From: a phage
Length of the DNA: 64,000 bases
Assembly (NCBI GenBank): GCA_029944565.1
Contig: GCA_029944565.1_4115.1
Reading direction: 5' to 3' (one strand)
How positions within the stretch are numbered: the stretch's first letter is position 1; each line of letters starts with the position of its first letter. The notes beneath the pieces are model-generated. The model worked only from the letters and a program-made list of their open reading frames with translations, was not told where the DNA came from and ran no database searches. Position numbers and translations under genes: made by a program. Below, piece after piece: positions 1 through 64,000 of this stretch.

Positions 1-25
1 AATCCTCATAAATTTAGACAAAAAA

Positions 26-157
26 TTAGTCTAGAATAAATCTCGACTTGTGTTTTACTTTACCATTTTTCATTTCTTTTTTACGATCCACATGTGTGTG
101 AGGCTTGTTAAACTCATTCATGTGTTTCTGTACGAAATTGTTTACTTTCTTAGCCAT
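26..157 (-). CDS. small basic hypothetical protein (43 aa)
   Basis: ATG with SD ggag ~8 nt upstream; Lys-rich; below ORF-track cutoff. Confidence 0.35.
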   Translation of the reverse strand: MAKKVNNFVQKHMNEFNKPHTHVDRKKEMKNGKVKHKSRFILD

Positions 158-159
158 AC

Positions 160-633
160 TTACTCCAAACTGGGATCTTTAACTGTTAGACTTTCTATGT
201 CACTCGCATAAAGAACTACATTGGATTGATTTTCAGACACTTTAAAGTCGTGATAACTGTCTTTGACGATAAAATTATCTAATATAAACCCTTTACTACA
301 GCACATCATAATTTTATCATCTTTGATTGTGTAGGTGTTTTTCTTTTTACGTACTTCAGATTGTGGCGTAATACTATCGTTATTACGAATAACACAATCA
401 ATATATTGTTCATTTGTACTCATAGGCATACCCATGATAAACGAGTTTTCAGTACTGATTGTTAGTATAAAAACGTTAGTATTTGGGTTGTGAAAAAAAT
501 CATGCATTGTCTTGCTACACAAAAATAGACATTGAATAATGTCCTTCACATTAAACATTATATCATGAACTTTGAATGCGTCCAACTCTAAAATGTCATC
601 AATTTTCCCATTTTCAACAGTTTTAATCTCCAT
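160..633 (-). CDS. hypothetical protein
   Basis: 157-aa ORF in minus-strand gene chain; no family A module seen. Confidence 0.55.
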   Translation of the reverse strand: MEIKTVENGKIDDILELDAFKVHDIMFNVKDIIQCLFLCSKTMHDFFHNPNTNVFILTISTENSFIMGMPMSTNEQYIDCVIRNNDSITPQSEVRKKKNTYTIKDDKIMMCCSKGFILDNFIVKDSYHDFKVSENQSNVVLYASDIESLTVKDPSLE

Positions 634-675
634 GATCTATCCTTGATCTTCTAATGCACTCCATGTGCGTTTTTA

Positions 676-1173
676 TTAAGTCACTGCATTATACTTCTCT
701 ATAGCATTAGTAATATTTAATATAGCTTCAGGAACCATTTCTTTATTGTATTCACGTTTTAAATTTTCCATTTTCTTAATAATTTCCAAGAAAAATGGCA
801 AAATACATGAAGTATCTGTAAAATTACATGAGTACAAAGTACTCATTTGAAATAATTCACCTGAATCAATATTAAGAGATTTGTATTCCTTAACAATGTT
901 TTCGTTTGTATTGAAAATATGAAATACTGTTCCCATGTGATGAAGATATACACCATTCTCATTTTGAATATTGCATGGTGTGATTACAATAGCAGTGTTG
1001 TCAATATTATTTACTATTGATAAACGTAGACTATGTAAACCTAAAATAACAGTACAATCACTTGAACTGCTTTGAATTTGGTCAGCAGTTTGTGTAACAC
1101 TTGTAATATTTTCCCCATCAAGACAACTCTTGATTTTATCAAATGAATTTTTCATTGATTTAGTTAGATACAT
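676..1173 (-). CDS. hypothetical protein, family A paralog (EE[LY]FQ-S module)
   Basis: motif SGELFQMSTLY; tandem minus-strand array. Confidence 0.6.
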   Translation of the reverse strand: MYLTKSMKNSFDKIKSCLDGENITSVTQTADQIQSSSSDCTVILGLHSLRLSIVNNIDNTAIVITPCNIQNENGVYLHHMGTVFHIFNTNENIVKEYKSLNIDSGELFQMSTLYSCNFTDTSCILPFFLEIIKKMENLKREYNKEMVPEAILNITNAIEKYNAVT

Positions 1174-1577
1174 TTATGAACACCTTCGAAATATTTGATT
1201 AATGATTTTATCATATCGCTACTAATGCCATGTAAGTCAACACCTAAACACTCGTATTGAAAAAAATCAATATCCTCTAGTGTGTTTAGATCAATTTCCA
1301 CCTTATCATGGCCCAACGAATTCATAATAACGTTTTTATCATTAATTGTCAAGAAAGTTTTTTTATCTGAACCTAAAAAGATTTTTACATGTTTTTTTGG
1401 CATTACATCATAAGATAAAGATTGTGAACCATAAATGTATATGCCTTCCATTGAACCAATATCTATAAAATATAGACGAATCCCTTTGTGGTATTTTGAC
1501 TCCTTAGTGATCGCCTCTATTAGTTCATCTGTGGTTGTTAACCTTGTTTCTTTCTTCTCTAAATTGCTCAAATGCAT
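1164..1577 (-). CDS. hypothetical protein, family A-like (divergent)
   Basis: motif DIDFFQYECLG; start uncertain (overlaps neighbour). Confidence 0.5.
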   Translation of the reverse strand: MHLSNLEKKETRLTTTDELIEAITKESKYHKGIRLYFIDIGSMEGIYIYGSQSLSYDVMPKKHVKIFLGSDKKTFLTINDKNVIMNSLGHDKVEIDLNTLEDIDFFQYECLGVDLHGISSDMIKSLIKYFEGVHKCI

Positions 1578-1998
1578 AAAATAATACCTTGATCATTTGT
1601 AATGTTTCTGACATTACATCAGCAGAAAATTGAACATCAGTGTATTTTACCATAGTACTTTGAGTAAAGAAAGTAGCTTCAATATCATCAAGGTCAAATG
1701 GTTCATCAAATAAATTAGTACTGAACATATCAGTTTTTTTCTTATAAGTCAACATAAACTTAGCACTGTATCTCAATACAATTTCATCTTTACTTACTAA
1801 AATTCGTGCAATGTTCTGTCTACCCAGTGTTGTAATGTTAACATTAAACGTATTCTTTCGTGCCTCAACAATATCAACGAAATAACCATCACCTTGGTAA
1901 ACGTTATGACGAACTTCTAATCCTTGTTGAACTGTATTGAACAGTGCGTCCTGGATAAAATAATTTGCAGTATCGATGTTTCCTAAAATATCTAACAT
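1525..1998 (-). CDS. hypothetical protein, family A-like (divergent)
   Basis: motif EATFFTQSTMV. Confidence 0.5.
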   Translation of the reverse strand: MLDILGNIDTANYFIQDALFNTVQQGLEVRHNVYQGDGYFVDIVEARKNTFNVNITTLGRQNIARILVSKDEIVLRYSAKFMLTYKKKTDMFSTNLFDEPFDLDDIEATFFTQSTMVKYTDVQFSADVMSETLQMIKVLFYAFEQFREERNKVNNHR

Positions 1999-2528
1999 AA
2001 CTTCTCCTTTATAGCTGTCATATTTAGAAGAAATTCAGTAAGCAATTCCTCCGTAACATGCTCTGTATACCAGAATATCACAATATCTTTTGAAAGTCGT
2101 GTATTCATAAAAATATCTACTAACTCTTTGTAGAACTCTAGTGTTTCGAGATTTGTTAGAATTAACGAGTACTGAAAGAGTAATTCTTCCGTTAGATTAA
2201 ATTCTGGATAAAGTAAATCATTGAACTCATGTGATGCAGTTTGAACTTTAATTTCTTTGAAGTTATTGGTTATACAACCGGAATAAATATTTCTGTGCAA
2301 CTCTCTGTACAACGCAGCATAATCTATGAATTTTGCTTTAGGGTTAAAATCAAGAACACTTTCACCTTTATATGACAATCGGTGGAACGCCGAGAACATA
2401 GTCACTTCCCACGGTTGCTTAATATCTAGCTCAGTAATATCAATATTATTGGACAGAAGAACCGTAAAAATCTCACCAATCTTTAATAGTAACTTAGTAC
2501 GTGCCAGTGCTACCATCGGGTCAGTCAT
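1992..2528 (-). CDS. hypothetical protein, family A paralog
   Basis: motif EELLFQYSLIL. Confidence 0.6.
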   Translation of the reverse strand: MTDPMVALARTKLLLKIGEIFTVLLSNNIDITELDIKQPWEVTMFSAFHRLSYKGESVLDFNPKAKFIDYAALYRELHRNIYSGCITNNFKEIKVQTASHEFNDLLYPEFNLTEELLFQYSLILTNLETLEFYKELVDIFMNTRLSKDIVIFWYTEHVTEELLTEFLLNMTAIKEKLC

Positions 2529-2941
2529 TATACACCTTCATATTCATCAAGAAAATCTTCGATAATCATTTCAGCTTCATCCATATGCATAGCATCAACT
2601 TCAATGATGCGAACTTTAGATGCATCCCAAATCATATAACTAGGAACATTATCAGGCTCGTAGTCATTTTTGTACTGAACAGCATCATAACCTTGAGTAG
2701 TGCAATTCTCAATAAGTGAACGCCACTCATCATCACTGCCTAAATCTTCACACAGAAGCACGTTATCAACATCAACTTCTAAGGTATGCAAGTATACTGT
2801 ACATGCGTCTACTACGTTCAGTGGGCTTCTCAGCTTGCGTAACGCAGCTTCCAAAGCACTGTGTTTACCTCCCATATGAAGACCACCATACGGGATATAA
2901 AAGTTATCAATTTTTACAGTACTCGCATGATACAGTTTCAT
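2528..2941 (-). CDS. hypothetical protein
   Basis: 137-aa ORF; no family A module. Confidence 0.55.
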   Translation of the reverse strand: MKLYHASTVKIDNFYIPYGGLHMGGKHSALEAALRKLRSPLNVVDACTVYLHTLEVDVDNVLLCEDLGSDDEWRSLIENCTTQGYDAVQYKNDYEPDNVPSYMIWDASKVRIIEVDAMHMDEAEMIIEDFLDEYEGV

Positions 2942-2950
2942 ATTTCATTC

Positions 2951-3535
2951 CTATTTCAGTACTTTAGTCAATGCTTTCACAGCGGTTTCGAGTTGAGCAT
3001 AGTCGTTAATTGTAAGGTAATGAATACCATGTGCCTTCATTTCAGCATCTATTTTACTATATAAATCAAACATGTCAAGGATATGATTGTATGCATATGA
3101 AGTATTTGAAACACACAATTCTTGGAACAAACGTTCTTCCAAGTCATTCACAACTTCTCCATGAATATCAAGTACTACACCATCTTTGTAAGTGTAGTAC
3201 TCTTCACTCCACTCTTCAGAAAGTCGGAACAGTAACGGATTCCCGCCGAACACTTCCATGTCATAGGAATTTATCTCACTAAGTAGTGTTTCACCTGGTT
3301 CTGGTGTGAAGTCAAAATATGCGAGTGTTGTACCATCATAGTCCTTGAGTGATATACCAGTATGATTTAAGGTTACTTCACCATAATTATTATTCTTGAA
3401 CTTGATTTTGATATTAATCTCAATGTATTTTATTGTCTCATCATCACTGAAATTGTAATCAACTTTATACTTTTTCCAAAGAAGTTTGATATCTTTGAAG
3501 TACTTTAATTTACTTTCAATTTCTTTAAAGTCCAT
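2951..3535 (-). CDS. hypothetical protein, family A paralog
   Basis: motif EERLFQELCVS. Confidence 0.6.
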   Translation of the reverse strand: MDFKEIESKLKYFKDIKLLWKKYKVDYNFSDDETIKYIEINIKIKFKNNNYGEVTLNHTGISLKDYDGTTLAYFDFTPEPGETLLSEINSYDMEVFGGNPLLFRLSEEWSEEYYTYKDGVVLDIHGEVVNDLEERLFQELCVSNTSYAYNHILDMFDLYSKIDAEMKAHGIHYLTINDYAQLETAVKALTKVLK

Positions 3536-4127
3536 CTGGAACCACCATTTCTTGAATGTGCTTACATTTTATATTTGCCATATTGGTATGTAATATAATG
3601 CTGTGTTTACGCAATGATTTTACTTTGTAGCACTCATTGAGTACCGAAATAATTCCCCATAACTCTTCTACACTAATAGTGATAGGTTCACTTGTACTCA
3701 GTTGCATCAGTGCTGCTTGAACATCATCTTTGTTATTAATAGTGAACTGGATTCCTCTTTTGAGAATTTTAGTTTTTGGATTGTACTCAGCTAATACATC
3801 ACCTTCTGGATAACCCTCATGAAGTAATAATGTTGTTTCAAAATCACCGCAGTTGAAGTTAATTTCATCATAATCAGGTACACAAATGTTCCCTTCCCCG
3901 TACTCATTAGGTTCAGATTCTAGTGTTAAAATACGCTGAGTCTCATTGCTCAGGATGATAGAATCATTCCAGTACTGGGTAGTGAATGCTCTACGTTTCT
4001 TTTGAAAGCACATACTCGACATTGAACCATACTTCTTGTATATGGACTTCTTGAACTCAATAGCAGCAGGAGCCACCTTGATAACTTCACGAATTAAGTC
4101 AATAGCTTCTTGATAACTTTTTCTCAT
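3525..4127 (-). CDS. hypothetical protein (possibly divergent family A)
   Basis: 200-aa ORF; weak VEELWGIISV. Confidence 0.55.
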   Translation of the reverse strand: MRKSYQEAIDLIREVIKVAPAAIEFKKSIYKKYGSMSSMCFQKKRRAFTTQYWNDSIILSNETQRILTLESEPNEYGEGNICVPDYDEINFNCGDFETTLLLHEGYPEGDVLAEYNPKTKILKRGIQFTINNKDDVQAALMQLSTSEPITISVEELWGIISVLNECYKVKSLRKHSIILHTNMANIKCKHIQEMVVPDGL

Positions 4128-4675
4128 TTATCGTATCCATATAAAATATGATCTAGTGTACTTTGTACTTCTTCATGAAAGAATGAAGGGTAAACTTGTA
4201 TCAATTTATCTTTAAGTTCAAGGGAATGGCATAGTTCTAATGTTTTGTAACAATCCTCGTACTGTGCCAGATCATGTAATGTACTTAACTGAAAATGTTG
4301 TTCTTCGGAGTACAATAAATCATAAACCATATTATCGGATAAAAGATTAGATTTGATTGAAGGATCAAGTACTGTCTGGTGGTGACCAACCCAAAAGATA
4401 GCTTTTGAGTTAATGTTATTACAACCCCATCCTTTCCCCATCTTTTGGTGAATAGCAAATACACAGGAATCATACAAATTAATGCTCAGACGTTCTTCGT
4501 CTGCATGGATAGTTACACCATCAATAGATAGTGTATATTTGAAATCCATAGCCCCCTCACTTCGTGCACGAGAACTAAAGACCAGATATCGATGAATTAT
4601 GGTATTGATTTTATCTGTCCATCCATCAACACATTTGGATGCACATAATGTAAAAAGATCATGATTGTAGTTCAT
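4124..4675 (-). CDS. hypothetical protein, family A paralog
   Basis: motif EEQHFQLSTLH. Confidence 0.6.
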   Translation of the reverse strand: MNYNHDLFTLCASKCVDGWTDKINTIIHRYLVFSSRARSEGAMDFKYTLSIDGVTIHADEERLSINLYDSCVFAIHQKMGKGWGCNNINSKAIFWVGHHQTVLDPSIKSNLLSDNMVYDLLYSEEQHFQLSTLHDLAQYEDCYKTLELCHSLELKDKLIQVYPSFFHEEVQSTLDHILYGYDK

Positions 4676-4736
4676 AAAATTCTCCTTTAGGACAATGTAT
4701 CATACAAAAATACCAGAGTCAACCCCTGGTACGAAT

Positions 4737-5318
4737 TTAATCCATCATAAGTGGGATAATTGCCCATATCTTTTTCATAATCATATCTTCAGTAAAAACA
4801 AATGTTTTAGGAGCAGTATATGATATTGACACACCAAATGGAAGTTTGATTGCATCATCAATTATATTATGAATATCAAACCATGTTTTAACATAATCAT
4901 ACGGTGGAAGTTCATGAATTGTACTTAACTGAAAGTAATTCTCTTCACCAAAATCACTATATTCAATTTCACAAATTTTAGTGAATTGATGATTCCATTT
5001 AGATATAATACTATTTTTATTATTGTACATAGTAGTTCTATGCATAAAACCATTTTTGCTAGTATGATTTGATATTACGTTTTCTTCAATGTCAGTATCT
5101 ATTTTAAAATTCATATCAAAGTTGTAGTACGGACTTGACGATTCTTTGAATTTTAAATGTAAATTGCGATTGTTATTAATTTCAATTTCAATACAAAACA
5201 CATCTGAATCAAAACGATTAAACTTGTAATCGTTATCTTCCGGTAGATTCTGTATTTTTTTCATAATACTAAGCATAGGGTGTACTACACTTTTAATAAA
5301 ATCATTTGTTATTTTCAT
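4737..5318 (-). CDS. hypothetical protein, family A paralog
   Basis: motif EENYFQLSTIH. Confidence 0.6.
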   Translation of the reverse strand: MKITNDFIKSVVHPMLSIMKKIQNLPEDNDYKFNRFDSDVFCIEIEINNNRNLHLKFKESSSPYYNFDMNFKIDTDIEENVISNHTSKNGFMHRTTMYNNKNSIISKWNHQFTKICEIEYSDFGEENYFQLSTIHELPPYDYVKTWFDIHNIIDDAIKLPFGVSISYTAPKTFVFTEDMIMKKIWAIIPLMMD

Positions 5319-5811
5319 AGTATTCCTTTAGAACTTTATATGATTCAACAATACTATCTTGTGTATAATTTGAACTATATACAACAGCACTTGTTTTAGT
5401 TGACCATAGATATGACATAAAGGTTATAACACTACTACATGGACTTAATGTATTGTTTTGAAATTCAATTTCTTCAATGTTATCAGTACTGGTATAGATG
5501 AATTGGAAAGTACCCATTGATTTATTGGACAGCGATACTATAGTAGAATCCGTACCAGGACTATACATGAATGTCTCATTACTAATTGAACTATCATTAG
5601 TATATGATGGTTTGGGAATATAAATCAAACGCATGATATCGCGTTCAAGACCTGACTTATTACTTTCCACCAAAGAAATCATATCTATATTTGATATATG
5701 TTCAACACTGACATGGAACTTTTTGTCGAGAATCACATCTCCATGAGAATTTTTATATGAAGACAAAATCTCATACATCTCAACTAATTCGCGTGCATTT
5801 AATAAACTCAT
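5302..5811 (-). CDS. hypothetical protein, family A paralog
   Basis: motif EEIEFQNNTLS. Confidence 0.55.
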   Translation of the reverse strand: MSLLNARELVEMYEILSSYKNSHGDVILDKKFHVSVEHISNIDMISLVESNKSGLERDIMRLIYIPKPSYTNDSSISNETFMYSPGTDSTIVSLSNKSMGTFQFIYTSTDNIEEIEFQNNTLSPCSSVITFMSYLWSTKTSAVVYSSNYTQDSIVESYKVLKEYYENNK

Positions 5812-6236
5812 GTTTTGTCTCTTAATGAAAGAATATCCTTAGTATAAACTGAAACAGAAATATGATTATATTTCATCATTAATTTATACACATAAGAAGC
5901 TAGTACTAAATCGTAAATTAATTTAGTATTATACAGTACTTGGTATTGTAACGCAAGTGAATCAATATCATCTTTACTTTCAATATCCAGAAATGTACCG
6001 AAAAATGTAGTACCGTAGAGATGAAAAGTGGAATTAATGCAATCAATGCATTCATTGTCCAATAGAGTAGATGCTGATGCCCTCGGTGAATCCCAAATAG
6101 TCACTGCGTGTATGCCCTCAACGAACAAATCTATCCATATTTTGTGTCGTTGTCTTTTTTTTGTTTTATAATTTTCTGGATTTGAAAGTGTAGTTTCAAT
6201 TATATCCCATATGTACAAACAATCATCTCTTGTCAT
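5808..6236 (-). CDS. hypothetical protein (divergent family A?)
   Basis: 142-aa ORF, coupled to neighbours. Confidence 0.5.
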   Translation of the reverse strand: MTRDDCLYIWDIIETTLSNPENYKTKKRQRHKIWIDLFVEGIHAVTIWDSPRASASTLLDNECIDCINSTFHLYGTTFFGTFLDIESKDDIDSLALQYQVLYNTKLIYDLVLASYVYKLMMKYNHISVSVYTKDILSLRDKT

Positions 6237-6814
6237 TGTAGCACCTTATCCATTGCTGCATTTAATGCTTTTAAACGATCAACATTCAAAGTATTGAAGA
6301 TGTACGTTCCTAAAATGTGGAAATCGAATTGGTTCTTTTTGTATGTATGATAAATTAAACTACAAAAAACAACAGTACTAAGAACCTCTTCAGGTATAAC
6401 AGTGCTCATCTGGAACAGTTCTTCTTCAACTGTACTTGAATCTGGATTGATAGCTTTTAACACATACTCTTCATCACCGAATAGTACTTTAATATTATAT
6501 AAAACACCAATAGTACTAATATGGAATGGGTGATGTGAAAAACTTCCATCATCCTTAATTTGTATATCGGTTCTAATCTCACACTCTTCATTACTTTTAC
6601 TTTTATTTTTTACAATACAAATATTTCTGGCCCCAGAAATAGTAAGAATACCGTGGTCGTAATATTCATTTGACCAACATTTAGATGAAATTGATACATC
6701 ACGGATGAGATATTGTTTTTCAATTTCTTTCGCACTACCAACAATTGATAGCATTTTTTTACTGATATCATATAATAACTGATGGCGTTCTGTCATATAA
6801 CTATAAGCGTTCAT
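6233..6814 (-). CDS. hypothetical protein, family A paralog
   Basis: motif EEELFQMSTVI. Confidence 0.6.
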   Translation of the reverse strand: MNAYSYMTERHQLLYDISKKMLSIVGSAKEIEKQYLIRDVSISSKCWSNEYYDHGILTISGARNICIVKNKSKSNEECEIRTDIQIKDDGSFSHHPFHISTIGVLYNIKVLFGDEEYVLKAINPDSSTVEEELFQMSTVIPEEVLSTVVFCSLIYHTYKKNQFDFHILGTYIFNTLNVDRLKALNAAMDKVLQ

Positions 6815-7385
6815 ATTTTTCCTTAACAGATTCTATATTTTGAAGTAGTGTATTCAGAACATCAGTCTTGCAATTGATAAAATCATTGTACATAACTAGT
6901 TCACCACAATCAAGAATTTTTGCAGTATCGTAACAAAGCATTAAGTACTCGAATTCTTTGTAATTGTCCAACAAGGATTTCTGGAAAATGAATGCATCTC
7001 GAATATCTTCACTTTGGTCTAATTCTGGTGGAACATCCAACCCAATAAATCCATCATCTTCACTGAAATTAGATTCTACAATTTTATTCATTTTTTCATG
7101 TAATGCATTCGCAAATACCATATTAGAAGAAATAGAACCAATACGTTCACGATTTCTGGATGTGCGAATGTACATAGTAATCGTATCCCATGAACTTTTA
7201 ATTTTTTTAGAAAATTCATAAGTTTTATATACATCCAACTGAACTGATCCAAAACGATGTTTGGATTTGTTTTCAATTTTCAGTCGATAATCATCAAATT
7301 CAACAATTTCTGTAATGTCATGAATCTCTGAAAGTTCTGCAATGTCATGCATGAGTCTCAAAATTTTAGTTCTGATATGGTTCAT
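6801..7385 (-). CDS. hypothetical protein, family A paralog
   Basis: motif DAFIFQKSLLD. Confidence 0.55.
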   Translation of the reverse strand: MNHIRTKILRLMHDIAELSEIHDITEIVEFDDYRLKIENKSKHRFGSVQLDVYKTYEFSKKIKSSWDTITMYIRTSRNRERIGSISSNMVFANALHEKMNKIVESNFSEDDGFIGLDVPPELDQSEDIRDAFIFQKSLLDNYKEFEYLMLCYDTAKILDCGELVMYNDFINCKTDVLNTLLQNIESVKEKYERL

Positions 7386-7960
7386 TGTGCATCCTCGAAT
7401 TTAACAGGTACATGTTCATTAATGAAATTCTTAAGAGCCTGTACTAAATCCTCTAATTCTTTTGTACTGTATTTTAAAATAGTTTTAAAGTGAATCAAAT
7501 CTTTTCTTTCCATGATCTTTGGAATTTTATATGCTAACTCTAAACAGCGTACAGTACTGGCATCATACAAAAGGTTTGCGTTGAACATTAGAACATTGTA
7601 TTCATCAGATGAAATTTTATAATTATATGTATCAATCACTTCATGTGTGTATAAATTCTTATACACAATTTTATTCTCACTGAAGTTTGAGCAAACACAC
7701 AGATGATCGTTGTAAAATGAAGAACGATAATCTTGTTTACGTTGTACATCTGCTATGATTTGTAATACTGTATATTTTTCTTCAGAATCCAACTCAATGT
7801 TAGCATAACTGCTCGCAGTTTCAGATACAAGGATATTGATGTTATATTTCTCATTAACTTTAATGTACTGGCGTGAGCCAGTATCAGGAATGAACTTAAA
7901 ACAATGCTTCAGAAGTAATGTGACTTCTTTAATTAATTCAGTACTCATAGATTCCTCCAA
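7382..7960 (-). CDS. hypothetical protein (divergent family A?)
   Basis: 192-aa ORF; SD ggagg before ATG. Confidence 0.55.
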   Translation of the reverse strand: MEESMSTELIKEVTLLLKHCFKFIPDTGSRQYIKVNEKYNINILVSETASSYANIELDSEEKYTVLQIIADVQRKQDYRSSFYNDHLCVCSNFSENKIVYKNLYTHEVIDTYNYKISSDEYNVLMFNANLLYDASTVRCLELAYKIPKIMERKDLIHFKTILKYSTKELEDLVQALKNFINEHVPVKFEDAQ

Positions 7961-7975
7961 CTCTAGTTAAAATCA

Positions 7976-8003
7976 AGTATAACACACCTGAATGCTCTTG
8001 TAA
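7976..8003 (-). promoter_or_regulatory. sigma70-like promoter (TTACAA-16-TATACT)
   Basis: -35/-10 hexamers read on minus strand upstream of 7382..7960. Confidence 0.4.
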
Positions 8004-8008
8004 AGCCA

Positions 8009-8036
8009 TAAACACAAAAAGACCCATACGGGTCTT
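8009..8036 (-). terminator. rho-independent terminator
   Basis: hairpin agacccatacgggtct followed by U-run on minus strand, right after stop of 8036..8602. Confidence 0.6.
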
Positions 8037-8602
8037 TATTTTGGTAAAACACTGTCAATGTACGCTAGAACCTCATCTCGAAGGTACGTTCCATCTATAG
8101 TTAGGTAATAGTTCATGGGAATATCACTCCCAACCTTCTCATAAATTTTCATACATGATATCACATCTTCATCACAAATGGTACTCAATTGAAAAAGAAC
8201 TTCATCGGTTAACGGTACGATATCATGTTTAGATAGGGGATTTGTATTTTCATTCAACACAATATTAATCAAGTTAGGAGTATTCTTTGACGAAATATAA
8301 CGATGCTTACTACGAATTACCATTCTCGATAGTGAAATACTGGAACTCCATCTTGGATCAACATCTTCATATGATAACGATATTAACATCTCGTGAAAAT
8401 CTTGAAATTTCATTGACGCATAATATGTTTTATCCTCACCGTACATACCAAATGATTTAAATTCAATATCCCCCACTTTGTATGTATCGACATCATTATT
8501 TGAGAACTTTATTAAACTATTAATTAGTCTAATTAGAATATCATCTTTATCCATTCTTAAATAACTCCAAGTGCATGTCGTATAAATCTCTGAAGTCTTC
8601 AT
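8036..8602 (-). CDS. hypothetical protein, family A paralog
   Basis: motif DEVLFQLSTIC; start may be internal Met (~8554). Confidence 0.6.
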   Translation of the reverse strand: MKTSEIYTTCTWSYLRMDKDDILIRLINSLIKFSNNDVDTYKVGDIEFKSFGMYGEDKTYYASMKFQDFHEMLISLSYEDVDPRWSSSISLSRMVIRSKHRYISSKNTPNLINIVLNENTNPLSKHDIVPLTDEVLFQLSTICDEDVISCMKIYEKVGSDIPMNYYLTIDGTYLRDEVLAYIDSVLPK

Positions 8603-9110
8603 AGAAATCTTTTTCTACCAGAATATCCTTTAAACTAGGAAACTCTTCCATAATTTCTTCTATATCCGATTCTATGAAAAACCCTGATGGTTTATCGTAG
8701 TTTTGTAACAGATAACTGAAAGTAATAATGTAAAGAAGTTCATTAGGATTGTGAATTAAACTTAGCTGGAACATAGCTGATTCTAAATCGGATTCAGTAC
8801 TAAGATCAACCCAACGTGAATTTCTATAATCAATTCGTACTTGACTTGTATTTGGATTCCATGTGAAGCAATGTGTACCAATATGACCTATACAACCAAC
8901 CCTTGTACTGTCTCCGGTATCAACACTGATATCAACAAATAGTTCAACACAGATATCGGATGATGTTACACGACCTTTTTTCAGAAATAAATCATTATCC
9001 TTACGAAATTGTTTGGATGAAAGAGTGTCAATGATGCACATCAATGTTTTTGCAAATGCAACACAATGACGAAATTCAAGCCTATGAAATTGGTAATCAT
9101 TGATATTCAT
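8547..9110 (-). CDS. hypothetical protein, family A paralog
   Basis: motif ESAMFQLSLIH. Confidence 0.6.
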   Translation of the reverse strand: MNINDYQFHRLEFRHCVAFAKTLMCIIDTLSSKQFRKDNDLFLKKGRVTSSDICVELFVDISVDTGDSTRVGCIGHIGTHCFTWNPNTSQVRIDYRNSRWVDLSTESDLESAMFQLSLIHNPNELLYIITFSYLLQNYDKPSGFFIESDIEEIMEEFPSLKDILVEKDFYEDFRDLYDMHLELFKNG

Positions 9111-9649
9111 AATTCAACCCCCAATATTTTATCAGCAATTGATATAACCTTATCATTGAATACATTACCAATCTCAATCCTTATATACATAGCAGGTGGA
9201 ATCTTTCCTTGTAGTGAATAATATGTTTGTATACCTAAGTACTCATTATCTGATAATGAAAATTTGATTCTCTCCATATCAATGTCTGTTACTGGTAAAT
9301 CAATCATTTCATAATGGTAGTCAACGTTTTCAGTGTATATTTTATCGAAGTAATTTGAATAATCACTACTAATATAGATGCTATCATCACGAATAATCAC
9401 TTTATAATCAGAAGGTTCAAATTTATCTTTAGAAGAAAAGAATGCATCATCTATCTTCTCTTCTCTTATACCGAATAACATTTTACCATCATATTTTACA
9501 TCAAGAATACTACCTAGTATATTAATGGTACAATGCTCATCAATATTATGACGTAAAGAACGAGTCTTGTATTTTGGGTTAATGAAAATTTTCATTAATT
9601 TTATACAAATGTCAGTAATGCATTTTACATTCTCATTTTCTATGTACAT
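9107..9649 (-). CDS. hypothetical protein (divergent family A?)
   Basis: 180-aa ORF, ATGA-coupled. Confidence 0.5.
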   Translation of the reverse strand: MYIENENVKCITDICIKLMKIFINPKYKTRSLRHNIDEHCTINILGSILDVKYDGKMLFGIREEKIDDAFFSSKDKFEPSDYKVIIRDDSIYISSDYSNYFDKIYTENVDYHYEMIDLPVTDIDMERIKFSLSDNEYLGIQTYYSLQGKIPPAMYIRIEIGNVFNDKVISIADKILGVEL

Positions 9650-10136
9650 TAAAAGCCCTCTTTAATTCTTTTACATTTTTAATGAATACTTTCATTGCAG
9701 AAATCTCAAAAGATAATGTATTAAATTTGCAGTACTTTTTAAAGTACGACATTATGAATAACATTTTGAGTTCTTTTTCTGTATAAATTAAACTGTTTTG
9801 AAAGTAACTTTCTTCGGAAATGTCCGTAAGAAAAGAATAAAATGTATTTTGCTTGTGCACAATTTTAATACTATCAGACCAAGATTTGTATGAAACGTAA
9901 TCAGTACGTGCAAAATCATATAGTGAATTAGATGTATCTGTGTATGTTTCCGAGAACACAATCTTATATATCTTATCTTGAATTCGAGAACATATGTACC
10001 TATGGTCATCTGTCTCACTGATTGCAATGTATCTATGGAGTAAATCTTTATGAGCATTGATGAACTCAAACACTTCTAAACACTCCTTAGCGAACTTCAT
10101 AGTTTCTCTGTACTTTCGGTTCATTAGTCTCTCCAA
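9633..10136 (-). CDS. hypothetical protein, family A paralog
   Basis: motif EESYFQNSLIY. Confidence 0.6.
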   Translation of the reverse strand: MERLMNRKYRETMKFAKECLEVFEFINAHKDLLHRYIAISETDDHRYICSRIQDKIYKIVFSETYTDTSNSLYDFARTDYVSYKSWSDSIKIVHKQNTFYSFLTDISEESYFQNSLIYTEKELKMLFIMSYFKKYCKFNTLSFEISAMKVFIKNVKELKRAFNVHRK

Positions 10137-10537
10137 ACTTTACCAGGGAAGTGTTTTTCGTAGTACTCATCATCACTTAACATATAATCAGGAGTTTCTA
10201 CTTCTATGGTTTTGAAGATTGTTTCTGGAATGTGTGTGACTTTATTGGGTTGTACTTTATGTTCGCGTAAAACCTTCTGTATCGCTCCTAGACGTTGTAA
10301 ATCGATACATGTAGGAAGAACTAAGCTGTACTGGAATAACTCATCAGGGGTCATTATAGACACATCCTTAGCTTGTTTGATTTTATTGTTGGCATCAATG
10401 AATATATCAAATCCATGTACAGCATTATAGCTTACATAGGTTGTTTTATTTTTGTCAATAGGAGCACTTAAACGATATCCATATACCCCGTGTTGATCAA
10501 CAAGACAGCGTTGCATAATTTTAATCATTTCTAACAT
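10124..10537 (-). CDS. hypothetical protein, family A paralog
   Basis: motif PDELFQYSLVL. Confidence 0.6.
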   Translation of the reverse strand: MLEMIKIMQRCLVDQHGVYGYRLSAPIDKNKTTYVSYNAVHGFDIFIDANNKIKQAKDVSIMTPDELFQYSLVLPTCIDLQRLGAIQKVLREHKVQPNKVTHIPETIFKTIEVETPDYMLSDDEYYEKHFPGKVWRD

Positions 10538-10883
10538 AATTTACCTCATATGTATTGTAACACCACGGTTTAACAATATCTATTTGTATATCATTTGCTT
10601 CATGAAAATGTTTAAGTACCTTCTGGTATTCCATTATTTCGTACACATCTTCAGTACTTATAGTGTTCTCCTGAAACAATTCCTCTTCTGATAAAGTACT
10701 ATAATCAGGGATTTTTATTTCTGAATATATATCATTTATCTTTCCATTATTTTGATAAATCTGAATATAAAATTGATTGTACTCTGGAATATAGGTTACA
10801 TAATGGTTGTAGTTGATTACATATCTTGAAACAAAGTATTCAGAACCATCAGTCATGTACTGAATTGTTTTCTTATTTTGCAT
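10521..10883 (-). CDS. hypothetical protein, family A paralog
   Basis: motif EEELFQENTIS. Confidence 0.6.
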   Translation of the reverse strand: MQNKKTIQYMTDGSEYFVSRYVINYNHYVTYIPEYNQFYIQIYQNNGKINDIYSEIKIPDYSTLSEEELFQENTISTEDVYEIMEYQKVLKHFHEANDIQIDIVKPWCYNTYEVNYVRND

Positions 10884-11358
10884 TCAAATAATCCACGCAT
10901 TTATAGTAGACTGCTAAATCTAAAAAGAATCGTTGATTGTATTTGTAATGATTAAGTAGTGCACCATAAAATAACATAGCATTAAGTACTTTTACATCAT
11001 GAATACAAGAACCCTGAAAGTACATTTCCTCTGACATGAAGACTAAATCATTATACGGAACAAATACTGCTTCTCTAAATGTATCAATATTAATCTTCAA
11101 ATCAGACCCAGGGCAATATGAAATGTATTCGGCTTTGTAATGAAAGTCATTATCATCAAAGTACTCCGCGTAGATTTGATTACCTCTACCATTAGTAAAT
11201 GCTAGTCTTCCTTTAGATGAACTGAACTCATCGTATTGAAACATACCACCAAAAGGCATTCCACCAAAAGGCTTAGGACTTCTGAACTCCTTTGCAATGC
11301 GATAGATATTTTCTGTAAATTCTAAAACACCATAGTAATCATATTCTGTAGTAATCAT
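10873..11358 (-). CDS. hypothetical protein, family A paralog
   Basis: motif EEMYFQGSCIH. Confidence 0.6.
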   Translation of the reverse strand: MITTEYDYYGVLEFTENIYRIAKEFRSPKPFGGMPFGGMFQYDEFSSSKGRLAFTNGRGNQIYAEYFDDNDFHYKAEYISYCPGSDLKINIDTFREAVFVPYNDLVFMSEEMYFQGSCIHDVKVLNAMLFYGALLNHYKYNQRFFLDLAVYYKCVDYLNAK

Positions 11359-11831
11359 AAACCATTTTTCTCCAGGTACTCAATAATACAATCGACATTG
11401 TTCAGGTCCAAGTAGAAATGATCACTATCGGAATTTAGTTCATTTTTAAGGGCTGTTAAAATCACTGAACTGAAAACAATCCTCTCTGGATACACAGTAC
11501 TGTACTGGAAGAACTCTTCTTCATTGTTAATTACAATCGTATCAAAGTATTCTCCTATGAGAATACTATTGTAGTATTTGAAATTATCTGAACTTGGAAA
11601 ATGGTATGAAATAAAATCTCCGTTTGGTACAGTATCAAGTACTCTAATACCACAAGATGATTCATCTGAACTATAGAGTAACCCATCCATAAAGGAAAGG
11701 TATCCATTTCGTTTAATAACTTTATTTTTATCAATTAAAAAATCTTCAGTAACATTCGCAAGGAATTTATAAACCCTGATAATGTCTTTTGCTATTTTTT
11801 GTGCATTGGTGAATGTGAGTTCGTTGGACAT
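11355..11831 (-). CDS. hypothetical protein, family A paralog
   Basis: motif EEEFFQYSTVY. Confidence 0.6.
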   Translation of the reverse strand: MSNELTFTNAQKIAKDIIRVYKFLANVTEDFLIDKNKVIKRNGYLSFMDGLLYSSDESSCGIRVLDTVPNGDFISYHFPSSDNFKYYNSILIGEYFDTIVINNEEEFFQYSTVYPERIVFSSVILTALKNELNSDSDHFYLDLNNVDCIIEYLEKNGL

Positions 11832-11890
11832 TGTGTTATAACCCTTTACAATTAATATAAAGGGATTATATCACAAAGAATCGGTGGGTG

Positions 11891-12445
11891 TCAAGAGGGA
11901 TTGCGAAGTTCTACCATTTCTTTCCAAACTAATTGGTAATCTTCTAAGTCCAGATAGAAGTCTTCATTCCAGTGCTCATGAAAGTACTTATACATGAATA
12001 GAACTCCTAAATCGTATGCAGGAAACAATAATGATAGTTGAAAGTAGTATTCCTGATTTAAAACTATATCAATGAACTCTAATGTACGTATGCCACCTTT
12101 CGATGAACGTATCTCAATGTGTGAGGTATCCTTTATACTGTAACACATGAAACCGCCTCTGAATTCTGGATCATATTCACATTCGAACTGCTCACTGTTG
12201 TTATAGAAATCTCTCCCACTTTCTTGATCTTTCGGTCTACGTACTGATACATGAATATTTTTATCACGGTACATTGAACGATTTAGTATTTTCAAACATT
12301 TGAACTTATTTTCTTTAATGAACTTGATAATATCAATTATATCTTGTGCAGTACTGATAGCTGATTCGAATGTATCCAACTTAAGATGATTATATTGTGT
12401 TCCATTGTTCATTTTTTCATCTAACATATAAACCTCATAATTCAT
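11891..12445 (-). CDS. hypothetical protein, family A paralog
   Basis: motif QEYYFQLSLLF. Confidence 0.6.
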   Translation of the reverse strand: MNYEVYMLDEKMNNGTQYNHLKLDTFESAISTAQDIIDIIKFIKENKFKCLKILNRSMYRDKNIHVSVRRPKDQESGRDFYNNSEQFECEYDPEFRGGFMCYSIKDTSHIEIRSSKGGIRTLEFIDIVLNQEYYFQLSLLFPAYDLGVLFMYKYFHEHWNEDFYLDLEDYQLVWKEMVELRNPS

Positions 12446-12770
12446 ACATTTTTGATTTGAACTGCATATGACCTCCTATTTCACATGGATAACAATTCAT
12501 AATTTTGTTCAATAAAATCTGGTATTTTTTAATAACTTCTATATCAATTTTTATATTACTATTAAAAACTAATGATTCTTGAAATAATTCACCCTCGTCA
12601 AGTGAAGTAAAATCATTTATCTTCAACGGTATATTGTTGCATCGCAAGGAGAATGTATTTTCATCACGAATTAAAGTATAGAAATCATTATGTTTTTTAT
12701 TATAATCAAATTTCACAAGTAGTAGTTTAATATGAGTAGCGTACATTACTTTCACTAATTCAGTCTTCAT
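12435..12770 (-). CDS. hypothetical protein, family A paralog
   Basis: motif EGELFQESLVF. Confidence 0.6.
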   Translation of the reverse strand: MKTELVKVMYATHIKLLLVKFDYNKKHNDFYTLIRDENTFSLRCNNIPLKINDFTSLDEGELFQESLVFNSNIKIDIEVIKKYQILLNKIMNCYPCEIGGHMQFKSKMYEL

Positions 12771-13122
12771 AACGGAATAAAATTCTCCTGTACTGCTCCG
12801 GTCCAGTACTCAATCTCTTCACTGGATAATTATCAAAGATTCTTTTCATTTCTTTCTGGATTAAACATAAGAAATCAAAGTTACAATCGTACTTATTATC
12901 CCATACTAAACTTTCTTGGAATAACTCATCCTCTTGCATTAGTGTAGTGTCAATTACATCTTCACGAACATAGCTATATACTTCATAGCTCTTGAAGCCA
13001 TCTTCTGATAATTCTAATTCATATGCAGCCATATCAAACATATCATCATGGTTTGTCTTCAATGATATTAAACAAGTAACTAATTTTTTAGTTGTATAGT
13101 ATGTAATACTTAATGTGTTCAT
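12760..13122 (-). CDS. hypothetical protein, family A paralog
   Basis: motif EDELFQESLVW. Confidence 0.6.
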   Translation of the reverse strand: MNTLSITYYTTKKLVTCLISLKTNHDDMFDMAAYELELSEDGFKSYEVYSYVREDVIDTTLMQEDELFQESLVWDNKYDCNFDFLCLIQKEMKRIFDNYPVKRLSTGPEQYRRILFRYED

Positions 13123-13127
13123 TTGTT

Positions 13128-13730
13128 TTATACCTCAGTATAAAGCTTACAATAGCTTTCATCAAAATCACAAACACTTCTCAAGTACTGACACAGGTCA
13201 TTGAAAATATTTACATTTGATATATATACATTATCAAATTCTGTTCGTTGAAAGAATGTATGCATAGAATTTGTAATATATCGCATTGCATCTTCACGTC
13301 CCATAGTTATATCATTTGTGAACATTGCATCTTCATCAGTACTGATGTGTTCTATTTTAAATGATTTCATAAATGGAATACTCTTTCCTAGGGCATAACC
13401 ATCACCATATGATGCTTCTACTGCACCTTTAGAATAAAGGAATTGATATAAGTCCGAATCACGATTATAAAAAGTACGACATACGGAGGAACATAATTTA
13501 TTATCTATATGAAATAAAAATCTTTTAGCATTTTTGTCTAATACTATTCGCAATGCATCACTCTCTAGAAATATATCACCATCAAGCATAAATGAGAACT
13601 GTACTAATGCTTTTTCTAAATCCGCTCGTTTGTGATAAATCATTTCCTGCATATATATAATATCATTTGCTAATTTCTTAAAAAACAAATGCACATCTGC
13701 ACTACAACATTTATTTGCATTTATTGACAT
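13128..13730 (-). CDS. hypothetical protein (divergent family A?)
   Basis: 200-aa ORF; variant EDAMFTNDITM. Confidence 0.5.
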   Translation of the reverse strand: MSINANKCCSADVHLFFKKLANDIIYMQEMIYHKRADLEKALVQFSFMLDGDIFLESDALRIVLDKNAKRFLFHIDNKLCSSVCRTFYNRDSDLYQFLYSKGAVEASYGDGYALGKSIPFMKSFKIEHISTDEDAMFTNDITMGREDAMRYITNSMHTFFQRTEFDNVYISNVNIFNDLCQYLRSVCDFDESYCKLYTEV

Positions 13731-14281
13731 AATAGTTCCTTATACATATGATGTACTTTACAAATCTCATTATAGTATTTCATATCAATGTCATTTGTAT
13801 TAAAAACGGAAACAGACAATACTGCTAACTTATCAATTAAGTAATTATTATCGGCGTACTCTTTTAACTTATTGAACATATAGATGCATTTTATACTTAA
13901 TTCATCATGCAACACACTGTTCTGAAAAATATTCTCTTCAGTATTAGGAGATAAGTAATCTTCAATTATATACGATAAACTACTATCGCAATCTTTATAG
14001 ATTGAAATTGATGGATGTAATGTGTCATACATTACACTAAACAGATCACCGTCATATGTGGATATTAAACTATTATTGGAAACAGTAGGATGATAATATT
14101 TCAGTACTGAAAACTTTGAACAATCAGTGCAGTAAAAATGATCCATCCCTCGACGACTTTCGTATGAGAATAGTTTACTTGTATATTCAATCCCTTTGGT
14201 GCGACGGATTGTTTCATGCATTTCTGCACATTGCATTAAAATTACCATACGTTCAAACGCAATATCTAAATCATCGTACAT
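13721..14281 (-). CDS. hypothetical protein, family A paralog
   Basis: motif EENIFQNSVLH. Confidence 0.6.
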   Translation of the reverse strand: MYDDLDIAFERMVILMQCAEMHETIRRTKGIEYTSKLFSYESRRGMDHFYCTDCSKFSVLKYYHPTVSNNSLISTYDGDLFSVMYDTLHPSISIYKDCDSSLSYIIEDYLSPNTEENIFQNSVLHDELSIKCIYMFNKLKEYADNNYLIDKLAVLSVSVFNTNDIDMKYYNEICKVHHMYKELLCQ

Positions 14282-14462
14282 AACGGATATCCTTCTTCAG
14301 CGAATTAATATATTCCAAAATAACTTGTTCCTGATATTGGGTTCCCAAGTACATCAGGACTTTCAACTCTTTGAATTCAGTACTATATGAGTCTGTTTGC
14401 ATCATTCTAGTAGAATATATATTGAATAGTTTAGCAATGTCATTTTGGTCTATTATTTTCAT
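14271..14462 (-). CDS. small hypothetical protein, family B paralog
   Basis: motif YLGTQYQEQ; isolated family B member inside family A array. Confidence 0.5.
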   Translation of the reverse strand: MKIIDQNDIAKLFNIYSTRMMQTDSYSTEFKELKVLMYLGTQYQEQVILEYINSLKKDIRYVR

Positions 14463-14661
14463 ATATTCTCTTCTGGATTAGTTCCTGTAAGTGCTGAATA
14501 TAACCCTTCATTGCAACATCCTGTTTGTTAGAGCCAACGAAGAACAAGAGCTTAAAGTCATGGTAATCCATTTTTGGTTTAGTAGTGAACCATATGTCCC
14601 ACACTGCACTCACAGTTCTCATGTATTCAATTCGATTAAATGTTTTTGAATACTTCATCAA
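14440..14661 (-). CDS. small hypothetical protein, family B-like
   Basis: variant FVGSNKQDV. Confidence 0.45.
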   Translation of the reverse strand: MMKYSKTFNRIEYMRTVSAVWDIWFTTKPKMDYHDFKLLFFVGSNKQDVAMKGYIQHLQELIQKRIYENNRPK

Positions 14662-15172
14662 TGTTAATCGCCAATAAGTTAATATACAAATTACTGTTAA
14701 ATGCTATCTGCAATTCCATATAGAACTGAATAATAGCATAGTCAGGGTCAGTACACGATAGTTGAAAACACTGTTCGTCAAATGCATTGTAATTGTACTT
14801 AGGGATGTGAATTTCACGCTTCAAATCAGGTTGACCCCACTTCATCGCATACACACCAATGTTATTGTTCTTTTTCCTTTTCTTAAATGTTAATTGTTGA
14901 ATATTTCCAGCGTTGTCTAGGAAAATAGTATTATTCGACACAGGTGCACCAATAGAAAACAATGATGTATCAATTACGTGTGTCTCACGCACCTCACACT
15001 TCTGGAATGCCCCAGTACCCTGTAATACATAATGAAAATTGTACTTCTCATTAACAACAGTACTAGGATCGATTAAACCAGTACTGCATTTTTTGAGTAC
15101 TGGTACAATGGTGCGAATCTTTTTTGATAAATCTTGTAATGCATCAAAGTCATTGATGTTAACTTTCATCAC
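14636..15172 (-). CDS. hypothetical protein, family A paralog
   Basis: motif DEQCFQLSCTD. Confidence 0.55.
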   Translation of the reverse strand: MMKVNINDFDALQDLSKKIRTIVPVLKKCSTGLIDPSTVVNEKYNFHYVLQGTGAFQKCEVRETHVIDTSLFSIGAPVSNNTIFLDNAGNIQQLTFKKRKKNNNIGVYAMKWGQPDLKREIHIPKYNYNAFDEQCFQLSCTDPDYAIIQFYMELQIAFNSNLYINLLAINIDEVFKNI

Positions 15173-15618
15173 TCGAATGTAGCCTCTTCAGTAGTAACAA
15201 AATTGGTTAGTGTATCCAGTTCAGCAGTGTCAAGATAAAATACATCTAGTACAGATTTCTGATATATTACACTGAATGTGCATAGATTGTCAAGTGTTCC
15301 TTGTTCATAAACAGTACTACCCTGGAAGTACCCTTCTTCAGTACTCAGGGATAAAATATCTGAAATTTTAAAAGATTCTTCAGTTGCATGTCTTTCTATA
15401 TTAACTATATTGCCGTTTCGGTTCAATGAAATATAATCGTATGCTAACTCAATTAGACTATAATTATCCGCATTAGTGTCAAATAAAGCGACAATTTTTC
15501 GTCTCAATCTCTCATCGTGATCATGGTTTTCATCAGCTAAGTATTCAGGATTTTCTTTGAAGAATTTAACGACGCGTAGAATATCATTTGCTTTCTTGAT
15601 TGCACTTTCGTAACTCAT
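15169..15618 (-). CDS. hypothetical protein, family A paralog
   Basis: motif EEGYFQGSTVY. Confidence 0.6.
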   Translation of the reverse strand: MSYESAIKKANDILRVVKFFKENPEYLADENHDHDERLRRKIVALFDTNADNYSLIELAYDYISLNRNGNIVNIERHATEESFKISDILSLSTEEGYFQGSTVYEQGTLDNLCTFSVIYQKSVLDVFYLDTAELDTLTNFVTTEEATFE

Positions 15619-15923
15619 AATAATTCAACCACTCCATCTCTAAAGTACATATAACTACCACCATTGGATACTGTGAATTCTATTGTCCCCAATAATATAT
15701 TATATTTTTTTATTTCACATGTAGTACTTGTAGTGTAAGGCTCACCATCTCCTAAGTACATTGACATATGACATAGAACTTTTCTACCAGCATATTTCTC
15801 TTCAAACGATTGTTCAAAACTATGCATAATTTGATTTAAAGCTGAAATGTAATTAATAAAGTCAGGTATTTCTGTCAATGAATTATAAACCGTACAAAGT
15901 GAATCAAATTCATTTTTAGTCAT
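15615..15923 (-). CDS. hypothetical protein
   Basis: 102-aa ORF; no module. Confidence 0.5.
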   Translation of the reverse strand: MTKNEFDSLCTVYNSLTEIPDFINYISALNQIMHSFEQSFEEKYAGRKVLCHMSMYLGDGEPYTTSTTCEIKKYNILLGTIEFTVSNGGSYMYFRDGVVELL

Positions 15924-16237
15924 TATATTTCTATCTCAATGTAATCCTGTGTGATTAAATAATCCCAATGATACTTCACCTGCTTTTGTAATTCAATTAA
16001 CGTAAAGAAGTTGATCGATTTATCCCATACGAGAGATTCCTGGAAAATAAATGATTCATGTTCATCGTAATAATCACACTCTAAAAAATCAGGTATATAT
16101 TCACTATCGTGAATGTATTCAACAAACGAACTAGCTTGGCATTTCTTTACTACTAGTAATAATGAATTATCATGATCAAACAGATACAATAAACTAATTT
16201 CACCAGGGACGTACTGAACACTGAATAAGTTTTTCAT
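15923..16237 (-). CDS. hypothetical protein, family A paralog
   Basis: motif ESFIFQESLVW. Confidence 0.6.
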   Translation of the reverse strand: MKNLFSVQYVPGEISLLYLFDHDNSLLLVVKKCQASSFVEYIHDSEYIPDFLECDYYDEHESFIFQESLVWDKSINFFTLIELQKQVKYHWDYLITQDYIEIEI

Positions 16238-16686
16238 TCTATACCTTCTGGATCTTTACGAAGTTCTTCGAAATCCAAATAAAATCGAGGACAGTTAACA
16301 CTCTTTAAGTACCACATAATAACTAATGCTTCAAGTACTTCATCATCGTAAACAGTACTGTTTTGGAAGTAATACTCTTCACTATCCCACGGACCTTCCA
16401 GTACTTCATAATTCAAAATTAATGGTTTTTTGCGATTAATAAAACGAATGCTACCATTTTCAACATAACTAATAAATTCTGCATCTCTATTGTATTCAGA
16501 AAACGATATAGGACTATTGGAATTCAACCCAAGAATAACCCTTACACCAACGGAGTTATTATACATTTCATCCTTGTAGTAGTTGCCGTTCTCGGCTTTG
16601 TACACTTCTTTGAACTTTCCTGCCTTTATATCGTCAAAGTATCCATGTAGTTCTTTTGCTTTTTCAAGAGCACTTTGTAATGACAT
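16234..16686 (-). CDS. hypothetical protein, family A paralog (MSLQSALE subgroup)
   Basis: motif EEYYFQNSTVY; N-term MSLQSALEKAK. Confidence 0.6.
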   Translation of the reverse strand: MSLQSALEKAKELHGYFDDIKAGKFKEVYKAENGNYYKDEMYNNSVGVRVILGLNSNSPISFSEYNRDAEFISYVENGSIRFINRKKPLILNYEVLEGPWDSEEYYFQNSTVYDDEVLEALVIMWYLKSVNCPRFYLDFEELRKDPEGIE

Positions 16687-17152
16687 TACCTTCTCCTACA
16701 GTATTCTCTACATATTCATAATCAAAATAGAAACTACTGGAGTCAATACTTTTGAAATACCACATAATTACAATAACATCTAATTCTTCTTCATTGTACA
16801 ACGTACTATTCTGGAAGTAATATTCTTCACTATCCCACGGTCCTTCCAGTACTGAATAAGGAATGATAGTGTCATCAGCATCACTATCTGTGTTGTAGAT
16901 GGTAATATCTTCATTACGGCAATAACTAATGTACTGATTGTACATATGATATTCACAGTTATCACTGTCACCAGTATCAGTGTGCAGTACTAATGTTTCT
17001 GCACATATCTCGGACTCGTCATAATCGTCACGGTCTTTTACAAAAAATTCAGTATCAGATGTTTTATATACACCTGGTACTGAACCTTCCTGTACCATAA
17101 TCATGTACTCATGAATCTTCTTTGCTTCTTTCAATGCACTTTGTAATGACAT
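16664..17152 (-). CDS. hypothetical protein, family A paralog (MSLQSALE subgroup)
   Basis: motif EEYYFQNSTLY. Confidence 0.6.
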   Translation of the reverse strand: MSLQSALKEAKKIHEYMIMVQEGSVPGVYKTSDTEFFVKDRDDYDESEICAETLVLHTDTGDSDNCEYHMYNQYISYCRNEDITIYNTDSDADDTIIPYSVLEGPWDSEEYYFQNSTLYNEEELDVIVIMWYFKSIDSSSFYFDYEYVENTVGEGNVITKCS

Positions 17153-17596
17153 TACAAATCCCCTGTACTTAAATATTCACATGCTCCCCAGTCAAGAAAG
17201 AATGGTTCAAAATTCAATTCCTTAAAGTACCACAACACAACCAAGGAATCAAGAATTTCTTGGTTAAAAATGAGACTCTGTTGGAAGTAATACTCTTCAG
17301 TACCCCACGGGCCATCAAGTACCCCGAAGTCAACAGGTGTATTTGTTGTGTCAAAAGTAATCTTAGTACCTGGAATATATACAAAAAAAATTAGTATATT
17401 GACTACATGAAGAGTACTGTATAGTATTGTCTTTATCCTGTCCCATAAGTAAAATATCATCAGAGTATGTCTTTATACCTGATAGATAATACTCATTACC
17501 AAATGCACTTACTTTATCACCATAGAAACCACTTTTTATGTTATCGTGGAAGTGATGTATTCTGTGTGCTAGTTCAAGTGCACTTGCTAAACTCAT
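17152..17596 (-). pseudogene. family A paralog split by frameshift
   Basis: N-terminal ORF 17363..17596 (MSLASALE...) and C-terminal ORF 17152..17460 (EEYYFQQSLIF) overlap out of frame at A8/T8 run 17383-17390. Confidence 0.5.
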
Positions 17597-18063
17597 ATAT
17601 CCTCTTTAATAACTCGTAGTAGATCCAAGTCCAAATAGAAGCTAGGACAATCTGTATTATTAAAGTACCACAGAATGACAAGCTTGTCAAGTACATCTTC
17701 CTCGTAGATAGTATTCTGCTGGAAGTAGTACTCTTCACTTCCCCAGTCATTATCCAGTACTGAATACGGAAGATGTTTCTCTGCTGCACCAGATATAATG
17801 TCAGAATCTTGTATTAAAATATCAGCATCACGACAGAAGTACATGTAATTATCTTCCAAATTAACATCACACCCATTGAGTGTTGTTTCAGAAGAATCTA
17901 AGTTTTCTTCATACATGTGAATGTACTCACTACTGTCATCGTATCTCATTCGACAATATGATTTACCTTCCTTGAATAGATATCCATTAAGACAATTTGC
18001 TACAATTTCTTTGCTGCATAAATCAATTAACTTCGCAATCTCTAATGCTCTTTCTAAACTCAT
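17593..18063 (-). CDS. hypothetical protein, family A paralog (MSLQSALE subgroup)
   Basis: motif EEYYFQQNTIY. Confidence 0.6.
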   Translation of the reverse strand: MSLERALEIAKLIDLCSKEIVANCLNGYLFKEGKSYCRMRYDDSSEYIHMYEENLDSSETTLNGCDVNLEDNYMYFCRDADILIQDSDIISGAAEKHLPYSVLDNDWGSEEYYFQQNTIYEEDVLDKLVILWYFNNTDCPSFYLDLDLLRVIKEDI

Positions 18064-18064
18064 T

Positions 18065-18556
18065 TCAACCCCTGTTAATACCGTTATCTACAGTTTTCTT
18101 TACGTATTTGTAATCGAAATAGAAGTTCCCAGAACCAATACTTTTAAAGTACCACATAATTATAATAACATCAAGTACTTCATTATCATATACAGTACTT
18201 TGTTGGAAGTAATACTCTTCACTATCCCACGGACCTTCCAGTACTTCACTCGGAATTATAATGTCATTGGAATCGCTGTCAGTACTGTTGATGGTATCTG
18301 TATCATTAATATAGACCATGTACTCATTATGCATATTAATGAAGCATTCATAATCATTAGGGTCGGTATCTAGTATGCACGTTTCTGTATCCAGTACGCA
18401 CGTTTCTGTATCTGAGCAGTCATTATAAAGGAGGTTATCCGGTACATAATATTGAGTACTTGTGTCTTTGAAAACACCGTAAACTGAACCTTCTTTTGCC
18501 ATATTCATGTACTCATGAATCTTCTTTGCTTTTTCCAATGAACTCTGTAATGTCAT
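18065..18556 (-). CDS. hypothetical protein, family A paralog (MSLQSALE subgroup)
   Basis: motif EEYYFQQSTVY. Confidence 0.6.
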   Translation of the reverse strand: MTLQSSLEKAKKIHEYMNMAKEGSVYGVFKDTSTQYYVPDNLLYNDCSDTETCVLDTETCILDTDPNDYECFINMHNEYMVYINDTDTINSTDSDSNDIIIPSEVLEGPWDSEEYYFQQSTVYDNEVLDVIIIMWYFKSIGSGNFYFDYKYVKKTVDNGINRG

Positions 18557-18565
18557 TTTATAATC

Positions 18566-18925
18566 TCATATATTGAAATAATAATTATTCGTTCTTGATG
18601 GGGATGGATTAAATACGTTTTCTTTTTCAAATCTCTTCATTTCATTTTGCAAAGAAACCATTTCTTCAAATGTACAGGAGTACTTATTCTTATCAAACAC
18701 TAATGCAGCCTGAAATAGTTCACCATCGTCCAGTACTGTATAATCTATAAGACTCTCAGATTCATAGTCATAGTCGTCATGTGATACATGAATAAATTTA
18801 AAACAAGAATCTTTGTAATGCATATATAAACTCAACTCATGTTCCGAGTCGCCCTTAATAAGATTACAGCACAAGTCCCATCCTTTAGGTAACTTATAAT
18901 AGTACATAGAATAATCATATGTCAT
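18566..18925 (-). CDS. hypothetical protein, family A paralog
   Basis: motif DGELFQAALVF. Confidence 0.6.
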   Translation of the reverse strand: MTYDYSMYYYKLPKGWDLCCNLIKGDSEHELSLYMHYKDSCFKFIHVSHDDYDYESESLIDYTVLDDGELFQAALVFDKNKYSCTFEEMVSLQNEMKRFEKENVFNPSPSRTNNYYFNI

Positions 18926-19278
18926 TCTTGAATTCCTAAATTGAATTTGTATTCTTGATTAATACTTGCATTGGGTTTATGCAAAGCAGCATACTCTTTC
19001 ATTTCATTTTGTATTGCAATAACTTCTTCAAATGTACACAAGTACTTCTTATCAAATACTAATGATTCTTGGAATAGTTCTGCGGTATCCATTAATGTAT
19101 AGTCCGGCATATCTTGGTGTGGATACTGTAATGAACTGTAATCAATGAATGTAAATTTACCCTGAGTGTAATGAATATACTCATTTGCACTGTGCATTAA
19201 ATCACCTTTGTTTAAATTACAAAAGTACTGATAACTGTGCTTGAAAGTATGTACTGATATTAAAAAATCAAATTCCAT
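18922..19278 (-). CDS. hypothetical protein, family A paralog
   Basis: motif TAELFQESLVF. Confidence 0.6.
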   Translation of the reverse strand: MEFDFLISVHTFKHSYQYFCNLNKGDLMHSANEYIHYTQGKFTFIDYSSLQYPHQDMPDYTLMDTAELFQESLVFDKKYLCTFEEVIAIQNEMKEYAALHKPNASINQEYKFNLGIQE

Positions 19279-19649
19279 CAGTACTCAACCTCTACATAAA
19301 TAGATTCAGGAAACTTAGTCATATAATCTTCTGGATAGTTCTGCATTACTTTGATCATTTCTGCCTGTGTAGCACGGACGTATTCAATTGGTGCTCCTGG
19401 TAAATTCCAGACAGTACTTTCCTGAAAGAATTCCTCTTCTGACAGTACTGTCAGATTTACAAAATCATTACGGTAATTTTTTGAATCATCATATGTGAAG
19501 ATTTTAAAAGACCCATTTTCATATAGTACAAGAACAAAATGGGAGAATTTTTGTAATGCACCACCAAGGCTTTCCACGACCGCATGATTCAGTGTACAGA
19601 TGACCTCTTTTTTCCTCATACCGAATTGAATTCTAATTTCTTTTTTCAT
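19278..19649 (-). CDS. hypothetical protein, family A paralog
   Basis: motif EEEFFQESTVW. Confidence 0.6.
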   Translation of the reverse strand: MKKEIRIQFGMRKKEVICTLNHAVVESLGGALQKFSHFVLVLYENGSFKIFTYDDSKNYRNDFVNLTVLSEEEFFQESTVWNLPGAPIEYVRATQAEMIKVMQNYPEDYMTKFPESIYVEVEY

Positions 19650-19807
19650 AAAATCTCCTTCAGATTAGTACTGAATTTGTACAGAATATTAGAACTGTAT
19701 ACAGCCTCTGTATCTGTATCCATAATCAAATCACCTTTGTTTAAATTACAAAAGTACTGATAACTGTGCTTAAAAGAATGTACTGATATTAAAAAATCAA
19801 ATTCCAT
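19646..19807 (-). pseudogene. truncated duplicate of the N-terminus of 18922..19278
   Basis: ~85-bp direct repeat of 19195-19280 at 19727-19810 gives a 53-aa ORF MEFDFLISVHSFKHSYQYFCNLNKGDL... lacking the module. Confidence 0.45.
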
Positions 19808-20184
19808 CACACTTCCCCTAGATTGAAATGATTACAAAAATCATCTTCACCAGTACTGCACCAGATATCTATACATTCCCTGTGAATACATTTAATTCTA
19901 CGCTGTAATTCAATCATCTCTTCTAATGTACAGATGTACTTCTTATCAAATACTAATGCCGCCTGAAACAGTGCAGCATCATCAAGTACTGTATAGTCCA
20001 ACATCTCGGTTGCTTTACCCCTAAACCCAGTACTAAAATCCATCAAATAAAAGTCAGCATTCCAGTACTTTAAAATCTTGTCCCTAGCGTAGTTTAAATC
20101 ACCCTTGTATAAGTTAGAGTGCGTAACTAACTCACCAGTGTACATCCATGTCCTTGCACAAAATTCATTATATTTTATTTCCAT
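19807..20184 (-). CDS. hypothetical protein, family A paralog
   Basis: motif DAALFQAALVF; start taken at MEIKYNEF by analogy with paralogs, track ORF extends further. Confidence 0.55.
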   Translation of the reverse strand: MEIKYNEFCARTWMYTGELVTHSNLYKGDLNYARDKILKYWNADFYLMDFSTGFRGKATEMLDYTVLDDAALFQAALVFDKKYICTLEEMIELQRRIKCIHRECIDIWCSTGEDDFCNHFNLGEV

Positions 20185-20383
20185 CTTAATCTCTACTATA
20201 ATTAATAAGGTAAACTCCAATATAAGGAGAACGTTCGCCAGCGGGGTATTTTTTGTTTCAAGAAACATGAACTGTACTCTGAAAAACACAATATAAAACT
20301 TTATATTAAACATATACCTTAGCATGTTTTTCAGCGGAAATTTTTTTGACCCCCCCCCTGCGGCCTGTCAAAATGAAACGTCT

Positions 20384-20608
20384 CTATTTATTCAGCCTAG
20401 AAACCTTGATTTCTTCAATCCTTTTCATTGCACAAAGCCTTCGACTCGTCCTCTCGTATATATTCAATACTCGCTGTAATGCATTATCTGTATTATCTGC
20501 AACTGCAATCTGAACCAAATATGTATCCTTCAAAATAGAATCCATCATGAATTCAAAACCTTTCACACTAAAGCAATATGCCACTTCCGGCTCTTCAAAC
20601 GTAATCAT
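20384..20608 (-). CDS. hypothetical protein
   Basis: 74-aa ORF. Confidence 0.45.
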   Translation of the reverse strand: MITFEEPEVAYCFSVKGFEFMMDSILKDTYLVQIAVADNTDNALQRVLNIYERTSRRLCAMKRIEEIKVSRLNK

Positions 20609-20798
20609 AATTCCAATCCCCTATTCCCTCTAACCTTCTAAGATATCTTGCGTAAATTATTTCGAAATATCTGTGCAACGAAATTACGGATTGCTCATAA
20701 TCATCATTCCTGTACATTGTGCATGTCAGAAAATCATTTAACCCAAAATCTAAACTGCACTTGAACTTCTCCTTAGCAACATCTCTAAAATTATTCAT
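20595..20798 (-). CDS. hypothetical protein
   Basis: 67-aa ORF. Confidence 0.45.
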   Translation of the reverse strand: MNNFRDVAKEKFKCSLDFGLNDFLTCTMYRNDDYEQSVISLHRYFEIIYARYLRRLEGIGDWNYDYV

Positions 20799-20980
20799 AA
20801 TATGTCCTCTGTACAGCGTAGGTGTACTGTGAACTCAGCACCACTAATAGGTAATCTATATTGTAAGCACGATTTCCTCGTTGACTAGCACGGCTGGAAT
20901 AAAGAATATTATCCACATATGTATTGAACTGATCTTCAAATAACTCTTTCATCAGCATTATACCATCACATAATCATACA

Positions 20981-21523
20981 TCATACATTAACAACTTTAT
21001 CGATGTAATCTTCTAACATATCAATATATCTGGTATTGGTTCTAACTAAAAGGTATGCAAATCCAGAAAACTCCTGTGTATAATGCTTTACAGCGTACAT
21101 ACAACGAAGCTTATCATTGTCATACATTGTACTGTACTGAAACAAACTCTCGTCTGATAGCTCTAATAACGCTTGGGCTTCACTTCTCGTGAACTTCATA
21201 GGGTCATGTACTGCATCACAAAAACAAACCTGTGTCTCGCTATTGAAACCCTGTGATAGATATATACCTTCACACTCTGAACGCACCGATACTGCATTAT
21301 AACTATGTGTTGCCCCCATCATATCTGAACTCAAAACTAAAATCAACCCATTTTTATTTTTAATCAACAAATCTGACTTAAGGGATTTGATCTCCGTATG
21401 GGAAATATCACCAAATCTTCCTGGGACTTCAAACTTATCAACGTTGTATACAATCTTTTGTACTTGCTCTTTTAAACGCTTAATTGCACTTCTGTCTTTT
21501 TCTAATGTATCTAATAAACTCAT
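20981..21523 (-). CDS. hypothetical protein, family A paralog
   Basis: motif DESLFQYSTMY; start at MSLLDTLEK (internal Met of track ORF). Confidence 0.55.
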   Translation of the reverse strand: MSLLDTLEKDRSAIKRLKEQVQKIVYNVDKFEVPGRFGDISHTEIKSLKSDLLIKNKNGLILVLSSDMMGATHSYNAVSVRSECEGIYLSQGFNSETQVCFCDAVHDPMKFTRSEAQALLELSDESLFQYSTMYDNDKLRCMYAVKHYTQEFSGFAYLLVRTNTRYIDMLEDYIDKVVNV

Positions 21524-21533
21524 TGTACTTTCC

Positions 21534-21878
21534 TTACATATTTGTACCGAACAAAACGGAACTTTGAATGCCATTAATCGACACTTCATGTACATATATA
21601 TTTTGTCTGAACAAAGGAACTAATTGAACTAAACTCGTTTGCATAATAATATGCATATGTACATTGTCATATGCCGTTTCGTATTGGAATCGTGCAGCTT
21701 CATCTTCTATGAAATTCGGAACTTGGACTGGATTCTCAAAATTTGTCCTTGTACTGAACTGTACATCATTGTCCTGTACCTTAATACCATATGAATTATC
21801 ATTGTTATCAACTACATCAAATTCAATTAAACTACCATCTTTACTGACGTTTACTATATAAACCGAAAATCGACTCAT
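21534..21878 (-). CDS. hypothetical protein, family A-like
   Basis: motif EAARFQYETAY. Confidence 0.5.
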   Translation of the reverse strand: MSRFSVYIVNVSKDGSLIEFDVVDNNDNSYGIKVQDNDVQFSTRTNFENPVQVPNFIEDEAARFQYETAYDNVHMHIIMQTSLVQLVPLFRQNIYVHEVSINGIQSSVLFGTNM

Positions 21879-22423
21879 AAACCTATTTCCTCTAAATCTT
21901 TGACAAATGTATCATAATCCGATAATGACAAAAATATGTCTGTACTGATGTTTTGACGTAATGTATTAAACAAATTATGTACCTGTAATAAATCAGGTGC
22001 ATAAATCAGGGATTGCTGGAAATACGATTCTTCTGTATCTAATATATCCCTGCACTCAATTTCACGAACTCGTTGGTATATTGAATTTAATAATACATTT
22101 TCATCTTTGAGCATTGGAAGGTATCGGATGTACATGTGCTCCATCAACTCATCCTGGATTGAACCCCTGAACTGCAACACGTATTCAAAACACATCACTA
22201 CATCTTGTAGGTAATTGGCACTGTAATTATTGCTGTAAACAATCTTATGACTTCTGAACTCATCATCATTTCTGAACCAATTGTCACCTACTTTGGTGTA
22301 CTTATGACTAAGCTTCCCATCCTCCAACGCTCGAATGAACTTCATAATGTTAATTGCAAAATCATATGAATGATGCTTGTGTTGATGCATTTTTACCTCA
22401 ATTCTGTCCGAAAAAATAACCAA
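21875..22423 (-). CDS. hypothetical protein, family A paralog
   Basis: motif EESYFQQSLIY. Confidence 0.6.
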   Translation of the reverse strand: MVIFSDRIEVKMHQHKHHSYDFAINIMKFIRALEDGKLSHKYTKVGDNWFRNDDEFRSHKIVYSNNYSANYLQDVVMCFEYVLQFRGSIQDELMEHMYIRYLPMLKDENVLLNSIYQRVREIECRDILDTEESYFQQSLIYAPDLLQVHNLFNTLRQNISTDIFLSLSDYDTFVKDLEEIGL

Positions 22424-22592
22424 AATGTTTAAAGCAAGAAATCATTACTATGTTCATCACTCTATCATCAAATTCATCTTGTGTTTCTGCACATAATGTT
22501 TCACAGATATTCAAATGTAATAATTCAAGCTGGAAACTGTCGGTGAACCAATCAAACTTACGGTATTTTTGTTTAACATCAACTGTAAGCAT
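22398..22592 (-). CDS. hypothetical protein
   Basis: 64-aa ORF. Confidence 0.4.
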   Translation of the reverse strand: MLTVDVKQKYRKFDWFTDSFQLELLHLNICETLCAETQDEFDDRVMNIVMISCFKHFGYFFGQN

Positions 22593-22593
22593 A

Positions 22594-23217
22594 CTATATA
22601 TCCAACCCTTTTACAACATCTACGAAATGTTCAAACACTTCTTTTGAAAAATAACCACCTTCACAAAAAAGCATACTAAACGGTGGCAGCATGTCCGATA
22701 ACTCTTTAGCTAAATTGATTTCTGCTCTTAACTCTTGAACATCAATGATATCATGTACTAAAGATAATTGAAACATGAATGCATCTACATCTTCATTCAT
22801 TTCTGAATTGTAATATAACTCTTCAGGGAATTTGTCGGTTTCGTAATAATAAAAAACTTTATTGTTGAACACACCACTAATAGGAACATCATTTTCATCT
22901 TTCTTTGAAATGTTTGTTTCCCATGACTCTATATTATTAGGAACAAAAAAATCATAGGCTGATTTTGAACCCTGTACTGAATCCAACTTTATTCCATAAT
23001 ATTCCGTATCCATGTATTTCTGCTGTAATGTAATACCACGTGTACTGACATTCACTTGGAATATATCATCTTTATCTGGAACACTAAATGGAATACATAA
23101 CACTGAATTCTCAGGGTATTTGGCAATGAATGCATCCAGCACTTTATTAAGCACTGGAATGGCAATTTTACTGTACTGCATCAAATCATACATTTTAATT
23201 CTGGTCATATCATTCAC
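22594..23217 (-). CDS. hypothetical protein, family A paralog
   Basis: motif DAFMFQLSLVH. Confidence 0.6.
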   Translation of the reverse strand: MNDMTRIKMYDLMQYSKIAIPVLNKVLDAFIAKYPENSVLCIPFSVPDKDDIFQVNVSTRGITLQQKYMDTEYYGIKLDSVQGSKSAYDFFVPNNIESWETNISKKDENDVPISGVFNNKVFYYYETDKFPEELYYNSEMNEDVDAFMFQLSLVHDIIDVQELRAEINLAKELSDMLPPFSMLFCEGGYFSKEVFEHFVDVVKGLDI

Positions 23218-23749
23218 CTGTGTATGTTTTCACCCTTAGCGATTCAAAATCCCATACATCACTGATTGTACCATTGTGCCTGTAATCATAATATTCTACT
23301 AATACATTATACAATAACTTCAACGATACAAATTCATGATTCCACGGAGCTTTATTCTCATGAACACATTTGGTGATATAAGGTATAATATATAAACTAA
23401 ACAACACTAATGGTGAATGTATACATTGCATTTGAAAATATTCTTCTTCTTTCATACAATGCTCAGGAATAATCAATTCCGTATGTGACCCTAAGCTATA
23501 CGAACCTGCTGTGTATTTTTTCGTATCACATGCGTACCATATTGTACTATCCGAAATAAATGGAATGATACCATTATTGTTTGCAATGTACATCATATGG
23601 TAAGAGCGATTTGTCTTGTTAAATATCTCGATACTTTCGATATTACTACAAATCATGTATTCAAGGCAATCAATGATCTTATCTTTAAATGTACCAATTT
23701 CATTGAATGACATTGCTTTCTGTACTTTTGATACTGTTGTACTGCTCAT
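23210..23749 (-). CDS. hypothetical protein, family A paralog
   Basis: motif EEEYFQMQCIH. Confidence 0.6.
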   Translation of the reverse strand: MSSTTVSKVQKAMSFNEIGTFKDKIIDCLEYMICSNIESIEIFNKTNRSYHMMYIANNNGIIPFISDSTIWYACDTKKYTAGSYSLGSHTELIIPEHCMKEEEYFQMQCIHSPLVLFSLYIIPYITKCVHENKAPWNHEFVSLKLLYNVLVEYYDYRHNGTISDVWDFESLRVKTYTGE

Positions 23750-24288
23750 ATGTTATCCTTAAAAAAATCCAAATACTCTTCATTGAAAGCATATGTATCA
23801 TCTTTTTTGTTATGCACCACATAATCATAAAGAGCTATGAATGCAGGGATTATGATCTTACATGATTTATTATTGTATTTGTGGTACTCCAAATCAACGG
23901 TGTTCAATTTAGCAATAAGCATAGCAACAAAGATATCTTCATGGCGATGTACTGTACTGTACTGAAAATACTCATCCTCTCCAATATCTGGATGATATAA
24001 CGGTATAACCAAATTATTACGAATTGACATCTTATATTTTTGTAATGCAGCTAAATGTATGAACCACAATCTATCTTCATTGAAATATGGAAAAATAATT
24101 TTGTCTGTGCTAATAAAAATTTCTTCATTTCGATTATTTGTCACAAGAGGTGCATACATTTTAATTTTTGCAGATCTAATAATTAAATTAAAAATATAAT
24201 GAATCTTATGAACTGCACTTGATGCATCTTCGTATGTACTTGGGATTATGAAACTCACTATATGTTCTCCTTTAAAATGATTACACAT
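23746..24288 (-). CDS. hypothetical protein, family A paralog
   Basis: motif EDEYFQYSTVH; start at internal Met MCNHFKGEH. Confidence 0.55.
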   Translation of the reverse strand: MCNHFKGEHIVSFIIPSTYEDASSAVHKIHYIFNLIIRSAKIKMYAPLVTNNRNEEIFISTDKIIFPYFNEDRLWFIHLAALQKYKMSIRNNLVIPLYHPDIGEDEYFQYSTVHRHEDIFVAMLIAKLNTVDLEYHKYNNKSCKIIIPAFIALYDYVVHNKKDDTYAFNEEYLDFFKDNI

Positions 24289-24311
24289 GATAACAGCTTT
24301 GCACTTCTTTG

Positions 24312-24352
24312 TCAATACCAAAACGAAAAAAGCCCATATCTTACGATACAGG
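24312..24352 (-). terminator. candidate rho-independent terminator
   Basis: hairpin gccca-N21-tgggc followed by UUUUUUCGUUUU on minus strand, overlapping end of 24341..24847. Confidence 0.35.
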
Positions 24353-24847
24353 CGTGCTGGGCATGTTGATTTGAATTTCATTGTACAAATCATCAATATA
24401 TAGACATGAAAAAAACACACTATCTTGTACTATATTGTTGTGATAAAGCATTTTAAATACTACATAAAAAAATAAATCAATATCATCGTGGACTAAATTC
24501 TGCTGGAACCACCACTCGTCTGTTAAATCTTGTGCATTAAAATCATCAGGAACTTCAATGAACGACATATCACAATCTTCTTTGTACTCAAACCACATGT
24601 CGTCATTCGGATAACGTTCATGCTTCTCTGGGTAACAATTGCTGGGATTAAATGTTAAAATATTAAACCCCGTAGAGCAACGTTCTTTATTTAAAAATGT
24701 ATTATTCCATACCTGATATTTTTCACCAACATCAAGCTCTTCTGTTACTGATTTTATTGCACATAATGTACTGTATATTGTTTCTATCTTGTGAACATAT
24801 TTAAATGCAGCATCTAAGCTGAACTCTAAATCATACATGTACTGCAT
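24341..24847 (-). CDS. hypothetical protein, family A paralog
   Basis: motif DEWWFQQNLVH. Confidence 0.6.
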   Translation of the reverse strand: MQYMYDLEFSLDAAFKYVHKIETIYSTLCAIKSVTEELDVGEKYQVWNNTFLNKERCSTGFNILTFNPSNCYPEKHERYPNDDMWFEYKEDCDMSFIEVPDDFNAQDLTDEWWFQQNLVHDDIDLFFYVVFKMLYHNNIVQDSVFFSCLYIDDLYNEIQINMPSTPVS

Positions 24848-25167
24848 AAAATTACCTCAACTAAAGCAAGGACTGTATTGAATTCCACTATACTTGTAAT
24901 TCCTTGAAGGTACATGTACTTTGCTACTACATATTTCTGTACTAAATTATAATTTTTAAATTCCTCAAAATTGTAATTTAGAACAAAATCTGTACTCAAA
25001 AATAACTTATGCATCTCTAATGCACTTTGATAATACGCGTACAACTCACTGATATCAATACTGGTTAAATTATATTGTTCATATCTATGATACGGGATGG
25101 CTTCAATTTCAATACTATAAAACCATTCTCTTAACTTATTAATATCAAATGTATTATTCAGCTTCAT
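24826..25167 (-). CDS. hypothetical protein
   Basis: 113-aa ORF; no module. Confidence 0.5.
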   Translation of the reverse strand: MKLNNTFDINKLREWFYSIEIEAIPYHRYEQYNLTSIDISELYAYYQSALEMHKLFLSTDFVLNYNFEEFKNYNLVQKYVVAKYMYLQGITSIVEFNTVLALVEVILCSTCMI

Positions 25168-25720
25168 AACTCAATACCTCCATTAAACACTCATACACAC
25201 CATCAATCGCATAAGCACAAAAATTGAAATTAATTTTGTGATTCTTGTGTAATGGACTATTGTGTACTGTACTCATTATGACATTATAAAATAACAAACG
25301 CACTGGTACAAGCATTGAACCTTGGAAAAATTCTTCCTCTGATTTATATGTATTGTACTCTATTGTTTTGTTCGTTTCTTTATCATATGTTACCATTACT
25401 AATGGGGCATTTTTATTATACCATGCGTACTCTAAATCATTCTTTCCAATAACAGCACCAGGTGCGAAATCCAAAAGACCAATAACACTACGGGAATTTG
25501 GGGTATCAGGTGTATTGAATCGTTTATCAAAATGACTCGTGCACGCAATATATGTATTGTACTTCGATGGAATAATACCAATACATTTGTGGAAATGACG
25601 CTTGTGATATTTCTGGGCATTATATAAGGCTGCAACAATACAAGCTAACTTTTGTCCCATAAGGATTGCATTAGCGTAGGTGTACTGAATTTCATTGCTG
25701 GTACGGTACTTCGAGGTCAT
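25154..25720 (-). CDS. hypothetical protein, family A paralog
   Basis: motif EEEFFQGSMLV. Confidence 0.6.
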   Translation of the reverse strand: MTSKYRTSNEIQYTYANAILMGQKLACIVAALYNAQKYHKRHFHKCIGIIPSKYNTYIACTSHFDKRFNTPDTPNSRSVIGLLDFAPGAVIGKNDLEYAWYNKNAPLVMVTYDKETNKTIEYNTYKSEEEFFQGSMLVPVRLLFYNVIMSTVHNSPLHKNHKINFNFCAYAIDGVYECLMEVLSYEAE

Positions 25721-26003
25721 AATATTTCCTTTGCCATATCATGGGCTTAAAATCAATAACAGCTTTCTGTATCTTTTTTAATAATAAGACATCATAACCA
25801 CCCGTGTCAATCACTAATTGCTGTTGGAACAATTCTTCATCGGATAATGTATTGAAATCTACAAAATAATCTGTAACTATCGAATCATTTAAATGTGCCA
25901 TGTACCAACCTGAACTTCTTGAATAAATCAAATTCCACCCATCGTCATCATCTTCTAATTCAACATAAATCATATCTGGGGTATACATCATTTTATACTT
26001 CAT
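25692..26003 (-). CDS. hypothetical protein, family A paralog
   Basis: motif DEELFQQQLVI. Confidence 0.6.
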   Translation of the reverse strand: MKYKMMYTPDMIYVELEDDDDGWNLIYSRSSGWYMAHLNDSIVTDYFVDFNTLSDEELFQQQLVIDTGGYDVLLLKKIQKAVIDFKPMIWQRKYYDLEVPYQQ

Positions 26004-26541
26004 AACTATATCCTTGCATTAATAAATCATAAACTACATGGACTAAATTTAATTGAATATAAAATTTTAAACCTTTAATTAATGGATTCAAATGCATTGT
26101 ACTGAATAACATTAGATACATCATCTCATGCGGTTTTGTGATTAATGATTGTTGGAATACGCCAGCTTCATCATAAGGGTCTATGAACTGAAATTTGTCT
26201 TCATCATAATTTGTATTGGAATGCTGATATATAAAATAATCATCATTGGTATTGTACCACAAATATCCTTCGAATCCTGTACTAACATCTTTGGTCAATG
26301 GGGATGCTGATACTGGATTTGAACTGATTAATGCACCTACATCAACAATCCCCGTTGTATCATATTCGATTTCAACATCAATATCAATGTATTTCCTTGC
26401 GATATCTGCGTTTATGGACAAATATAAACTACCACCTGTCCTCTGACTCAGGATTCCATCTATATGCGATATAGGATGGTTGTTATTGAGGATAAGCATT
26501 ATTGTACTTATCTTGTGTGCTAATAACTCTATCTCATTCAT
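25993..26541 (-). CDS. hypothetical protein, family A paralog
   Basis: motif EAGVFQQSLIT. Confidence 0.6.
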   Translation of the reverse strand: MNEIELLAHKISTIMLILNNNHPISHIDGILSQRTGGSLYLSINADIARKYIDIDVEIEYDTTGIVDVGALISSNPVSASPLTKDVSTGFEGYLWYNTNDDYFIYQHSNTNYDEDKFQFIDPYDEAGVFQQSLITKPHEMMYLMLFSTMHLNPLIKGLKFYIQLNLVHVVYDLLMQGYSYEV

Positions 26542-26741
26542 AATTTACCTATCGATGGATACCTAGGATTTGTAGGATGTAAAATCCTGTCCTGTACTGA
26601 AAGGTGCTCAAATGTAATTAAACTCAAATAATAATCGTAATTATCAATACCACCCTTCAAATGTATATTGTAATACATCTTAATACTATCTAATAATGAA
26701 TCCTGTAATGCATTTAATGTTATCGTATTAATCTTTTGCAT
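26538..26741 (-). CDS. hypothetical protein
   Basis: 67-aa ORF. Confidence 0.4.
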   Translation of the reverse strand: MQKINTITLNALQDSLLDSIKMYYNIHLKGGIDNYDYYLSLITFEHLSVQDRILHPTNPRYPSIGKL

Positions 26742-26889
26742 TAATGTTCTTCTCTTAAAAATCGTTTGATAGCATAATCTAAATAAAATTCATAACACAT
26801 GCTATCTCTGTTCTTTATCCATATTTTGTAATCGGATTTTATATTACGCAACAAATAATTTGTATTAATTGTGTAATAATCTAATCGCC

Positions 26890-27282
26890 CTAATCTTTCC
26901 ATTTAATAGGATACTCCTTTCCTTGTACTATATATGACAAAATCCATCCGTAATGAATAGGATGATTTTTGTCTGAATCAGGAATAAAATATAAAGCTGT
27001 ACTTGGATTATGACTGAATAAATCTTTATTGTCAAATGTAAAATGTGATAATATAATTTTCCTTGCACTTGGACGAATAACATTCTTAACACTGAACTCT
27101 GAACCTTTGTATTTCTCCGATAATTCAAATAATGCATCTGTAATTAAATCACTGATCTCTTGGATTACAAAATTCTGATAAAATGCATTAATCTCTTTTA
27201 ACTCTGTATACAATTCACTTCTGGTATTCAAAAGAAATATTACTTTTTTAAGATCCTGAACTATTTCTGGATTCATATTCAT
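26890..27282 (-). CDS. hypothetical protein
   Basis: 130-aa ORF. Confidence 0.5.
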   Translation of the reverse strand: MNMNPEIVQDLKKVIFLLNTRSELYTELKEINAFYQNFVIQEISDLITDALFELSEKYKGSEFSVKNVIRPSARKIILSHFTFDNKDLFSHNPSTALYFIPDSDKNHPIHYGWILSYIVQGKEYPIKWKD

Positions 27283-27514
27283 TTATCTCATTCTGTAACT
27301 TAAGCATCAAAATTTGCATATTAATTTTTTGTAAAAGGTGCTTGATAAATTTCTGTGCCATTTCTTCTTGTTCTTTTGTACCAAGATAAAATAACAGATT
27401 AAATTCTGATAATCGCAAAGAAAAATCTTCATCACCACCCTTTAAACAAAAATCCCTGTACTTTGTAGCGTACAAATATTGGTTTACCTTTTTATAATAC
27501 CCTGTGTTTTGCAT
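27248..27514 (-). CDS. small hypothetical protein, family B paralog
   Basis: motif YLGTKEQEE. Confidence 0.5.
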   Translation of the reverse strand: MQNTGYYKKVNQYLYATKYRDFCLKGGDEDFSLRLSEFNLLFYLGTKEQEEMAQKFIKHLLQKINMQILMLKLQNEINEYESRNSSGS

Positions 27515-27702
27515 ACTATCTCCGTTCGCAACGAATTTATATAATAATGAACAAATTGTTCTTGTGAACGTGTTCCAAGAAAAATAAACATATCAAACTC
27601 TGTTGTTTTTAAATTCAATGCATCTTTTGTAAAACTCCTGTTGAATTCCCTGTACTTTTGGGTCTTCCATTCTTGATTAATTGTCTTGTATATCGATTTC
27701 AA
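27484..27702 (-). CDS. small hypothetical protein, family B paralog
   Basis: motif FLGTRSQEQ. Confidence 0.5.
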   Translation of the reverse strand: MKSIYKTINQEWKTQKYREFNRSFTKDALNLKTTEFDMFIFLGTRSQEQFVHYYINSLRTEIVCKTQGIIKR

Positions 27703-28003
27703 TGATTCTCCCTGATGTACCTTGTATTAGCTTATCATACATATCGAGCATCACTTTTTGAATACTAATTAGTACTGGCATCGTGCAAATATCAATGTCG
27801 TATATTAAGCTGTACTGGAATAATTCATCTTCCTGCATTTGTACTAAATTAGGTAAAGGATAATTGTCTGCCTCTTCATCCTGGTACTTGAAATGCATAA
27901 CACCATCCTTTTTGTACAAAAGAATGTCAATATCACCTAACTCTTCTGCATAACCAAAAATACATATACTCGATGTTTTTGCTATATTAAATTTCATCTC
28001 CAC
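27677..28003 (-). CDS. hypothetical protein, family A paralog
   Basis: motif EDELFQYSLIY. Confidence 0.6.
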   Translation of the reverse strand: MEMKFNIAKTSSICIFGYAEELGDIDILLYKKDGVMHFKYQDEEADNYPLPNLVQMQEDELFQYSLIYDIDICTMPVLISIQKVMLDMYDKLIQGTSGRIIEIDIQDN

Positions 28004-28239
28004 CTCTCTCCGTCAGCACAAGAGTACTGGTACGTTGTCGTTAGGGTAGGGACCATGTTTGTAATGGGCATGTTGTTAACAATAACCGTAACAGGCATAA
28101 GAATCGTCTCTTCTCTACTCTGTCCTGTCCTTGTGCAATTCATCTTCTGCATTTCATCTGAATCCATGAAATACAATACAAATGGTGCAATCCCAAGAAC
28201 AATACACAAAACGATAAGGAAATTTAAAAAATTTAACAT
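27994..28239 (-). CDS. small membrane protein (predicted)
   Basis: N-terminal hydrophobic stretch LNFLNFLIVLCIVLGIAPFVLYF. Confidence 0.45.
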   Translation of the reverse strand: MLNFLNFLIVLCIVLGIAPFVLYFMDSDEMQKMNCTRTGQSREETILMPVTVIVNNMPITNMVPTLTTTYQYSCADGERWR

Positions 28240-28268
28240 AATTTTTACCCTATGATTAACGTTAGTGT

Positions 28269-28297
28269 ACTATATCAGTAATGAAAAGTACTGTCAA
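28269..28297 (-). promoter_or_regulatory. sigma70-like promoter (TTGACA-17-TATAGT)
   Basis: hexamers on minus strand in the gap upstream of 27994..28239. Confidence 0.45.
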
Positions 28298-28298
28298 G

Positions 28299-28703
28299 CT
28301 AGTATTGCACTGTTCTAATGAAAGTACCTGAACTCATGGATTTAAGCTTATGAACCTCTTCCTGCATACCCTTGATTAACCCTAAAGGTATAGGTACATC
28401 ATGTACTAAGCTGTACTGAAAGTATTCTTCTTCAGATAAAGTACTAACATCTGGAACGCCAATTTTAGTTATATAATCTTGATGTGTTGACCAATAAATT
28501 ATATCTTCAGTACTATTGTACTCCCCATATACTGAACAATATTGATGAATATCTTTCCTGTACCCTTGAGCAATAAAGAACTTATCTACTGCATTACCAG
28601 CATTAATAGAATTCACTTCGATTGTCACAGTACTTGAGCTTGTATAACTCTTAGTATTATCAGTACTTTTAATACTCAACTGTGTGTTCTTCATAATCAC
28701 CAT
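28299..28703 (-). CDS. hypothetical protein, family A paralog
   Basis: motif EEEYFQYSLVH. Confidence 0.6.
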   Translation of the reverse strand: MVIMKNTQLSIKSTDNTKSYTSSSTVTIEVNSINAGNAVDKFFIAQGYRKDIHQYCSVYGEYNSTEDIIYWSTHQDYITKIGVPDVSTLSEEEYFQYSLVHDVPIPLGLIKGMQEEVHKLKSMSSGTFIRTVQY

Positions 28704-29013
28704 TAGGCTCCTGTTTAGATTCTTTCATTAGTACTATCATCTTATGTACTAATGGCATAGGAAACTCTAAATCCCATACTAATGATTCCTGAAAGTATTC
28801 CTCTGGTGATAAAGTACTTAAATCTTTAATATCAACGTGCTTGTATATTTTATTTTCGTAATTAACAAATGATATATATAAATCACTAACATAAGAATCA
28901 TAGGTAATTGTGAATGGCTTACCCTTGTAATCCATTACATCTCTACATAGACTACTTTTGATATATGTATGTTCAAATGATTTATATACCTTGAGTTGTA
29001 TATTAGTTTTCAT
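28669..29013 (-). CDS. hypothetical protein, family A paralog
   Basis: motif PEEYFQESLVW. Confidence 0.6.
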   Translation of the reverse strand: MKTNIQLKVYKSFEHTYIKSSLCRDVMDYKGKPFTITYDSYVSDLYISFVNYENKIYKHVDIKDLSTLSPEEYFQESLVWDLEFPMPLVHKMIVLMKESKQEPNGDYEEHTVEY

Positions 29014-29278
29014 ATTTCTCTTTATTAGCTTGTTTGGTTTTATAGTGAATTAAATCTATTAATGTAATCAAGTACAACGTCAAATAGTACTCTTGTTGAT
29101 CTGTACCTAATGATACAAAGAACTTGTGCTCATAGATTAAAACCTGTTTCTCTTCAAATGGACATTTAATCCTCTGTATAGGCTTAAGTAAATGATAGTA
29201 CTTATTAAATCTATGATACATTTCTAGTTCTGTCAGTACTTTCATATTAAACACATACTCCATTAGCAGTAGCATCAC
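29003..29278 (-). CDS. small hypothetical protein, family B paralog
   Basis: motif SLGTDQQEY. Confidence 0.5.
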   Translation of the reverse strand: MMLLLMEYVFNMKVLTELEMYHRFNKYYHLLKPIQRIKCPFEEKQVLIYEHKFFVSLGTDQQEYYLTLYLITLIDLIHYKTKQANKEKYEN

Positions 29279-29468
29279 GTAAAGCTGTCAAATACTTCTG
29301 TACGGCTTGCTCTTGCTTATTTGTACCTAAAAGTATATACATCCATAATTCACTGTAATGTACATCTTGTGTATAAGGGTCATTGTAACTTTTTGATAAT
29401 ATAGCATCAAATTCAGATGCATAATCCCTTGTGAACTTAAACATATCTTGTTGTGTTATGATTCTCAT
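29247..29468 (-). CDS. small hypothetical protein, family B paralog
   Basis: motif LLGTNKQEQ. Confidence 0.5.
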   Translation of the reverse strand: MRIITQQDMFKFTRDYASEFDAILSKSYNDPYTQDVHYSELWMYILLGTNKQEQAVQKYLTALRDATANGVCV

Positions 29469-29680
29469 AACTTTTCCTGTATAAGCTTCTTAAGTATTTC
29501 TATGTGTGAATTAACAGTTCTTTCTTGATGCTGTGTTCCTAAGAGTGTCAGTACTATCATCTCTGAACGCAAAAGATTTTTTTCAAGTTCACTTATATCA
29601 GTTCTTGAATCAAGTGCCATATATTTGTGATTATTCTTCCTGAATAGTGCCAAGTACTCTTGGTTTGATATTATCTTCAT
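29465..29680 (-). CDS. small hypothetical protein, family B paralog
   Basis: motif LLGTQHQER. Confidence 0.5.
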   Translation of the reverse strand: MKIISNQEYLALFRKNNHKYMALDSRTDISELEKNLLRSEMIVLTLLGTQHQERTVNSHIEILKKLIQEKL

Positions 29681-29892
29681 AGTTTACTTTTAATTTCCAT
29701 TAAAAGTGCTCTAATGTGCTCATTGACAAAACGCTCTTGGGAATCTGTGTCTAGGGTGAGAAGCATTCTTAAATCTGAACCTCTGATGGTATATTCTAAA
29801 TCATTCTTTGATTCTCGCATAAGTTTCTGAAAGGATGAGAAGTGTAATCCCATGAGTTCAATGTATTCTGCTGTTCCTAGTGGTTTTGGCAT
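29677..29892 (-). CDS. small hypothetical protein, family B paralog
   Basis: motif TLDTDSQER. Confidence 0.5.
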   Translation of the reverse strand: MPKPLGTAEYIELMGLHFSSFQKLMRESKNDLEYTIRGSDLRMLLTLDTDSQERFVNEHIRALLMEIKSKL

Positions 29893-30104
29893 TTTAGTTC
29901 AATCGCTCGTTTAAGTGTATTAATATAATCATTAATATCGTATTCTTGATAGTTAGTTCCCAGGGTAGCTAGAACATAGATTTCATTTCTCTTAATAATT
30001 TTATCCATATCTGGTATATCTGATGTGTTAATAACAAACAACTTCAAAAACAATCCATTTATAATTGTTAGGTATTCTTCGTCGGTAATCATTCGCATTT
30101 GCAT
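29877..30104 (-). CDS. small hypothetical protein, family B paralog
   Basis: motif TLGTNYQEY. Confidence 0.5.
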   Translation of the reverse strand: MQMRMITDEEYLTIINGLFLKLFVINTSDIPDMDKIIKRNEIYVLATLGTNYQEYDINDYINTLKRAIELKCQNH

Positions 30105-30310
30105 CTTCTCAGTACTGATTCTTTAAGTTCATTGATGTAGCACTCTACATATTCTTCTTGTAGGTTTGTTCCGATATGTAACAGTACTCTTAAATCTGCT
30201 CTCAGTACTTCTTTATCATCTTCATCTATATCAGACAGTGTTATGTTTAAGAATTTACTTGAACTCTCTATAAGTAATATTACTGAATCACCTTTGCTTA
30301 AAATTTTCAT
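30089..30310 (-). CDS. small hypothetical protein, family B paralog
   Basis: motif HIGTNLQEE. Confidence 0.5.
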   Translation of the reverse strand: MKILSKGDSVILLIESSSKFLNITLSDIDEDDKEVLRADLRVLLHIGTNLQEEYVECYINELKESVLRRCKCE

Positions 30311-30518
30311 AATCTCTTTTTGCTTTCCTCGCCAAAAGGTACATATACGATTCTTCGTATTGTGCTTGGTAGTTTGTGTTTAAGAGTCGAAACAACTTCT
30401 GTTCTGCTAGAACGAGTTGCTTATCTTCATAACAACGATAGCGTATCAACTTTTTGTATTCGATGTTGATTACATCCATTACTATAAGCCCATGTTCATC
30501 ATCTGTCAAGTGTTTCAT
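30288..30518 (-). CDS. small hypothetical protein, family B paralog
   Basis: motif LLNTNYQAQ. Confidence 0.5.
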   Translation of the reverse strand: MKHLTDDEHGLIVMDVINIEYKKLIRYRCYEDKQLVLAEQKLFRLLNTNYQAQYEESYMYLLARKAKRDYENFKQR

Positions 30519-30757
30519 GCATTTTTTCTTTTTCTTATATGTTTAGTTAAAAGGTATATTAGTTTTCTATTGTATTCTTCCTGATAGTTTGTTCCTAATA
30601 GTGCAAGAAGTTTTGCTTCAACTAAAGCTAATTGACGTTCTTCAAATGTGTGTTCCAGTATGTACTTTGGGTTTGATTTTTTAGCGTAAGCACTATTAGT
30701 CTTCATTACAATCTTATGATATTCATTAGCAGTTAGGATTTTTAAATACTTGATCAT
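30515..30757 (-). CDS. small hypothetical protein, family B paralog
   Basis: motif LLGTNYQEE. Confidence 0.5.
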   Translation of the reverse strand: MIKYLKILTANEYHKIVMKTNSAYAKKSNPKYILEHTFEERQLALVEAKLLALLGTNYQEEYNRKLIYLLTKHIRKRKNA

Positions 30758-30977
30758 GTATCTTTTCCTTTATAGAGAATTTAAGATATCGAAGCATACT
30801 TTCAATGTAATACTCTTGTCTGTCAGTGCCAAGAAAGTACATGAGTTGAATGTATAAAACTTCTGCACTCCTTTCCGCTGGAGACTTGTTTGTGTCGTTT
30901 TGAAGTTGATTTGTATGTTTTCTTGATTTAATTAGTCGTTCTTTTAACTCATCGTCTGTTAAGTATTTCATTTGCAT
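30726..30977 (-). CDS. small hypothetical protein, family B paralog
   Basis: motif FLGTDRQEY. Confidence 0.5.
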   Translation of the reverse strand: MQMKYLTDDELKERLIKSRKHTNQLQNDTNKSPAERSAEVLYIQLMYFLGTDRQEYYIESMLRYLKFSIKEKIHDQVFKNPNC

Positions 30978-31203
30978 TTACTTTTTCCTTAATAGTGATT
31001 TTAAGATATCTAATCATACGTGCAACATATTCCTCTTGTCTATCAGTTCCCAGAAGATATGGTAGTGATTGGAATAATACTTCTGCACTCCTTTCTGCTG
31101 GGGTTTGGTTTAGGTCAATTGGACGTTTATTGGTATATCTCTTGGCACGAACTAATCTCTCGACGTATTCATTATAGGTTAAGTATATCATTTCATTTTG
31201 CAT
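30949..31203 (-). CDS. small hypothetical protein, family B paralog
   Basis: motif LLGTDRQEE. Confidence 0.5.
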   Translation of the reverse strand: MQNEMIYLTYNEYVERLVRAKRYTNKRPIDLNQTPAERSAEVLFQSLPYLLGTDRQEEYVARMIRYLKITIKEKVNANEILNRR

Positions 31204-31439
31204 TTAATGTTCCTTACATGAATTGTCTGGATTAAACAATCAATCCAAGTTTGAACATATCTTGTTTGATATTGTGTTCCTAAGAGACTCTGCATTTTAA
31301 ACTCTGTTTCCAGTTCATATCTCTTTTCTATAGAAAAGCTTAAATGACCATATTCCTTTTCGTATCTTTTCAGAGCTTCCCCCATTCTGGCAAAACTTTC
31401 TGCTAAGTCGATTTTATTAATTTTATTCATAGTATTCAT
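31188..31439 (-). CDS. small hypothetical protein, family B paralog
   Basis: motif LLGTQYQTR. Confidence 0.5.
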   Translation of the reverse strand: MNTMNKINKIDLAESFARMGEALKRYEKEYGHLSFSIEKRYELETEFKMQSLLGTQYQTRYVQTWIDCLIQTIHVRNIKCKMK

Positions 31440-31726
31440 CGATCAGTACACCTTAGTGGTTGGGTCATTTGATAAAAGTACAGCTTACCTTTGATTTCCA
31501 GTAGTAACTCCGCGATTAAGCGATTTACTTCTGTATCTTGATAGTTTGTTCCTAAGAATACACCCATCTTTAACTCACGCATCATAATCATTTTCTTACT
31601 GTGTTGAATTTCTGGGTTGTGATAGATTGTATTACGTTTGTGCGTAATTTTTGTCATACGCTCGGTATATTCATCTTTACTTAAATTGATCATTTGCATG
31701 TTCATCAACCTCACATTTATTTTCAA
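31436..31726 (-). CDS. small hypothetical protein, family B paralog
   Basis: motif FLGTNYQDT. Confidence 0.5.
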   Translation of the reverse strand: MKINVRLMNMQMINLSKDEYTERMTKITHKRNTIYHNPEIQHSKKMIMMRELKMGVFLGTNYQDTEVNRLIAELLLEIKGKLYFYQMTQPLRCTDR

Positions 31727-31728
31727 TA

Positions 31729-31995
31729 CTATTCTTTAGTTTGTAGATATAGTTTTCTTCCAATGTATCTCTTAAGTGCGATTATGTATTCATCTACATA
31801 ATACTCCTGATAGTTTGTTCCTATGAATGCACCCACCTTTAACTCAAGTTTCATAATCATCTTATTTCCGTGTTTAATGACTTCTCCGTGATGGATTTCA
31901 TTAAGTCCAGGTGCAATTTTCACCAGGCGTTCTTTATATTTTGCTTGAGATAATTTAATCATTTTCATGTTAATTACCCTTACATTTATTTTCAA
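31729..31995 (-). CDS. small hypothetical protein, family B paralog
   Basis: motif FIGTNYQEY. Confidence 0.5.
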   Translation of the reverse strand: MKINVRVINMKMIKLSQAKYKERLVKIAPGLNEIHHGEVIKHGNKMIMKLELKVGAFIGTNYQEYYVDEYIIALKRYIGRKLYLQTKE

Positions 31996-32200
31996 TACTA
32001 TTCATGAGTTCTATAAGATAGTTTTCTACCTTACCTTCCTGATAGTTAGTCCCTAGGAAGTTGCACAACACGGCTTCTATGATTTTGATTTTCCTGATAT
32101 CAGGCTTCAATCTTTTGTTATTGAATATTTGAATCCTTATATCTCTGGATGCATTTAAACGTTTTTGATATTCATGGTAAGTTAAATGAATCATTTTCAT
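31970..32200 (-). CDS. small hypothetical protein, family B paralog
   Basis: motif FLGTNYQEG. Confidence 0.5.
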   Translation of the reverse strand: MKMIHLTYHEYQKRLNASRDIRIQIFNNKRLKPDIRKIKIIEAVLCNFLGTNYQEGKVENYLIELMNSIENKCKGN

Positions 32201-32415
32201 TTACGTTTAACCTCTCGCTGGAGGGCATCAATTAACATCAGTACAGCATTCTCTTGATAGTTTGTTCCTAAGACTGAAAGCATCTTTATCTCATTTACTA
32301 AAATCAACTTCTTTGAGGGTTCAATAATGTGACTATCATAAACGGCCTTACGTGCTGGATAAGTTTTCGCCAGTATAACATAAAATTCGTCTTTACTTAA
32401 ATTAATCATTTGCAT
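32197..32415 (-). CDS. small hypothetical protein, family B paralog
   Basis: motif VLGTNYQEN. Confidence 0.5.
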   Translation of the reverse strand: MQMINLSKDEFYVILAKTYPARKAVYDSHIIEPSKKLILVNEIKMLSVLGTNYQENAVLMLIDALQREVKRK

Positions 32416-32624
32416 TTACTTTTAACCTCTTTCTGTAGAGCGTCAATCCATAGATCTACATACATTTGTTGATAGTTTGTGCCTAAGAGTGCACCTACAT
32501 AGAGTTCAGTTACTAGTGCGTGCTTAAGGTTAGCTTGGATGCTCTTATCGCTTGATATCATTCTCCTTCTGCTTCCACATGTTTTCAGGAGTCTGATGTA
32601 TTCAAAGCCTTGTAAATTTCTCAT
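32406..32624 (-). CDS. small hypothetical protein, family B paralog
   Basis: motif LLGTNYQQM. Confidence 0.5.
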   Translation of the reverse strand: MRNLQGFEYIRLLKTCGSRRRMISSDKSIQANLKHALVTELYVGALLGTNYQQMYVDLWIDALQKEVKSKCK

Positions 32625-32836
32625 ATTTTGGATACTACCTTGTTACGTAAGGAACTTAATAATACGTCAGTGTAGATGTTTTGATAGTTTGTCCCTACGA
32701 ATACACCCAACTTCATTTCAGCTATTATAACACATTTGTCCTCTTGTGCAATAGATTTGTTTAACACAATACTATACACTTTTGATTTGATAGTTTGTAA
32801 CCTCCAATGATACTGATACTCATTAAGGATTATCAT
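32621..32836 (-). CDS. small hypothetical protein, family B paralog
   Basis: motif FVGTNYQNI. Confidence 0.5.
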   Translation of the reverse strand: MIILNEYQYHWRLQTIKSKVYSIVLNKSIAQEDKCVIIAEMKLGVFVGTNYQNIYTDVLLSSLRNKVVSKI

Positions 32837-33071
32837 TCTCTTTCCTCCAGATTTCGGTTCTCATGTGTTGGCAGTGTGCATCAATATATTGCTCTATCGA
32901 TCTGGCGATTGCTGTTTTATCAGTGCCTGTCATCAGTACAAGCATCTCGGCCTCACAGTGAAGTAAACGCATGATATCATAGGGTAATATTTCAGATACC
33001 GTGTCATAGTGTTTCTGTGCCAGTGTCTGCAATAGTTTACAATACATTTTGTGATTTAGTCTTTGTCGCAT
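32823..33071 (-). CDS. small hypothetical protein, family B-like
   Basis: variant MTGTDKTAI. Confidence 0.45.
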   Translation of the reverse strand: MRQRLNHKMYCKLLQTLAQKHYDTVSEILPYDIMRLLHCEAEMLVLMTGTDKTAIARSIEQYIDAHCQHMRTEIWRKENDNP

Positions 33072-33328
33072 TGTTTATTCCATTCTTTTTTGGCTCTCTG
33101 GGTTTTATATTGGATTTGGTTTCTTAATGATGCCAAGTATCGTTGAATGAACAGATCTTGATAGTTTGTTCCAATGAATTTCATAAGATAAACATCACCG
33201 TTGATAACATCCACTTCAGGTGCACCATGTAATACATTGTTTTTTCTAAGGGTGTTAATAAGAGAGAAGAGGGCAGTTTGATACTCAACTCCTGATAAAG
33301 TCTTCATGTTTTGCGAGCCAATATTCAT
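33056..33328 (-). CDS. small hypothetical protein, family B paralog
   Basis: motif FIGTNYQDL. Confidence 0.5.
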   Translation of the reverse strand: MNIGSQNMKTLSGVEYQTALFSLINTLRKNNVLHGAPEVDVINGDVYLMKFIGTNYQDLFIQRYLASLRNQIQYKTQRAKKEWNKQCDKD

Positions 33329-33548
33329 CTAGTTTATCCTGTATAACATTCATTAATTGATCGACAAATTCTTTGCAAAACTTATCTTGATATTGAGTCC
33401 CCATAAAGTACAGCAACCATAGCTCATTAACTTTAGCTCGCATTTGGTTCCATGTAAGGGTGGGGTCATCGTAGATTACTCTTGCTTCTGGGGTGAGCTT
33501 TCGAATTCTAAGTGAATATTCATCTTGTGTTAAGTATTTCATTTGCAT
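33285..33548 (-). CDS. small hypothetical protein, family B paralog
   Basis: motif FMGTQYQDK. Confidence 0.5.
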   Translation of the reverse strand: MQMKYLTQDEYSLRIRKLTPEARVIYDDPTLTWNQMRAKVNELWLLYFMGTQYQDKFCKEFVDQLMNVIQDKLDEYWLAKHEDFIRS

Positions 33549-33697
33549 TTGTCCATAATGTAATTCTTGAGTGCAACTATGTGTTCATGGATATAAAAAT
33601 TCTGATGAGAAGTTCCAAGAAAGTACAGCATCCATCCCTCACTCTGCTCGACTTCTAGTTTAGTATCGAGTTGGTCAGATATGTTAATGAAAACCAT
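33539..33697 (-). CDS. short family B member (52 aa), possibly truncated
   Basis: motif FLGTSHQNF; below ORF-track cutoff; start shares duplicated 45-bp block with neighbour. Confidence 0.4.
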   Translation of the reverse strand: MVFINISDQLDTKLEVEQSEGWMLYFLGTSHQNFYIHEHIVALKNYIMDKCK

Positions 33698-33954
33698 TAG
33701 TTCTTTTCCTTTCTTTCTATTTGTTTCATAAGAACATTGATATACTCACCCGCAAACCTATTCTGATACTGCGTCCCCATGAATTCCAACATCCATACTT
33801 CAGCAACCTTTTCTTCAATTTCAGTCCATTGTAAGTACATCATAGTGAAGTAAATGGTGTTCTCTTTTTTTCTGGCACTCTTAGCACGGGCCTCGTATTC
33901 AAAGTTATTAATGATGTTCATTACATTTGTCCATAATGTAATTCTTGAGTGCAA
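33697..33954 (-). CDS. small hypothetical protein, family B paralog
   Basis: motif FMGTQYQNR. Confidence 0.5.
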   Translation of the reverse strand: MHSRITLWTNVMNIINNFEYEARAKSARKKENTIYFTMMYLQWTEIEEKVAEVWMLEFMGTQYQNRFAGEYINVLMKQIERKEKN

Positions 33955-34135
33955 CTATGTGTGCAATAACATACTCTTCCTGGAAGTTCGTCCCCAGTAC
34001 AGCCATCATGCGTTTATCGGTGGTGTTTATCCTGTGTTCCCTTACACATAAACCTTCTTTGTGAGGAAGTGTAAAATATTTGTTTATTGCAGCTATGATA
34101 ATTTTATTCTTCTCTATATTACTTAAATGTTTCAT
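33908..34135 (-). CDS. small hypothetical protein, family B paralog
   Basis: motif VLGTNFQEE. Confidence 0.5.
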   Translation of the reverse strand: MKHLSNIEKNKIIIAAINKYFTLPHKEGLCVREHRINTTDKRMMAVLGTNFQEEYVIAHIVALKNYIMDKCNEHH

Positions 34136-34344
34136 AGTTTACTCTTAATGTAGTTCTGAAGTTCAATTAAGTATTTCCCTACATAATACTCCTGAAAGTC
34201 TGTATCCAAAAATGCACCCATAAGTAAATCCTTCTCCATTGCCCTTGATAAGTTAAGGTCTGCATTTGAAAGGTATATAAGTAATATTTCAGTCTGGACA
34301 GAATTAAAACGTTTCTTATATTCTTCAGGTGTTAATATAATCAT
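34132..34344 (-). CDS. small hypothetical protein, family B paralog
   Basis: motif FLDTDFQEY. Confidence 0.5.
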   Translation of the reverse strand: MIILTPEEYKKRFNSVQTEILLIYLSNADLNLSRAMEKDLLMGAFLDTDFQEYYVGKYLIELQNYIKSKL

Positions 34345-34556
34345 AATTTGCTCCTGATGTATTTCTCAAGAGATGACAAATACTTTTCCTCATAATACTC
34401 CTGATAGTCTGTTCCCAAGAATGCACCCAAAAGTATTTCATTTTCCAATACCTCGGCTAAGTTTAAATCAGACGTCTCTTCGTATATTATGAGGATTTCA
34501 AGTTGTCTGGCAGCGATGCGTTCAGTATATTGATATGAGTTTTCTATAATAATCAT
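34341..34556 (-). CDS. small hypothetical protein, family B paralog
   Basis: motif FLGTDYQEY. Confidence 0.5.
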   Translation of the reverse strand: MIIIENSYQYTERIAARQLEILIIYEETSDLNLAEVLENEILLGAFLGTDYQEYYEEKYLSSLEKYIRSKL

Positions 34557-34762
34557 ATTTTACTCTTAATATCTTCTATTAAAAATCGAATCCATTCTTC
34601 AACATAATCTTCCTGATGGTTTGTGTTCAGTACAGCCAACATGCGGATCTCTGCTCTTGCAACTTCAATTTCAGTTTTAGGCAGGTCTTTGCTGATATCC
34701 ACCATTAAGTCCATGTATTTCAAGATAAGACCGTATGATTGGGTTCGTGTTATAGTTTTCAT
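34553..34762 (-). CDS. small hypothetical protein, family B paralog
   Basis: motif VLNTNHQED. Confidence 0.5.
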   Translation of the reverse strand: MKTITRTQSYGLILKYMDLMVDISKDLPKTEIEVARAEIRMLAVLNTNHQEDYVEEWIRFLIEDIKSKI

Positions 34763-34959
34763 TGTTTCCTCGTGGACAATATTTTATTTTTCAATGTATC
34801 CATATATTGCCACACCCATCTACCCTGATAGTTTGTTCCCAATGTAATCAAAAGGTATAACTCCATTCGTTCTACGTGTGTGTCTGTGTTGTAAATCTTT
34901 ACGTAGTTTTTACGTAACAGTGATTGATATTCTTCTTTATTTAAAATACGCATTTTCAT
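34759..34959 (-). CDS. small hypothetical protein, family B paralog
   Basis: motif TLGTNYQGR. Confidence 0.5.
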   Translation of the reverse strand: MKMRILNKEEYQSLLRKNYVKIYNTDTHVERMELYLLITLGTNYQGRWVWQYMDTLKNKILSTRKQ

Positions 34960-35153
34960 AGTTTACTCGTTATATCTTCAATTAAATACCAAATCCAATC
35001 GTTGACATACCTTTCCTGAAAGTTAGTTCCAATGAATAGTGCCATAATTAATTCACGCTTATAGGCAATACCACGGTCATGGGACTTATACATTATCATA
35101 GCCATGTTATTGATAAGTCTTTCGTGGTGCTGTTCTTTAGTTAAAATACGCAT
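34956..35153 (-). CDS. small hypothetical protein, family B paralog (first gene of array)
   Basis: motif FIGTNFQER; start at MRILTKEQ with SD aagggag, track ORF extends 10 codons further. Confidence 0.5.
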   Translation of the reverse strand: MRILTKEQHHERLINNMAMIMYKSHDRGIAYKRELIMALFIGTNFQERYVNDWIWYLIEDITSKL

Positions 35154-35183
35154 AGGGACTCCCTTAAAATTAATATCAATCAT

Positions 35184-35211
35184 ATTTTATACGATTCATA
35201 TAAAAAGTCAA
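35184..35211 (-). promoter_or_regulatory. sigma70-like promoter of the family B array (TTGACT-16-TAAAAT)
   Basis: hexamers on minus strand upstream of 34956..35153. Confidence 0.5.
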
Positions 35212-35402
35212 TAACATTTTATTCGTAATACCCCTTTATCGAAGTCGCTAAGGTTACCCGCCCTTTAGCCCCCTACGCATTTTGCCATAGTCCAATCCCT
35301 TTTATTTCAAAAAAGTCAAGGGATTACCTATGCATTTTTTTAACGCATAATTTTAAAAACGCCTTGACTTTTTTCTGAATCAGTACTAGATCCCTTTACG
35401 CA
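35212..35402. promoter_or_regulatory. repeat-rich upstream region of the family B array
   Basis: four ACGCAT-type repeats (ctacgcatttt, ctatgcatttt, aacgcataatttt, ttacgcattaat), inverted repeat TATGC-N11-GCATA, 8-bp stem aatccctt/aagggatt. Confidence 0.4.
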
Positions 35403-35612
35403 TTAATCCTTCGTTACGCTAACGATTATCTGTGTATCCCCGTAGTCCTGCCATACTTCCACGCCATCGGTCGCCCTGGTTAGTCGTGCTGTCATCTGCT
35501 TAATGGTCTTAGGCTTTAGTGGAACCTGTTGCAGTACTGTACGCATAGCATCATTGACGTTATCATGTACGCCTGCAATAGTGCCTAGGACGCTGTATAC
35601 TGTATAGAACAT
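35403..35612 (-). CDS. hypothetical protein
   Basis: 69-aa ORF; SD aggag 8 nt upstream. Confidence 0.55.
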   Translation of the reverse strand: MFYTVYSVLGTIAGVHDNVNDAMRTVLQQVPLKPKTIKQMTARLTRATDGVEVWQDYGDTQIIVSVTKD

Positions 35613-35624
35613 ATGTATGTACTC

Positions 35625-35657
35625 CTGATATAGTTAAGGCCGCTACAAGGCGGCCTA
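35625..35657 (-). terminator. candidate terminator hairpin
   Basis: ggccgc-tacaag-gcggcc stem-loop followed by U-rich tract on minus strand. Confidence 0.35.
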
Positions 35658-35680
35658 TGATGTTTGGTGATGTGTAACGC

Positions 35681-36082
35681 TTACAGTCCTAAGATAGTGC
35701 GTGCTTCGTTACGTTCCGTACACAGCTGCATGATGTGAGCAAGTAAGTCCTTGCTAATGTATCCGGTGTTCATAGCTTCACGAATAGATACATCATAAGC
35801 ACCGAACCCCGTGCGAACGATACGCACATCATTCAGGTTAGTATTATAGATACCGCCGAGATCAACGGCTTCGAATACTACATCAACAGAATATTCATTG
35901 TTGCCATCGTGGAAGTTTTCCAGTGCAATAGTATTGGATACCGCCCAACGTTTGCAGTTTCCAATGATGCGGCACTGTTCCGGTTGGATAGTACCATTAC
36001 TTACAGCGTACTCCAGTGCATCTTTACCAAAAGTCCGAGCCAGTACTAAAACGTCAGCGAAGGAATTGATTGAGAAGGTCAT
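35681..36082 (-). CDS. hypothetical protein
   Basis: start MTFSINSF with SD aaggag; track ORF extended through leader hairpin. Confidence 0.6.
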   Translation of the reverse strand: MTFSINSFADVLVLARTFGKDALEYAVSNGTIQPEQCRIIGNCKRWAVSNTIALENFHDGNNEYSVDVVFEAVDLGGIYNTNLNDVRIVRTGFGAYDVSIREAMNTGYISKDLLAHIMQLCTERNEARTILGL

Positions 36083-36103
36083 GATAAAACTCCTTAATTT
36101 AGG

Positions 36104-36165
36104 AGGGAGAACCATTTCCCCCTCTCTATGTAAAACATTATACTTGATTCTAAGTACTATGCAAG
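36104..36165 (-). promoter_or_regulatory. early promoter (TTGCAT-16-TATAAT) plus 5' leader hairpin
   Basis: plus-strand cattatac at 36136-36143 and atgcaa at 36159-36164; GC hairpin gggagaaccatttccccctc between TSS and SD. Confidence 0.65.
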
Positions 36166-36171
36166 TACTTT

Positions 36172-36504
36172 TTACATTTTAATACCTGGATTCAGGTAGC
36201 GGTGAGATCCATATTCTGGATCGGTTTCGGTCCAGTACTGTAAATCGATAGTACCTTTCGCGTTAATCTTGTCTACCAGCTTATTCATCTTAGCGTATAC
36301 TACGTCAGCATCGATGCGTTTAAAGCCAGTAGCTTTAGTGAAGTAGTAGTGATTTGCTTCACTATCATTAAGGATATACCGAGCACCGTTTGCAGTCTGT
36401 GCGATAATGATTGAGTATTCTACTTCCCGATCCAGACCGTCGATGAATACAGATGAAACATTGGTACGGATGAAAGCTTTAACGATAGCGATTGAAGTAC
36501 TCAT
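36172..36504 (-). CDS. hypothetical protein
   Basis: 110-aa ORF; SD aggag. Confidence 0.6.
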   Translation of the reverse strand: MSTSIAIVKAFIRTNVSSVFIDGLDREVEYSIIIAQTANGARYILNDSEANHYYFTKATGFKRIDADVVYAKMNKLVDKINAKGTIDLQYWTETDPEYGSHRYLNPGIKM

Positions 36505-36557
36505 TTTGAATCTCCTAACTTTGTGGGCCGTCGCACCATTGCCGCCCTACGAGATAC

Positions 36558-36586
36558 ATTATCGCAGTACTGATATACTTTGTCAA
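36558..36586 (-). promoter_or_regulatory. early promoter (TTGACA-17-GATAAT)
   Basis: hexamers on minus strand upstream of 36172..36504. Confidence 0.6.
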
Positions 36587-36612
36587 TACTTTTTTTATTA
36601 ATAGTTTTAGTT

Positions 36613-36620
36613 CCACCAGC
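36613..36620. other. Chi octamer (CCACCAGC, complement of GCTGGTGG)
   Basis: exact 8-mer in intergenic DNA. Confidence 0.5.
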
Positions 36621-36652
36621 AGATAGTTACTCACCGTTATTAACTATATATT

Positions 36653-36732
36653 TTAGATACACCTATGCACCCTGTGGGCTAGTTTTTGTCTATGCGTATA
36701 TAGTACTAAAGGAGCGGACCGAAGTCAACTCC
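36653..36732 (-). promoter_or_regulatory. conserved intergenic element, copy 1 (promoter TTGACT-17-TACTAT inside UUCG hairpin, then conserved core)
   Basis: core ...tgcaccctgtgggct... at 36653-36681; hairpin ggagcggac-cgaa-gtcaactcc at 36711-36732. Confidence 0.5.
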
Positions 36733-36751
36733 TTTTTTTATTCTTTTTTTG

Positions 36752-36952
36752 TTAGATGATTCTCCAATCATCAACGATCATGGTAAGATACCGAACCAGT
36801 GATTCGAGTGATTCGTGTTCTCGATAGTCTGCCGCTCCACCAGCGGTACAAGTACAGCCGATTAAGCCGTTTTGTAGTTCCTGGATCTTTACGTCGATCT
36901 GGTTGGCTTTAGCTTCTTTCAGTACTTCAACCAGGGCGATAGCGATAGACAT
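36752..36952 (-). CDS. hypothetical protein
   Basis: 66-aa ORF; SD ggag. Confidence 0.55.
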   Translation of the reverse strand: MSIAIALVEVLKEAKANQIDVKIQELQNGLIGCTCTAGGAADYREHESLESLVRYLTMIVDDWRII

Positions 36953-36974
36953 AATGTTTTACTCCAAACTATTG

Positions 36975-37035
36975 GCGGGAGAACTATTCCCCCGCTCTAT
37001 GTAAAACATTATACATTACTGGTTAGTACTGTCAA
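36975..37035 (-). promoter_or_regulatory. early promoter (TTGACA-16-TATAAT) plus leader hairpin
   Basis: perfect hexamers; hairpin gcgggagaactattcccccgc. Confidence 0.7.
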
Positions 37036-37041
37036 ATAGTT

Positions 37042-37299
37042 TTATGAAATATCTTCGATGTAGTCGGCCCATTTCATTTTTTCAGTACTGTCAATGGCTA
37101 CCGGATTATTTGGATCAAACCATTCACCATTCCCGCAATACATACCCACGCCAGCGGTAGTATATCCATCCTGGGCCGTATTCCATGACATTGCACGATA
37201 GATATGGCCTTTAATTGGTGTTAGTACTGGTAACGTTTTATGGTCTTCTACGTAGGCCATAGCTTGAGGATTTACCCGATATTGTGTGAACTGTTCCAT
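37042..37299 (-). CDS. hypothetical protein
   Basis: 85-aa ORF. Confidence 0.55.
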   Translation of the reverse strand: MEQFTQYRVNPQAMAYVEDHKTLPVLTPIKGHIYRAMSWNTAQDGYTTAGVGMYCGNGEWFDPNNPVAIDSTEKMKWADYIEDIS

Positions 37300-37327
37300 T
37301 ATGTTTCCCCTTGTAGTTAGTAAAGTT

Positions 37328-37356
37328 ATTACATCAGTACTATCAAGCTATGTCAA
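37328..37356 (-). promoter_or_regulatory. early promoter (TTGACA-17-TGTAAT)
   Basis: hexamers on minus strand. Confidence 0.45.
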
Positions 37357-37375
37357 TAGTACTGAAATAAAACTT

Positions 37376-37600
37376 TTAGATTAGATTATTGATGCCGTTG
37401 ATGGTAGACTCGCTTTCTTCTTTCTCCCATTGGCGGTAGTACTTCCATGCTTCATGATATGTGGCGATTAGTTCATCTTTTTGATCCTGAGTACATGCCA
37501 GTACTGAATCACGGTGAGCGGTGTTATAGATAGAATCGAATGATTTCTTCTCTTCTGCCAGGTTAGCTACTTCCCGCATCAGTTCATCAAAGTTAGCCAT
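37376..37600 (-). CDS. hypothetical protein
   Basis: 74-aa ORF; SD aaggag. Confidence 0.6.
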   Translation of the reverse strand: MANFDELMREVANLAEEKKSFDSIYNTAHRDSVLACTQDQKDELIATYHEAWKYYRQWEKEESESTINGINNLI

Positions 37601-37618
37601 TTTATTACTCCTTTTAGT

Positions 37619-37675
37619 GGGGGAGGATATCTCCCCCTATGCAAAACATTATACTTTGTTTTAGTTATTATGCAA
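37619..37675 (-). promoter_or_regulatory. early promoter (TTGCAT-16-TATAAT) plus leader hairpin
   Basis: hairpin gggggag-gatat-ctccccc. Confidence 0.65.
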
Positions 37676-37931
37676 GTACTTTTTTCATATAAAGATTATA
37701 TTCTACACCGCCGTAACCTTCTACGATGATATGTTTTGCGTTATCACGTTTGCACATAGTGAAACCGTTGTTGATGTGTTCTGCATTTTCCAGGGCGACA
37801 TCACCGATAGCGGCACATACGGCACTAATAACAGTATTCCGCAAAGTACTGGTATCATTAGCGGTCATAGTAGTTTGCAGTACTACGTTGTCGTATACGT
37901 GTGCATTGATAGTGATTTCGATAGTGTTCAT
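37668..37931 (-). CDS. hypothetical protein
   Basis: 87-aa ORF; SD aggag. Confidence 0.6.
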   Translation of the reverse strand: MNTIEITINAHVYDNVVLQTTMTANDTSTLRNTVISAVCAAIGDVALENAEHINNGFTMCKRDNAKHIIVEGYGGVEYNLYMKKVLA

Positions 37932-37949
37932 GGTGTATCTCCTGGACTG

Positions 37950-38010
37950 GCGGGAGAACTATTCCCCCGCTCTATGTAAAACATTATACGTTAATCTAAC
38001 TACAATGCAA
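37950..38010 (-). promoter_or_regulatory. early promoter (TTGCAT-16-TATAAT) plus leader hairpin
   Basis: same architecture as 36975..37035. Confidence 0.65.
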
Positions 38011-38017
38011 GTACTTT

Positions 38018-38209
38018 TTAAATTTTATTTCCGATATAGTCCGGTCTATTCTTTTCGGTCATACGCTTTGCTAATGTTTGCATATGGCTTATTGCGTTTA
38101 ATGTGTCTTCCTCCAGGGATGAATCAACATAATCAGGATCATTCTTCACCTTGCAATGATTATGATAGCGTAGTACTGCCAGTACTTTTTTAACTTCTTC
38201 TACTGTCAT
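38018..38209 (-). CDS. hypothetical protein
   Basis: 63-aa ORF, ATGA-coupled to upstream gene. Confidence 0.5.
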   Translation of the reverse strand: MTVEEVKKVLAVLRYHNHCKVKNDPDYVDSSLEEDTLNAISHMQTLAKRMTEKNRPDYIGNKI

Positions 38210-38478
38210 AATAAGTACCCCACTTCGTTAGCTTTCAGGTTAGTATCAATCATCAGTGGATTTTTGTAGTTCACAAAACGATTAGTTTTCTCGATAGCGA
38301 ATCCCATATAATCCAGCTTACTAACAGTACATTCATTCTTAAAAACTTCTTTCGCTGCATCGATGGCTGATTGCATGGATAACCGACCATCTAAATTAAT
38401 GTTTCCAAATGATCCACCAGCAGAAGTAGGATTACCGTTCATATCTTTAATGATCATAGTAGCGGAGTAGCTGGACAT
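38206..38478 (-). CDS. hypothetical protein
   Basis: 90-aa ORF. Confidence 0.6.
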   Translation of the reverse strand: MSSYSATMIIKDMNGNPTSAGGSFGNINLDGRLSMQSAIDAAKEVFKNECTVSKLDYMGFAIEKTNRFVNYKNPLMIDTNLKANEVGYLL

Positions 38479-38500
38479 AATTTTGTTTCCTTTTAGTATC

Positions 38501-38559
38501 GGGGAGAACTATTCTCCCCTTGATGTAAACTATTATACAGTACTGATATACTTTGTCAA
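38501..38559 (-). promoter_or_regulatory. early promoter (TTGACA-16-TATAAT) plus leader hairpin
   Basis: hairpin ggggagaa-ctat-tctcccc. Confidence 0.7.
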
Positions 38560-38565
38560 ATACTT

Positions 38566-38973
38566 TTATTCGCCCATATAGATTAAGTTATCATCGCCTA
38601 CATAGGGATCGCAAACGTTGATTTCTTCGCAGTACTTCGTGAATACATCGCCATAGTGACCTAAACCACGATCCCAAAAACCAGTTCCGTGACCTTCGCG
38701 GGTAAGGAACAGATCATGACCAGCTTGCTCATAACCGTAATCAATAAACATACCGCGAACTACTTCCAGATCATTACCGTGTTTCTCAATGAAGCGAGAA
38801 CATGCAATCACCGCCGCTTGACGTGCTTCATCAGATAACTCATAATCTTCCAGGTAATCGCCGTTATCATTATGTACAGTACTGAATTGCATAGCTTCAA
38901 TGTAAGCTACAACCATTGCAGCATGATTTTTATCGTTAGTGATGTTCCGAGCGAGATTAGTAGTAGTAGACAT
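38566..38973 (-). CDS. hypothetical protein
   Basis: 135-aa ORF. Confidence 0.6.
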   Translation of the reverse strand: MSTTTNLARNITNDKNHAAMVVAYIEAMQFSTVHNDNGDYLEDYELSDEARQAAVIACSRFIEKHGNDLEVVRGMFIDYGYEQAGHDLFLTREGHGTGFWDRGLGHYGDVFTKYCEEINVCDPYVGDDNLIYMGE

Positions 38974-38994
38974 GATTTTATTCCTTATTGTATT

Positions 38995-39053
38995 GGGGAG
39001 AACTATTCTCCCCTTGATGTAAACTATTATACAGTACTGATATACTTTGTCAA
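38995..39053 (-). promoter_or_regulatory. early promoter (TTGACA-16-TATAAT) plus leader hairpin
   Basis: near-identical copy of 38501..38559. Confidence 0.7.
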
Positions 39054-39056
39054 TAC

Positions 39057-39278
39057 TTAATTACGTTTAAAATGATATGTGCCTTTATCATCCTGTACGC
39101 CCCACACTGATTTACCATCAACACCAGTGAAACCGGATTGTAATTCAATATGGAAACCATTATTATCAACTACAAAAACTTTTTTATTTTCATCCCGATA
39201 ACATTGATATTCTGAATCAACATTAAAGGCCGCATCATTCAGAAGATTGGAAGCGTAAATGCAAGTCATTGTAGTCAT
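39057..39278 (-). CDS. hypothetical protein
   Basis: start MTTMTCIYAS; track ORF extended through leader hairpin. Confidence 0.55.
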   Translation of the reverse strand: MTTMTCIYASNLLNDAAFNVDSEYQCYRDENKKVFVVDNNGFHIELQSGFTGVDGKSVWGVQDDKGTYHFKRN

Positions 39279-39301
39279 GATTTTATTCCTTATTCTTTGA
39301 G

Positions 39302-39360
39302 GGAGAACCATTTCCCCCTCTCGATATAAAACATTATACTTGATTCTAAGTACAATGCAA
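39302..39360 (-). promoter_or_regulatory. early promoter (TTGCAT-16-TATAAT) plus leader hairpin
   Basis: hexamers and hairpin gggagaaccatttccccctc. Confidence 0.65.
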
Positions 39361-39402
39361 GTACTTTTTTAAAAATAGTTTTCAGTACTGAATACTTATA
39401 TA

Positions 39403-39487
39403 ATAGATACATTTATGCACCCTGTGGGTCAGTGAGCTATCTCTCAATGAATATATAATAGCAAAGGGACTGACCGAAGTCAATCCC
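39403..39487 (-). promoter_or_regulatory. conserved intergenic element, copy 2 (promoter TTGACT-17-TATTAT inside UUCG hairpin, then conserved core)
   Basis: core at 39403-39432; hairpin gggactgac-cgaa-gtcaatccc at 39465-39487. Confidence 0.5.
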
Positions 39488-39501
39488 TTTTTTAATCTTT
39501 T

Positions 39502-40086
39502 TTATCGTGTTATAGTTACGGCTTTTACATCCCGCTTTTTATAGTACTGATTCCAGATATTGCGGGTTAAACCGTAATCAAGTACTTTAATAAGGCCGTT
39601 GCGATCCTGGCCGATATTCTGTTTTCTGATATCTCTTATCGTTAGTGTTGACAGTGTATCATCAACGTGTTGTAGTGCATCAGCAAAGCGGTGCTGGCGT
39701 TCAATTGCATTACGTTTAATATTGTACTTTAATTCGTTGCACGCGTTAACGTGCTTTACACTGCCTTTGCTTGCAGTACTCAACCGATCCATAACGATAA
39801 ACATATTATCAGGATCGCTTAAATGCATATGCACTTTAGCAAAGTACTGTTTCAATTGAGGGCGGTCATAGTCTAAAAAATTCCATACCTTACATTCAGT
39901 TTCATTTTGTTCTACACCCGCATCACAATTGGCGACCTTAATCACTAACCGATCATTTAAAGCGAAAACTATACGGGAAGATCCCGCCCCGATGATCTCC
40001 AGGCCAGCTAACCGACAAGCTGAAAGGATCTCTTTGTTGGTTTCCATTTCTGACAGTGTACGGATGAATTTAGTATAATTACGCAT
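39502..40086 (-). CDS. protein kinase-like protein (putative)
   Basis: glycine-rich loop IGAGSSRIVF then VIKV; catalytic-loop-like NIGQDRNGLIKVLDYG; start MRNYTKF with SD aaggag. Confidence 0.4.
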   Translation of the reverse strand: MRNYTKFIRTLSEMETNKEILSACRLAGLEIIGAGSSRIVFALNDRLVIKVANCDAGVEQNETECKVWNFLDYDRPQLKQYFAKVHMHLSDPDNMFIVMDRLSTASKGSVKHVNACNELKYNIKRNAIERQHRFADALQHVDDTLSTLTIRDIRKQNIGQDRNGLIKVLDYGLTRNIWNQYYKKRDVKAVTITR

Positions 40087-40114
40087 TGCATGTTCTCCTT
40101 GAGTTAATGAAACT

Positions 40115-40143
40115 ATATTACAGTACTTTACTATCAATTGCAA
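40115..40143 (-). promoter_or_regulatory. early promoter (TTGCAA-17-TAATAT)
   Basis: hexamers on minus strand. Confidence 0.5.
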
Positions 40144-40360
40144 CTACTTTTTTAACATTAACGGCGTGGATCACTTCCTTAGTGTTTTTAGTACTGAATA
40201 CTTTCGCCGCTCCTTGTTCGACCGTGATACGATAGCGACCATTAACATCAACCATATTAATAAAGTCCGGCGTGCTGAATGGTGTTGTTTTACATTTCAG
40301 TACTGTTAACAATTCCACCAGCGATGTAGTTTCTTTGATACGTTTTTCTAAAGTAATCAT
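40118..40360 (-). CDS. hypothetical protein
   Basis: 80-aa ORF. Confidence 0.55.
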   Translation of the reverse strand: MITLEKRIKETTSLVELLTVLKCKTTPFSTPDFINMVDVNGRYRITVEQGAAKVFSTKNTKEVIHAVNVKKVVAIDSKVL

Positions 40361-40389
40361 TTTGTTTTTCCCCGTGTTGGTATGTACAT

Positions 40390-40418
40390 ATAGTACTAAA
40401 ACATTTGAGTACTGTCAA
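40390..40418 (-). promoter_or_regulatory. early promoter (TTGACA-17-TACTAT)
   Basis: ~60-bp block duplicated at 40640-40694. Confidence 0.55.
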
Positions 40419-40637
40419 TTAGATAATTGCATATTTCTTTAAAGATAATGCGTCTTGGGTTGGCTGATACTCAATGCCGTTACCGTTATCTACTTTAACT
40501 AATAAACCTTTGTCAATTAGTTTTTTAATAGTCCTTTGGCCTTGTTGAAAATTGGTAAAATGTGAATCATTACGAAAGGTATAACCGTGCTTAACTGCTT
40601 CATCAATAGTTTTCTTTTCGATTTTAGATAATTTCAT
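40419..40637 (-). CDS. hypothetical protein
   Basis: start MKLSKIEKK; track ORF extended upstream. Confidence 0.55.
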   Translation of the reverse strand: MKLSKIEKKTIDEAVKHGYTFRNDSHFTNFQQGQRTIKKLIDKGLLVKVDNGNGIEYQPTQDALSLKKYAII

Positions 40638-40665
40638 TTTGTTTCTCCCGTGTTGGTATGTGTAC

Positions 40666-40694
40666 ATAATACTAAAACAATTGAGTACTGTCAA
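40666..40694 (-). promoter_or_regulatory. early promoter (TTGACA-17-TATTAT)
   Basis: duplicate of 40390..40418 block. Confidence 0.55.
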
Positions 40695-40945
40695 CGTGAT
40701 ATTAGTTTTATTTTCTTATTATATTGTTGGTGTTCATATAGGTTTATCTTTCCTGTGTTCTCAATTACTATTCTGTTGTTAGTGTCTACATCGATTACAC
40801 GCAGTTTTCCGTTGCTTAACTTCCTTGGTAATAGGTTACCATTAATAAACTCATTAGCAAGCTGTACGGCCTTTGTGATGATTCTCTGTGGTGCTTTATA
40901 GTGTACCCGCAAGATATTATCTTTAGATAGTTGTACCTTAATCAT
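40691..40945 (-). CDS. hypothetical protein
   Basis: 84-aa ORF. Confidence 0.55.
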   Translation of the reverse strand: MIKVQLSKDNILRVHYKAPQRIITKAVQLANEFINGNLLPRKLSNGKLRVIDVDTNNRIVIENTGKINLYEHQQYNKKIKLISR

Positions 40946-40959
40946 TTTAGTTTATCCTA

Positions 40960-40986
40960 TAAAAAAGGCGGGAACTGATCCCGCCG
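40960..40986 (-). terminator. rho-independent terminator
   Basis: hairpin ggcggga-actga-tcccgcc followed by UUUUUU on minus strand. Confidence 0.55.
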
Positions 40987-41007
40987 TGTTGTTAGTACTG
41001 CAAGTTA

Positions 41008-41403
41008 TTAGATAACCTGGCGGCGTTTACTGTATACTGTTACACGATTACCCTTACGGTCGTGTCGGATCTCTTTCTGGTTGCGTACCAGTTCACTTGG
41101 ACGCTTAAGGTTTGCCAGGTGATCCGCGTGAGTCCAAGCGGTATGGTTTGTCTGTACTTTGATATCAGAATCAGCGATAAATTCATCTTGTGCGTTAAGT
41201 ACTGCCGCCAGTAAATCCGCTCGTTTTAGTTCTGCTGCTGTTAGTACTGGCTCCGGTGAATTCACGATATCAGAGATTTCTTTGAACTGTACGGCCCAGC
41301 GTTGACCTTTCGGTGCATCTTTGCCCATGTCTTTAAATGCTGCTCCTTCCTCGCGTGCAACAATACGGGCAGCTTCACGGGTAGCGTAGAATTTAGTAAT
41401 CAT
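41008..41403 (-). CDS. hypothetical protein (paralog of 52725..52991)
   Basis: shared YATREAARIAAR, FKDMG, DRKGNRVTVY; start MITKFYATRE. Confidence 0.6.
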   Translation of the reverse strand: MITKFYATREAARIVAREEGAAFKDMGKDAPKGQRWAVQFKEISDIVNSPEPVLTAAELKRADLLAAVLNAQDEFIADSDIKVQTNHTAWTHADHLANLKRPSELVRNQKEIRHDRKGNRVTVYSKRRQVI

Positions 41404-41447
41404 GGTATACATCCTATTAGTTGAGTTAGTACTACAAGTTAGAGTCT

Positions 41448-41476
41448 ATTATAAAGTACTATCTGGGCAATGTCAA
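41448..41476 (-). promoter_or_regulatory. early promoter (TTGACA-17-TATAAT)
   Basis: perfect hexamers. Confidence 0.65.
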
Positions 41477-41498
41477 ATAGTACTTTAAATGGATTCTA

Positions 41499-41822
41499 TT
41501 ACATGTCTTTCTTACGTTTTACATCGTTGTATCGAACTGTTATTTCTTTGTTAATCTCTTTTTCGATGCGGTGAATAACTTTTTCTTTCGGGTTGAAACC
41601 TATAACGGTTTCTTTAATGATCTCCAAGCCCGTGTATTCGCCTTGTGTGCCGTAACCGTATGTAAAGGTTTCATGTCCCAGGTCTTCCCAACGATCACCA
41701 ATTAACGCAGACACGTAGCAAGAGTGGTAAGTATTGCCGTGTGAATCAGTCCACCGATTAACTTTAATGTCAAAGGAGGTTACAATTTTCAGTTCTACTT
41801 TCTGGGCAAGGATCATAGCCAT
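41499..41822 (-). CDS. hypothetical protein (paralog of 48459..48782)
   Basis: shared RWTDSxGNTYHSC, FTYGY, DVKRKKD; start MAMILAQ. Confidence 0.6.
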   Translation of the reverse strand: MAMILAQKVELKIVTSFDIKVNRWTDSHGNTYHSCYVSALIGDRWEDLGHETFTYGYGTQGEYTGLEIIKETVIGFNPKEKVIHRIEKEINKEITVRYNDVKRKKDM

Positions 41823-41844
41823 TTTTATTTCTCTCTCTTTGTTA

Positions 41845-41907
41845 GGAGGGGAACCGTTTCCCCTCACTTGATGTAAACTATTATACAGTACTAAGATACT
41901 TTGTCAA
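41845..41907 (-). promoter_or_regulatory. early promoter (TTGACA-16-TATAAT) plus leader hairpin
   Basis: hairpin gaggggaaccgtttcccctc. Confidence 0.7.
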
Positions 41908-41910
41908 TAC

Positions 41911-42093
41911 TTATTTTTTGGAAAGTTTACGCATTAATTCTACGCTTTCTTGTGAACGTTTTGCTACCTGGCAAGCTGCATGGACAGTAAACATTTTTGT
42001 ATAGTCTGACGGTTTGCCACCGAACCGAGCGGCACGTTCACGGGCACTTGGAACTAATACGATTTCTTTCTTACAGATAGTGCATTTAGCCAT
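41911..42093 (-). CDS. small Cys-containing hypothetical protein
   Basis: 60-aa ORF MAKCTICKK... Confidence 0.5.
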   Translation of the reverse strand: MAKCTICKKEIVLVPSARERAARFGGKPSDYTKMFTVHAACQVAKRSQESVELMRKLSKK

Positions 42094-42113
42094 TTTTATT
42101 TCTCTCTCTTTGT

Positions 42114-42176
42114 TAGGAGGGGAACCATTCCCCCTCTCGATGTAAACTATTATACAGTACTAAGATACTTTGTCAA
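42114..42176 (-). promoter_or_regulatory. early promoter (TTGACA-16-TATAAT) plus leader hairpin
   Basis: near-identical copy of 41845..41907. Confidence 0.7.
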
Positions 42177-42179
42177 TAC

Positions 42180-42455
42180 TTAATTATTGTAAATGTCGTG
42201 AATAGTGATAAAGTTTTTACGACCGTAAACCTGCAAATCAATATCAATGTAGTGCTTATCTAGTACATCCTCGACGCTTAACGCGGTGTCGTGGATATCT
42301 TCGTAGAATTGAGGATCTACAATCTTGCTTAAGTCATCCGGCGTTAACTCATCGTTAAGCCGTTGAACCGCCTGGATATCTGCTTCACGTTTCCAGTCTT
42401 CCAGGTTAGTAGTCAGTACTTGTTCGATTTCGTTAGCTGTCAGTAGAATCCGCAT
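42180..42455 (-). CDS. hypothetical protein
   Basis: 91-aa acidic ORF. Confidence 0.6.
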   Translation of the reverse strand: MRILLTANEIEQVLTTNLEDWKREADIQAVQRLNDELTPDDLSKIVDPQFYEDIHDTALSVEDVLDKHYIDIDLQVYGRKNFITIHDIYNN

Positions 42456-42488
42456 TTTAATGTTTCCTTATCAGTGGTTGATGTAAGT

Positions 42489-42516
42489 ATTATACTCGTT
42501 TACTTTCTATTGTCAA
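42489..42516 (-). promoter_or_regulatory. early promoter (TTGACA-16-TATAAT)
   Basis: proximal of three tandem promoters. Confidence 0.6.
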
Positions 42517-42604
42517 ACTATTTTATCAGGGGAGGTTTTCTTATGTCTTACTCCTGGACTACTTAACGGGGTTACTTGTTTCGTTCCCCGTCCTGATGTA
42601 AAAT

Positions 42605-42632
42605 ATTATACTTGATTCTAAGTACAATGCAA
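42605..42632 (-). promoter_or_regulatory. early promoter (TTGCAT-16-TATAAT)
   Basis: second tandem promoter; 70-nt leader with hairpin acgggg-N14-ccccgt. Confidence 0.55.
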
Positions 42633-42662
42633 GTACTTTTTAAAAATAGTTTTCAGTACTAG

Positions 42663-42670
42663 CCACCAGC
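42663..42670. other. Chi octamer (CCACCAGC)
   Basis: exact 8-mer next to conserved element. Confidence 0.5.
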
Positions 42671-42675
42671 AAACA

Positions 42676-42755
42676 ATAGATACATTTATGCACCCTGTGG
42701 GCTGATTTGTTTCTATGCGTATATAATAGCAAAGGGACTGACCGGAGTCAATCCC
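42676..42755 (-). promoter_or_regulatory. conserved intergenic element, copy 3 (promoter TTGACT-17-TATTAT inside hairpin, then core)
   Basis: core at 42676-42704; hairpin gggactgac-cgga-gtcaatccc. Confidence 0.5.
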
Positions 42756-42769
42756 TTTTTCAATTATTT

Positions 42770-42919
42770 TTAAACTTGTTTCGGGTTGCGATAGGTGATA
42801 GCGTTCGGGTACATTTGTTTAATGTTATTCCATGCCTGGTTAACATTGTAACCACTTGAGCGAATCAGTTGGTTGCTACCGACACCTTGAAACACTACTT
42901 CGAATAAGAATTCTTTCAT
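42770..42919 (-). CDS. small hypothetical protein (~49 aa)
   Basis: ATGA-coupled to upstream small ORF; below ORF-track cutoff. Confidence 0.35.
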   Translation of the reverse strand: MKEFLFEVVFQGVGSNQLIRSSGYNVNQAWNNIKQMYPNAITYRNPKQV

Positions 42920-43092
42920 GCTTTCACCTCGCTATCTTCTTTACCTTTACGCCAGGACATTACTAATTGTTCGCGTTGCCATAAGTCGAGTGATACAAAA
43001 AGTTTTGCGGTATCACTTTTAGGATACTCGCCATTAGTACCTAACCGATAAAACAGATCTTTCAGTACTGATAATTCTACTTGGATCATTTT
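42916..43092 (-). CDS. small hypothetical protein (~58 aa)
   Basis: ATGA-coupled on both sides. Confidence 0.35.
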   Translation of the reverse strand, partial: KMIQVELSVLKDLFYRLGTNGEYPKSDTAKLFVSLDLWQREQLVMSWRKGKEDSEVKA

Positions 43093-43178
43093 ATTACTCC
43101 TGATTGCGTTAATACTTCTACTATTGCATGAATGATCATAAGTACAGCTAAAACAATAATCATCGGATTCATTTGCAT
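43089..43178 (-). CDS. hydrophobic micro-protein (29 aa, MQMNPMIIVLAVLMIIHAIVEVL...)
   Basis: SD aaggag 8 nt upstream; single predicted TM helix. Confidence 0.35.
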
Positions 43179-43195
43179 AAGCTGTACTCCTTATA

Positions 43196-43408
43196 TTAAT
43201 CTTTCAGCCAATGATCTTGAATGAATTTTTCACAGAATCCCTGTTTCATGGATTCTAACAGGCGTTCGCGGTGAGCGTTGGCAAATTGCTCAGTACTATG
43301 CGTTACGCCAGGCTGATAACGTGATACCCCATCCGGTCCGATGTATTGAACATCCCACGGTTTTTCATTAGTATCAGACCATTTACGAACGATTAGTTGA
43401 CCTTGCAT
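43196..43408 (-). CDS. hypothetical protein
   Basis: 70-aa ORF. Confidence 0.6.
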   Translation of the reverse strand: MQGQLIVRKWSDTNEKPWDVQYIGPDGVSRYQPGVTHSTEQFANAHRERLLESMKQGFCEKFIQDHWLKD

Positions 43409-43425
43409 TTTTCTTTCCTCTCAGT

Positions 43426-43485
43426 GGGGAGAATCATTTCTCCCCTTCATGTAACTTATTATACAGTACTAGATTACATTGTCAA
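43426..43485 (-). promoter_or_regulatory. early promoter (TTGACA-16-TATAAT) plus leader hairpin
   Basis: hairpin ggggagaa-tcat-ttctcccc. Confidence 0.7.
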
Positions 43486-43491
43486 TAGTTT

Positions 43492-43815
43492 TTATTCACC
43501 TTGTTTGAATTTAGTTTTCTCCATTGATTCCATGATTGCAACCAATACGCCGTGGATCTCGCTTAACGTGGAATCACTAAAAGCATTAATGAATAGTCGA
43601 TCATTCTCACGAATATTTTTAATGTACTTTTCAGCAGTAGTTGCGAATTCATTCAACGGTAGATCAAATGCTTTATCCCATGATGGATGGCGTAATTGTA
43701 ACAGTACTGGATTATCACGATCACCAGGGGAAAACGTACCAGTGATGAAACATACGCCCGGAATACTTTCGAACTGGCAACGGACTTCCTTTGTGATAGT
43801 AGTATGAATGTACAT
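43492..43815 (-). CDS. hypothetical protein
   Basis: 107-aa ORF. Confidence 0.6.
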   Translation of the reverse strand: MYIHTTITKEVRCQFESIPGVCFITGTFSPGDRDNPVLLQLRHPSWDKAFDLPLNEFATTAEKYIKNIRENDRLFINAFSDSTLSEIHGVLVAIMESMEKTKFKQGE

Positions 43816-43842
43816 TTATTGTTATCCTCTATTAAATTAATA

Positions 43843-44031
43843 TTACAGTTTATGAATCAATTCTTTATCTAAGCGATAGCGTACATTATTAATAGTAACG
43901 GCATTGTTTTTAATGCTACGCTGTACAGGTCCACCAGCAATAACAAACGTTGCTTTATTACCCCGAACAATGATAGCACTTCCAGGATTACCGAAATCAT
44001 CTTGTACTAAAATACTTGATAAGTTTTCCAT
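43843..44031 (-). CDS. hypothetical protein
   Basis: 62-aa ORF. Confidence 0.55.
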   Translation of the reverse strand: MENLSSILVQDDFGNPGSAIIVRGNKATFVIAGGPVQRSIKNNAVTINNVRYRLDKELIHKL

Positions 44032-44050
44032 TTTTTATTTCCTCTTAGTA

Positions 44051-44107
44051 GGGGAAGATGTTTCCCCTTGATGTAAGTATTATAACAGTACTGAAAACTA
44101 AATGCAA
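44051..44107 (-). promoter_or_regulatory. early promoter (TTGCAT-17-TATAAT) plus leader hairpin
   Basis: hairpin ggggaa-gatgt-ttcccc. Confidence 0.6.
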
Positions 44108-44110
44108 GTA

Positions 44111-44467
44111 CTATGATAAAATCATGATAGGATATTCACTATCGATCAGTACCTCGAATCCGAAACCTTCGTACCATTCTTTAAGATTGAAGGCGTTATC
44201 TTCTCCTGTATCGCATTCTAAAATGATACAATCTGAATCATCGGCGGCATCAATAAAGGCATTCATTAATTCGTTACCTTCACCATTGCCCCGACTATCA
44301 GGATCAACATAAAGAGAATCAATAAACGCTACACGGTCATAATCAAGATCCGGTGCAATGATTCCACGTTTAACAAACCAGTACTGCAATTGTGCTACTT
44401 TGCCCTGTACTTGATAGCCAGTGATCTCGCCATTGTCAGTAGTACGCGTGATATGTTGTATTCCCAT
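44111..44467 (-). CDS. GNAT-like N-acetyltransferase (tentative)
   Basis: LYVDPDSRGNGEGNELMNAFIDAA resembles GNAT motif A; by eye only. Confidence 0.3.
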   Translation of the reverse strand: MGIQHITRTTDNGEITGYQVQGKVAQLQYWFVKRGIIAPDLDYDRVAFIDSLYVDPDSRGNGEGNELMNAFIDAADDSDCIILECDTGEDNAFNLKEWYEGFGFEVLIDSEYPIMILS

Positions 44468-44496
44468 GATTTCAATCCTCAGTTAAGATATAAAAT

Positions 44497-44524
44497 ATTA
44501 TACACTATCTTTCAGTACTGTCAA
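44497..44524 (-). promoter_or_regulatory. early promoter (TTGACA-16-TATAAT)
   Basis: perfect hexamers, no leader hairpin. Confidence 0.65.
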
Positions 44525-44530
44525 TACTTT

Positions 44531-44788
44531 TTATCTCATAGATCTATGCCAACAATTACGCGGGGGACGTTTAAAAGTACTATCATGATCCTCCTGGCAA
44601 GTTATGCAGTACTTACATCCCTTAACGGCCTGGCGTCGATTCTCAGGGATTATATCGCCGCAGTCGAGGCAATGTATCAGTGATTCTATTTGTGCGTTAA
44701 TTTGCTTTCTAGCGTGGTTAACGGCGGCCTGAATCACTGCGTTAATCTCGTCTTGTTCGGCCCCATCTTTCGCGAATCCTACAGCCAT
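44531..44788 (-). CDS. TraR/DksA-family C4 zinc-finger protein (putative)
   Basis: CLDCG-N17-CKYCITC spacing (CxxC-N17-CxxC). Confidence 0.5.
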   Translation of the reverse strand: MAVGFAKDGAEQDEINAVIQAAVNHARKQINAQIESLIHCLDCGDIIPENRRQAVKGCKYCITCQEDHDSTFKRPPRNCWHRSMR

Positions 44789-45039
44789 TATTTTAACCTC
44801 ATTATAAAAATACTATAGTACTGTAATGCGACAATAATATTACTTGTTCTTACTTTTTCCAATCCACATGATACCACATATTCATCCCCATATGTGCGAA
44901 ACGATACACCATGAAAATTTTTATACACTTGCACTACTAATCATAACCTTTCGTCTAACCAACTGCATAGAATTATACTACTTTACGCAAATTGATCAAG
45001 TATTGATCAGATCATTTTTTGATCAATATTATACAGTTA

Positions 45040-45115
45040 CATTTGTGCACCCTATGGGTTAGTGACGTTCTCGTCTTGATGTAAGTATTATGCCAGTACT
45101 TGATGATATTGTCAA
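45040..45115 (-). promoter_or_regulatory. orphan promoter (TTGACA-17-CATAAT) with conserved transcribed core, no ORF downstream
   Basis: hexamers at 45087-45115; transcript begins acttacatcaagacgagaacgtcactaacccatagggtgc. Confidence 0.5.
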
Positions 45116-45119
45116 TAGT

Positions 45120-45317
45120 TTATTTTAATTTTTTTCTGTCATTGATTAATGCTTTCAGTACTATACTAATGATTTGCAATGATTCATCAATGACTATAAA
45201 ATTATTCTCTTTCATTAGATGATAGTTACCATTGATTGTATATTCTAAGGAGTACTGTTTACGTTTAATTTTTGATAATGTTTCTATTTGTTTTTGTACT
45301 GATTTCATGCTAATCAT
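45120..45317 (-). CDS. hypothetical protein
   Basis: 65-aa ORF. Confidence 0.5.
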   Translation of the reverse strand: MISMKSVQKQIETLSKIKRKQYSLEYTINGNYHLMKENNFIVIDESLQIISIVLKALINDRKKLK

Positions 45318-45393
45318 TGTTAAACGTCCTGTAACGCATTCTAACGAGATAAACGGTTTAGTACTGGCATTGTATAGGGTAATGAATTAAAGC

Positions 45394-45401
45394 CCACCAG
45401 C
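45394..45401. other. Chi octamer (CCACCAGC)
   Basis: exact 8-mer within hairpin agcccaccagcg... Confidence 0.45.
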
Positions 45402-45422
45402 GTTAACCAGTGGGCTATAATC

Positions 45423-45557
45423 TTACATCTTGCGGATAATCTTAACAGTATCTTTCACCGATTTACCGTCTTGCTGGCATTGCTCGATCATTGCGTATTG
45501 TTCTGCTGTAAGATCCTCGCCAGTTTTTGCCAGTACTGCGTCGATGAATGAATCCAG
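45423..45557 (-). CDS. small hypothetical protein (~44 aa)
   Basis: downstream of promoter 45602..45629; below ORF-track cutoff. Confidence 0.4.
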   Translation of the reverse strand: MDSFIDAVLAKTGEDLTAEQYAMIEQCQQDGKSVKDTVKIIRKM

Positions 45558-45601
45558 TGCGATCATTTTGTTTCTCTCTTAGGTTAAGTTAACTACTGTT
45601 T

Positions 45602-45629
45602 ATAAAACTTATTATACAGTACTATCAAA
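45602..45629 (-). promoter_or_regulatory. early promoter (TTGACA-16-TATAAT)
   Basis: perfect hexamers. Confidence 0.65.
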
Positions 45630-45665
45630 CGTTGTCAATATCTTTAATAGTACTGGTAATATATT

Positions 45666-45845
45666 TTAGCGGTAATCGTCGTATGCTTTATTCACCTGGC
45701 GAATGTAACTTTCAAAGGCTTCGTCTACCGTTTCATACTCCCGAACATAATCACCATAGGAAACTACATACATACCTTTTTGATCTTCAAACGACATGAT
45801 GATAGAATCCAGGCCGATGATTTCAGTTTTTGCGATGATAGCCAT
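45666..45845 (-). CDS. hypothetical protein
   Basis: start MAIIAKTEI with SD aaggaa; track ORF extends upstream. Confidence 0.55.
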   Translation of the reverse strand: MAIIAKTEIIGLDSIIMSFEDQKGMYVVSYGDYVREYETVDEAFESYIRQVNKAYDDYR

Positions 45846-45879
45846 TTTTAATTCCTTAGTAGTGTAGTTGATAAAAGTT

Positions 45880-45908
45880 ATTATGCCAGTACTATCAATC
45901 AGTGTCAA
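45880..45908 (-). promoter_or_regulatory. early promoter (TTGACA-17-CATAAT)
   Basis: same subtype as 45087..45115 and 48826..48854. Confidence 0.55.
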
Positions 45909-45928
45909 TAGTACTGTGATAATATTTT

Positions 45929-46141
45929 TTAGTTAATAATAGTCAGTGTAAAATTGTAATCCCCTGCCTGGTATAGTACTTTATCGCCGAACGTTCCAAC
46001 ACGTTTCATATTGCAATAGATACCCATAACACTTTTTACATCTTTGATATTCCGAACGCCAGTAATATCCTTGTTTAAATGATCGTGATCAGAAAATAAA
46101 ACTTGTTTTGCATTTTTCAGTACAGTGCAGATATTAGCCAT
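45929..46141 (-). CDS. hypothetical protein
   Basis: 70-aa ORF. Confidence 0.6.
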   Translation of the reverse strand: MANICTVLKNAKQVLFSDHDHLNKDITGVRNIKDVKSVMGIYCNMKRVGTFGDKVLYQAGDYNFTLTIIN

Positions 46142-46161
46142 TTTGTTTTCTCTCTGTTAGT

Positions 46162-46221
46162 GGGGAGAATCATTTCTCCCCTTCATGTAACTTATTATAC
46201 AGTACTATAATCTATTGTCAA
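46162..46221 (-). promoter_or_regulatory. early promoter (TTGACA-16-TATAAT) plus leader hairpin
   Basis: hairpin ggggagaa-tcat-ttctcccc. Confidence 0.7.
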
Positions 46222-46235
46222 ACTATTTTTTTATA

Positions 46236-46577
46236 TTATTCGAAATCTTCTGGACCGGACTGATAATCATCTTCACCGTATGCACTTTCTAACTTCTCGC
46301 CAGTGTGATCATCAGTTAGTGAATCATCCTCATAATTCACGTCTACGCCTACAATGTAAAACTGGCTATCGTCTGGATCATTGAAATTAATTTTCTGAAT
46401 GTTTACAATAACTGTATTGATGCCCAGGACACAGCCATCAGCCGTTACAAAGTACTGATAGTTTTCACAACCGCCTGAATTGAAACCGTAATTGATTTCG
46501 GCCCGACCATCATTTAAACGCAGTGCCTGGGCGATGATTTCGTTTTCAAAGTTAGATTGAGCAATTGAGATAGTCAT
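46236..46577 (-). CDS. hypothetical acidic protein
   Basis: 113-aa ORF, Asp/Glu-rich C-terminus. Confidence 0.6.
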   Translation of the reverse strand: MTISIAQSNFENEIIAQALRLNDGRAEINYGFNSGGCENYQYFVTADGCVLGINTVIVNIQKINFNDPDDSQFYIVGVDVNYEDDSLTDDHTGEKLESAYGEDDYQSGPEDFE

Positions 46578-46597
46578 GATTCGTTTCCTTATTACTA

Positions 46598-46656
46598 GGG
46601 GAAACCGTTTCCCCTTTCGATGTAAAACATTATACGCTTATTGAGATAGTTTGCAA
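46598..46656 (-). promoter_or_regulatory. early promoter (TTGCAA-16-TATAAT) plus leader hairpin
   Basis: hairpin ggggaaa-ccg-tttcccc. Confidence 0.65.
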
Positions 46657-46709
46657 GTACTTTTTATCAAATACTTTAAAATAGTTTTCAGTACTCAAAC
46701 ATTATACAA

Positions 46710-46792
46710 TAGATACACTCCTGCACCCTGTGGGCTAGTGAGCTATCTCTCAATGATTATATAATAACAAAATGGCTGACCGAAGTCAACCA
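46710..46792 (-). promoter_or_regulatory. conserved intergenic element, copy 4 (promoter TTGACT-17-TATTAT inside UUCG hairpin, then core)
   Basis: core at 46710-46755; hairpin tggctgac-cgaa-gtcaacca. Confidence 0.5.
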
Positions 46793-46802
46793 CTTTTTTC
46801 AT

Positions 46803-46937
46803 TTATTTTTTAGCTTTAAGTACTGCGGCCTTTCGTGTCATGCCTTGCTTGATGTATTCCTGTACTTTCGCTTTACGTGCTTTAGCTTTATCTGCTTTAG
46901 TTTTAGGAGTACTGTAAACTATACCGTTAGGATTCAT
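46803..46937 (-). CDS. small basic hypothetical protein (44 aa)
   Basis: Lys/Ala-rich; follows stop of upstream micro-ORF directly. Confidence 0.35.
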   Translation of the reverse strand: MNPNGIVYSTPKTKADKAKARKAKVQEYIKQGMTRKAAVLKAKK

Positions 46938-47027
46938 TTAAATCACCATAAAGAATAGATAGGTTACTAACAACGCCGCGATCAATGCACCGACCAGGGC
47001 CGAACTGTAATAAGCTAAGGATCTCAT
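46938..47027 (-). CDS. hydrophobic micro-protein (29 aa, MRSLAYYSSALVGALIAALLV...)
   Basis: ATGA overlap with 47024..47176; single predicted TM helix. Confidence 0.35.
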   Translation of the reverse strand: MRSLAYYSSALVGALIAALLVTYLFFMVI

Positions 47028-47176
47028 TTTTTAGCCTGAAAATAATGTTTAATTTGTGCGGCGGTCAGTGCACAATTACGCAGGAAGTTTTCTGTATAAC
47101 TGCGGCGAGTATTAAAAGAGAATTGACCTTTACCGTTACCGATAGTTACATCCATCCGAGCGTTGTATTGTTTCAT
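47024..47176 (-). CDS. small hypothetical protein (50 aa)
   Basis: start MKQYNARMDV with SD aggag; track ORF extended through leader hairpin. Confidence 0.5.
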   Translation of the reverse strand: MKQYNARMDVTIGNGKGQFSFNTRRSYTENFLRNCALTAAQIKHYFQAKK

Positions 47177-47194
47177 TTTGTATCTCCTGTTATC

Positions 47195-47254
47195 GGGGAG
47201 AATCATTTCTCCCCTTCATGTAAAACATTATACAGTACTAAAAACTAATTGCAA
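47195..47254 (-). promoter_or_regulatory. early promoter (TTGCAA-16-TATAAT) plus leader hairpin
   Basis: hairpin ggggagaa-tcat-ttctcccc. Confidence 0.65.
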
Positions 47255-47257
47255 GTA

Positions 47258-47500
47258 TTATTTTAAACTTTGTGCGACTAATTTCGCACGGTCAATCATA
47301 TACTGCCATTTTTGGATCTCTTCTGGCAGAAAACGATATTCACCAATAACAATAGTGATACACTTTTCAGCTTGGTCAATGTATGTAGTATCAATCTCGA
47401 CTTGAACGGGTACACGTTCGCCGTATTCAGTCCCTGGGATAATGCAATCATTATCATAAGTTACAGTAGTAGTAGTGTCTTTGATTAAAATTGTTTCCAT
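47258..47500 (-). CDS. hypothetical protein
   Basis: 80-aa ORF. Confidence 0.6.
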   Translation of the reverse strand: METILIKDTTTTVTYDNDCIIPGTEYGERVPVQVEIDTTYIDQAEKCITIVIGEYRFLPEEIQKWQYMIDRAKLVAQSLK

Positions 47501-47523
47501 TATACTTTCCTCGTTAGGTGTAA

Positions 47524-47579
47524 GGGGAACGTTTTCCCCTTCATGTAAAACATTATACAGTACTGAAAACTAATTGCAA
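47524..47579 (-). promoter_or_regulatory. early promoter (TTGCAA-16-TATAAT) plus leader hairpin
   Basis: hairpin ggggaa-cgtt-ttcccc. Confidence 0.65.
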
Positions 47580-47779
47580 GTACTTTCCGAAAGTAAATGC
47601 TCATACGCTGCATTAACTACATTTTCAATAACCGACTGTACAGAAAGATCCCCCACGTCCTGGCTATAGTAGAAATTGCTTACAGTGGTGTCATCGTATG
47701 CAAATACTTTACCAGGTACTGCATCAATCACATACATATTAACCTTTAAGATGTCGATCTTATCCTGTACAGTAAGCAT
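47570..47779 (-). CDS. hypothetical protein
   Basis: 69-aa ORF. Confidence 0.5.
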   Translation of the reverse strand: MLTVQDKIDILKVNMYVIDAVPGKVFAYDDTTVSNFYYSQDVGDLSVQSVIENVVNAAYEHLLSESTCN

Positions 47780-47784
47780 ATTAA

Positions 47785-48057
47785 TTAACCTTTTAAGTAC
47801 TGGCTTAAGTAGTCTTTTTGATCTTCGGTGATTGCAGTCATCTTCCCTAGTACTGGATTGATGATATAATCCCCTGTAACGTCCTGTAACGCATTCTCAG
47901 GCGGTTTAACGGCTGGGGTAGCCATAGCCATTGCCTGGACTTGTTCGACGCTGTAACGCTCATAAAGGCGGCATTCTTCCGGTGTTAACATAGCATCAGT
48001 ACGCTTCATCGGTTTAATGATGCTTTCGATCTCATTCAGTACTTGATTAACGTTCAT
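47785..48057 (-). CDS. hypothetical protein
   Basis: 90-aa ORF. Confidence 0.55.
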   Translation of the reverse strand: MNVNQVLNEIESIIKPMKRTDAMLTPEECRLYERYSVEQVQAMAMATPAVKPPENALQDVTGDYIINPVLGKMTAITEDQKDYLSQYLKG

Positions 48058-48108
48058 GGTATAATCCCCAATATAAGCGGCCTAAATCGACCGCTAACGA
48101 TGTTTTGA

Positions 48109-48378
48109 TTAATAGGTGTAAGGTTGACGCTCAAACAATGATTGTACGCTGTACGCCCCGCTAATGGGCTTCGCTGGCAAATCAATTTTATATTGTTCAC
48201 GCTTAAAGATAATAAAACGGCAATTGTTTTTAACATCAAAATTGATTGAACGTTCCAGGAGTTTTCCATCGTGCACAAATACAAGATAACCGCTTGGTAC
48301 TTGTTTTGTAGAACTGGTTGCAACCATAGACCGACGAACATGTGTACCTGCATCGATTAAAGTACTGATATTTTTCAT
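48109..48378 (-). CDS. hypothetical protein
   Basis: 89-aa ORF with SD gagga; preferred over overlapping ORF 48054..48353. Confidence 0.5.
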   Translation of the reverse strand: MKNISTLIDAGTHVRRSMVATSSTKQVPSGYLVFVHDGKLLERSINFDVKNNCRFIIFKREQYKIDLPAKPISGAYSVQSLFERQPYTY

Positions 48379-48458
48379 TTTACTATCCTCTTAAGTTGAT
48401 TTAATTTCTTTCCCCTATGCAGACACTGTATCAAAGTATCTGCATAAAGTAAAGCTAA

Positions 48459-48782
48459 TTAAAGATCTTTTTTACGTTTTACATCCTGTACAGTACAATG
48501 CAACGGGATAGACAAATCATTACACAAACGAGTAAGGGAGGTTTCAACAGTATCAAGCCCGTCTACTGATTCCTTTAAGAGATCAAACGCCGTTTGTTGA
48601 TATGCATCTTCATAGCCATAAGTAAATGATTCAACCGCCAGATCATTCAAACCGTTATCCAGTTCAACGCTTACATGACAAGAATGATAAGTATTGCCAT
48701 ATGAATCAGTCCAACGTTTACCGTCAACATTGATTGCATGGATTGCAGCCAGGGAAACGGTATTGATGATAGTTTTAGCCAT
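48459..48782 (-). CDS. hypothetical protein (paralog of 41499..41822)
   Basis: shared RWTDSYGNTYHSC, FTYGY, DVKRKKD. Confidence 0.6.
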   Translation of the reverse strand: MAKTIINTVSLAAIHAINVDGKRWTDSYGNTYHSCHVSVELDNGLNDLAVESFTYGYEDAYQQTAFDLLKESVDGLDTVETSLTRLCNDLSIPLHCTVQDVKRKKDL

Positions 48783-48825
48783 TTTAGTATTCCTTAAATT
48801 AATATGTGTCGTCTTGATAAAATCT

Positions 48826-48854
48826 ATTATGCCAGTACTATCAAACTATGTCAA
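48826..48854 (-). promoter_or_regulatory. early promoter (TTGACA-17-CATAAT)
   Basis: hexamers on minus strand. Confidence 0.55.
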
Positions 48855-48873
48855 TAGTACTGTGATAATATTT

Positions 48874-49086
48874 TTACTTACTTTCTTTCGCTGCTTTATA
48901 TGTTGCCACTGCCATAACCACATCAGCACGAACAAAGTTTTTAACCGTGTCACTGTAATAATTGATCGCATCATCTATATCTGCGAACGTCCGATACATA
49001 CCGCACCAAGATACTTTATAACCTTCTTTCACTTCTGCCAGTTTAACGATAGTCTTGTTAACTTTGATTTTAGTAATGATAGCCAT
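48874..49086 (-). CDS. hypothetical protein
   Basis: start MAIITKIKV; track ORF extended through leader. Confidence 0.55.
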   Translation of the reverse strand: MAIITKIKVNKTIVKLAEVKEGYKVSWCGMYRTFADIDDAINYYSDTVKNFVRADVVMAVATYKAAKESK

Positions 49087-49105
49087 TTTAGTTTCCTCAT
49101 TATCA

Positions 49106-49164
49106 GGGAGAACCATTTCTCCCCTTGATGTAATGTATTATACTTTATTCGATTTACTTTGCAA
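49106..49164 (-). promoter_or_regulatory. early promoter (TTGCAA-16-TATAAT) plus leader hairpin
   Basis: hairpin gggagaaccatttctcccc. Confidence 0.65.
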
Positions 49165-49173
49165 GTACTTTTT

Positions 49174-49401
49174 TTAATTTAATTCATCCAGGCAAAGGAT
49201 ACGCTCAACGCCCAAATCAGTTAAACTAATCGACGGCACTTGATAGGTTTCAATGTATGCTACACTTGCCCACTGACCGAACTCATTAACGGCCCAGGTA
49301 TTCATTGCATTTTGCAATTCCGCACCTGCCTTGTTAGTAATGACTGCAACTACTTGTTCGTTGCCAGTAGTACCAGATACGCGAGTAATGATAATAGCCA
49401 T
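49174..49401 (-). CDS. hypothetical protein
   Basis: start MAIIITRVSG. Confidence 0.55.
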   Translation of the reverse strand: MAIIITRVSGTTGNEQVVAVITNKAGAELQNAMNTWAVNEFGQWASVAYIETYQVPSISLTDLGVERILCLDELN

Positions 49402-49421
49402 TGTTTTGATTCCTTTGATTT

Positions 49422-49484
49422 GGAAGGAGAACCGTTTCCCCCTCTCGATGTAAAACATTATACGCTAATCTCTTAATCGTGCAA
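49422..49484 (-). promoter_or_regulatory. early promoter (TTGCAC-16-TATAAT) plus leader hairpin
   Basis: hexamers and hairpin ggagaaccgtttcccc. Confidence 0.6.
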
Positions 49485-49549
49485 GTACTTTTTATTACTT
49501 TTTGCAAAATACTTTAAACGCTCTCAATCGCATTCTAACGACCTTAACG

Positions 49550-49557
49550 CCACCAGC
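49550..49557. other. Chi octamer (CCACCAGC)
   Basis: exact 8-mer; partner in opposite orientation at 49612. Confidence 0.5.
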
Positions 49558-49611
49558 TAGGGCGATGTATCAGATAATCAGTTTAATGCGTTAGAATCGA
49601 TTCTAGGCGGT

Positions 49612-49619
49612 GCTGGTGG
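49612..49619. other. Chi octamer (GCTGGTGG)
   Basis: exact 8-mer. Confidence 0.5.
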
Positions 49620-49635
49620 ACTGGAATACTACAGA

Positions 49636-49666
49636 CACAAAAAAGCCCACTGTTTAAGGTGGGCTA
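49636..49666 (-). terminator. rho-independent terminator
   Basis: hairpin agcccac-tgtttaag-gtgggct followed by UUUUUUGUGU on minus strand. Confidence 0.65.
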
Positions 49667-49686
49667 GTGATTCAGTACTTTAATTG

Positions 49687-50169
49687 TTATGCTTCAACTT
49701 TGCGATGAGCTTCGATCCATTCCTCGCGAGTCATACCGCTTTCTTTGATAGCGTCCAGTACTACCGCAATGCAGTTACCGCGTACAGGAATCATATGTTC
49801 TTCCCCGTTATCAAGTACTACAGTAACACGTTCTTGAATCCATTTTTTAGGTTTAGATTCTGGCTTATCTTCACCATACTTAACCGCCAGGGCTTTATGT
49901 GCCATTTCTACAACTACTTCCAGATCCAATCCAGCCACCGCCGCCTGGATACTTTCGATTGTTGCTTGCAGTTCGGCTTCACGGGCTTTTTTCTGTTCTT
50001 CCAGTTCTGCTACCTTTTTGGCTTGCAGTTCTTTAGCTTCACTGTACGCAATGTTAAAATTGTTGCGTACTGCTTTCATGGTATCGTTATCCAGGTCAGC
50101 CAACAATTCAGCAGCAATAACAGTATCGTTTGAAATCAGTGCTTTCAGGAATGATTTTACATTAGCCAT
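49687..50169 (-). CDS. hypothetical protein with central coiled-coil-like segment
   Basis: start MANVKSFLKAL with SD gagga; Ala/Glu/Lys-rich heptad-like middle. Confidence 0.6.
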   Translation of the reverse strand: MANVKSFLKALISNDTVIAAELLADLDNDTMKAVRNNFNIAYSEAKELQAKKVAELEEQKKAREAELQATIESIQAAVAGLDLEVVVEMAHKALAVKYGEDKPESKPKKWIQERVTVVLDNGEEHMIPVRGNCIAVVLDAIKESGMTREEWIEAHRKVEA

Positions 50170-50292
50170 TTTATAAATCCTCAATTAAAGTTTAGTTTAC
50201 GTTTATTAGTGTATCAAAGTTTTATCGACGTGTCCAGTTTTTCGTTCGACTTACTGGCGGTCTACTTAGTGCTCCCCGTCTTGATGTAATAC

Positions 50293-50320
50293 ATTCTACG
50301 CCTTTTTGTGGTAATGTCAA
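50293..50320 (-). promoter_or_regulatory. promoter (TTGACA-16-TAGAAT) with ~110-nt leader
   Basis: leader starts ...catcaagacgg... like other conserved-core transcripts. Confidence 0.5.
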
Positions 50321-50369
50321 CTACTATTTTAAAACTATTTTTAAAGTATGCAGTACTACGATAATACAA

Positions 50370-50401
50370 AAACAAAAAAGCCCACTGTTTAAGGTGGGCT
50401 A
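50370..50401 (-). terminator. rho-independent terminator (identical copy of 49636..49666)
   Basis: same hairpin agcccactgtttaaggtgggct plus U-run. Confidence 0.65.
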
Positions 50402-50417
50402 GTGATTCAGTACTATA

Positions 50418-50717
50418 TTATAAACAGTTAATTACTCCGGTGTGCGTTACTTTCTCAGTATCCATAACCGTGACCGATCCACGCTTAGTACTTACATCGT
50501 AATAAATTGTCGTGCTACCTTTTTCGTCTTCTTCATGGAACGGGCCGCTTTTAAATGCTTCTGGCTGGATCTCTAAATCCTTTAAAACAATCTCGCCAGT
50601 ACTTTCATCTGTCATCGCAACAGTGCACTGAATGAATTTTTCACTACTTACATCTAACGACGCATTAACAGCGAAAGAGGAAACAGATAAAGCCAGGGCG
50701 ATGATTGCAATTTTCAT
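50418..50717 (-). CDS. secreted/periplasmic protein (predicted signal peptide)
   Basis: N-terminus MKIAIIALALSVSSFAVNA with AxA-type cleavage site. Confidence 0.55.
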   Translation of the reverse strand: MKIAIIALALSVSSFAVNASLDVSSEKFIQCTVAMTDESTGEIVLKDLEIQPEAFKSGPFHEEDEKGSTTIYYDVSTKRGSVTVMDTEKVTHTGVINCL

Positions 50718-50728
50718 TTGATTATCCT

Positions 50729-50796
50729 TAGTTACCAGGGGGAACCGCTCCCCCGTGCGATGTAAAATATTGTACAGTACTAAAAACTAATTGCAA
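50729..50796 (-). promoter_or_regulatory. early promoter (TTGCAA-16-TACAAT) plus leader hairpin
   Basis: hairpin ggggga-accgc-tccccc. Confidence 0.6.
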
Positions 50797-50801
50797 GTAC
50801 T

Positions 50802-51038
50802 TTATGATTTTTTATAAAACATTTCGGCAGTAATATTTTTACCCGTTGGTTGTACTTTATCCAGAATTTTTTGATGCCCTGGCCGTCCAAATGAATATGA
50901 TCCGTAAACCGTAAACCAGTAGTTACCCTCAGTGTTTACATGTACAGCACAATAGGGAACGCCCCGCGATTCATCACCAATAAAGTGTGATACCGTTCCC
51001 GTTACATTAGCAGACGTTGATTTGATTTGTTCAAGCAT
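50802..51038 (-). CDS. hypothetical protein
   Basis: 78-aa ORF. Confidence 0.55.
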   Translation of the reverse strand: MLEQIKSTSANVTGTVSHFIGDESRGVPYCAVHVNTEGNYWFTVYGSYSFGRPGHQKILDKVQPTGKNITAEMFYKKS

Positions 51039-51058
51039 TTTCTTATTCCTTAGTTACC

Positions 51059-51114
51059 AGGGGGAACCGCTCCCCCTATGCAAAACATTATACGCGTTTA
51101 AAAACTAATAGCAA
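51059..51114 (-). promoter_or_regulatory. early promoter (TTGCTA-16-TATAAT) plus leader hairpin
   Basis: duplicate of the 50729..50796 block. Confidence 0.6.
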
Positions 51115-51147
51115 GTATTTTAATAAAAAGTATTTGAAAAATAATTG

Positions 51148-51176
51148 TTGACAACTGCATCCAGTACTGGCATAAT
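51148..51176 (+). promoter_or_regulatory. plus-strand promoter (TTGACA-17-CATAAT)
   Basis: hexamers read on plus strand; drives conserved-core transcript. Confidence 0.55.
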
Positions 51177-51182
51177 TACTAC

Positions 51183-51275
51183 ATCAAGACGAAACAGTCA
51201 CTAACCCACCGGGTGCCGAGATCCGTCTATTAAATGATTCAGTACTTAACAATAAAGGGGATCAATCGATCCCCT
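51183..51275 (+). ncRNA. candidate small RNA carrying the conserved promoter-proximal core
   Basis: no ORF; GAC-gaaaca-GTC hairpin then ACTAACCCACCGGGTGC; ends at hairpin ggggatc-aatc-gatcccc. Confidence 0.35.
51248..51275 (-). terminator. candidate rho-independent terminator
   Basis: same hairpin read on minus strand is followed by UUUAUUGUU after stop of 51281..51502. Confidence 0.45.
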
Positions 51276-51280
51276 ATGTA

Positions 51281-51502
51281 TTACTTAGTAAGGTATAAAC
51301 AGAAGTCACCTTTATTTGCTACGCCGCCAGTGTAACGCGATGAATAGTTAGAAACGTCCTGGACTTCTGCTATTACCAGTGTATCATCATTCAATTCGTC
51401 GCAGAAGCAAACGGCTGGATCTTTTACGCCGATCTTGTCGGCATGTTCCCGCATAGATTTAACCAGTGCTTCCAGTTGAGAAAGAGTAGTGATATTAGCC
51501 AT
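51281..51502 (-). CDS. hypothetical protein
   Basis: start MANITTLSQ; track ORF extended through leader. Confidence 0.55.
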   Translation of the reverse strand: MANITTLSQLEALVKSMREHADKIGVKDPAVCFCDELNDDTLVIAEVQDVSNYSSRYTGGVANKGDFCLYLTK

Positions 51503-51521
51503 TGTATTTTCCTCATTACCA

Positions 51522-51580
51522 GGGAGAACCATTTCTCCCCTCTATGTAAACTATTATACAGTACTGAAAACTAATTGCAA
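51522..51580 (-). promoter_or_regulatory. early promoter (TTGCAA-16-TATAAT) plus leader hairpin
   Basis: hairpin gggagaaccatttctcccc. Confidence 0.65.
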
Positions 51581-51586
51581 GTACTT

Positions 51587-51775
51587 TTAATTAAATTCCA
51601 TAAAATCATTCTCAACGTGCACAACAATTTGATTGTTTTTAAAGTCCGCAGCGAACTCGATGCAATCATAAACCGCTTTTTGTGTTACAATGCTATGAGT
51701 ACCAATCGGATTAATAGGGGATTGAATTGTTTCAATCTCGTTCCCTTGCTCATTAACAATTAAAATATTAAACAT
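51587..51775 (-). CDS. hypothetical protein
   Basis: 62-aa ORF; SD aggag. Confidence 0.5.
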   Translation of the reverse strand: MFNILIVNEQGNEIETIQSPINPIGTHSIVTQKAVYDCIEFAADFKNNQIVVHVENDFMEFN

Positions 51776-51813
51776 CGCTGTTACTCCTGGGTAGTGTTAA
51801 CTCGATATAAAGT

Positions 51814-51841
51814 ATTATACGCCTTTATTGCTTAGTGTCCA
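51814..51841 (-). promoter_or_regulatory. early promoter (TGGACA-16-TATAAT)
   Basis: hexamers on minus strand. Confidence 0.5.
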
Positions 51842-52038
51842 GTACTTTTTAAAACATATTCATAAACACTACGCACATCATTGATCATCGCCTGGCGGTT
51901 AGCAGGTAACGCACCAGGATCGCCACTATCCCAGGCATTGATAAAACTCCCCAAATCATGAAAGATTTTATTCTGTAAGCCGATTAACTGCAATTCTTTT
52001 TCTTCAAGCTCTTTGATACGGTCAATTAAAAGACTCAT
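51832..52038 (-). CDS. hypothetical protein
   Basis: start MSLLIDRIKE with RBS ctgaggattatcta identical to next gene. Confidence 0.5.
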   Translation of the reverse strand: MSLLIDRIKELEEKELQLIGLQNKIFHDLGSFINAWDSGDPGALPANRQAMINDVRSVYEYVLKSTGH

Positions 52039-52055
52039 TAGATAATCCTCAGTAC

Positions 52056-52337
52056 TTAATTGTAAGATCCGCAACGGTTACAATAGTGCCCGTCTTCCTC
52101 GTCAACGAATTGACCGACGAAATTATCTACTTTCTCTTTGAGATTCTGATAATTGTTTTCAACTTCCTTTAGACGTTCCTGGTAGTATTCCAGGGCTTGC
52201 ACATACGCCGCCTCAGCCGTTTTCGCTCTTAAGGCTAAATTCATGCCACGCGTTTCATCGTACATCCAAAAGCCATCGGTGCACTCACTGATTGACAATG
52301 ATTTGGTTAACACTTTATAGTCAATTACTTTGCTCAT
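52056..52337 (-). CDS. hypothetical protein
   Basis: start MSKVIDYKV; C-terminal CNRCGSYN. Confidence 0.5.
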   Translation of the reverse strand: MSKVIDYKVLTKSLSISECTDGFWMYDETRGMNLALRAKTAEAAYVQALEYYQERLKEVENNYQNLKEKVDNFVGQFVDEEDGHYCNRCGSYN

Positions 52338-52393
52338 TAGATAATCCTCAGTAAAGGCGGGAACCACACCCGCCATTGATTCAGTACTGAATG

Positions 52394-52633
52394 TTACATT
52401 CCAACCATTGCAGCACGGATCGCCGTAGTGCTATACTTGAATCCGTCCGGTGTTGTAGTAGTACCGTTGGCTTTTAATCTGCGGTACATACATTGGGCCG
52501 CAATATCTTTAGTTTTACATTGTGCGATGCAACTTTGAGCAAGCCGATATAATGACTCACCGTTATTAATCCACAATGAAACATTCCAATGAGTTTTGTT
52601 TTTGTGCCCGTTGTAAGTTTTAGTAGTAGCCAT
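52394..52633 (-). CDS. hypothetical protein (paralog of 53077..53316)
   Basis: shared GHKNKTxWNVSLWINN and TPDGFKYSTTAIRAAMVGM. Confidence 0.6.
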   Translation of the reverse strand: MATTKTYNGHKNKTHWNVSLWINNGESLYRLAQSCIAQCKTKDIAAQCMYRRLKANGTTTTPDGFKYSTTAIRAAMVGM

Positions 52634-52655
52634 TTTTAAATCCTCGTTTAATTGA

Positions 52656-52717
52656 GCGGGAGAACCATTCCCCCGCCTCGATATAAAGTATTATACGCTT
52701 TTAAACTTAGTTTGCAA
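52656..52717 (-). promoter_or_regulatory. early promoter (TTGCAA-16-TATAAT) plus leader hairpin
   Basis: hairpin gcgggagaaccattcccccgc. Confidence 0.65.
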
Positions 52718-52724
52718 GTACTTT

Positions 52725-52991
52725 TTATTCAAGTACTGCGATCTTTTTAATACGGTACACGGTCACGCGGTTGCCCTTTCGGTCGAGCTTTATTTCTACC
52801 ACTCGACGCGATACACTATCAGGACTTTTCAACGCCGCTAACCAGTACTGTAATGATCTGGCGGTACTACGCTTTACAATGGCCCAACGTTTACCACGTT
52901 CCGATTGTACGCCCATATCTTTAAACGTTGCCCCGTCCTGGCGTGCGGCGATCCGAGCTTGTTCACGCGTCGCAAAATACTTAATATTCAT
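52725..52991 (-). CDS. hypothetical protein (paralog of 41008..41403)
   Basis: shared FATREQARIAAR and DRKGNRVTVY; start MNIKYFATRE. Confidence 0.6.
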   Translation of the reverse strand: MNIKYFATREQARIAARQDGATFKDMGVQSERGKRWAIVKRSTARSLQYWLAALKSPDSVSRRVVEIKLDRKGNRVTVYRIKKIAVLE

Positions 52992-53022
52992 GCTGTTGCC
53001 CTTATCGTTGGTGTATGAATAA

Positions 53023-53060
53023 AACACTATTATAAAGTACTATCGCAAAAAATGATAGTA
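53023..53060. promoter_or_regulatory. perfect palindrome AGTACTATC-N9-GATAGTACT next to a -10-like TATAAT
   Basis: 9-bp inverted arms upstream of 52725..52991; candidate operator. Confidence 0.35.
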
Positions 53061-53076
53061 CTTTAAATCTATTCTA

Positions 53077-53316
53077 TTACATTCCAACCATTGCAGCACG
53101 GATCGCCGTAGTACTGTACTTGAATCCGTCCGGCGTTTTATCTTGTCCAGTCTGTTCTAAAAATAGCATCATATGACGGGCCGCATCATTGCGATTAGTG
53201 TTAGCGGCAATAAAGTCCTGGGCCAACCGGTATAATGATTCATCGTTATTAATCCAAAGGCTTACATTCCATTGAGTTTTGTTTTTGTGACCTAAGAACA
53301 TTTTTGATTTAGCCAT
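53077..53316 (-). CDS. hypothetical protein (paralog of 52394..52633)
   Basis: identical C-terminal 19 aa. Confidence 0.6.
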   Translation of the reverse strand: MAKSKMFLGHKNKTQWNVSLWINNDESLYRLAQDFIAANTNRNDAARHMMLFLEQTGQDKTPDGFKYSTTAIRAAMVGM

Positions 53317-53337
53317 TTTTAAATCCTCTTAATTATA

Positions 53338-53396
53338 GTGGGGAACTATTCCCCACCTGATGTAAAACATTATACGCTTTTAAACTTAGTTTGCAA
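53338..53396 (-). promoter_or_regulatory. early promoter (TTGCAA-16-TATAAT) plus leader hairpin
   Basis: hairpin gtgggga-actat-tccccac. Confidence 0.65.
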
Positions 53397-53410
53397 GTAC
53401 TTTTTAAAAC

Positions 53411-53773
53411 TTATTCGTAAATCTTGCCACTGTCAGCCCATACCAGGAAACGAGGCATATTATCCCATGCATCTTGCTTTAAATTTAAACCGTGTAATAC
53501 TTCTGTACTTTCCATTCCTGGTACTGGTTTACTATACACCGCAAATAGTTCACCCATATACTGATAAGCCATCGTTAAATCACTGGCGATCATCTTATGG
53601 ATCATCGCATCAAGCATCACGGTAGCGGCGTATTGTTCACGCTTAAGCGGTAACATTGCAATAAGTTCCCGATAAGCTGAAATGTGAATTTTTACCGTTT
53701 CAGCCGGAAGACCTTTCATCTCTTCACGGAAGTTAACCAGGTTAGCAATAATTTTATTGATTTGAGTCGCCAT
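53411..53773 (-). CDS. hypothetical protein
   Basis: start MATQINKII; track ORF extended through leader. Confidence 0.6.
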   Translation of the reverse strand: MATQINKIIANLVNFREEMKGLPAETVKIHISAYRELIAMLPLKREQYAATVMLDAMIHKMIASDLTMAYQYMGELFAVYSKPVPGMESTEVLHGLNLKQDAWDNMPRFLVWADSGKIYE

Positions 53774-53797
53774 CGTTTTCATCTCTCTTACAGTGTA

Positions 53798-53856
53798 GCG
53801 GGAAGTGTTCCCGCTCTCGATGTAAAACATTATACGCTTTTAAACATAGTTTGCAA
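53798..53856 (-). promoter_or_regulatory. early promoter (TTGCAA-16-TATAAT) plus leader hairpin
   Basis: hairpin agcggga-agtgt-tcccgct. Confidence 0.65.
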
Positions 53857-53886
53857 GTACTTTCTACATGTACTTTTAAAATAGTT

Positions 53887-53975
53887 TTCTTTCTATATAG
53901 GAGTACTATTATTCAGTACTGCAACCATCCAGGGGAACTATCTTTCTATATAGGAGTACTATGATTCAGTACTGA
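53887..53975. repeat. two ~33-bp direct repeats (tctttctatataggagtactatNattcagtactg)
   Basis: copies at ~53889-53920 and ~53942-53975. Confidence 0.6.
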
Positions 53976-54136
53976 ATCAATCCACCAAATCATCCCGATA
54001 CCCCGTAAAACGGCCTCAGACGCATTCTAACGCATTAATACACCTAAGCTATACATTTGCACCATTCCAATCATTCCAGGGCTTTACGGGCCGTTTAAAC
54101 GCGTTAAATTATTTTCAATTATTTTGTTTTTAGCTA

Positions 54137-54164
54137 TTGACTCAGTACTGAAAAAGCGTATAAT
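54137..54164 (+). promoter_or_regulatory. plus-strand promoter (TTGACT-16-TATAAT)
   Basis: hexamers on plus strand; followed by conserved-core transcript. Confidence 0.55.
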
Positions 54165-54351
54165 TACTATATAGACGCGAGAAAGCGGATACCCCAGGGG
54201 GTGGGAAGATCCGTCCAAAATTCAAGATATAAAAAAAGGATAGACTCCCGCACCCTAGCAGGTTAACGCACTTTCTCAGTACTGAATTATAGTACCATAG
54301 TCCGGCCCAGGATGGCAAGCAAATTAATTAAAACTTTTTTCATCCAGGGTA

Positions 54352-54380
54352 TTGCTTTATTTTTCCAGTACTGCTATAAT
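54352..54380 (+). promoter_or_regulatory. plus-strand promoter (TTGCTT-17-TATAAT)
   Basis: followed by GTC-gagaaa-GAC hairpin and CCCACCGGGTGCATAGTTGTATCTA core. Confidence 0.5.
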
Positions 54381-54477
54381 ATTTTTATCAAGTCGAGAAA
54401 GACTCTAGCCCACCGGGTGCATAGTTGTATCTAAAATTCAGTACTAGATTATTTTTTAAAATTATTCATCCAAGCGG

Positions 54478-54506
54478 TTGACATACCAGGCGAAAACGGG
54501 GATAAT
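54478..54506 (+). promoter_or_regulatory. plus-strand promoter (TTGACA-17-GATAAT)
   Basis: hexamers on plus strand, no ORF downstream. Confidence 0.5.
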
Positions 54507-54599
54507 GATTCCAGATTCAGAAAAATCTAACTCCAGATACTGCGGGGAAACCATCCCCACGCGGTAGGGGAACTATTGGAAAAAATAAAATAAAAATTT

Positions 54600-54770
54600 T
54601 GATTTAGCCGTCTATACATCCAGACGTGTAACCATCTAGCCGTTTAGCCGTCCAAACGTCTAGCAGTACAGCCATCTAGAAATCTAGCCATCCAGCCGCC
54701 TAGAGGGATAGCCATCTTTACTTCCAGCCATCTGGAGGTCTAGACATCTCTACGTCTAAATTTAACCTAG
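54600..54770. repeat. iteron-like cluster of short GC-rich repeats (CCATCTAG / CGTCTA / TCTAGC)
   Basis: at least 10 degenerate units with CTAG cores in 170 bp, GC-rich against AT-rich background. Confidence 0.6.
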
Positions 54771-54914
54771 GGTTACTACACCCAAAATCCGTCAGTACTA
54801 TACCATAGATCTATCTTTTGAAAGGGAGTATTCAGTACTGCCATCATAGCCCTCACTATGTTACCCTAGGAGGATGAAGACTATCATGTAGTACTGAATA
54901 CTGTTAGGGGGAAT

Positions 54915-54934
54915 CCACCAGCACAAGCTGGTGG
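54915..54934. other. back-to-back Chi octamers CCACCAGC-acaa-GCTGGTGG
   Basis: perfect 8-bp inverted pair, Chi in both orientations. Confidence 0.55.
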
Positions 54935-55570
54935 CATAATGCTTTAGATTAAAATCAGTACTGACACCATTCTGTTAATATCAGTACTGTTATTACGATT
55001 TTCATATGAGGTTCAAAAAGATGTACCACCACAGGAGGAACTATCTTTTCTGTACTGTCTCACGACAGGAGGTAGAGTAAATGAATTGTTCGCAGCAACT
55101 CATCACCCTATGTAGAACATTATACAGTACTGAATCATAATGTCAATAACTTTCTTTCACCATTCAGTACTGATATTCTTGAGAACTACCCGACTACAAA
55201 CATCATTATATCCCACAAATCATAAACGTCCCAACGTAAATTTCAACTTTCGAAGATCCAACTTTTATTTCATAGGTACTCCAAAATTTTTAGGATCGAG
55301 ATTTAGAATGGAGTACTAACCAACTTTTTGCTGGAGCCTCAAGGGGTAATGGAATTTTACCCCGAAGGGTAAAAGGGTAATTGTAATTAAGGTGAAAGTA
55401 ATAATTCAGTACTAATCATTGCGTGATTACTTTTGATTACATTTGATGTAATTTGCAAAATGGAAAAGGAGCTTGGAAACTACAAAGTACGGCAGACTTC
55501 CTCTGCCTACTTAGTGGCATATCAGTACTGCTACGTTCTTGATTAAACGTGAACATTCCTGTACTCTAGT

Positions 55571-55610
55571 ACTCACTACTGTTCACTACTGTTCACTACT
55601 GATCACTACA
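55571..55610. repeat. four tandem 10-bp repeats (CTCACTACT/GTTCACTACT/GTTCACTACT/GATCACTACA)
   Basis: helical-pitch spacing, followed by ATGATTAC-type repeats at 55619-55670. Confidence 0.65.
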
Positions 55611-55721
55611 GTGATTATAAATGATTACTTAAATGTTTATATATGATTACTTATGACTACCTATGATTACGGGGTTTAGCCTGGGGAGAATCCTAGTGAT
55701 CGCATTTGTCCAGGCTGAATT

Positions 55722-55756
55722 TTAACATATGCAACATATGTTAAAGCCTGTATAAT
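55722..55756 (+). promoter_or_regulatory. perfect palindrome TTAACATATG-caa-CATATGTTAA next to -10 TATAAT
   Basis: 10-bp inverted arms at 55722-55744; TATAAT at 55751-55756 preceded by TG. Confidence 0.45.
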
Positions 55757-55786
55757 GCTTCCACTACGGAGCTTCCCCTAGCTATA

Positions 55787-55978
55787 TTACTTCCTATATA
55801 TAAGCATTAAGATATAGTAGTACTGATTATACTGTACATTCTCTTTAATATTATAAGGGTCTATAGCAATCTCGGTACATCTGTTAAATGCATATCTATT
55901 AAATGCCAGTGGAATTATAGATCTAATCCATACTTGTTCATTTTCTTTTAGTTTACTTATATAGAAGTTTTTATACAT
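55787..55978 (-). CDS. small hypothetical protein, family C paralog
   Basis: ends LMLIYRK; tandem array. Confidence 0.45.
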   Translation of the reverse strand: MYKNFYISKLKENEQVWIRSIIPLAFNRYAFNRCTEIAIDPYNIKENVQYNQYYYILMLIYRK

Positions 55979-55993
55979 AGTATTCTCTATTAA

Positions 55994-56176
55994 TTAATAT
56001 GGTAGTACTAGTGTTAGTACTGAGCACAATTGTTCTTTGTAGTTCTTAGGGTATATAGAATCTTTTATGCACTCATTGAAGTGCCATAGGTATAATCTTG
56101 GGTCGCATTCTTTATATATTCTTACGGGGACGAATGTTAGTTTTCGTATATAGAATTCTTTATGTTCTTTATTCAT
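55994..56176 (-). CDS. small hypothetical protein, family C paralog
   Basis: MNKEHKEFY start. Confidence 0.45.
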   Translation of the reverse strand: MNKEHKEFYIRKLTFVPVRIYKECDPRLYLWHFNECIKDSIYPKNYKEQLCSVLTLVLPY

Positions 56177-56177
56177 A

Positions 56178-56366
56178 TTAGTACCTGAATATAAGTAGGA
56201 TTATGTTATAGTACTGGTTAGTACTGCAATGATTCTCTATACATCGATTAACAGTTATGGAATAGCTATATCTGGCGTAAGCATTATCCAGCGGGATTTT
56301 ACATTGAGCACTTAGAGAAAGTACAGTAGGTAGTGTATTCAAATAGAAGTCTTTGTAATTATTCAT
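56178..56366 (-). CDS. small hypothetical protein, family C paralog
   Basis: ends ILLIFRY. Confidence 0.45.
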   Translation of the reverse strand: MNNYKDFYLNTLPTVLSLSAQCKIPLDNAYARYSYSITVNRCIENHCSTNQYYNIILLIFRY

Positions 56367-56568
56367 ACAGGAATAGTATACCTATGATACCTGAGTACAG
56401 GTTAGTACTGTTACCATCTTCGTTTGCGTTTAAAGTCATTTGAATACAATTATTGTAGCATACTCTGCCGAAAAATGTATTAGTACTTAAAGGTGGAGTA
56501 GTCCTTAGAAACATTTGTTCTGAGGGGCTTATGTATTTGGAGTAGAATTCTTTATGTTCTTTATTCAT
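56359..56568 (-). CDS. small hypothetical protein, family C paralog
   Basis: MNKEHKEFY start. Confidence 0.45.
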   Translation of the reverse strand: MNKEHKEFYSKYISPSEQMFLRTTPPLSTNTFFGRVCYNNCIQMTLNANEDGNSTNLYSGIIGILFLYE

Positions 56569-56573
56569 ATTAG

Positions 56574-56759
56574 TTAGTGTCTGTATATAAGTAATAGTAA
56601 GAATACGTACTGCACATCTTCATCTTTAGTATTGAGTACTGTACGTATTGCGTCATTAAACAAGAATATAGTACTTGGGTCATGAGAATTTAAAGGGGTT
56701 CTGGGTACGGCATGTTTGTAGTTCCCTTTAACAAATTGTGTGTAGTATTCTCTATGCAT
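56574..56759 (-). CDS. small hypothetical protein, family C paralog
   Basis: MHREYY start, ends LLLIYRH. Confidence 0.45.
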   Translation of the reverse strand: MHREYYTQFVKGNYKHAVPRTPLNSHDPSTIFLFNDAIRTVLNTKDEDVQYVFLLLLIYRH

Positions 56760-56760
56760 A

Positions 56761-56946
56761 TTAGTACCTATATATTAGGGCGAGAATGTAGTACAATTCA
56801 TATGGAATGTAATTTGGGGTGATCGCACACTGTGTATGGTAAATGAATTGTTCGGTATTTTTCTTATCCTTGATATCTATTGGGATTTGTGGTATAAGCA
56901 TTTGGGAGTTTAGATCGAGATGGCTTAAGTAGAATTCTTTATGCAT
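56761..56946 (-). CDS. small hypothetical protein, family C paralog
   Basis: MHKEFY start, ends LALIYRY. Confidence 0.45.
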   Translation of the reverse strand: MHKEFYLSHLDLNSQMLIPQIPIDIKDKKNTEQFIYHTQCAITPNYIPYELYYILALIYRY

Positions 56947-56955
56947 ATTGTTCTC

Positions 56956-57144
56956 TTAGAATACGAAAGCTAGGTACAGGGTATGATACAGTACTTGATT
57001 ATAGTTGTAATAATTTATCACGCATTTAGTGCACGTAATGAAGTAGTCTTTTTTGTAGTTTATTTCTATACCGCTAGGTTCATCTTCTAACAGATTACCT
57101 TGAAGGTGCGGAGGTAAATCTTTTATGTAGTATTCTTTATGCAT
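56956..57144 (-). CDS. small hypothetical protein, family C paralog
   Basis: start at internal MHKEYYIKDL of track ORF. Confidence 0.45.
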   Translation of the reverse strand: MHKEYYIKDLPPHLQGNLLEDEPSGIEINYKKDYFITCTKCVINYYNYNQVLYHTLYLAFVF

Positions 57145-57145
57145 G

Positions 57146-57328
57146 TTAGTACCTGAATATAAGTAGGATAGTGTTATATAGCTGGTCATAACTACTACTA
57201 TTTTCTATACTTCGTTCTATGCAGTTATTGAATCCCAGTACTGCCAAATCGTTATCCATAGGGACTTTATATCTGGCGTAGTGTTCAAAAATGCTGGGGA
57301 GAAATTGTGTGTAGTATTCTTTGTGCAT
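57146..57328 (-). CDS. small hypothetical protein, family C paralog
   Basis: MHKEYY start, ends ILLIFRY. Confidence 0.45.
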   Translation of the reverse strand: MHKEYYTQFLPSIFEHYARYKVPMDNDLAVLGFNNCIERSIENSSSYDQLYNTILLIFRY

Positions 57329-57329
57329 A

Positions 57330-57521
57330 TTAGTACCTATATATTAGTAAAAGGATGTGATACAGTACTCGATTATAGTCGTCAATATATATCGAGGATT
57401 TAGTGCACTGAATGAAGTAGTCTTTTTCGTAGTTTTTTTCTATACCCAATGCAACGTTTGGTACAAGGTGTTGGAGATACATTGGGAGTTTCTCTATGTA
57501 GTATTCTTTGTGGTTATTCAT
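57330..57521 (-). CDS. small hypothetical protein, family C paralog
   Basis: MNNHKEYY start, ends LLLIYRY. Confidence 0.45.
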   Translation of the reverse strand: MNNHKEYYIEKLPMYLQHLVPNVALGIEKNYEKDYFIQCTKSSIYIDDYNRVLYHILLLIYRY

Positions 57522-57529
57522 ATTATGTG

Positions 57530-57709
57530 TTATTTCGTGAAAACAAGGGTTAGTACTGCATAGTACAAGTCATACGTATCTTTAGGGTTAATAGCACCTT
57601 TAATACATTCTTTTATTAATTCATTATAGATAATTTTAGTACTGAAGGTATTGGATGTTACTATATCGGAATTAAGGTACGAGAGGTAGAATTCTTTATG
57701 TTTGTGCAT
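57530..57709 (-). CDS. small hypothetical protein, family C paralog (59 aa)
   Basis: MHKHKEFY start; below ORF-track cutoff. Confidence 0.4.
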   Translation of the reverse strand: MHKHKEFYLSYLNSDIVTSNTFSTKIIYNELIKECIKGAINPKDTYDLYYAVLTLVFTK

Positions 57710-57710
57710 A

Positions 57711-57893
57711 TTAGTACCTGAATGTTAGCATTACTACGTAGTACAGCATATATGGATTATCATCGTATATGAGCGTGTACTTAGTACATTGTTGGAACAT
57801 TATTTTTGCGTGATCTTTTATTCCTATTGGTTCTTTTGGTATATGGTGCTGGAGATGCATTGGGAGATGTTCCCTGTAGTATTCTTTATACAT
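57711..57893 (-). CDS. small hypothetical protein, family C paralog
   Basis: start at internal MYKEYYREHL, ends VMLTFRY. Confidence 0.45.
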   Translation of the reverse strand: MYKEYYREHLPMHLQHHIPKEPIGIKDHAKIMFQQCTKYTLIYDDNPYMLYYVVMLTFRY

Positions 57894-58557
57894 AGTTTGT
57901 AATATACGTAATGAGGTGATGCATTTTCTTATTAGTACTGATAAGTTCCTGTACATGTTTTGTCAGATTGTACGCGTTTTTATAGAGTACTGGATTATCG
58001 ATTACAGTACTGTACATGAATAGTTCTTCTTCCTGTAGTTCTTTGTGTTCTAGTTCTTTGAGGAATTGTAGTACTGTATCAGTTTCTTCTGTACGTTGTG
58101 CTTGCCAGAAGTGCATATTCTCGTGTACTTTTTCTGCATCAGTAGAGTATATGCCACCCATTTGGAATTGTGCTGTATTGACATCGTGGGAGGTGTTACA
58201 ATTCCCGAAGAAGTATGTATTCCCGAAGTATAGCATTAAAGTGCACGGGGTATTATCCAACTGCATATTGATGATGAAGGATGCGTTCTTTAGTACCTTT
58301 GTGCTCGTATTAGTACTCAATACTTTTAAATCAGTATTATAGATATTCATATAATGAACAGCTATATTATTTTTCTTCATGTACAATTCAAGGTTCTTTG
58401 ATACGTTAACTCCATTTGTACTGGATTTTTCCTTTTTATTTCGTTTCTTTAGTACATTCGGGTGATACGTATATGCAGATGTAACTGATTCTGCCTGAAT
58501 ACTATTGAGGTACTTAAAGTGCTTAAGGTATTGTTTGCTGTGTGCATTAAGTTTCAT
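57886..58557 (-). CDS. hypothetical protein with family A module, embedded in family C array
   Basis: 223 aa; C-terminal LQEEELFMYSTVIDNPVLY. Confidence 0.6.
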   Translation of the reverse strand: MKLNAHSKQYLKHFKYLNSIQAESVTSAYTYHPNVLKKRNKKEKSSTNGVNVSKNLELYMKKNNIAVHYMNIYNTDLKVLSTNTSTKVLKNASFIINMQLDNTPCTLMLYFGNTYFFGNCNTSHDVNTAQFQMGGIYSTDAEKVHENMHFWQAQRTEETDTVLQFLKELEHKELQEEELFMYSTVIDNPVLYKNAYNLTKHVQELISTNKKMHHLITYITNYV

Positions 58558-58567
58558 TTGGTTTCCT

Positions 58568-58747
58568 TTATATAGATGCCAGGGCGAGGATTTCCCTGTA
58601 GGGATTATCTTGTGTTAGTACAGCATAAATGCAGTTATTGAGATTAATATTTTTAGTACTTTTTGTTCCTAGTTTGTAGTACTTCACGAAGGTGTCGTAC
58701 ATGAAACGGTCTTTTATGGTTATACGTTCTCTATAGAATTGTTGCAT
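58568..58747 (-). CDS. small hypothetical protein, family C-like (59 aa)
   Basis: MQQFYRERI start; below ORF-track cutoff. Confidence 0.35.
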   Translation of the reverse strand: MQQFYRERITIKDRFMYDTFVKYYKLGTKSTKNINLNNCIYAVLTQDNPYREILALASI

Positions 58748-58755
58748 AGTATTCC

Positions 58756-58938
58756 TTATATAGAGATTAGTTTCATTACTTCTCTGTATGTGTACTTTTC
58801 GTTTTGTGCATCTCTTGTGACGACATATAGGAAGGTGTGTTTATCTTTTTTGTTCCCGCAATTGTAGAAAATATTGAACTTATTGAAGTTGAATCTTTCG
58901 GCGTGTTGTAGTTTAGTTAAATAGAATTCTATGTTCAT
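58756..58938 (-). CDS. small hypothetical protein, family C-like
   Basis: 60-aa ORF ending MKLISI. Confidence 0.4.
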   Translation of the reverse strand: MNIEFYLTKLQHAERFNFNKFNIFYNCGNKKDKHTFLYVVTRDAQNEKYTYREVMKLISI

Positions 58939-58946
58939 TTTCTTCC

Positions 58947-59132
58947 TTACATTTCAATAAGTTTCAGTACTGCTCGGTACGTGTACTTAGTTGTCAGTGC
59001 TTCTTTAATAGAAATACAGAAGTAATGTTGTTTGTCTCTTATACTGCCGCGTTTGTAGTACCACACATGGGAGTTGTGACTGTACTTGTCTCTGTCGGAT
59101 AGTTGTTGGTAGTAGTAGCTTATATGATTCAT
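58947..59132 (-). CDS. small hypothetical protein, family C-like
   Basis: 61-aa ORF ending LKLIEM. Confidence 0.4.
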   Translation of the reverse strand: MNHISYYYQQLSDRDKYSHNSHVWYYKRGSIRDKQHYFCISIKEALTTKYTYRAVLKLIEM

Positions 59133-59341
59133 TATAATGTAATTAGCCTTACTATATTAAAGTACTCGGTCCCTGGTGTACCTTGTAGTATATTACGCAC
59201 GACATTTTTTTGGTGCTGGATGATTGCTGAAGGTGCGGTTCTTTTTAGTTTTTTTAAAGTACTGAATTCTTGTTTAAGTATGAACTGTACATCTTTAGGG
59301 AGAATATCTATGTAGTACTGATGAATGTTTGTAGTTTTCAT
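59132..59341 (-). CDS. small hypothetical protein, family C paralog
   Basis: QYYIDILP start region, ends VRLITL. Confidence 0.45.
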   Translation of the reverse strand: MKTTNIHQYYIDILPKDVQFILKQEFSTLKKLKRTAPSAIIQHQKNVVRNILQGTPGTEYFNIVRLITL

Positions 59342-59351
59342 ATAGCACCTT

Positions 59352-59546
59352 TTAGAACTTAAAGATGAGGTTCAGGATAGAGCGGTACTTAGTTTCAGGG
59401 AACTGATGTTCTATTGCATAACGTGTCGCCATCCTGAAATCGTAATTGTAATATAGATTATCCTTTCTCATAGGTGGTGCTAAAGAGAATGATAGCTGGT
59501 CTTGCTTGTGTAGTTTACTACCATAGAAATCTTTATGATTATTCAT
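59352..59546 (-). CDS. small hypothetical protein, family C paralog
   Basis: MNNHKDFY start, ends LNLIFKF. Confidence 0.45.
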   Translation of the reverse strand: MNNHKDFYGSKLHKQDQLSFSLAPPMRKDNLYYNYDFRMATRYAIEHQFPETKYRSILNLIFKF

Positions 59547-59748
59547 AGAAGTAGATTAGTCCTATTAAACCTGAGTACATAATATTTTTGTTATTGCATT
59601 CGATTGCTTCTAGAGTACTACGTATACAATTATTAAAGCAATCTCTACCGAAGTGAGTATTGGTACTTACAGGTGATACACTCCTTAGAAACAATTGTTC
59701 TTCGTTGCTAAGGTATTTGGTGTAGAATTCTTTATGTTCAGTATTCAT
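59539..59748 (-). CDS. small hypothetical protein, family C paralog
   Basis: MNTEHKEFY start. Confidence 0.45.
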   Translation of the reverse strand: MNTEHKEFYTKYLSNEEQLFLRSVSPVSTNTHFGRDCFNNCIRSTLEAIECNNKNIMYSGLIGLIYFYE

Positions 59749-59749
59749 A

Positions 59750-59953
59750 TTAGTACTCGATTAAAAGGGCAAGGATATAATAGTATTGCATACTTTCTGC
59801 CCCTTGTAAAGCATTTCTTATGATATTACTCCTGTACGAGTTCAGGAGTTTAGGACAACGTTTGTAGTGTATAAAAGTATTTTGTGTATACAGTAGGCTT
59901 TCTCGTAGACCTTTTGTTGGTAGTGCATCGATGTAGTACTGTTCAATGTTCAT
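59750..59953 (-). CDS. small hypothetical protein, family C paralog
   Basis: MNIEQYYIDALP start, ends LALLIEY. Confidence 0.45.
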   Translation of the reverse strand: MNIEQYYIDALPTKGLRESLLYTQNTFIHYKRCPKLLNSYRSNIIRNALQGAESMQYYYILALLIEY

Positions 59954-60177
59954 ATAGATAGCAGTACTAAGATTTTTGATAATTGTTTATTGCTATCCCC
60001 GCAGATGTTGCTGTGTAAAATACTCACAATGAGGGTATCAATTGCATTGTTCATCATAAGGGTGCATCCTGGACTATTATAATTTTTTAGCTCAATTAGC
60101 CACGAACTATCCGAGAGAAATTCCCCGTACTCTAGTTCATTTAGAGTATTGAGGTAGTACTTAAGAGTATTTGTCAT
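59950..60177 (-). CDS. small hypothetical protein (first gene of family C operon)
   Basis: 75-aa ORF with SD aaggag. Confidence 0.45.
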   Translation of the reverse strand: MTNTLKYYLNTLNELEYGEFLSDSSWLIELKNYNSPGCTLMMNNAIDTLIVSILHSNICGDSNKQLSKILVLLSI

Positions 60178-60202
60178 GTGTAGTTCTCCTTATATTCCTT
60201 CT

Positions 60203-60231
60203 ATAGTACACCAGTACTGAAAGGATGTCAA
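60203..60231 (-). promoter_or_regulatory. promoter of family C array (TTGACA-17-TACTAT)
   Basis: hexamers on minus strand upstream of 59950..60177. Confidence 0.55.
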
Positions 60232-60249
60232 GGGTTTTCTTTATGGGGT

Positions 60250-60279
60250 AAATATGATATAATGAATAAGGAGGGAAAT
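60250..60279 (+). promoter_or_regulatory. -10-only promoter-like element and RBS for first RCC1-like gene
   Basis: TGATATAAT then aaggaggg; box aaatatagtataatgaataaggagg repeats before each family D gene. Confidence 0.4.
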
Positions 60280-61428
60280 ATGTTACCTTTTGTTAGAATG
60301 ATTAAGTACGGGAATATTGCCCCTGGTGATGATGGACGTTTTAAAATATATTCCAGTGATTCCATGTATCTTCATGATACTTATACTGATAAGTTGTATG
60401 CATCTTCTGCGACGAATTGGGGTACTGGAACAGGTGTTTCGTCGAGTAAATTTATTCTTAGTGCGGAGAATGTTAAACGAGTTCTATTGGAAAATAACAG
60501 TAGTGATTGTCAATTGTATGAAGAGAAAGGTACTGGAAAAGTTTTTATCACTGGTAACACGAAGGCATTCACTGGTGTAACTGATAGAAAAACTTTGTGG
60601 ACGGAATGTACTACGTGGATAACATCAGGTGGTATTAATGTTTCTGATATAAAATACATGAGTAGTTTTAATGATATGAAGGTAAATTTGATAACAAACG
60701 ATGGTACATTGTATTGTTGTGGAGCTAACAATAACTCTAACCTATCATCATTTGGTGATGGTACAAACATTAATTCTTTTAACACATTCAAAAGGGTAGA
60801 TACTATAACTTCGGTTAAAAAGGCAGTTGGTAACATATACCTAAAAGAAGATAATACTTTATGGGGTTGTGGTTTTAACTATTACTATCAGTTAGGTACA
60901 GGTAATCAAACTTCTATTACTGGGGTGACGATGATTGCTTCGGATGTTATAGATTTTGATGTAAGTTATCAGAGTACATTTTTTATTAAATCAGATAATA
61001 ATTTGTACGCATGTGGTAAACAGTTCGGTGCACAATACGGGAACGAATTTGGCACAGGTGGTACTTCTTCATCTACAGATATACAATACAAAACTCCAAC
61101 ATTATTGAGTCCAGGAGTTTATAGTTTATATACTTGTGTTGGTAACATGGCGTCACATATAGTTAAAGGTGATGAAGTACTTTATGCATCTGGAAGCAAC
61201 TCGTCTGGTCAATTAGGTGTTGGTAATAATATTAATCAGTACTCTTATACCCCTTCATATACTTCGTTTAATACTTCGTGTAATTTGGTACGCACCCCAT
61301 CTGGTTCACTTATACTTACTGACACTTCGAAGTTATATTATTGTGGGGCTTCAATTGTAGTAATGGGAGGTATTGCTGGACAGAACGTTCTTAATTATAC
61401 CGAAGTCGATATGTCATTTTTGCAGTGA
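60280..61428 (+). CDS. RCC1-like repeat (beta-propeller) protein, family D copy 1
   Basis: repeated Gx(N)xxGQLGxG units (LWGCGFNYYYQLGTGN, LYASGSNSSGQLGVGN); start MLPFVRM after SD. Confidence 0.55.
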   Translation: MLPFVRMIKYGNIAPGDDGRFKIYSSDSMYLHDTYTDKLYASSATNWGTGTGVSSSKFILSAENVKRVLLENNSSDCQLYEEKGTGKVFITGNTKAFTGVTDRKTLWTECTTWITSGGINVSDIKYMSSFNDMKVNLITNDGTLYCCGANNNSNLSSFGDGTNINSFNTFKRVDTITSVKKAVGNIYLKEDNTLWGCGFNYYYQLGTGNQTSITGVTMIASDVIDFDVSYQSTFFIKSDNNLYACGKQFGAQYGNEFGTGGTSSSTDIQYKTPTLLSPGVYSLYTCVGNMASHIVKGDEVLYASGSNSSGQLGVGNNINQYSYTPSYTSFNTSCNLVRTPSGSLILTDTSKLYYCGASIVVMGGIAGQNVLNYTEVDMSFLQ

Positions 61429-61435
61429 TTTGATA

Positions 61436-61466
61436 TGCCAGTACTTGATGCTGGCTTTTCTTTTTT
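61436..61466 (+). terminator. rho-independent terminator
   Basis: hairpin gccag-N9-ctggc followed by T-run. Confidence 0.6.
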
Positions 61467-61501
61467 GTATTAAATATAGTATAATGAATAAGGAGGGATT
61501 T

Positions 61502-62611
61502 ATGTTACCTTTTGGAAGAATGGTTAAGTACGGAAATATTGTACCTGGTCCTAAAAATATAATTAAAGTTGGTGCTTCTACACAAGGTCAATTCTTATTG
61601 ACTGATTCACATGATTTATATTACATAGGTAGAAATCAAGGTGGTGAATCTGGAAATGGTAATACCAACACGGTATCTTCATGGATATTAGTAAGTGCAG
61701 ATGTTTCTAATTTTTTCGTGGGTGATCGTACACTTGTTATTATTAAAAATGATAATACGATATGGACATCAGGTCAAACGTACTGGTTCTCATCTTCTAC
61801 AACTACTTCTTACAGTACTGTATTAGTTGAAAGGACTAGTTGGTTTACCACGGCTATACCAGTAAGTGAGATTGCTAATATTGTATGTACAAATGGTTTA
61901 ATATTTGTACTTAGCACTAATTCAGTACTCTATGGTGCAGGAGATAATGGATATCGTGGTTCTTTGGGTATTGGTTCATCATCAATTTATACATTAACTC
62001 AATGTGCTACGAACGTTCGTAAAGTAATGACCAATGCGAATGATAGTATGTATCTTACATTAGATAATAAGCTATATAGTTCTGGATGGAATAGTAGTGG
62101 GCAGCATGGTACGGGGAACCAAACACAAATTAACACTTGGGGATTGCGTAGTTCTGGTGTAATCGATGCAGCCATTGGTGGTAATGCATTAAATTACTAT
62201 AATGGTACATCATATTTCGTATGTGGTCAAACTCCAAACTTTCTTAGTTCAGGTACGACTACATTCCGTGCAGTTCCTGTAAGTACTTTGCCTAATAGTT
62301 CTCCGTTGTTTATGACGAATTCACCTGCATTAAATACTGCTACACAAATGGTAATTACTAGTACATATCAAAAGGGTGTTGGGGCGAACCGTGGTTTGGG
62401 ATTAAACAATTCTCAAACTGGTGCTATATATAGTGCTACCAATTTACAATTACCCGTTGAAGTTAGTGAGATTAGGGATGTTCTTTTTAGTGATGGTTTG
62501 ACATCGATATTAACCAAAAATGGAGATGTGTATAGTACTGGATCGTATTACGCCATTCCAGGTGCAATCGAGGATGTTGCAGTCTTTACTAAAATTGATT
62601 TACCAAAATAA
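61502..62611 (+). CDS. RCC1-like repeat protein, family D copy 2
   Basis: motifs LYGAGDNGYRGSLGIG and LYSSGWNSSGQHGTGN; start MLPFGRM. Confidence 0.55.
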   Translation: MLPFGRMVKYGNIVPGPKNIIKVGASTQGQFLLTDSHDLYYIGRNQGGESGNGNTNTVSSWILVSADVSNFFVGDRTLVIIKNDNTIWTSGQTYWFSSSTTTSYSTVLVERTSWFTTAIPVSEIANIVCTNGLIFVLSTNSVLYGAGDNGYRGSLGIGSSSIYTLTQCATNVRKVMTNANDSMYLTLDNKLYSSGWNSSGQHGTGNQTQINTWGLRSSGVIDAAIGGNALNYYNGTSYFVCGQTPNFLSSGTTTFRAVPVSTLPNSSPLFMTNSPALNTATQMVITSTYQKGVGANRGLGLNNSQTGAIYSATNLQLPVEVSEIRDVLFSDGLTSILTKNGDVYSTGSYYAIPGAIEDVAVFTKIDLPK

Positions 62612-62615
62612 CATA

Positions 62616-62647
62616 ATGCCAGTGCTTGATACTGGCATTCTTATTTG
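62616..62647 (+). terminator. rho-independent terminator
   Basis: hairpin atgccagt-gcttgat-actggcat followed by T-rich tract. Confidence 0.6.
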
Positions 62648-62681
62648 TATTAAATATAGTATAATGAATAAGGAGGGAAAT

Positions 62682-63830
62682 ATGTTACCTTTTGGAAGAA
62701 TGATTAAGTACGGAAATATTGCACCTAACCCGCCTGATCCTAGTACACGTTTTAAAATATATTCCGGCGGTAGTGCTATGTATTTTCATGATACATACAC
62801 GAAAAATTTGTATGCATCAGCGGCAGTCAGTCAGGGTACTGGAACTGGTGTAGCGTCGAGTAAATTTATTCTTAGTGCGACTAATGTTAAAAGAGTCCTT
62901 TTGGAAAATAACAGTAGTGGTTGTCAATTATATGAAGAAGACGGTACTGGAAAAGTGTTTATAACTGGAAGTCCGAGTGCGTTTTCTGGTTCAGGTGCAT
63001 ATTATAACACGTGGACAGATTGTACTTCATGGATAACATCCAGTGGTATTAATGTTTCTGATATAAAATACATGAGTAGTTACAGTGATCTTAAAGTGAA
63101 TTTGATAACAACTGATGGTACTTTATATTGCTGCGGAACAAACAGCACATCAACCAGATCATCTTTTGGTAATGGCACAAATACAAATTCATTTAACGCC
63201 TTTGTTAAGATTGAAGCCATATCATCGGTAAAAAAAGCTGTTGGTAACATATACCTAAAAGAAGATAATACATTATGGGGTTGTGGTATTAACACTTACT
63301 ATCAGTTAGGGACAGGCAATCAAACTGCTAGTACTGGTGTTGTTAGAATACAGACTAATGTTATAGATGTCGATGTAAGTTATCAGAGTACATTTTTTAT
63401 TAAAGATGATAATAAATTGTACGCTTGTGGTACACAATATGGAGTATCATATGGTAATGAATTCGGCACAGGCACAACACTTAAGCAATACACAACACCA
63501 ACTTTATTGAATTCGGATGTACAGAATATATACTGTTGTGTTGGTAATATGGCTTCACATATTCTCAGATTTGGGACTACAATATTTGCATCTGGGGTTA
63601 ACACTGGTGGGCAATTGGGTGTTGGTAATCTTACAAATCAGTTCTATTATACCAAGTCTTATGAAAATTTTAATAGTTCTTACAGTTTAGTACTGAATAA
63701 CATCGGTAGTTTGATTCTCACAGATGAAGGGAAGTTATTTTATACTGGTTTTTCCAATCTAGTAATGGGTGGAAGTTCTGGGCAGTACACTACAAGATAT
63801 ACCGAAGTTGATATGTCATTTATACAATGA
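62682..63830 (+). CDS. RCC1-like repeat protein, family D copy 3
   Basis: close paralog of copy 1 (LWGCGINTYYQLGTGN, IFASGVNTGGQLGVGN). Confidence 0.55.
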   Translation: MLPFGRMIKYGNIAPNPPDPSTRFKIYSGGSAMYFHDTYTKNLYASAAVSQGTGTGVASSKFILSATNVKRVLLENNSSGCQLYEEDGTGKVFITGSPSAFSGSGAYYNTWTDCTSWITSSGINVSDIKYMSSYSDLKVNLITTDGTLYCCGTNSTSTRSSFGNGTNTNSFNAFVKIEAISSVKKAVGNIYLKEDNTLWGCGINTYYQLGTGNQTASTGVVRIQTNVIDVDVSYQSTFFIKDDNKLYACGTQYGVSYGNEFGTGTTLKQYTTPTLLNSDVQNIYCCVGNMASHILRFGTTIFASGVNTGGQLGVGNLTNQFYYTKSYENFNSSYSLVLNNIGSLILTDEGKLFYTGFSNLVMGGSSGQYTTRYTEVDMSFIQ

Positions 63831-63833
63831 ATT

Positions 63834-63866
63834 AAAGCCAGTACTTGATACTGGCTTTTATTTTTT
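63834..63866 (+). terminator. rho-independent terminator
   Basis: hairpin aaagccagta-cttga-tactggcttt followed by T-run. Confidence 0.65.
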
Positions 63867-63900
63867 GATTAAATATAGTATAATGAATAAAGGAGGAATT

Positions 63901-64000
63901 ATGTTACCTTTTACAAGAATGGTTAAGTACGGGAATAAAGTCATTCCATATGTTCCCAATTTTACTAAATTAGTCACCCCAGCAGTTGGTTATTCATTTA
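63901..64000 (+). CDS. RCC1-like repeat protein, family D copy 4 (3' truncated by window)
   Basis: same promoter/RBS box and N-terminus MLPFTRMVKYGN. Confidence 0.5.
   Translation, partial: MLPFTRMVKYGNKVIPYVPNFTKLVTPAVGYSF

What the first reader, a model, noticed from the sequence alone, without database searches (positions are those of the whole stretch)
39502..40086. Phage-encoded protein kinase-like gene
The product has a glycine-rich loop (IGAGSSRIVF), a following VIKV lysine and a catalytic-loop-like NIGQDRNGLIKVLDYG, consistent with a divergent Ser/Thr kinase fold. Phage kinases can reprogram host transcription or counter defence.
Basis: inference. Interest (0 to 1): 0.5.

Follow-up and report, generated by a model that had tools for sequence, protein, structure and literature searches.

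The report
Early jumbo-phage mini protein kinase
This gene of a giant E. coli phage encodes a very small enzyme with a trimmed protein-kinase fold and intact catalytic residues; it probably phosphorylates host proteins early in infection, but databases already label it a putative kinase and nobody has tested it.

Summary

That motif runs from N157 to the DFG equivalent, D170-Y-G.

The protein ends 24 residues after D170, so it has no activation segment and no alphaF-alphaI. The whole family shares this (PHROG 4301, "unknown function"; over 2,000 clusters). It is distinct from the T7 kinase family, and these phages carry a separate T7K-like kinase elsewhere.

The gene lies in the region matching the G17 terminal repeat, among 11 perfect sigma-70 promoters, which argues for immediate-early expression. 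Host take-over or anti-defence phosphorylation is inferred only by analogy with T7K.

Several GenBank records and one 2025 paper already call it a protein kinase. I rate it a new member of a known kind, of moderate interest.

The parts
39502..40086 (-). Coding sequence of the 194-aa mini-kinase (ATG at 40086-40084, stop at 39504-39502)
   Evidence: PHROG 4301 at E 4e-42. Orthologues 92-100% identical in about 33 Asteriusvirus and related Salmonella phage records, one (CMSTMSU) at 76%, and 36-39% identical in RaK2-like and Munch-like phages. pN/pS 0.08 against Sharanji and G17.
40095..40100 (-). Ribosome-binding site AAGGAG, 8 nt before the ATG
   Evidence: Read directly from the sequence.
39967..39990 (-). 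Glycine-rich loop, residues 33-40 (G-A-G-S-S-R-I-V). An Arg conserved in all relatives (R38) sits where the third Gly of GxGxxGxV would be.
   Evidence: G35 97%, S36 97%, R38 100% and V40 88% in 209 relatives. Lies between strands 30-34 and 38-42 of the model.
39937..39939 (-). K50, the beta3 (VAIK-type) ATP-binding lysine
   Evidence: Present in 100% of 209 relatives. Lies in strand 47-52 of the model.
39895..39897 (-). E64, the alphaC glutamate that pairs with K50
   Evidence: Present in 100% of 209 relatives. Lies in helix 55-73 of the model.
39616..39633 (-). Catalytic loop, D152-I-R-K-Q-N157
   Evidence: Aligns with (HR)DIKPSN of MKK4. D152 is in 99% of relatives. N157 is kept in the jumbo-phage clade but is S, H, T or Q in most distant relatives.
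39571..39579 (-). D170-Y-G172, the DFG (Mg-binding) equivalent
   Evidence: D170 and G172 in 100% of relatives; position 171 is Y in 80% and F in 14%. Aligns with the DFG of MKK4, MST and PknB.
39505..39570 (-). Short C-terminal tail (residues 173-194) with one helix (175-182). The protein ends here, with no activation segment, APE motif or alphaF-alphaI.
   Evidence: Model secondary structure. The median tail after D170 in the family is 14 residues.
40118..40360 (-). 80-aa gene of unknown function directly upstream, probably co-transcribed
   Evidence: Homologous to Munch gp045, which also sits directly upstream of the Munch kinase (E 2e-7). No Pfam or PHROG match.
40390..40418 (-). Sigma-70-type promoter (TTGACA-17-TACTAT) that probably drives the 80-aa gene and the kinase
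   Evidence: A near-identical 32-nt copy lies at 40663-40694.
39463..39490 (-). Hairpin (12 pairs) 12 nt after the stop codon, probably the terminator of the unit. It is followed by GCTATTATAT, not a clean T run. It also carries a promoter-like TTGACT-17-TATTAT for the next gene.
   Evidence: G17 annotates a terminator at the same place. The same cassette recurs at 42731-42758 and 46769-46796.
37008..46221 (-). Cluster of 11 perfect-consensus sigma-70 promoters (TTGACA-16/17-TATAAT), all on the minus strand, surrounding the kinase: the putative immediate-early region
   Evidence: No perfect match on the plus strand. The related phage CBB has the same kind of RpoD-promoter region, which its authors interpret as early genes (PMC5259590).
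35286..55918 (.). Region corresponding to the 20.6-kb direct terminal repeat of phage G17. This is inferred by homology and was not shown for this phage.
   Evidence: Window coordinate = G17 coordinate + 35285 for the left copy. The right copy starts near G17 position 350185 of 370817. The kinase occurs twice in DTR-resolved records. 'Direct terminal repeat' features lie under the match in vB_Ec-M-J, fENko-Kae01 and Muenster.

Best explanation
The gene encodes a constitutively open, single-domain 'mini' protein kinase made immediately after DNA entry.

Shown: it has a protein-kinase-like fold cut down to the ATP-binding N-lobe plus alphaD, alphaE, the catalytic loop, the DFG-type Mg site and one final helix. 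Every residue needed for Mg-ATP binding and phosphotransfer is conserved (G-loop, K50-E64 pair, D152, N157, D170).

Inferred from sequence context: the gene sits in the terminal-repeat early region, behind a host-type sigma-70 promoter and before a terminator-like hairpin. Host RNA polymerase would therefore transcribe it as soon as the DNA enters.

Inferred by analogy with T7 gp0.7 (T7K): there is no activation segment and no alphaF-alphaI substrate-docking lobe. The enzyme therefore cannot be switched by activation-loop phosphorylation and is likely to be broadly specific. Its probable targets are host proteins, in transcription, translation or defence systems, to help take-over or to disarm immunity.
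For: Real, selected gene: orthologues in 54 phage records; pN/pS 0.08.

Kinase homology: Pfam Pkinase at E 0.0013 for the single sequence. The family profile against the PDB gives 741 hits at E<=1; the 60 listed are all protein kinases, best E 1.9e-6, in correct register.

Catalytic residues: K50, E64, D170 and G172 in 100% and D152 in 99% of 209 relatives.

Likeness to T7K: Foldseek against BFVD finds T7K-family kinases at E 5e-6 to 3e-5. hhalign against a T7K-family alignment has the correct register for the G-loop, Lys, catalytic Asp/Asn and Mg-Asp (E 1.7e-4, probability 49%). In the hhalign register, T7K D213 (of its DPV motif) matches D170 and the kinase-domain query was cut at residue 245, so T7K's kinase part is similarly short.

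Early expression: 11 perfect sigma-70 promoters, all on the gene's strand, within about 9 kb around it; its own promoter and terminator-like hairpin; position in the terminal repeat.

T7K precedent for anti-defence phosphorylation: PMC13645617.
Against: No activity, substrate or phenotype is known for any member of this family.

The Pfam match is below the gathering threshold.

The Lys of the HRDxKxxN loop is not conserved: position 154 is variable, and there is a basic residue at 155 in 69% of relatives. The Asn at D+5 is replaced by S, H, T or Q in most distant relatives, so the chemistry may differ from canonical Ser/Thr kinases.

The best structural neighbours include non-protein kinases and SAICAR synthase.

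The parts of a kinase that normally bind protein substrates are missing.

These phages already carry a T7K-like kinase, so the two need not do the same job.

Expression timing is inferred from promoter consensus only.
Confidence: 0.55

Rival explanations
1. It is a small-molecule or nucleotide kinase, like the aminoglycoside and antibiotic phosphotransferases. It would phosphorylate a metabolite, a signalling nucleotide or an antibiotic-like compound rather than proteins.
Confidence: 0.2
2. It uses the kinase fold for another reaction or another polymer. Examples are an RNA/tRNA kinase of the ArkI kind, or AMPylation or another nucleotidyl transfer as in atypical kinase-fold enzymes.
Against: There are no nucleic-acid-binding features. 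The similarity to ArkI is no better than to dozens of protein kinases. The catalytic Asp is conserved, which argues for phosphotransfer to a hydroxyl.
Confidence: 0.1
3. It is a catalytically dead pseudokinase, or an ATP-binding scaffold that acts by binding a host protein.
For: The C-lobe is severely truncated and lacks alphaF, which anchors the regulatory and catalytic spines in canonical kinases (the role of alphaF is from established knowledge of kinases).
Against: Every catalytic residue is conserved in 99-100% of the 209 relatives compared, drawn from a family of more than 2,000 clusters, and in each module of the tandem polyproteins. Pseudokinases typically lose at least one of K, D or D. 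T7K is similarly short in the hhalign register and is reported as highly active (PMC13645617).
Confidence: 0.07

Closest known systems
PHROG 4301 (phage protein family annotated 'unknown function'); orthologues Sharanji gp063 (WNN14351.1), G17_00012 (QBO61508.1), PBECO4 L7TKF0, RaK2 ORF356, Munch gp046
   Same: Full-length match at E 4e-42, and all 46 aligned relatives match it too. Same length, same motifs, and the same early or terminal-repeat position in Rak2-like jumbo phages.
   Different: Nothing: this is the family it belongs to. The family has no Pfam model, no solved structure and no experimental work.
T7 gp0.7 protein kinase (T7K, PHROG 2828) and its relatives, including JSS1_004 and the jumbo-phage T7K homologues
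   Same: Both are phage-encoded early genes with a similarly short kinase domain: in the hhalign register T7K D213 matches D170, and the T7K kinase-domain query ended at residue 245. Structurally similar in BFVD (E about 5e-6 to 3e-5, TMq 0.50-0.55). The hhalign register is correct across G-loop, Lys, catalytic Asp/Asn and Mg-Asp. T7K is a hyperpromiscuous kinase that disarms defence systems (PMC13645617).
   Different: It is a separate sequence family. There is no PHROG 2828 hit and hhalign gives only 49% probability. It has DYG rather than T7K's DPV, GxGSSR rather than GNGHFS, and no C-terminal shut-off/DNA-binding domain. The same phages carry a true T7K-like kinase elsewhere (Sharanji gp144, 98.4% probability against T7K), which matches the present family at only 17%.
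Eukaryotic-like Ser/Thr/Tyr protein kinases (Pfam PF00069 Pkinase; e.g. MKK4 3aln, MST/STK3-4, PknB 1mru)
   Same: The N-lobe, the K-E pair, alphaD-alphaE, the catalytic-loop D...N and DFG align in sequence and structure.
   Different: The score is below the Pfam gathering threshold. The third G-loop Gly is replaced by an Arg conserved in all relatives. The HRD His/Arg and the loop Lys are not conserved. There is no activation segment, APE, alphaF or alphaG-alphaI. The domain is about 165 residues against about 260.
Atypical small kinases of the protein-kinase-like superfamily (Rio1/Rio2, Bud32/PRPK, APH(2''), TkArkI)
   Different: Those enzymes are longer (216-300 residues in the matched chains) and, from memory, keep C-lobe helices after the Mg-binding Asp. 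No sequence-level family match was found.

Membership tests
Protein-kinase-like (PKL) superfamily / ePK fold | Bilobal fold: five-stranded N-lobe sheet with alphaC, then a hinge and a helical C-lobe core that carries the catalytic loop | tested here: met
Protein-kinase-like (PKL) superfamily / ePK fold | ATP-binding Lys (beta3) paired with the alphaC Glu | tested here: met
   K50 and E64 are in 100% of 209 relatives, at the expected secondary-structure positions.
Protein-kinase-like (PKL) superfamily / ePK fold | Catalytic-loop Asp with Asn at +5, and the Mg-binding Asp of DFG | tested here: met
   D152 is in 99%, D170 in 100% and G172 in 100% of relatives. N157 is present here and in the jumbo-phage clade but in only 18% of the wider family (S, H, T or Q elsewhere).
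Canonical eukaryotic-like protein kinases (Pfam PF00069) | Score above the Pfam gathering threshold | tested here: not met
   18.6 bits against a cut-off of 31.7. Only 6 of 46 relatives give even a weak Pkinase hit.
Canonical eukaryotic-like protein kinases (Pfam PF00069) | Activation segment (DFG...APE) and subdomains IX-XI (alphaF-alphaI) | tested here: not met
   The protein ends 24 residues after D170, with a single helix. The family median tail is 14 residues.
Canonical eukaryotic-like protein kinases (Pfam PF00069) | GxGxxGxV loop and HRDxKxxN catalytic loop | tested here: inconclusive
   The loop is GxGSSRxV, with R38 in all relatives in place of the third Gly. The catalytic loop is xxDxxxxN with positions 151 and 154 variable. 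This is a recognisable variant, not the canonical motif.
T7 gp0.7 kinase family (PHROG 2828) | Sequence membership in the family profile | tested here: not met
   No PHROG 2828 hit at E<=1. The family HMM against T7K scores 0.7 bits. hhalign against 17 T7K relatives gives 49% probability, E 1.7e-4. The phage's other kinase scores 98.4% in the same test.
T7 gp0.7 kinase family (PHROG 2828) | DPV (DP-x) motif in place of DFG | tested here: not met
   The motif here is DYG. Position 171 is Y or F in 94% of relatives and G172 is in all. T7K relatives have D213, P214 and V215 invariant.
T7 gp0.7 kinase family (PHROG 2828) | C-terminal shut-off/DNA-binding domain (Autographiviridae members) | tested here: not met
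   The protein is 194 aa and only the kinase core is present. The jumbo-phage T7K homologues also lack this domain (PMC13645617).
T7 gp0.7 kinase family (PHROG 2828) | Promiscuous protein phosphorylation and anti-defence activity | not testable with these tools
   This needs phosphoproteomics and infection assays.
PHROG 4301 | Full-length match to the family profile | tested here: met
   E 4e-42, residues 3-188. All 46 aligned relatives match.
PD-T4-6 defence kinases (PADLOC) | Significant full-length match to a PD-T4-6 model | tested here: not met
   Only weak partial hits (best E 1.2e-4, residues 84-177) over the generic catalytic core. The gene is in a lytic phage, not a host defence island.

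The most novel reading that the evidence does not exclude
PHROG 4301 may be a second, independent and very large family of phage 'mini-kinases' (more than 2,000 clusters at 50% identity). These would be active with only about 165 residues of kinase core, without alphaF or an activation segment. Like T7K, they might phosphorylate the host proteome broadly to switch off defence or host functions. The family-specific residues conserved in all relatives (Arg in the G-loop, G57 and Q60 before alphaC) would make up for the missing C-lobe. The tandem 2-4-module polyproteins would point to cooperation between modules. If so, jumbo phages of the Rak2 group would deploy two unrelated mini-kinases, and this one would be delivered from both genome ends.
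Probability: 0.3. Interest if true: 0.65.

Novelty: new member of a known kind. Interest (0 to 1): 0.42.

Why it matters
Phage protein kinases have recently become important. T7 gp0.7 was shown to phosphorylate most of the E. coli proteome and to disarm several defence systems (PMC13645617).

The gene examined here belongs to a different phage kinase family that has never been studied: over 2,000 clusters at 50% identity, and almost all of the listed relatives are unnamed. In Rak2-like jumbo phages it sits in the terminal repeat, among consensus host promoters.

If it is active, it would be one of the smallest working kinase folds, and a second route by which phages rewire host proteins by phosphorylation. 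It would also be an easy target for deletion and phosphoproteomics in phages that grow on E. coli K-12, such as Sharanji.

If it is only a routine kinase-like accessory gene, the result still turns a 'hypothetical protein' and an 'unknown function' PHROG into a supported fold assignment.

Tried and rejected
- **First structure prediction.** The run with 11 close homologues failed (pLDDT 48). Only the 46-sequence alignment gave a usable model.
- **Single-sequence family scans.** These gave only sub-threshold or generic hits: Pfam, NCBIfam (PknB_PASTA at E 0.047) and PADLOC (weak PD-T4-6). None is a family assignment.
- **Identity with the jumbo-phage T7K homologue.** I tested whether the gene is the jumbo-phage T7K homologue reported for G17 and Munch. 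It is not. That homologue is Sharanji gp144 and its orthologues, outside this window. No T7K-like ORF and no second PHROG 4301 member is in the window.
- **A split kinase.** I looked for a C-lobe encoded by a neighbouring gene. The neighbours are small proteins of unknown function with no kinase similarity, and the family ends at the same point everywhere.
- **A conserved partner gene.** Only the upstream 80-aa gene is shared with Munch, not with RaK2, and it has no recognisable domain.
- **Extra domains in long relatives.** Pfam found nothing beyond weak YrbL and AceK kinase-like hits in one protein. The extra length is tandem copies of the same module.
- **Unavailable resources.** The afdb50 fold library was not available. 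The supplementary tables of the T7K paper are not held.
- **Literature.** Searches found no experimental work on this family.

Full report
**1. What is at the coordinates.**

Window 39502-40086 is an open reading frame on the minus strand. The mechanical ORF list extends it to a TTG at 40143. The ATG at 40086 is the real start for three reasons:
- It has an AAGGAG site 8 nt upstream (40100-40095).
- The upstream gene only stops at 40118.
- All orthologues are 194 aa and begin MRNY.

**2. Where the window comes from.**

The surrounding 3 kb is 88-97.5% identical to Escherichia jumbo phages of the genus Asteriusvirus (PBECO4, 121Q, G17, phAPEC6, Sharanji; genomes of about 350 kb).

The protein is 92-100% identical in about 33 such records and related Salmonella phage records, and 76% in CMSTMSU. 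It is 36-39% identical in the more distant Rak2-like phages (RaK2, K64-1, Muenster, Munch, 7t3, Kaldavass).

Against the Sharanji and G17 orthologues, pN/pS is 0.08, so the gene is under purifying selection.

**3. Is it a kinase?**

*Sequence.* The single sequence gives only sub-threshold evidence:
- Pfam Pkinase at E 0.0013, 18.6 bits against a cut-off of 31.7.
- phmmer against PDB sequences gives MKK4 at E 0.013. The alignment is convincing: I-RDIRKQNIGQDRNGLIKVLDYG aligns with [23 protein letters not shown].

An exhaustive profile search found a large family: 2,086 representatives (50% identity clusters) at E<=1e-3, and 252 at E<=1e-10. A 46-sequence alignment of these (A2) was used as a profile against PDB sequences. 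It hits 741 chains at E<=1. The 60 listed are all eukaryotic-like protein kinases (best MKK4, E 1.9e-6), aligned from alphaC to beyond DFG.

*Structure.* With that alignment AlphaFold2 gives a confident model (pLDDT 95.5, pTM 0.91). An earlier run with 11 sequences had failed (pLDDT 48).
- Foldseek against the PDB agrees.

*Catalytic residues.* In 209 relatives of 300 aa or less:

| Residue | Role | Present in |
|---|---|---|
| K50 | beta3 lysine | 100% |
| E64 | alphaC glutamate | 100% |
| D152 | catalytic Asp | 99% |
| D170, G172 | DFG equivalent | 100% |
| G35 | G-loop | 97% |

**4. Anatomy and what is unusual.**

From the model the elements are, in order:
- two N-terminal helices (4-12, 17-26);
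- beta1, G-loop, beta2 (30-42);
- beta3 with K50;
- a long alphaC (55-73) with E64;
- beta5 (96-100) and the hinge;
- alphaD (108-120) and alphaE (130-145);
- the catalytic loop (D152-N157);
- two short strands;
- D170-Y-G172;
- one last helix (175-182), and then the end of the protein.

There is no activation segment, no APE motif and no alphaF-alphaI. This is a family trait, not a truncation. The median tail after the Mg-binding Asp is 14 residues, and the median protein length is 220 aa.

The family has its own hallmarks:
- An Arg conserved in all 209 relatives sits where the third glycine of GxGxxGxV would be (GxGSSRxV).
- G57 and Q60 (all relatives) and N61 (98%) lie at the start of alphaC.
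- The HRD His/Arg and the loop Lys are not conserved.
- The Asn at D+5 is kept in the jumbo-phage clade but is S, H, T or Q in most distant members.

From memory, WNK kinases place a catalytic Lys at the same G-loop position. This is a lead only and was not tested.

**5. Family placement.**

The protein and all 46 aligned relatives belong to PHROG 4301, which is annotated 'unknown function'. No Pfam family reaches threshold, and no member has a solved structure.

A word-indexed search with the profile found 916 clusters at E<=1e-5. Almost all of the 120 listed are unnamed or 'hypothetical', and some lie on contigs of 100-350 kb. Two sampled contexts are phage-like: NAD-salvage genes in one, and T4-type RNA ligase and DNA ligase in the other.

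BFVD neighbours are many small uncharacterised phage proteins plus members of the T7 gp0.7 kinase family (E 5e-6 to 3e-5, TMq about 0.5).

**6. Relation to the T7 kinase.**

In the hhalign register below, T7K D213 (of its DPV motif) corresponds to D170, and the T7K kinase-domain query I used ended at residue 245. The T7K kinase part is therefore similarly short.

- Profile-profile comparison of A2 with 17 T7K relatives (A3) gives E 1.7e-4 and 49% probability. The register is correct: G-loop, K50=K93, D152=D195, N157=N200, D170=D213. This is remote homology, not membership.
- The motif here is DYG, not DPV.
- There is no PHROG 2828 hit.

The 2026 T7K paper reports T7K homologues in the jumbo phages Munch and G17 (PMC13645617). 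The Sharanji paper names WNN14432.1 as the T7K homologue and WNN14351.1 as 'another protein kinase, function unknown' (PMC11895373).

I checked both. WNN14351.1 (gp063) is the orthologue of the gene studied here. WNN14432.1 (gp144, 224 aa) matches the T7K family at 98.4% probability and the present family at only 17%. It lies outside this window, and no T7K-like ORF is in the window.

So these phages carry two different mini-kinases.

**7. Context and expression.**

The gene is the second of a two-gene unit:
- promoter TTGACA-17-TACTAT at 40418-40390;
- an 80-aa gene (40360-40118);
- the kinase;
- a 12-pair hairpin at 39490-39463, probably the terminator. The hairpin is followed by GCTATTATAT rather than a clean T run. 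G17 annotates a terminator at the same place.

Between 37.0 and 46.2 kb there are 11 perfect TTGACA-16/17-TATAAT promoters, all on the minus strand. In the related phage CBB such an RpoD-promoter region of short genes, reaching into the terminal repeat, was interpreted as the early, host-take-over region (PMC5259590).

By alignment to G17, whose ends were resolved, the window position equals the G17 coordinate plus 35285. The 20.6-kb direct terminal repeat then corresponds to window 35286-55918. That puts the kinase 4.2-4.8 kb from the genome end and gives two copies per virion DNA. DTR-resolved records do show two copies. Terminal-repeat features lie under the match in vB_Ec-M-J, fENko-Kae01 and Muenster.

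The 80-aa upstream gene is homologous to the gene directly upstream of the Munch kinase (E 2e-7). It has no recognisable domain.

**8. Most likely mechanism.**

*Shown.* The protein has a trimmed kinase fold with a complete, conserved set of ATP/Mg-binding and catalytic residues.

*Inferred from context.* Host RNA polymerase transcribes the gene immediately after DNA entry.

*Inferred by analogy.* Without an activation segment and a substrate-docking lobe, the enzyme should be constitutively active and poorly selective. It would phosphorylate host (and perhaps phage) proteins to aid take-over or disable defence, as T7K does.

I put this at about 0.55. The narrower claim, that it is an active ATP-dependent phosphotransferase with a kinase fold, I would put at about 0.85.

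*Rivals.*
- Small-molecule or nucleotide kinase (0.2): supported by the APH neighbours, the GNAT fusions and the missing protein-docking parts.
- Another polymer or another chemistry, of the ArkI or AMPylase kind (0.1).
- Pseudokinase (0.07): unlikely, because every catalytic residue is conserved, even in each module of the tandem polyproteins.

**9. Novelty and verdict.**

The kinase-like nature of this gene is already recorded:
- GenBank names in Turkey3, Turkey5, ph0011, fEgEco12, Munch, SE_PL, Muenster and fENko-Kae01.
- The UniProt name of PBECO4 L7TKF0.
- One sentence in the Sharanji paper.

What this analysis adds:
- a confident fold model;
- proof that the catalytic residues are conserved across a very large family;
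- the finding that the short form is the family norm;
- a clear separation from the T7K family;
- the early, terminal-repeat context.

It is a new (uncharacterised) member of a known kind: phage protein-kinase-like enzymes. Interest is moderate. It is a good experimental lead after the T7K work, but not a surprise.

Noticed in passing
window 40691-40945 (-): An 84-aa gene two genes upstream of the kinase matches the Pfam ParE-like toxin domain (PF24732, E 6e-11, above threshold) and PHROG 1525. A toxin-like domain in a phage early region might be an orphan toxin or a decoy. RaK2 ORF354 is 68% identical to it.
   Followed up: partly
window 39463-39490, 42731-42758, 46769-46796 (-): A near-identical 38-nt cassette occurs three times (AAAGGGATTGACTTCGGTCAGTCCCTTT + GCTATTATAT). 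It is a 12-pair terminator-like hairpin whose stem and loop contain a -35-like TTGACT, followed by a -10-like TATTAT. It looks like a combined terminator and promoter module between early transcription units.
   Followed up: partly
window 37008-46221 (-): Eleven perfect-consensus sigma-70 promoters (TTGACA-16/17-TATAAT) lie in about 9 kb, all on one strand. This is an unusually strong and uniform promoter set. A 32-nt promoter repeat occurs at 40387-40418 and 40663-40694.
   Followed up: partly
window 9636-20367 (-) and 60184-63827 (+): There are arrays of paralogous genes: seven related ORFs and another five related ORFs of about 120-200 aa between 9.6 and 20.4 kb, and three tandem paralogues of about 400 aa at 60.2-63.8 kb. 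More generally, 1-26.5 kb is packed with 150-220-aa minus-strand ORFs.
   Followed up: partly
proteins P0021, P0022, P0028, P0030, P0032 and others (metagenomic relatives): Some family members are single polypeptides with 2-4 tandem complete mini-kinase modules. Each module keeps K50, E64, D152 and D170. This suggests multi-kinase polyproteins or cooperation between modules. Gene-calling fusions were not ruled out.
   Followed up: partly
proteins P0207, P0254 and BFVD A0A6J5LUL6: These are mini-kinase modules fused to GNAT acetyltransferase domains. The combination of two modifying enzymes might point to the substrate class.
   Followed up: no
L086:22183-22857 (Sharanji gp144, WNN14432.1), outside the window: Asteriusviruses carry a second, unrelated mini-kinase of the T7 gp0.7 family (hhalign 98.4% probability). 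It has a DP-type motif (ITDPLS) and also ends about 19 residues after that motif.
   Followed up: yes
L087 (Logan ERR4450742 contig), kinase at 3479-4132: A distant family member lies within a few kb of NAPRTase, a phosphoribosyltransferase/PRPP-synthase-like gene and a nucleoside deoxyribosyltransferase. These are NAD/nucleotide salvage genes of the kind used by phages against NAD-depleting defence. This is a single observation.
   Followed up: no
MH494197.1 (phage CMSTMSU) 116446-117023: The orthologue there matches in two pieces at only 76% identity and is not annotated. It may be disrupted, which would imply the gene is dispensable in that phage, or it may be a sequencing artefact.
   Followed up: no

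Follow-up and report, generated by a model that had tools for sequence, protein, structure and literature searches.

Organization of the region

The DNA analysed here, a stretch of 64,000 nt referred to as the window, is from an Asteriusvirus jumbo coliphage of the PBECO4/121Q group of giant E. coli phages; PBECO4 shows 99.3% DNA identity across 80% of the interval. The region from 35251 to 55519 contains ∼51 small minus-strand genes of unknown function and all copies of the promoter cassette described below. It corresponds approximately to the ∼21-kb direct terminal repeat (DTR) of Asteriusvirus, with predicted limits obtained by mapping from phage fEgEco12 through alignment blocks. In fEgEco12 the DTR occupies record positions 1-20,993, as confirmed by PhageTerm and restriction digests (PMC13070987), and the Ec-M-J record carries a 'Direct Terminal Repeats' annotation at the homologous site. 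The DTR genes of the relative PA5oct are transcribed early (PMC7318152), and in the relative CBB the early region contains a cluster of RpoD-like promoters with a UP-like element (PMC5259590). The interval is probably an early ('host-takeover'-type) gene region within the part of the genome that forms the long DTR. Large tandem paralog arrays lie just outside it, at 27-35 kb and 55.8-59.7 kb.

A profile made from 21 cassette copies and searched against the entire window gave 34 matches, all between 36,096 and 55,156 and 33 on the minus strand, and most of the ∼51 genes have a copy in front (Table 1). A typical cassette begins with an A-rich tract with AGTAC (AGTACT) at its end, followed by a near-consensus sigma-70 promoter with a −35 of TTGACA or TTGCAA, a 16-nt spacer often containing CAGTACTG and a −10 of TATAAT. 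Beyond the −10 there is a conserved, GTTTTACATCAAG-like start region and then a G-rich/C-rich hairpin of 8-9 bp, the stem of which starts 12 nt past the −10 (range 8-14). The end of the stem is separated from the ATG start codon by typically 18-22 nt (range 14-23), which include a Shine-Dalgarno site. Near-perfect sigma-70 matches number 22 in the region and one elsewhere on the minus strand of the window. The ∼34 cassettes resemble one another over 60-100 nt, with adjacent cores slightly closer than non-adjacent ones (0.666 vs 0.630, permutation p 0.024). We think it likely that they are copies of one portable unit, comprising a strong promoter, a small RNA hairpin and a ribosome site, that stands before early genes; host sigma-70 RNA polymerase would read it right after DNA entry. 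The hexamer AGTACT is 12-14-fold over-represented across the whole window.

Canonical terminators with T tails are present in the region at 39490, 40985, 42758, 46796, 49665, 50400 and 51275. The stem of the terminator at 39463-39490 contains TTGACT, with TATTAT 17 nt further on, so that this terminator overlaps a promoter.

Table 1. Coordinates of genes, cassettes and other signals in the window
Positions	Strand	Feature	Details
35251-55519	-	Early-gene region	approximates the DTR
36096-36173	-	Cassette	hairpin 36124-36103
36971-37045	-	Cassette	hairpin 36995-36975
37616-37685	-	Cassette	hairpin 37637-37619
37941-38020	-	Cassette	hairpin 37970-37950
38489-38569	-	Cassette	promoter 38559-38532, hairpin 38519-38501; before g38206; downstream member of 38501/38995
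38566-38973	-	Indel gene	135 aa, phrog_1915; between two 91%-identical cassettes
38983-39061	-	Cassette	promoter 39053-39026, hairpin 39013-38995; before g38566; upstream member of 38501/38995
39296-39371	-	Cassette	hairpin 39320-39299
39463-39490	-	Intrinsic terminator	UUCG loop; sister copies 42731-42758, 46769-46796
40390-40418	-	Second-class promoter	TTGACA-N17-TACTAT, no hairpin, SD GGGGAAAA; before g40118
40419-40637	-	Indel gene	72 aa; between two second-class promoter blocks
40666-40694	-	Second-class promoter	TTGACA-N17-TATTAT; before g40419
41008-41412	-	Paralog A1	134 aa, phrog_8127; own hairpin-less promoter 41476-41448
41499-41822	-	Paralog B1	107 aa, phrog_6246; behind cassette 41837-41915
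41837-41915	-	Cassette	promoter 41907-41880, hairpin 41865-41846; downstream member of 41845/42114
41911-42093	-	Indel gene	60 aa, phrog_8738; between cassettes 41837-41915 and 42107-42184
42107-42184	-	Cassette	promoter 42176-42149, hairpin 42136-42117; upstream member of 41845/42114
42477-42526	-	Consensus promoter	no G-rich hairpin
42580-42642	-	Cassette	atypical longer leader hairpin
43420-43494	-	Cassette	hairpin 43445-43426
44046-44114	-	Cassette	hairpin 44068-44050
44111-44467	-	Indel gene	118 aa, 'acetyltransferase' by relatives' annotation; bounded by promoters 44046-44114 and 44475-44532
44475-44532	-	Consensus promoter	no G-rich hairpin
45582-45648	-	Consensus promoter	no G-rich hairpin
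46152-46231	-	Cassette	hairpin 46181-46162
46586-46665	-	Cassette	hairpin 46615-46597
47185-47264	-	Cassette	promoter 47254-47227, hairpin 47214-47195
47258-47500	-	Indel gene	80 aa; between cassettes 47185-47264 and 47515-47587
47515-47587	-	Cassette	promoter 47579-47552, hairpin 47541-47522
48459-48782	-	Paralog B2	107 aa, phrog_6246
49095-49174	-	Cassette	hairpin 49123-49106; near-identical cassette in Vequintavirinae phage A73
49414-49493	-	Cassette	hairpin 49444-49423
50726-50805	-	Cassette	promoter 50796-50769, hairpin 50754-50738; before g50418; pair 50729/51059
50802-51038	-	Gene	78 aa, phrog_9227; between cassettes 50726-50805 and 51047-51124
51047-51124	-	Cassette	promoter 51114-51087, hairpin 51078-51058; before g50802; pair 50729/51059
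51510-51589	-	Cassette	hairpin 51540-51521
52394-52633	-	Paralog C1	79 aa, DUF7249/phrog_871; in 4 of 7 relatives
52648-52726	-	Cassette	hairpin 52677-52655; before g52394
52725-52991	-	Paralog A2	88 aa from ATG 52991 (GTG 53027 in the sequence-only reading)
53077-53316	-	Paralog C2	79 aa, DUF7249; in 7 of 7 relatives
53327-53406	-	Cassette	hairpin 53357-53337; before g53077
53787-53865	-	Cassette	hairpin 53815-53797
55084-55156	-	Outermost consensus promoter	∼370 nt inside inferred genome end

The predicted leader hairpin

The spacing suggests that the hairpin would sit in the 5' leader of the cassette's own mRNA. Of the 23 hairpins, 19 are distinct, and dG ranges from -10.6 to -15.9 kcal/mol. 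In a set of 42 distinct variants, pairing extends to 91% of cells as compared to 77.5% in shuffles, and double-change cells number 55 as compared to 17, with none of 500 shuffles reaching 55, although the arms were taken from each sequence's own fold, which biases the test toward pairing. The hairpin is most likely an RNA element that stabilizes or insulates each short mRNA rather than terminating transcription. The stabilizer role is uncertain because a start assumed to lie 6-8 nt past the −10 would leave 5-7 unpaired nt ahead of the hairpin, more than the 2-4 nt commonly given for complete protection of the 5' end in E. coli.

A different function, proposed and measured for the PeSL stem-loops of RB49/phi1, is that of an attenuator or terminator of transcription that continues past the end of the preceding gene. 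A Gn-loop-Cn stem-loop of RB49 lowered the expression of a lacZ placed downstream to the same degree as the rrnB T1 terminator (PMC2839356), and the stems described here are of the same G-run/C-run type and are placed between genes. This role is nevertheless unlikely, since each hairpin lies downstream of its own promoter, where a strong terminator would halt the cassette's own transcript. The 8 nt past the stem contain on average 1.7 T (maximum 3), none of the region's leader hairpins was flagged as terminator-like when scanned, and the seven T-tailed terminators are separate from them. Somewhat less likely still is that the inverted repeat acts as DNA, either as an operator bound by a dimeric repressor, of phage or host origin, that turns the early promoters off or as a cruciform that favors recombination. 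Within the genome, conservation is good in the inner part (GGGG-R-GAA ... TTC-Y-CCCC), the location of the repeat, roughly +5 to +25, would prevent promoter clearance, and the AGTACT palindromes in and beside the promoters resemble protein-binding sites. A role as DNA is difficult to reconcile, however, with 19 distinct stems in one genome in which 3-4 positions show compensatory changes. Strand specificity is also seen in the wobble pairs, with 23 G-U and one U-G that would be A-C mismatches on the other strand, and folding is better for the sense than for the antisense strand in 17 cases and poorer in 5. In RaK2, a hairpin is found at the same position with unrelated stem sequences.

Duplicated blocks and protein pairs

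Four pairs of promoter-leader blocks had been described, from the sequence alone, as duplicated nearly verbatim. Local alignment bears this out for 38501/38995 (38466-38565 vs 38962-39058; 91 of 100 positions identical, 91%) and 41845/42114 (41816-41924 vs 42087-42193; 101 of 109, 93%), but not for 40390/40666 (40327-40418 vs 40607-40694; 77 of 95, 81%) or 50729/51059 (50715-50804 vs 51036-51122; 76 of 92, 83%), which are only ∼82% identical. These pairs are not isolated, but are members of the family with 34 profile matches. The genes behind the four pairs have no homology to one another: blastp at E≤100 returned either nothing or a single 12-aa match (E=2).

The three protein pairs that had been proposed are homologous (blastp E 6e-17 to 1.6e-34). 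The 'long identical stretches' ascribed to them are overstated for two of the three, the longest runs being 10, 7 and 19 aa for 41008/52725 (35% identity over 125 aa, E 6e-17; both phrog_8127), 41499/48459 (37%, 107 aa, E 4e-25; both phrog_6246) and 52394/53077 (66%, 79 aa, E 1.6e-34; both phrog_871, which is Pfam DUF7249), respectively. For three paralog ORFs the likely start codon lies inside the ORF originally given (41822 not 41867 and 52991 not 53027, for example). Only for 52394/53077 does the same cassette precede both genes. Paralog A2, which is downstream of g53077, lacks its own promoter, and the B2 promoter (TTGACA-N17-CATAAT, 48854-48826) lacks the G-rich hairpin and differs in type from that of B1. 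Both members of the first two pairs occur in all seven relatives, with 35-39% identity within a pair. In the DUF7249 pair, g53077 shares 90% identity with its counterpart in the Vequintavirinae phage A73, and g52394 shares 89.9% with one in a 150-kb coliphage; each member is thus closer to a homologue in 142-150-kb coliphages of other lineages (one in the Vequintavirinae) than to its partner, which indicates that the two window copies are not sisters. The three pairs are real homologues, probably either old or separately acquired.

Gene content among relatives

The genes behind near-identical cassettes are present, absent or moved across the seven relatives, with junctions inside the cassettes. 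The gene at 38566 is missing in five of seven, where one chimeric cassette takes its place; in the other two, the allele has 94% and 78% identity, and the flanking genes 98-100%. The gene at 41911 is missing in 121Q (junction overlap 103 nt), that at 40419 in PBECO4 and ELP-22 (61-62 nt) and that at 44111 in PBECO4 and BF17. A homologue of the gene at 47258 with at least 70% identity occurs only in PBECO4 and ELP-22, and the CRJP21 junction overlaps by 61 nt. The gene at 50802 is in all relatives, but lies ∼1 kb away in 121Q, and a two-gene indel of 1.3 kb, seen in comparison with PBECO4, ELP-22, Ec-M-J and BF17, has its junction at the cassette 52648-52726. For four indel genes, the lone cassette of the relative joins the upstream flank of one window copy to the downstream flank of the other.

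Overall, 16 of the 51 genes vary among relatives. Cassette-plus-leader intervals make up 17% of the region and contain 28 of 41 distinct alignment breakpoints against the seven relatives (binomial p 5e-13). Such counts do not represent independent events, as orthologues, and the copies in a single genome, share ancestry. Gene-sized indels must end between genes, where cassettes fill much of the space, and against an intergenic-only null based on crude gene calls the enrichment is weaker (14 of 19 breakpoints vs 38% expected, p 0.002). At 28 of 51 junctions the overlap exceeds 10 nt and measures 45-103 nt, meaning that the cassette of one genome aligns to both cassettes of the other. Several single genes occur as two allele classes amid conserved neighbors, such as g45929, with identities of 100, 69, 93, 69, 100, 69 and 97% in the seven relatives. 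Phage A73 shares the cassettes and also has 6-7 homologous genes, arranged differently, with cassettes 84-86% identical over 85-380 nt, adjacent genes included.

Origin of the duplicated blocks

We favor, with a probability of roughly 0.75, a model from sequence comparison in which recombination between cassette copies brings in, deletes and exchanges genes one at a time and does not amplify them. The cassettes would act as crossover points by virtue of their shared similarity. A crossover between two of them would remove the gene in between, the reverse event would insert one, and exchange with a co-infecting phage could move or replace single genes. The near-verbatim promoter-leader pairs would then be two cassettes flanking a mobile gene and not traces of amplification. 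Both the recombination and the gene shuffling are deduced from comparison with relatives, which does not tell insertion from deletion.

The sequence-only reading had instead concluded that early genes are amplified as promoter-gene cassettes, by recent tandem amplification with paralogs arising by within-genome duplication. A cluster of promoter-gene units and real homologue pairs do exist, and the gene-plus-cassette units of 52394/53077 resemble a duplicated unit, with 74% DNA identity over 355 aligned positions and identical 28-nt promoter cores (those at 53327-53406 and at 52717). The slightly greater likeness of adjacent cores and the big tandem arrays just beyond the region also point in this direction. 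Amplification itself is mostly unsupported, however, and we consider it very improbable: twin cassettes precede genes with no relationship to each other, a common cassette type is lacking in two of the three paralog pairs, the paralogs are only 35-66% identical with two pairs kept as pairs in every relative, and both DUF7249 members have their closest counterparts in other lineages. The duplicated blocks mark single-gene insertion, deletion, transposition and replacement, probably through recombination between cassettes. It is equally improbable that the blocks are alike merely through convergence on a sigma-70, leader and ribosome-site consensus, with no role in rearrangement and with indels that just end between genes. 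Family-wide likeness is indeed concentrated at functional positions, namely both promoter boxes (−35 and −10), the start region and the G/C run within the stem, and the intergenic-only breakpoint test is just moderately significant. Convergence would not be expected, though, to yield twins 91-93% identical over 100-109 nt that include spacer, loop and flanks of no known constraint, nor the long junction overlaps, the chimeric single cassettes of relatives or the A73 cassettes that match together with their genes.

Recombination between cassettes, the reading that we prefer, has a counterpart in the T4-type phages, as the cassettes match their PeSL 'mobile regulatory cassettes'. The early region of this jumbo coliphage would thus provide PeSL-like mobile regulatory cassettes in a new lineage.

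The presumed early cluster lies in the terminal repeat of a jumbo coliphage

Megablast with window positions 41,000-53,400 matched 178 phage records. The best matches were Asteriusvirus phages of Escherichia, namely PBECO4 (99.3% identity across 80% of the query), CRJP21 (96.3%) and 121Q (88.7%), which are ~350-kb Rak2-like jumbo myoviruses. These matches to E. coli phages rule out a Bacillus or Gram-positive SPO1-like phage, which the look of the promoters and the low G+C content had suggested. Minus-strand genes extend up to ~55.2 kb, and the G/C skew flips near 56 kb. In the relative fEgEco12, PhageTerm and restriction digests established a direct terminal repeat (DTR) of 20,993 bp (PMC13070987). 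Carried through the alignment blocks of comparison locus L005, it corresponds to window ~35,251-55,519, and the Ec-M-J record has 'Direct Terminal Repeats' annotated at the homologous site. Because of this mapping and annotation, we place the early cluster in the terminal repeat. Its genes are probably early by analogy with two relatives: PA5oct shows high early transcription of its DTR genes (PMC7318152), and CBB has RpoD-like promoters with a UP-like element that are grouped in its presumed early region and reach into the repeat (PMC5259590).

Several paralog arrays lie outside the repeat. A minus-strand tandem array of ~30 small genes (27,250-35,200; 66-96 aa, 25-55% mutual identity) adjoins its inner boundary and is tightly packed, with overlapping stop and start codons and no cassettes. 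Beyond the repeat end, minus-strand ORFs at 55,790-59,950 form an array of ~15 genes of 59-81 aa, and another family, of ~100-170-aa genes, occupies 16,200-20,300. Three neighbouring plus-strand paralogs of 388-436 aa (60,262-63,830; 27-68% mutual identity) have 121Q homologues annotated as RCC1-like putative DNA condensation proteins. Imperfect 8-nt periodic repeats (TCTAGCCG-like) run from 54603 to 54746, in a stretch without long ORFs ~800 nt inside the probable outer end of the terminal repeat; PBECO4 lacks annotated genes over ~2 kb at the equivalent place. These repeats may mark a site connected with packaging, replication or the genome end.

A composite promoter-hairpin cassette is repeated across the cluster

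The multi-copy composite cassette is confined to the terminal-repeat region. Repeat finding returned families of 10-17 copies, and 22 near-perfect sigma-70 promoters lie on the minus strand at 37,008-55,146, with one match on the same strand elsewhere in the window. A cassette profile built from 21 copies gave 34 hits in the 64-kb window, all in 36,096-55,156 and 33/34 on the minus strand. In the direction of transcription, the cassette consists of A-rich DNA of the AAAAGTAC type ending in AGTAC, TTGACA or TTGCAA, a 16-nt spacer that often includes CAGTACTG, and TATAAT, after which come GTTTTACATCAAG or a close variant, a hairpin such as GGGGAGAA-UAG-UUCUCCCC, ~20 nt with a GGA/GAG-type ribosome site, and ATG. 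The geometry is regular: the stem begins 12 nt past the -10 box (range 8-14), the hairpin is 17-23 nt long, and the start codon, with the ribosome site ahead of it, lies 14-23 nt past the stem. The pair 40390/40666 represents a second promoter class with a 17-nt spacer, a TAYTAT -10 box and no hairpin; a 17-nt spacer as the general cassette rule was ruled out, the main class having 16 nt.

The stem begins beyond the expected transcription start, so the hairpin would sit in the 5' leader of its cassette's own mRNA. Host sigma-70 polymerase would be expected to fire the cassette promoters at once after DNA entry. The proteins tested from the region are without known function. ORF callers place several starts at an ATG in the hairpin loop or promoter (for example 47206, 49458, 51532 and 53830); the true starts of these ORFs are likely 47176, 49401, 51502 and 53782, which corrects the annotation habit of calling starts within these elements.

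Twin cassettes precede unrelated genes

The sequence-only reading had proposed three paralogous protein pairs, and all three are significant in an all-against-all blastp comparison of every window ORF (see the table). Each pair is one PHROG family of no known function, 52394/53077 being Pfam DUF7249. The long identical stretches ascribed to all three are found only in 52394/53077. The four promoter-leader blocks described as duplicated nearly verbatim (38501/38995, 41845/42114, 40390/40666 and 50729/51059) do align, with 91/100, 101/109, 77/95 and 76/92 identical positions. The further proposal, that early genes were amplified as promoter-gene cassettes, holds as far as the units of promoter and gene are concerned, but these units appear to have been shuffled rather than amplified. 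Between the genes behind the four twin-cassette pairs, blastp detected no homology even at E<=100. Recent tandem gene amplification, in which units with a common promoter block would also have homologous coding sequence at similar identity, is not supported, since the twin cassettes precede unrelated genes; only 52394/53077 fits such a process.

As judged from sequence comparison, 41008/52725 and 41499/48459 are old duplicates, because both copies are present in 7/7 relatives and are only 35-39% identical within each pair. Their promoters are unlike one another: g41499 lies behind a hairpin cassette, g48459 behind TTGACA-N17-CATAAT and g41008 behind a promoter that lacks a hairpin, and g52725 has no promoter of its own. 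Only in the DUF7249 pair do gene and cassette seem to have been duplicated together, with 74% DNA identity and identical 28-nt promoter cores. However, g52394 and g53077 are 66% identical to one another, less than each is to an outside homologue: identity is 90% between g53077 and a protein of phage A73, and 89.9% between g52394 and a 150-kb coliphage protein. Since the outside homologues are so much closer (~90%) and g52394 occurs in only 4/7 relatives, separate acquisition or exchange fits the pair no less well than in-place duplication does.

Single genes vary among relatives, with junctions in cassettes

We aligned window 35.5-55.5 kb to the homologous loci of PBECO4, CRJP21, 121Q, ELP-22, fEgEco12, Ec-M-J and BF17. 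The region is collinear with these relatives and interrupted by gene-sized gaps, and a gene-by-gene identity table shows that 16/51 genes vary among the seven. Among these relatives, every one of the four twin blocks flanks a mobile gene (see the table). Single genes are present or absent, replaced or displaced, with the junctions inside cassettes. Some fall into two allele classes between conserved neighbours, as in g45929 (100/69/93/69/100/69/97%), and g38566 is 78% identical to its Ec-M-J counterpart while the adjoining gene is 100% identical.

Positions of paralog pairs, mobile genes and CCCACNGGGTG elements in the window
Feature	Position	Strand	Observation
Protein pair	41008/52725		35% identity over 125 aa; E 6e-17; longest identical run 10 aa
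Protein pair	41499/48459		37% identity over 107 aa; E 4e-25; longest identical run 7 aa
Protein pair	52394/53077		66% identity over 79 aa; E 1.6e-34; longest identical run 19 aa
Mobile gene	g38566-38973	minus	missing from 5/7 relatives
Mobile gene	g40419	minus	missing from 2/7 relatives
Mobile gene	g41911	minus	missing from 121Q
Mobile gene	g44111	minus	missing from 2/7 relatives
Mobile gene	g47258	minus	between two similar cassettes; homologues of ≥70% identity in PBECO4 and ELP-22 only
Mobile gene	g50802	minus	~1 kb away in 121Q
1.3-kb two-gene segment	junction in cassette 52648-52726		in 4/7 relatives, absent from window
CCCACNGGGTG element	near 36668, 39418, 42691, 46724	minus	
CCCACNGGGTG element	near 51205, 54193, 54409	plus	

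At 28/51 junctions, the two adjoining alignment blocks share >10 nt on one side (45-103 nt in clear cases), so that a single cassette of one genome corresponds to both members of a cassette pair in the other. In three-way alignments, the relative's single cassette takes its upstream flank from the upstream window copy and its downstream flank from the downstream copy, and the switch in these chimeric cassettes falls within the shared core, as recombination inside the repeat predicts. Cassette-plus-leader intervals make up 17% of the region and contain 28/41 distinct breakpoints (binomial p 5e-13); with a cruder intergenic-only null, the count is 14/19 versus 38% expected (p 0.002). The exchanges would arise by homologous recombination between cassettes, either within a genome or between co-infecting phages.

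Cassettes occur beyond the genus

A 93-nt cassette query matched 69 phage records. In Asteriusvirus genomes it aligned at 10-23 places per genome; most of the higher counts come from records that apparently contain both terminal repeats. The query also matches RaK2/K64-1, Salmonella 7t3/SE_PL, a Yersinia jumbo phage, Klebsiella fENko-Kae01, where the match is inside the annotated DTR, and coliphages of ~140-150 kb. The window phage and a Vequintavirinae phage have both cassettes and genes in common: A73 (142 kb; locus L008, OP778609.1 71,607-77,691) carries three cassettes nearly identical to window copies, hairpin included, together with 6-7 adjacent genes homologous to window terminal-repeat genes at 44-90% amino-acid identity and one at 29%. 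The A73 homologues are in a different order. This distribution suggests a pool of early-gene cassettes common to unrelated coliphage lineages.

The leader hairpin is conserved in structure and position

The window contains 23 hairpins, 19 of them distinct, with dG values of -10.6 to -15.9 kcal/mol; the 5' arm is G-rich, the 3' arm is C-rich, and 13 G-U pairs occur among the 23. Together with nine further loci, 66 distinct variants were collected. MAFFT alignments of the native hairpins (A1 and A2) were discarded, with 3-nt and 4-nt loop sequences out of register, and because of this misregistration we used a third alignment (A3) of ten bases on each side of the loop, in which the native loop is replaced by a constant TTTT linker, giving 42 distinct gapless rows. 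For the nine-pair helix in these 42 rows, 91.0% of cells pair versus 77.5 ± 1.1% in shuffles, 55 cells are changed on both sides versus 17.0 ± 4.4, and the covariation score is 0.475 versus 0.205, figures that lean towards structure, the arms having been picked from the fold of the individual sequence and many of the rows being related. None of 500 shuffles reached the observed pairing, double-change or covariation value, and slid controls were clearly lower. Compensatory types (G-C, A-U, C-G and U-A) are plain at three or four stem positions. The cassette hairpin is conserved, covaries and keeps a constant position. Klebsiella phage RaK2 shares the promoter and start region, and its hairpins are at the same place with unrelated stems, e.g. 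GGGGATACA-TAG-TGTATCCC and GGGAATGAA-TGA-TTCATTCCC.

The 42-row arm alignment has 23 G-U pairs and 1 U-G pair, and the sense strand gives the better fold in 17 cases, its complement in 5. This asymmetry and the better folding of the sense strand point to a hairpin that acts as RNA rather than DNA. The 8 nt 3' of the leader stems contain a mean of 1.7 T residues (maximum 3), and a terminator scan flagged none of the leader hairpins and seven other minus-strand sites in the region. The absence of a T-rich tail argues against a classical intrinsic (Rho-independent) terminator. A search of the whole window returned no Rfam 15 match at or above gathering scores.

Stem-loops at the 5' terminus of E. 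coli mRNAs, such as that of the ompA 5' UTR, reportedly act as stabilisers. The window hairpin resembles these in being stable, predicted to lie near the mRNA 5' end and upstream of the ribosome site, and an mRNA stabiliser or insulator is the reading we prefer, at slightly under even odds (about 0.45). It differs from the ompA type in that a start 6-8 nt past the -10 box would leave 5-7 unpaired nt ahead of the stem, which weakens a simple 5'-protection idea for its putative stabilising effect. An attenuator, as proposed for the PeSL cassettes of T4-type phages discussed below, seems unlikely to us; the T tail of a classical terminator is lacking. We consider a protein-binding site on RNA or DNA similarly improbable.

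Other repeated elements in the region

The palindrome AGTACT is part of nearly every early promoter, where it abuts the -35 box or lies just before the -10 box. It occurs 259 times in the window versus 18.8 ± 4.3 expected from shuffles, overall a 12-14x excess; relative to base composition the excess is 12x, with the runner-up among palindromic hexamers at only 3x. The favoured 8-mer around it is CAGTACTG. AGTACT is absent from 20,070-27,770 and 30,210-35,380, and in the first 55.5 kb 58% of sites are in coding DNA, in all three frames. Its conservation against 121Q is 87.7%, compared with 64.8% for other hexamers, and the observed/expected ratio is 17-21 in all seven Asteriusvirus loci and RaK2, and 2 in the Vequintavirinae locus. 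The open-access papers searched gave no account of AGTACT enrichment in Rak2-like or rV5-like phages and no explanation for it, and this enrichment is a stranger feature than cassette shuffling. A lineage-specific system of control and mobility, in which AGTACT would be the recognition site of a phage protein, the leader hairpin an RNA signal for a phage factor, and the cassette-plus-gene units actively moved within and between phage families, is a speculative proposal that we consider improbable. A protein that reads AGTACT may, for example, mark self DNA, shut off early promoters, or nick DNA to start recombination.

A different element, CCCACNGGGTG, is present in seven copies, each with the core AGCCCAC-N-GGGTGC followed 6-8 nt on by GTATCTA or CGTCTA. 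It is always just past a -10-like box and is also found in RaK2. The minus-strand copies come after a UUCG-loop terminator with a TTGACT -35-like box in its stem, so that terminator and promoter overlap there. A larger RNA structure was rejected for this element: RNAalifold gave only an invariant 3-4-bp CCC/GGG mini-hairpin and no covariation, and there was no Rfam match. At 51,148-51,280 on the plus strand, a promoter-like TTGACA-N17-CATAAT with TG is followed by one copy and then by a palindromic hairpin (51,256-51,275), which could give a short transcript converging on the early genes.

Relationship to known cassette and early-gene systems

The closest counterparts of the window cassettes are the PeSLs (promoter-early stem-loops), mobile regulatory cassettes of the T4-type phages RB49/phi1, T4/PST and KVP40/nt-1 (Arbiol et al. 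2010, PMC2839356; Comeau et al. 2014, PMC4122927). A PeSL combines a strong sigma-70-like promoter that has an AT-rich upstream part with a Gn-loop-Cn stem-loop containing G-T pairs, a Shine-Dalgarno sequence and ATG; PeSLs are concentrated in hyperplastic regions, flank indels or replacements of genes of no known function, and recombine with one another (PMC2839356, PMC4122927). Further PeSL traits are a stem-loop that terminates or attenuates transcription from upstream, and DNA mini-circles that form in infected cells when adjacent copies recombine. The window cassettes agree with this description in promoter, stem-loop, Shine-Dalgarno/start codon, clustering and junction location. They have AT-rich upstream DNA, a near-consensus sigma-70 early promoter, a Gn-loop-Cn stem-loop, a Shine-Dalgarno sequence and ATG, and their many copies lie in a plastic region full of small genes of no known function. 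Between close relatives, the genes flanked by these copies are subject to insertion, deletion, replacement or displacement, and the crossover falls inside the cassette. In contrast to PeSLs, however, they occur in Asteriusvirus/Rak2-like jumbo phages and Vequintavirinae, their cluster is in a long DTR, and their stem-loop lacks a terminator tail and keeps one fixed place ~12 nt past the -10 box, whereas the PST stem-loop is upstream of the promoter. The 93-nt cassette query returned no blastn-level similarity to the RB49/phi1 cassettes. In the open-access papers searched, PeSL-type cassettes are discussed only by their discoverers, for T4-type phages, and in one cyanophage paper, and none of those consulted on CBB, RaK2, PA5oct, fEgEco12 or rV5 refers to a promoter-hairpin cassette. 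Our results extend the known PeSL-type mechanism to the terminal-repeat early region of jumbo coliphages.

The setting recalls two other phages. Coliphage T5 carries its pre-early region in its terminal repeat, and the host-takeover module of SPO1 reportedly lies in the terminal redundancy. In these phages, as in the window, dense small early genes with many strong host-sigma promoters and strong ribosome sites are placed in a long terminal repeat, the first DNA available to host polymerase. The SPO1 and T5 modules nevertheless share no sequence relationship with the window region, and we know of no description in them of a repeated leader hairpin or of cassette-mediated shuffling of single genes. 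There is also a likeness to integrons, a comparison likewise drawn by the authors of the PeSL work, in that individual promoter-proximal genes are acquired and lost as units, with repeated elements at the boundaries. Unlike integrons, the window cassettes have neither an integrase nor an attC site, each unit brings its own promoter, and exchange apparently proceeds by homologous recombination of one cassette copy with another.

Each cassette is a compact, self-contained and apparently strong expression unit, and for phage engineering the cassettes offer natural sites at which genes can be swapped in or out. For the phages themselves, shuffling at cassettes accounts for the gene-by-gene turnover of the early, host-directed set in giant coliphages.
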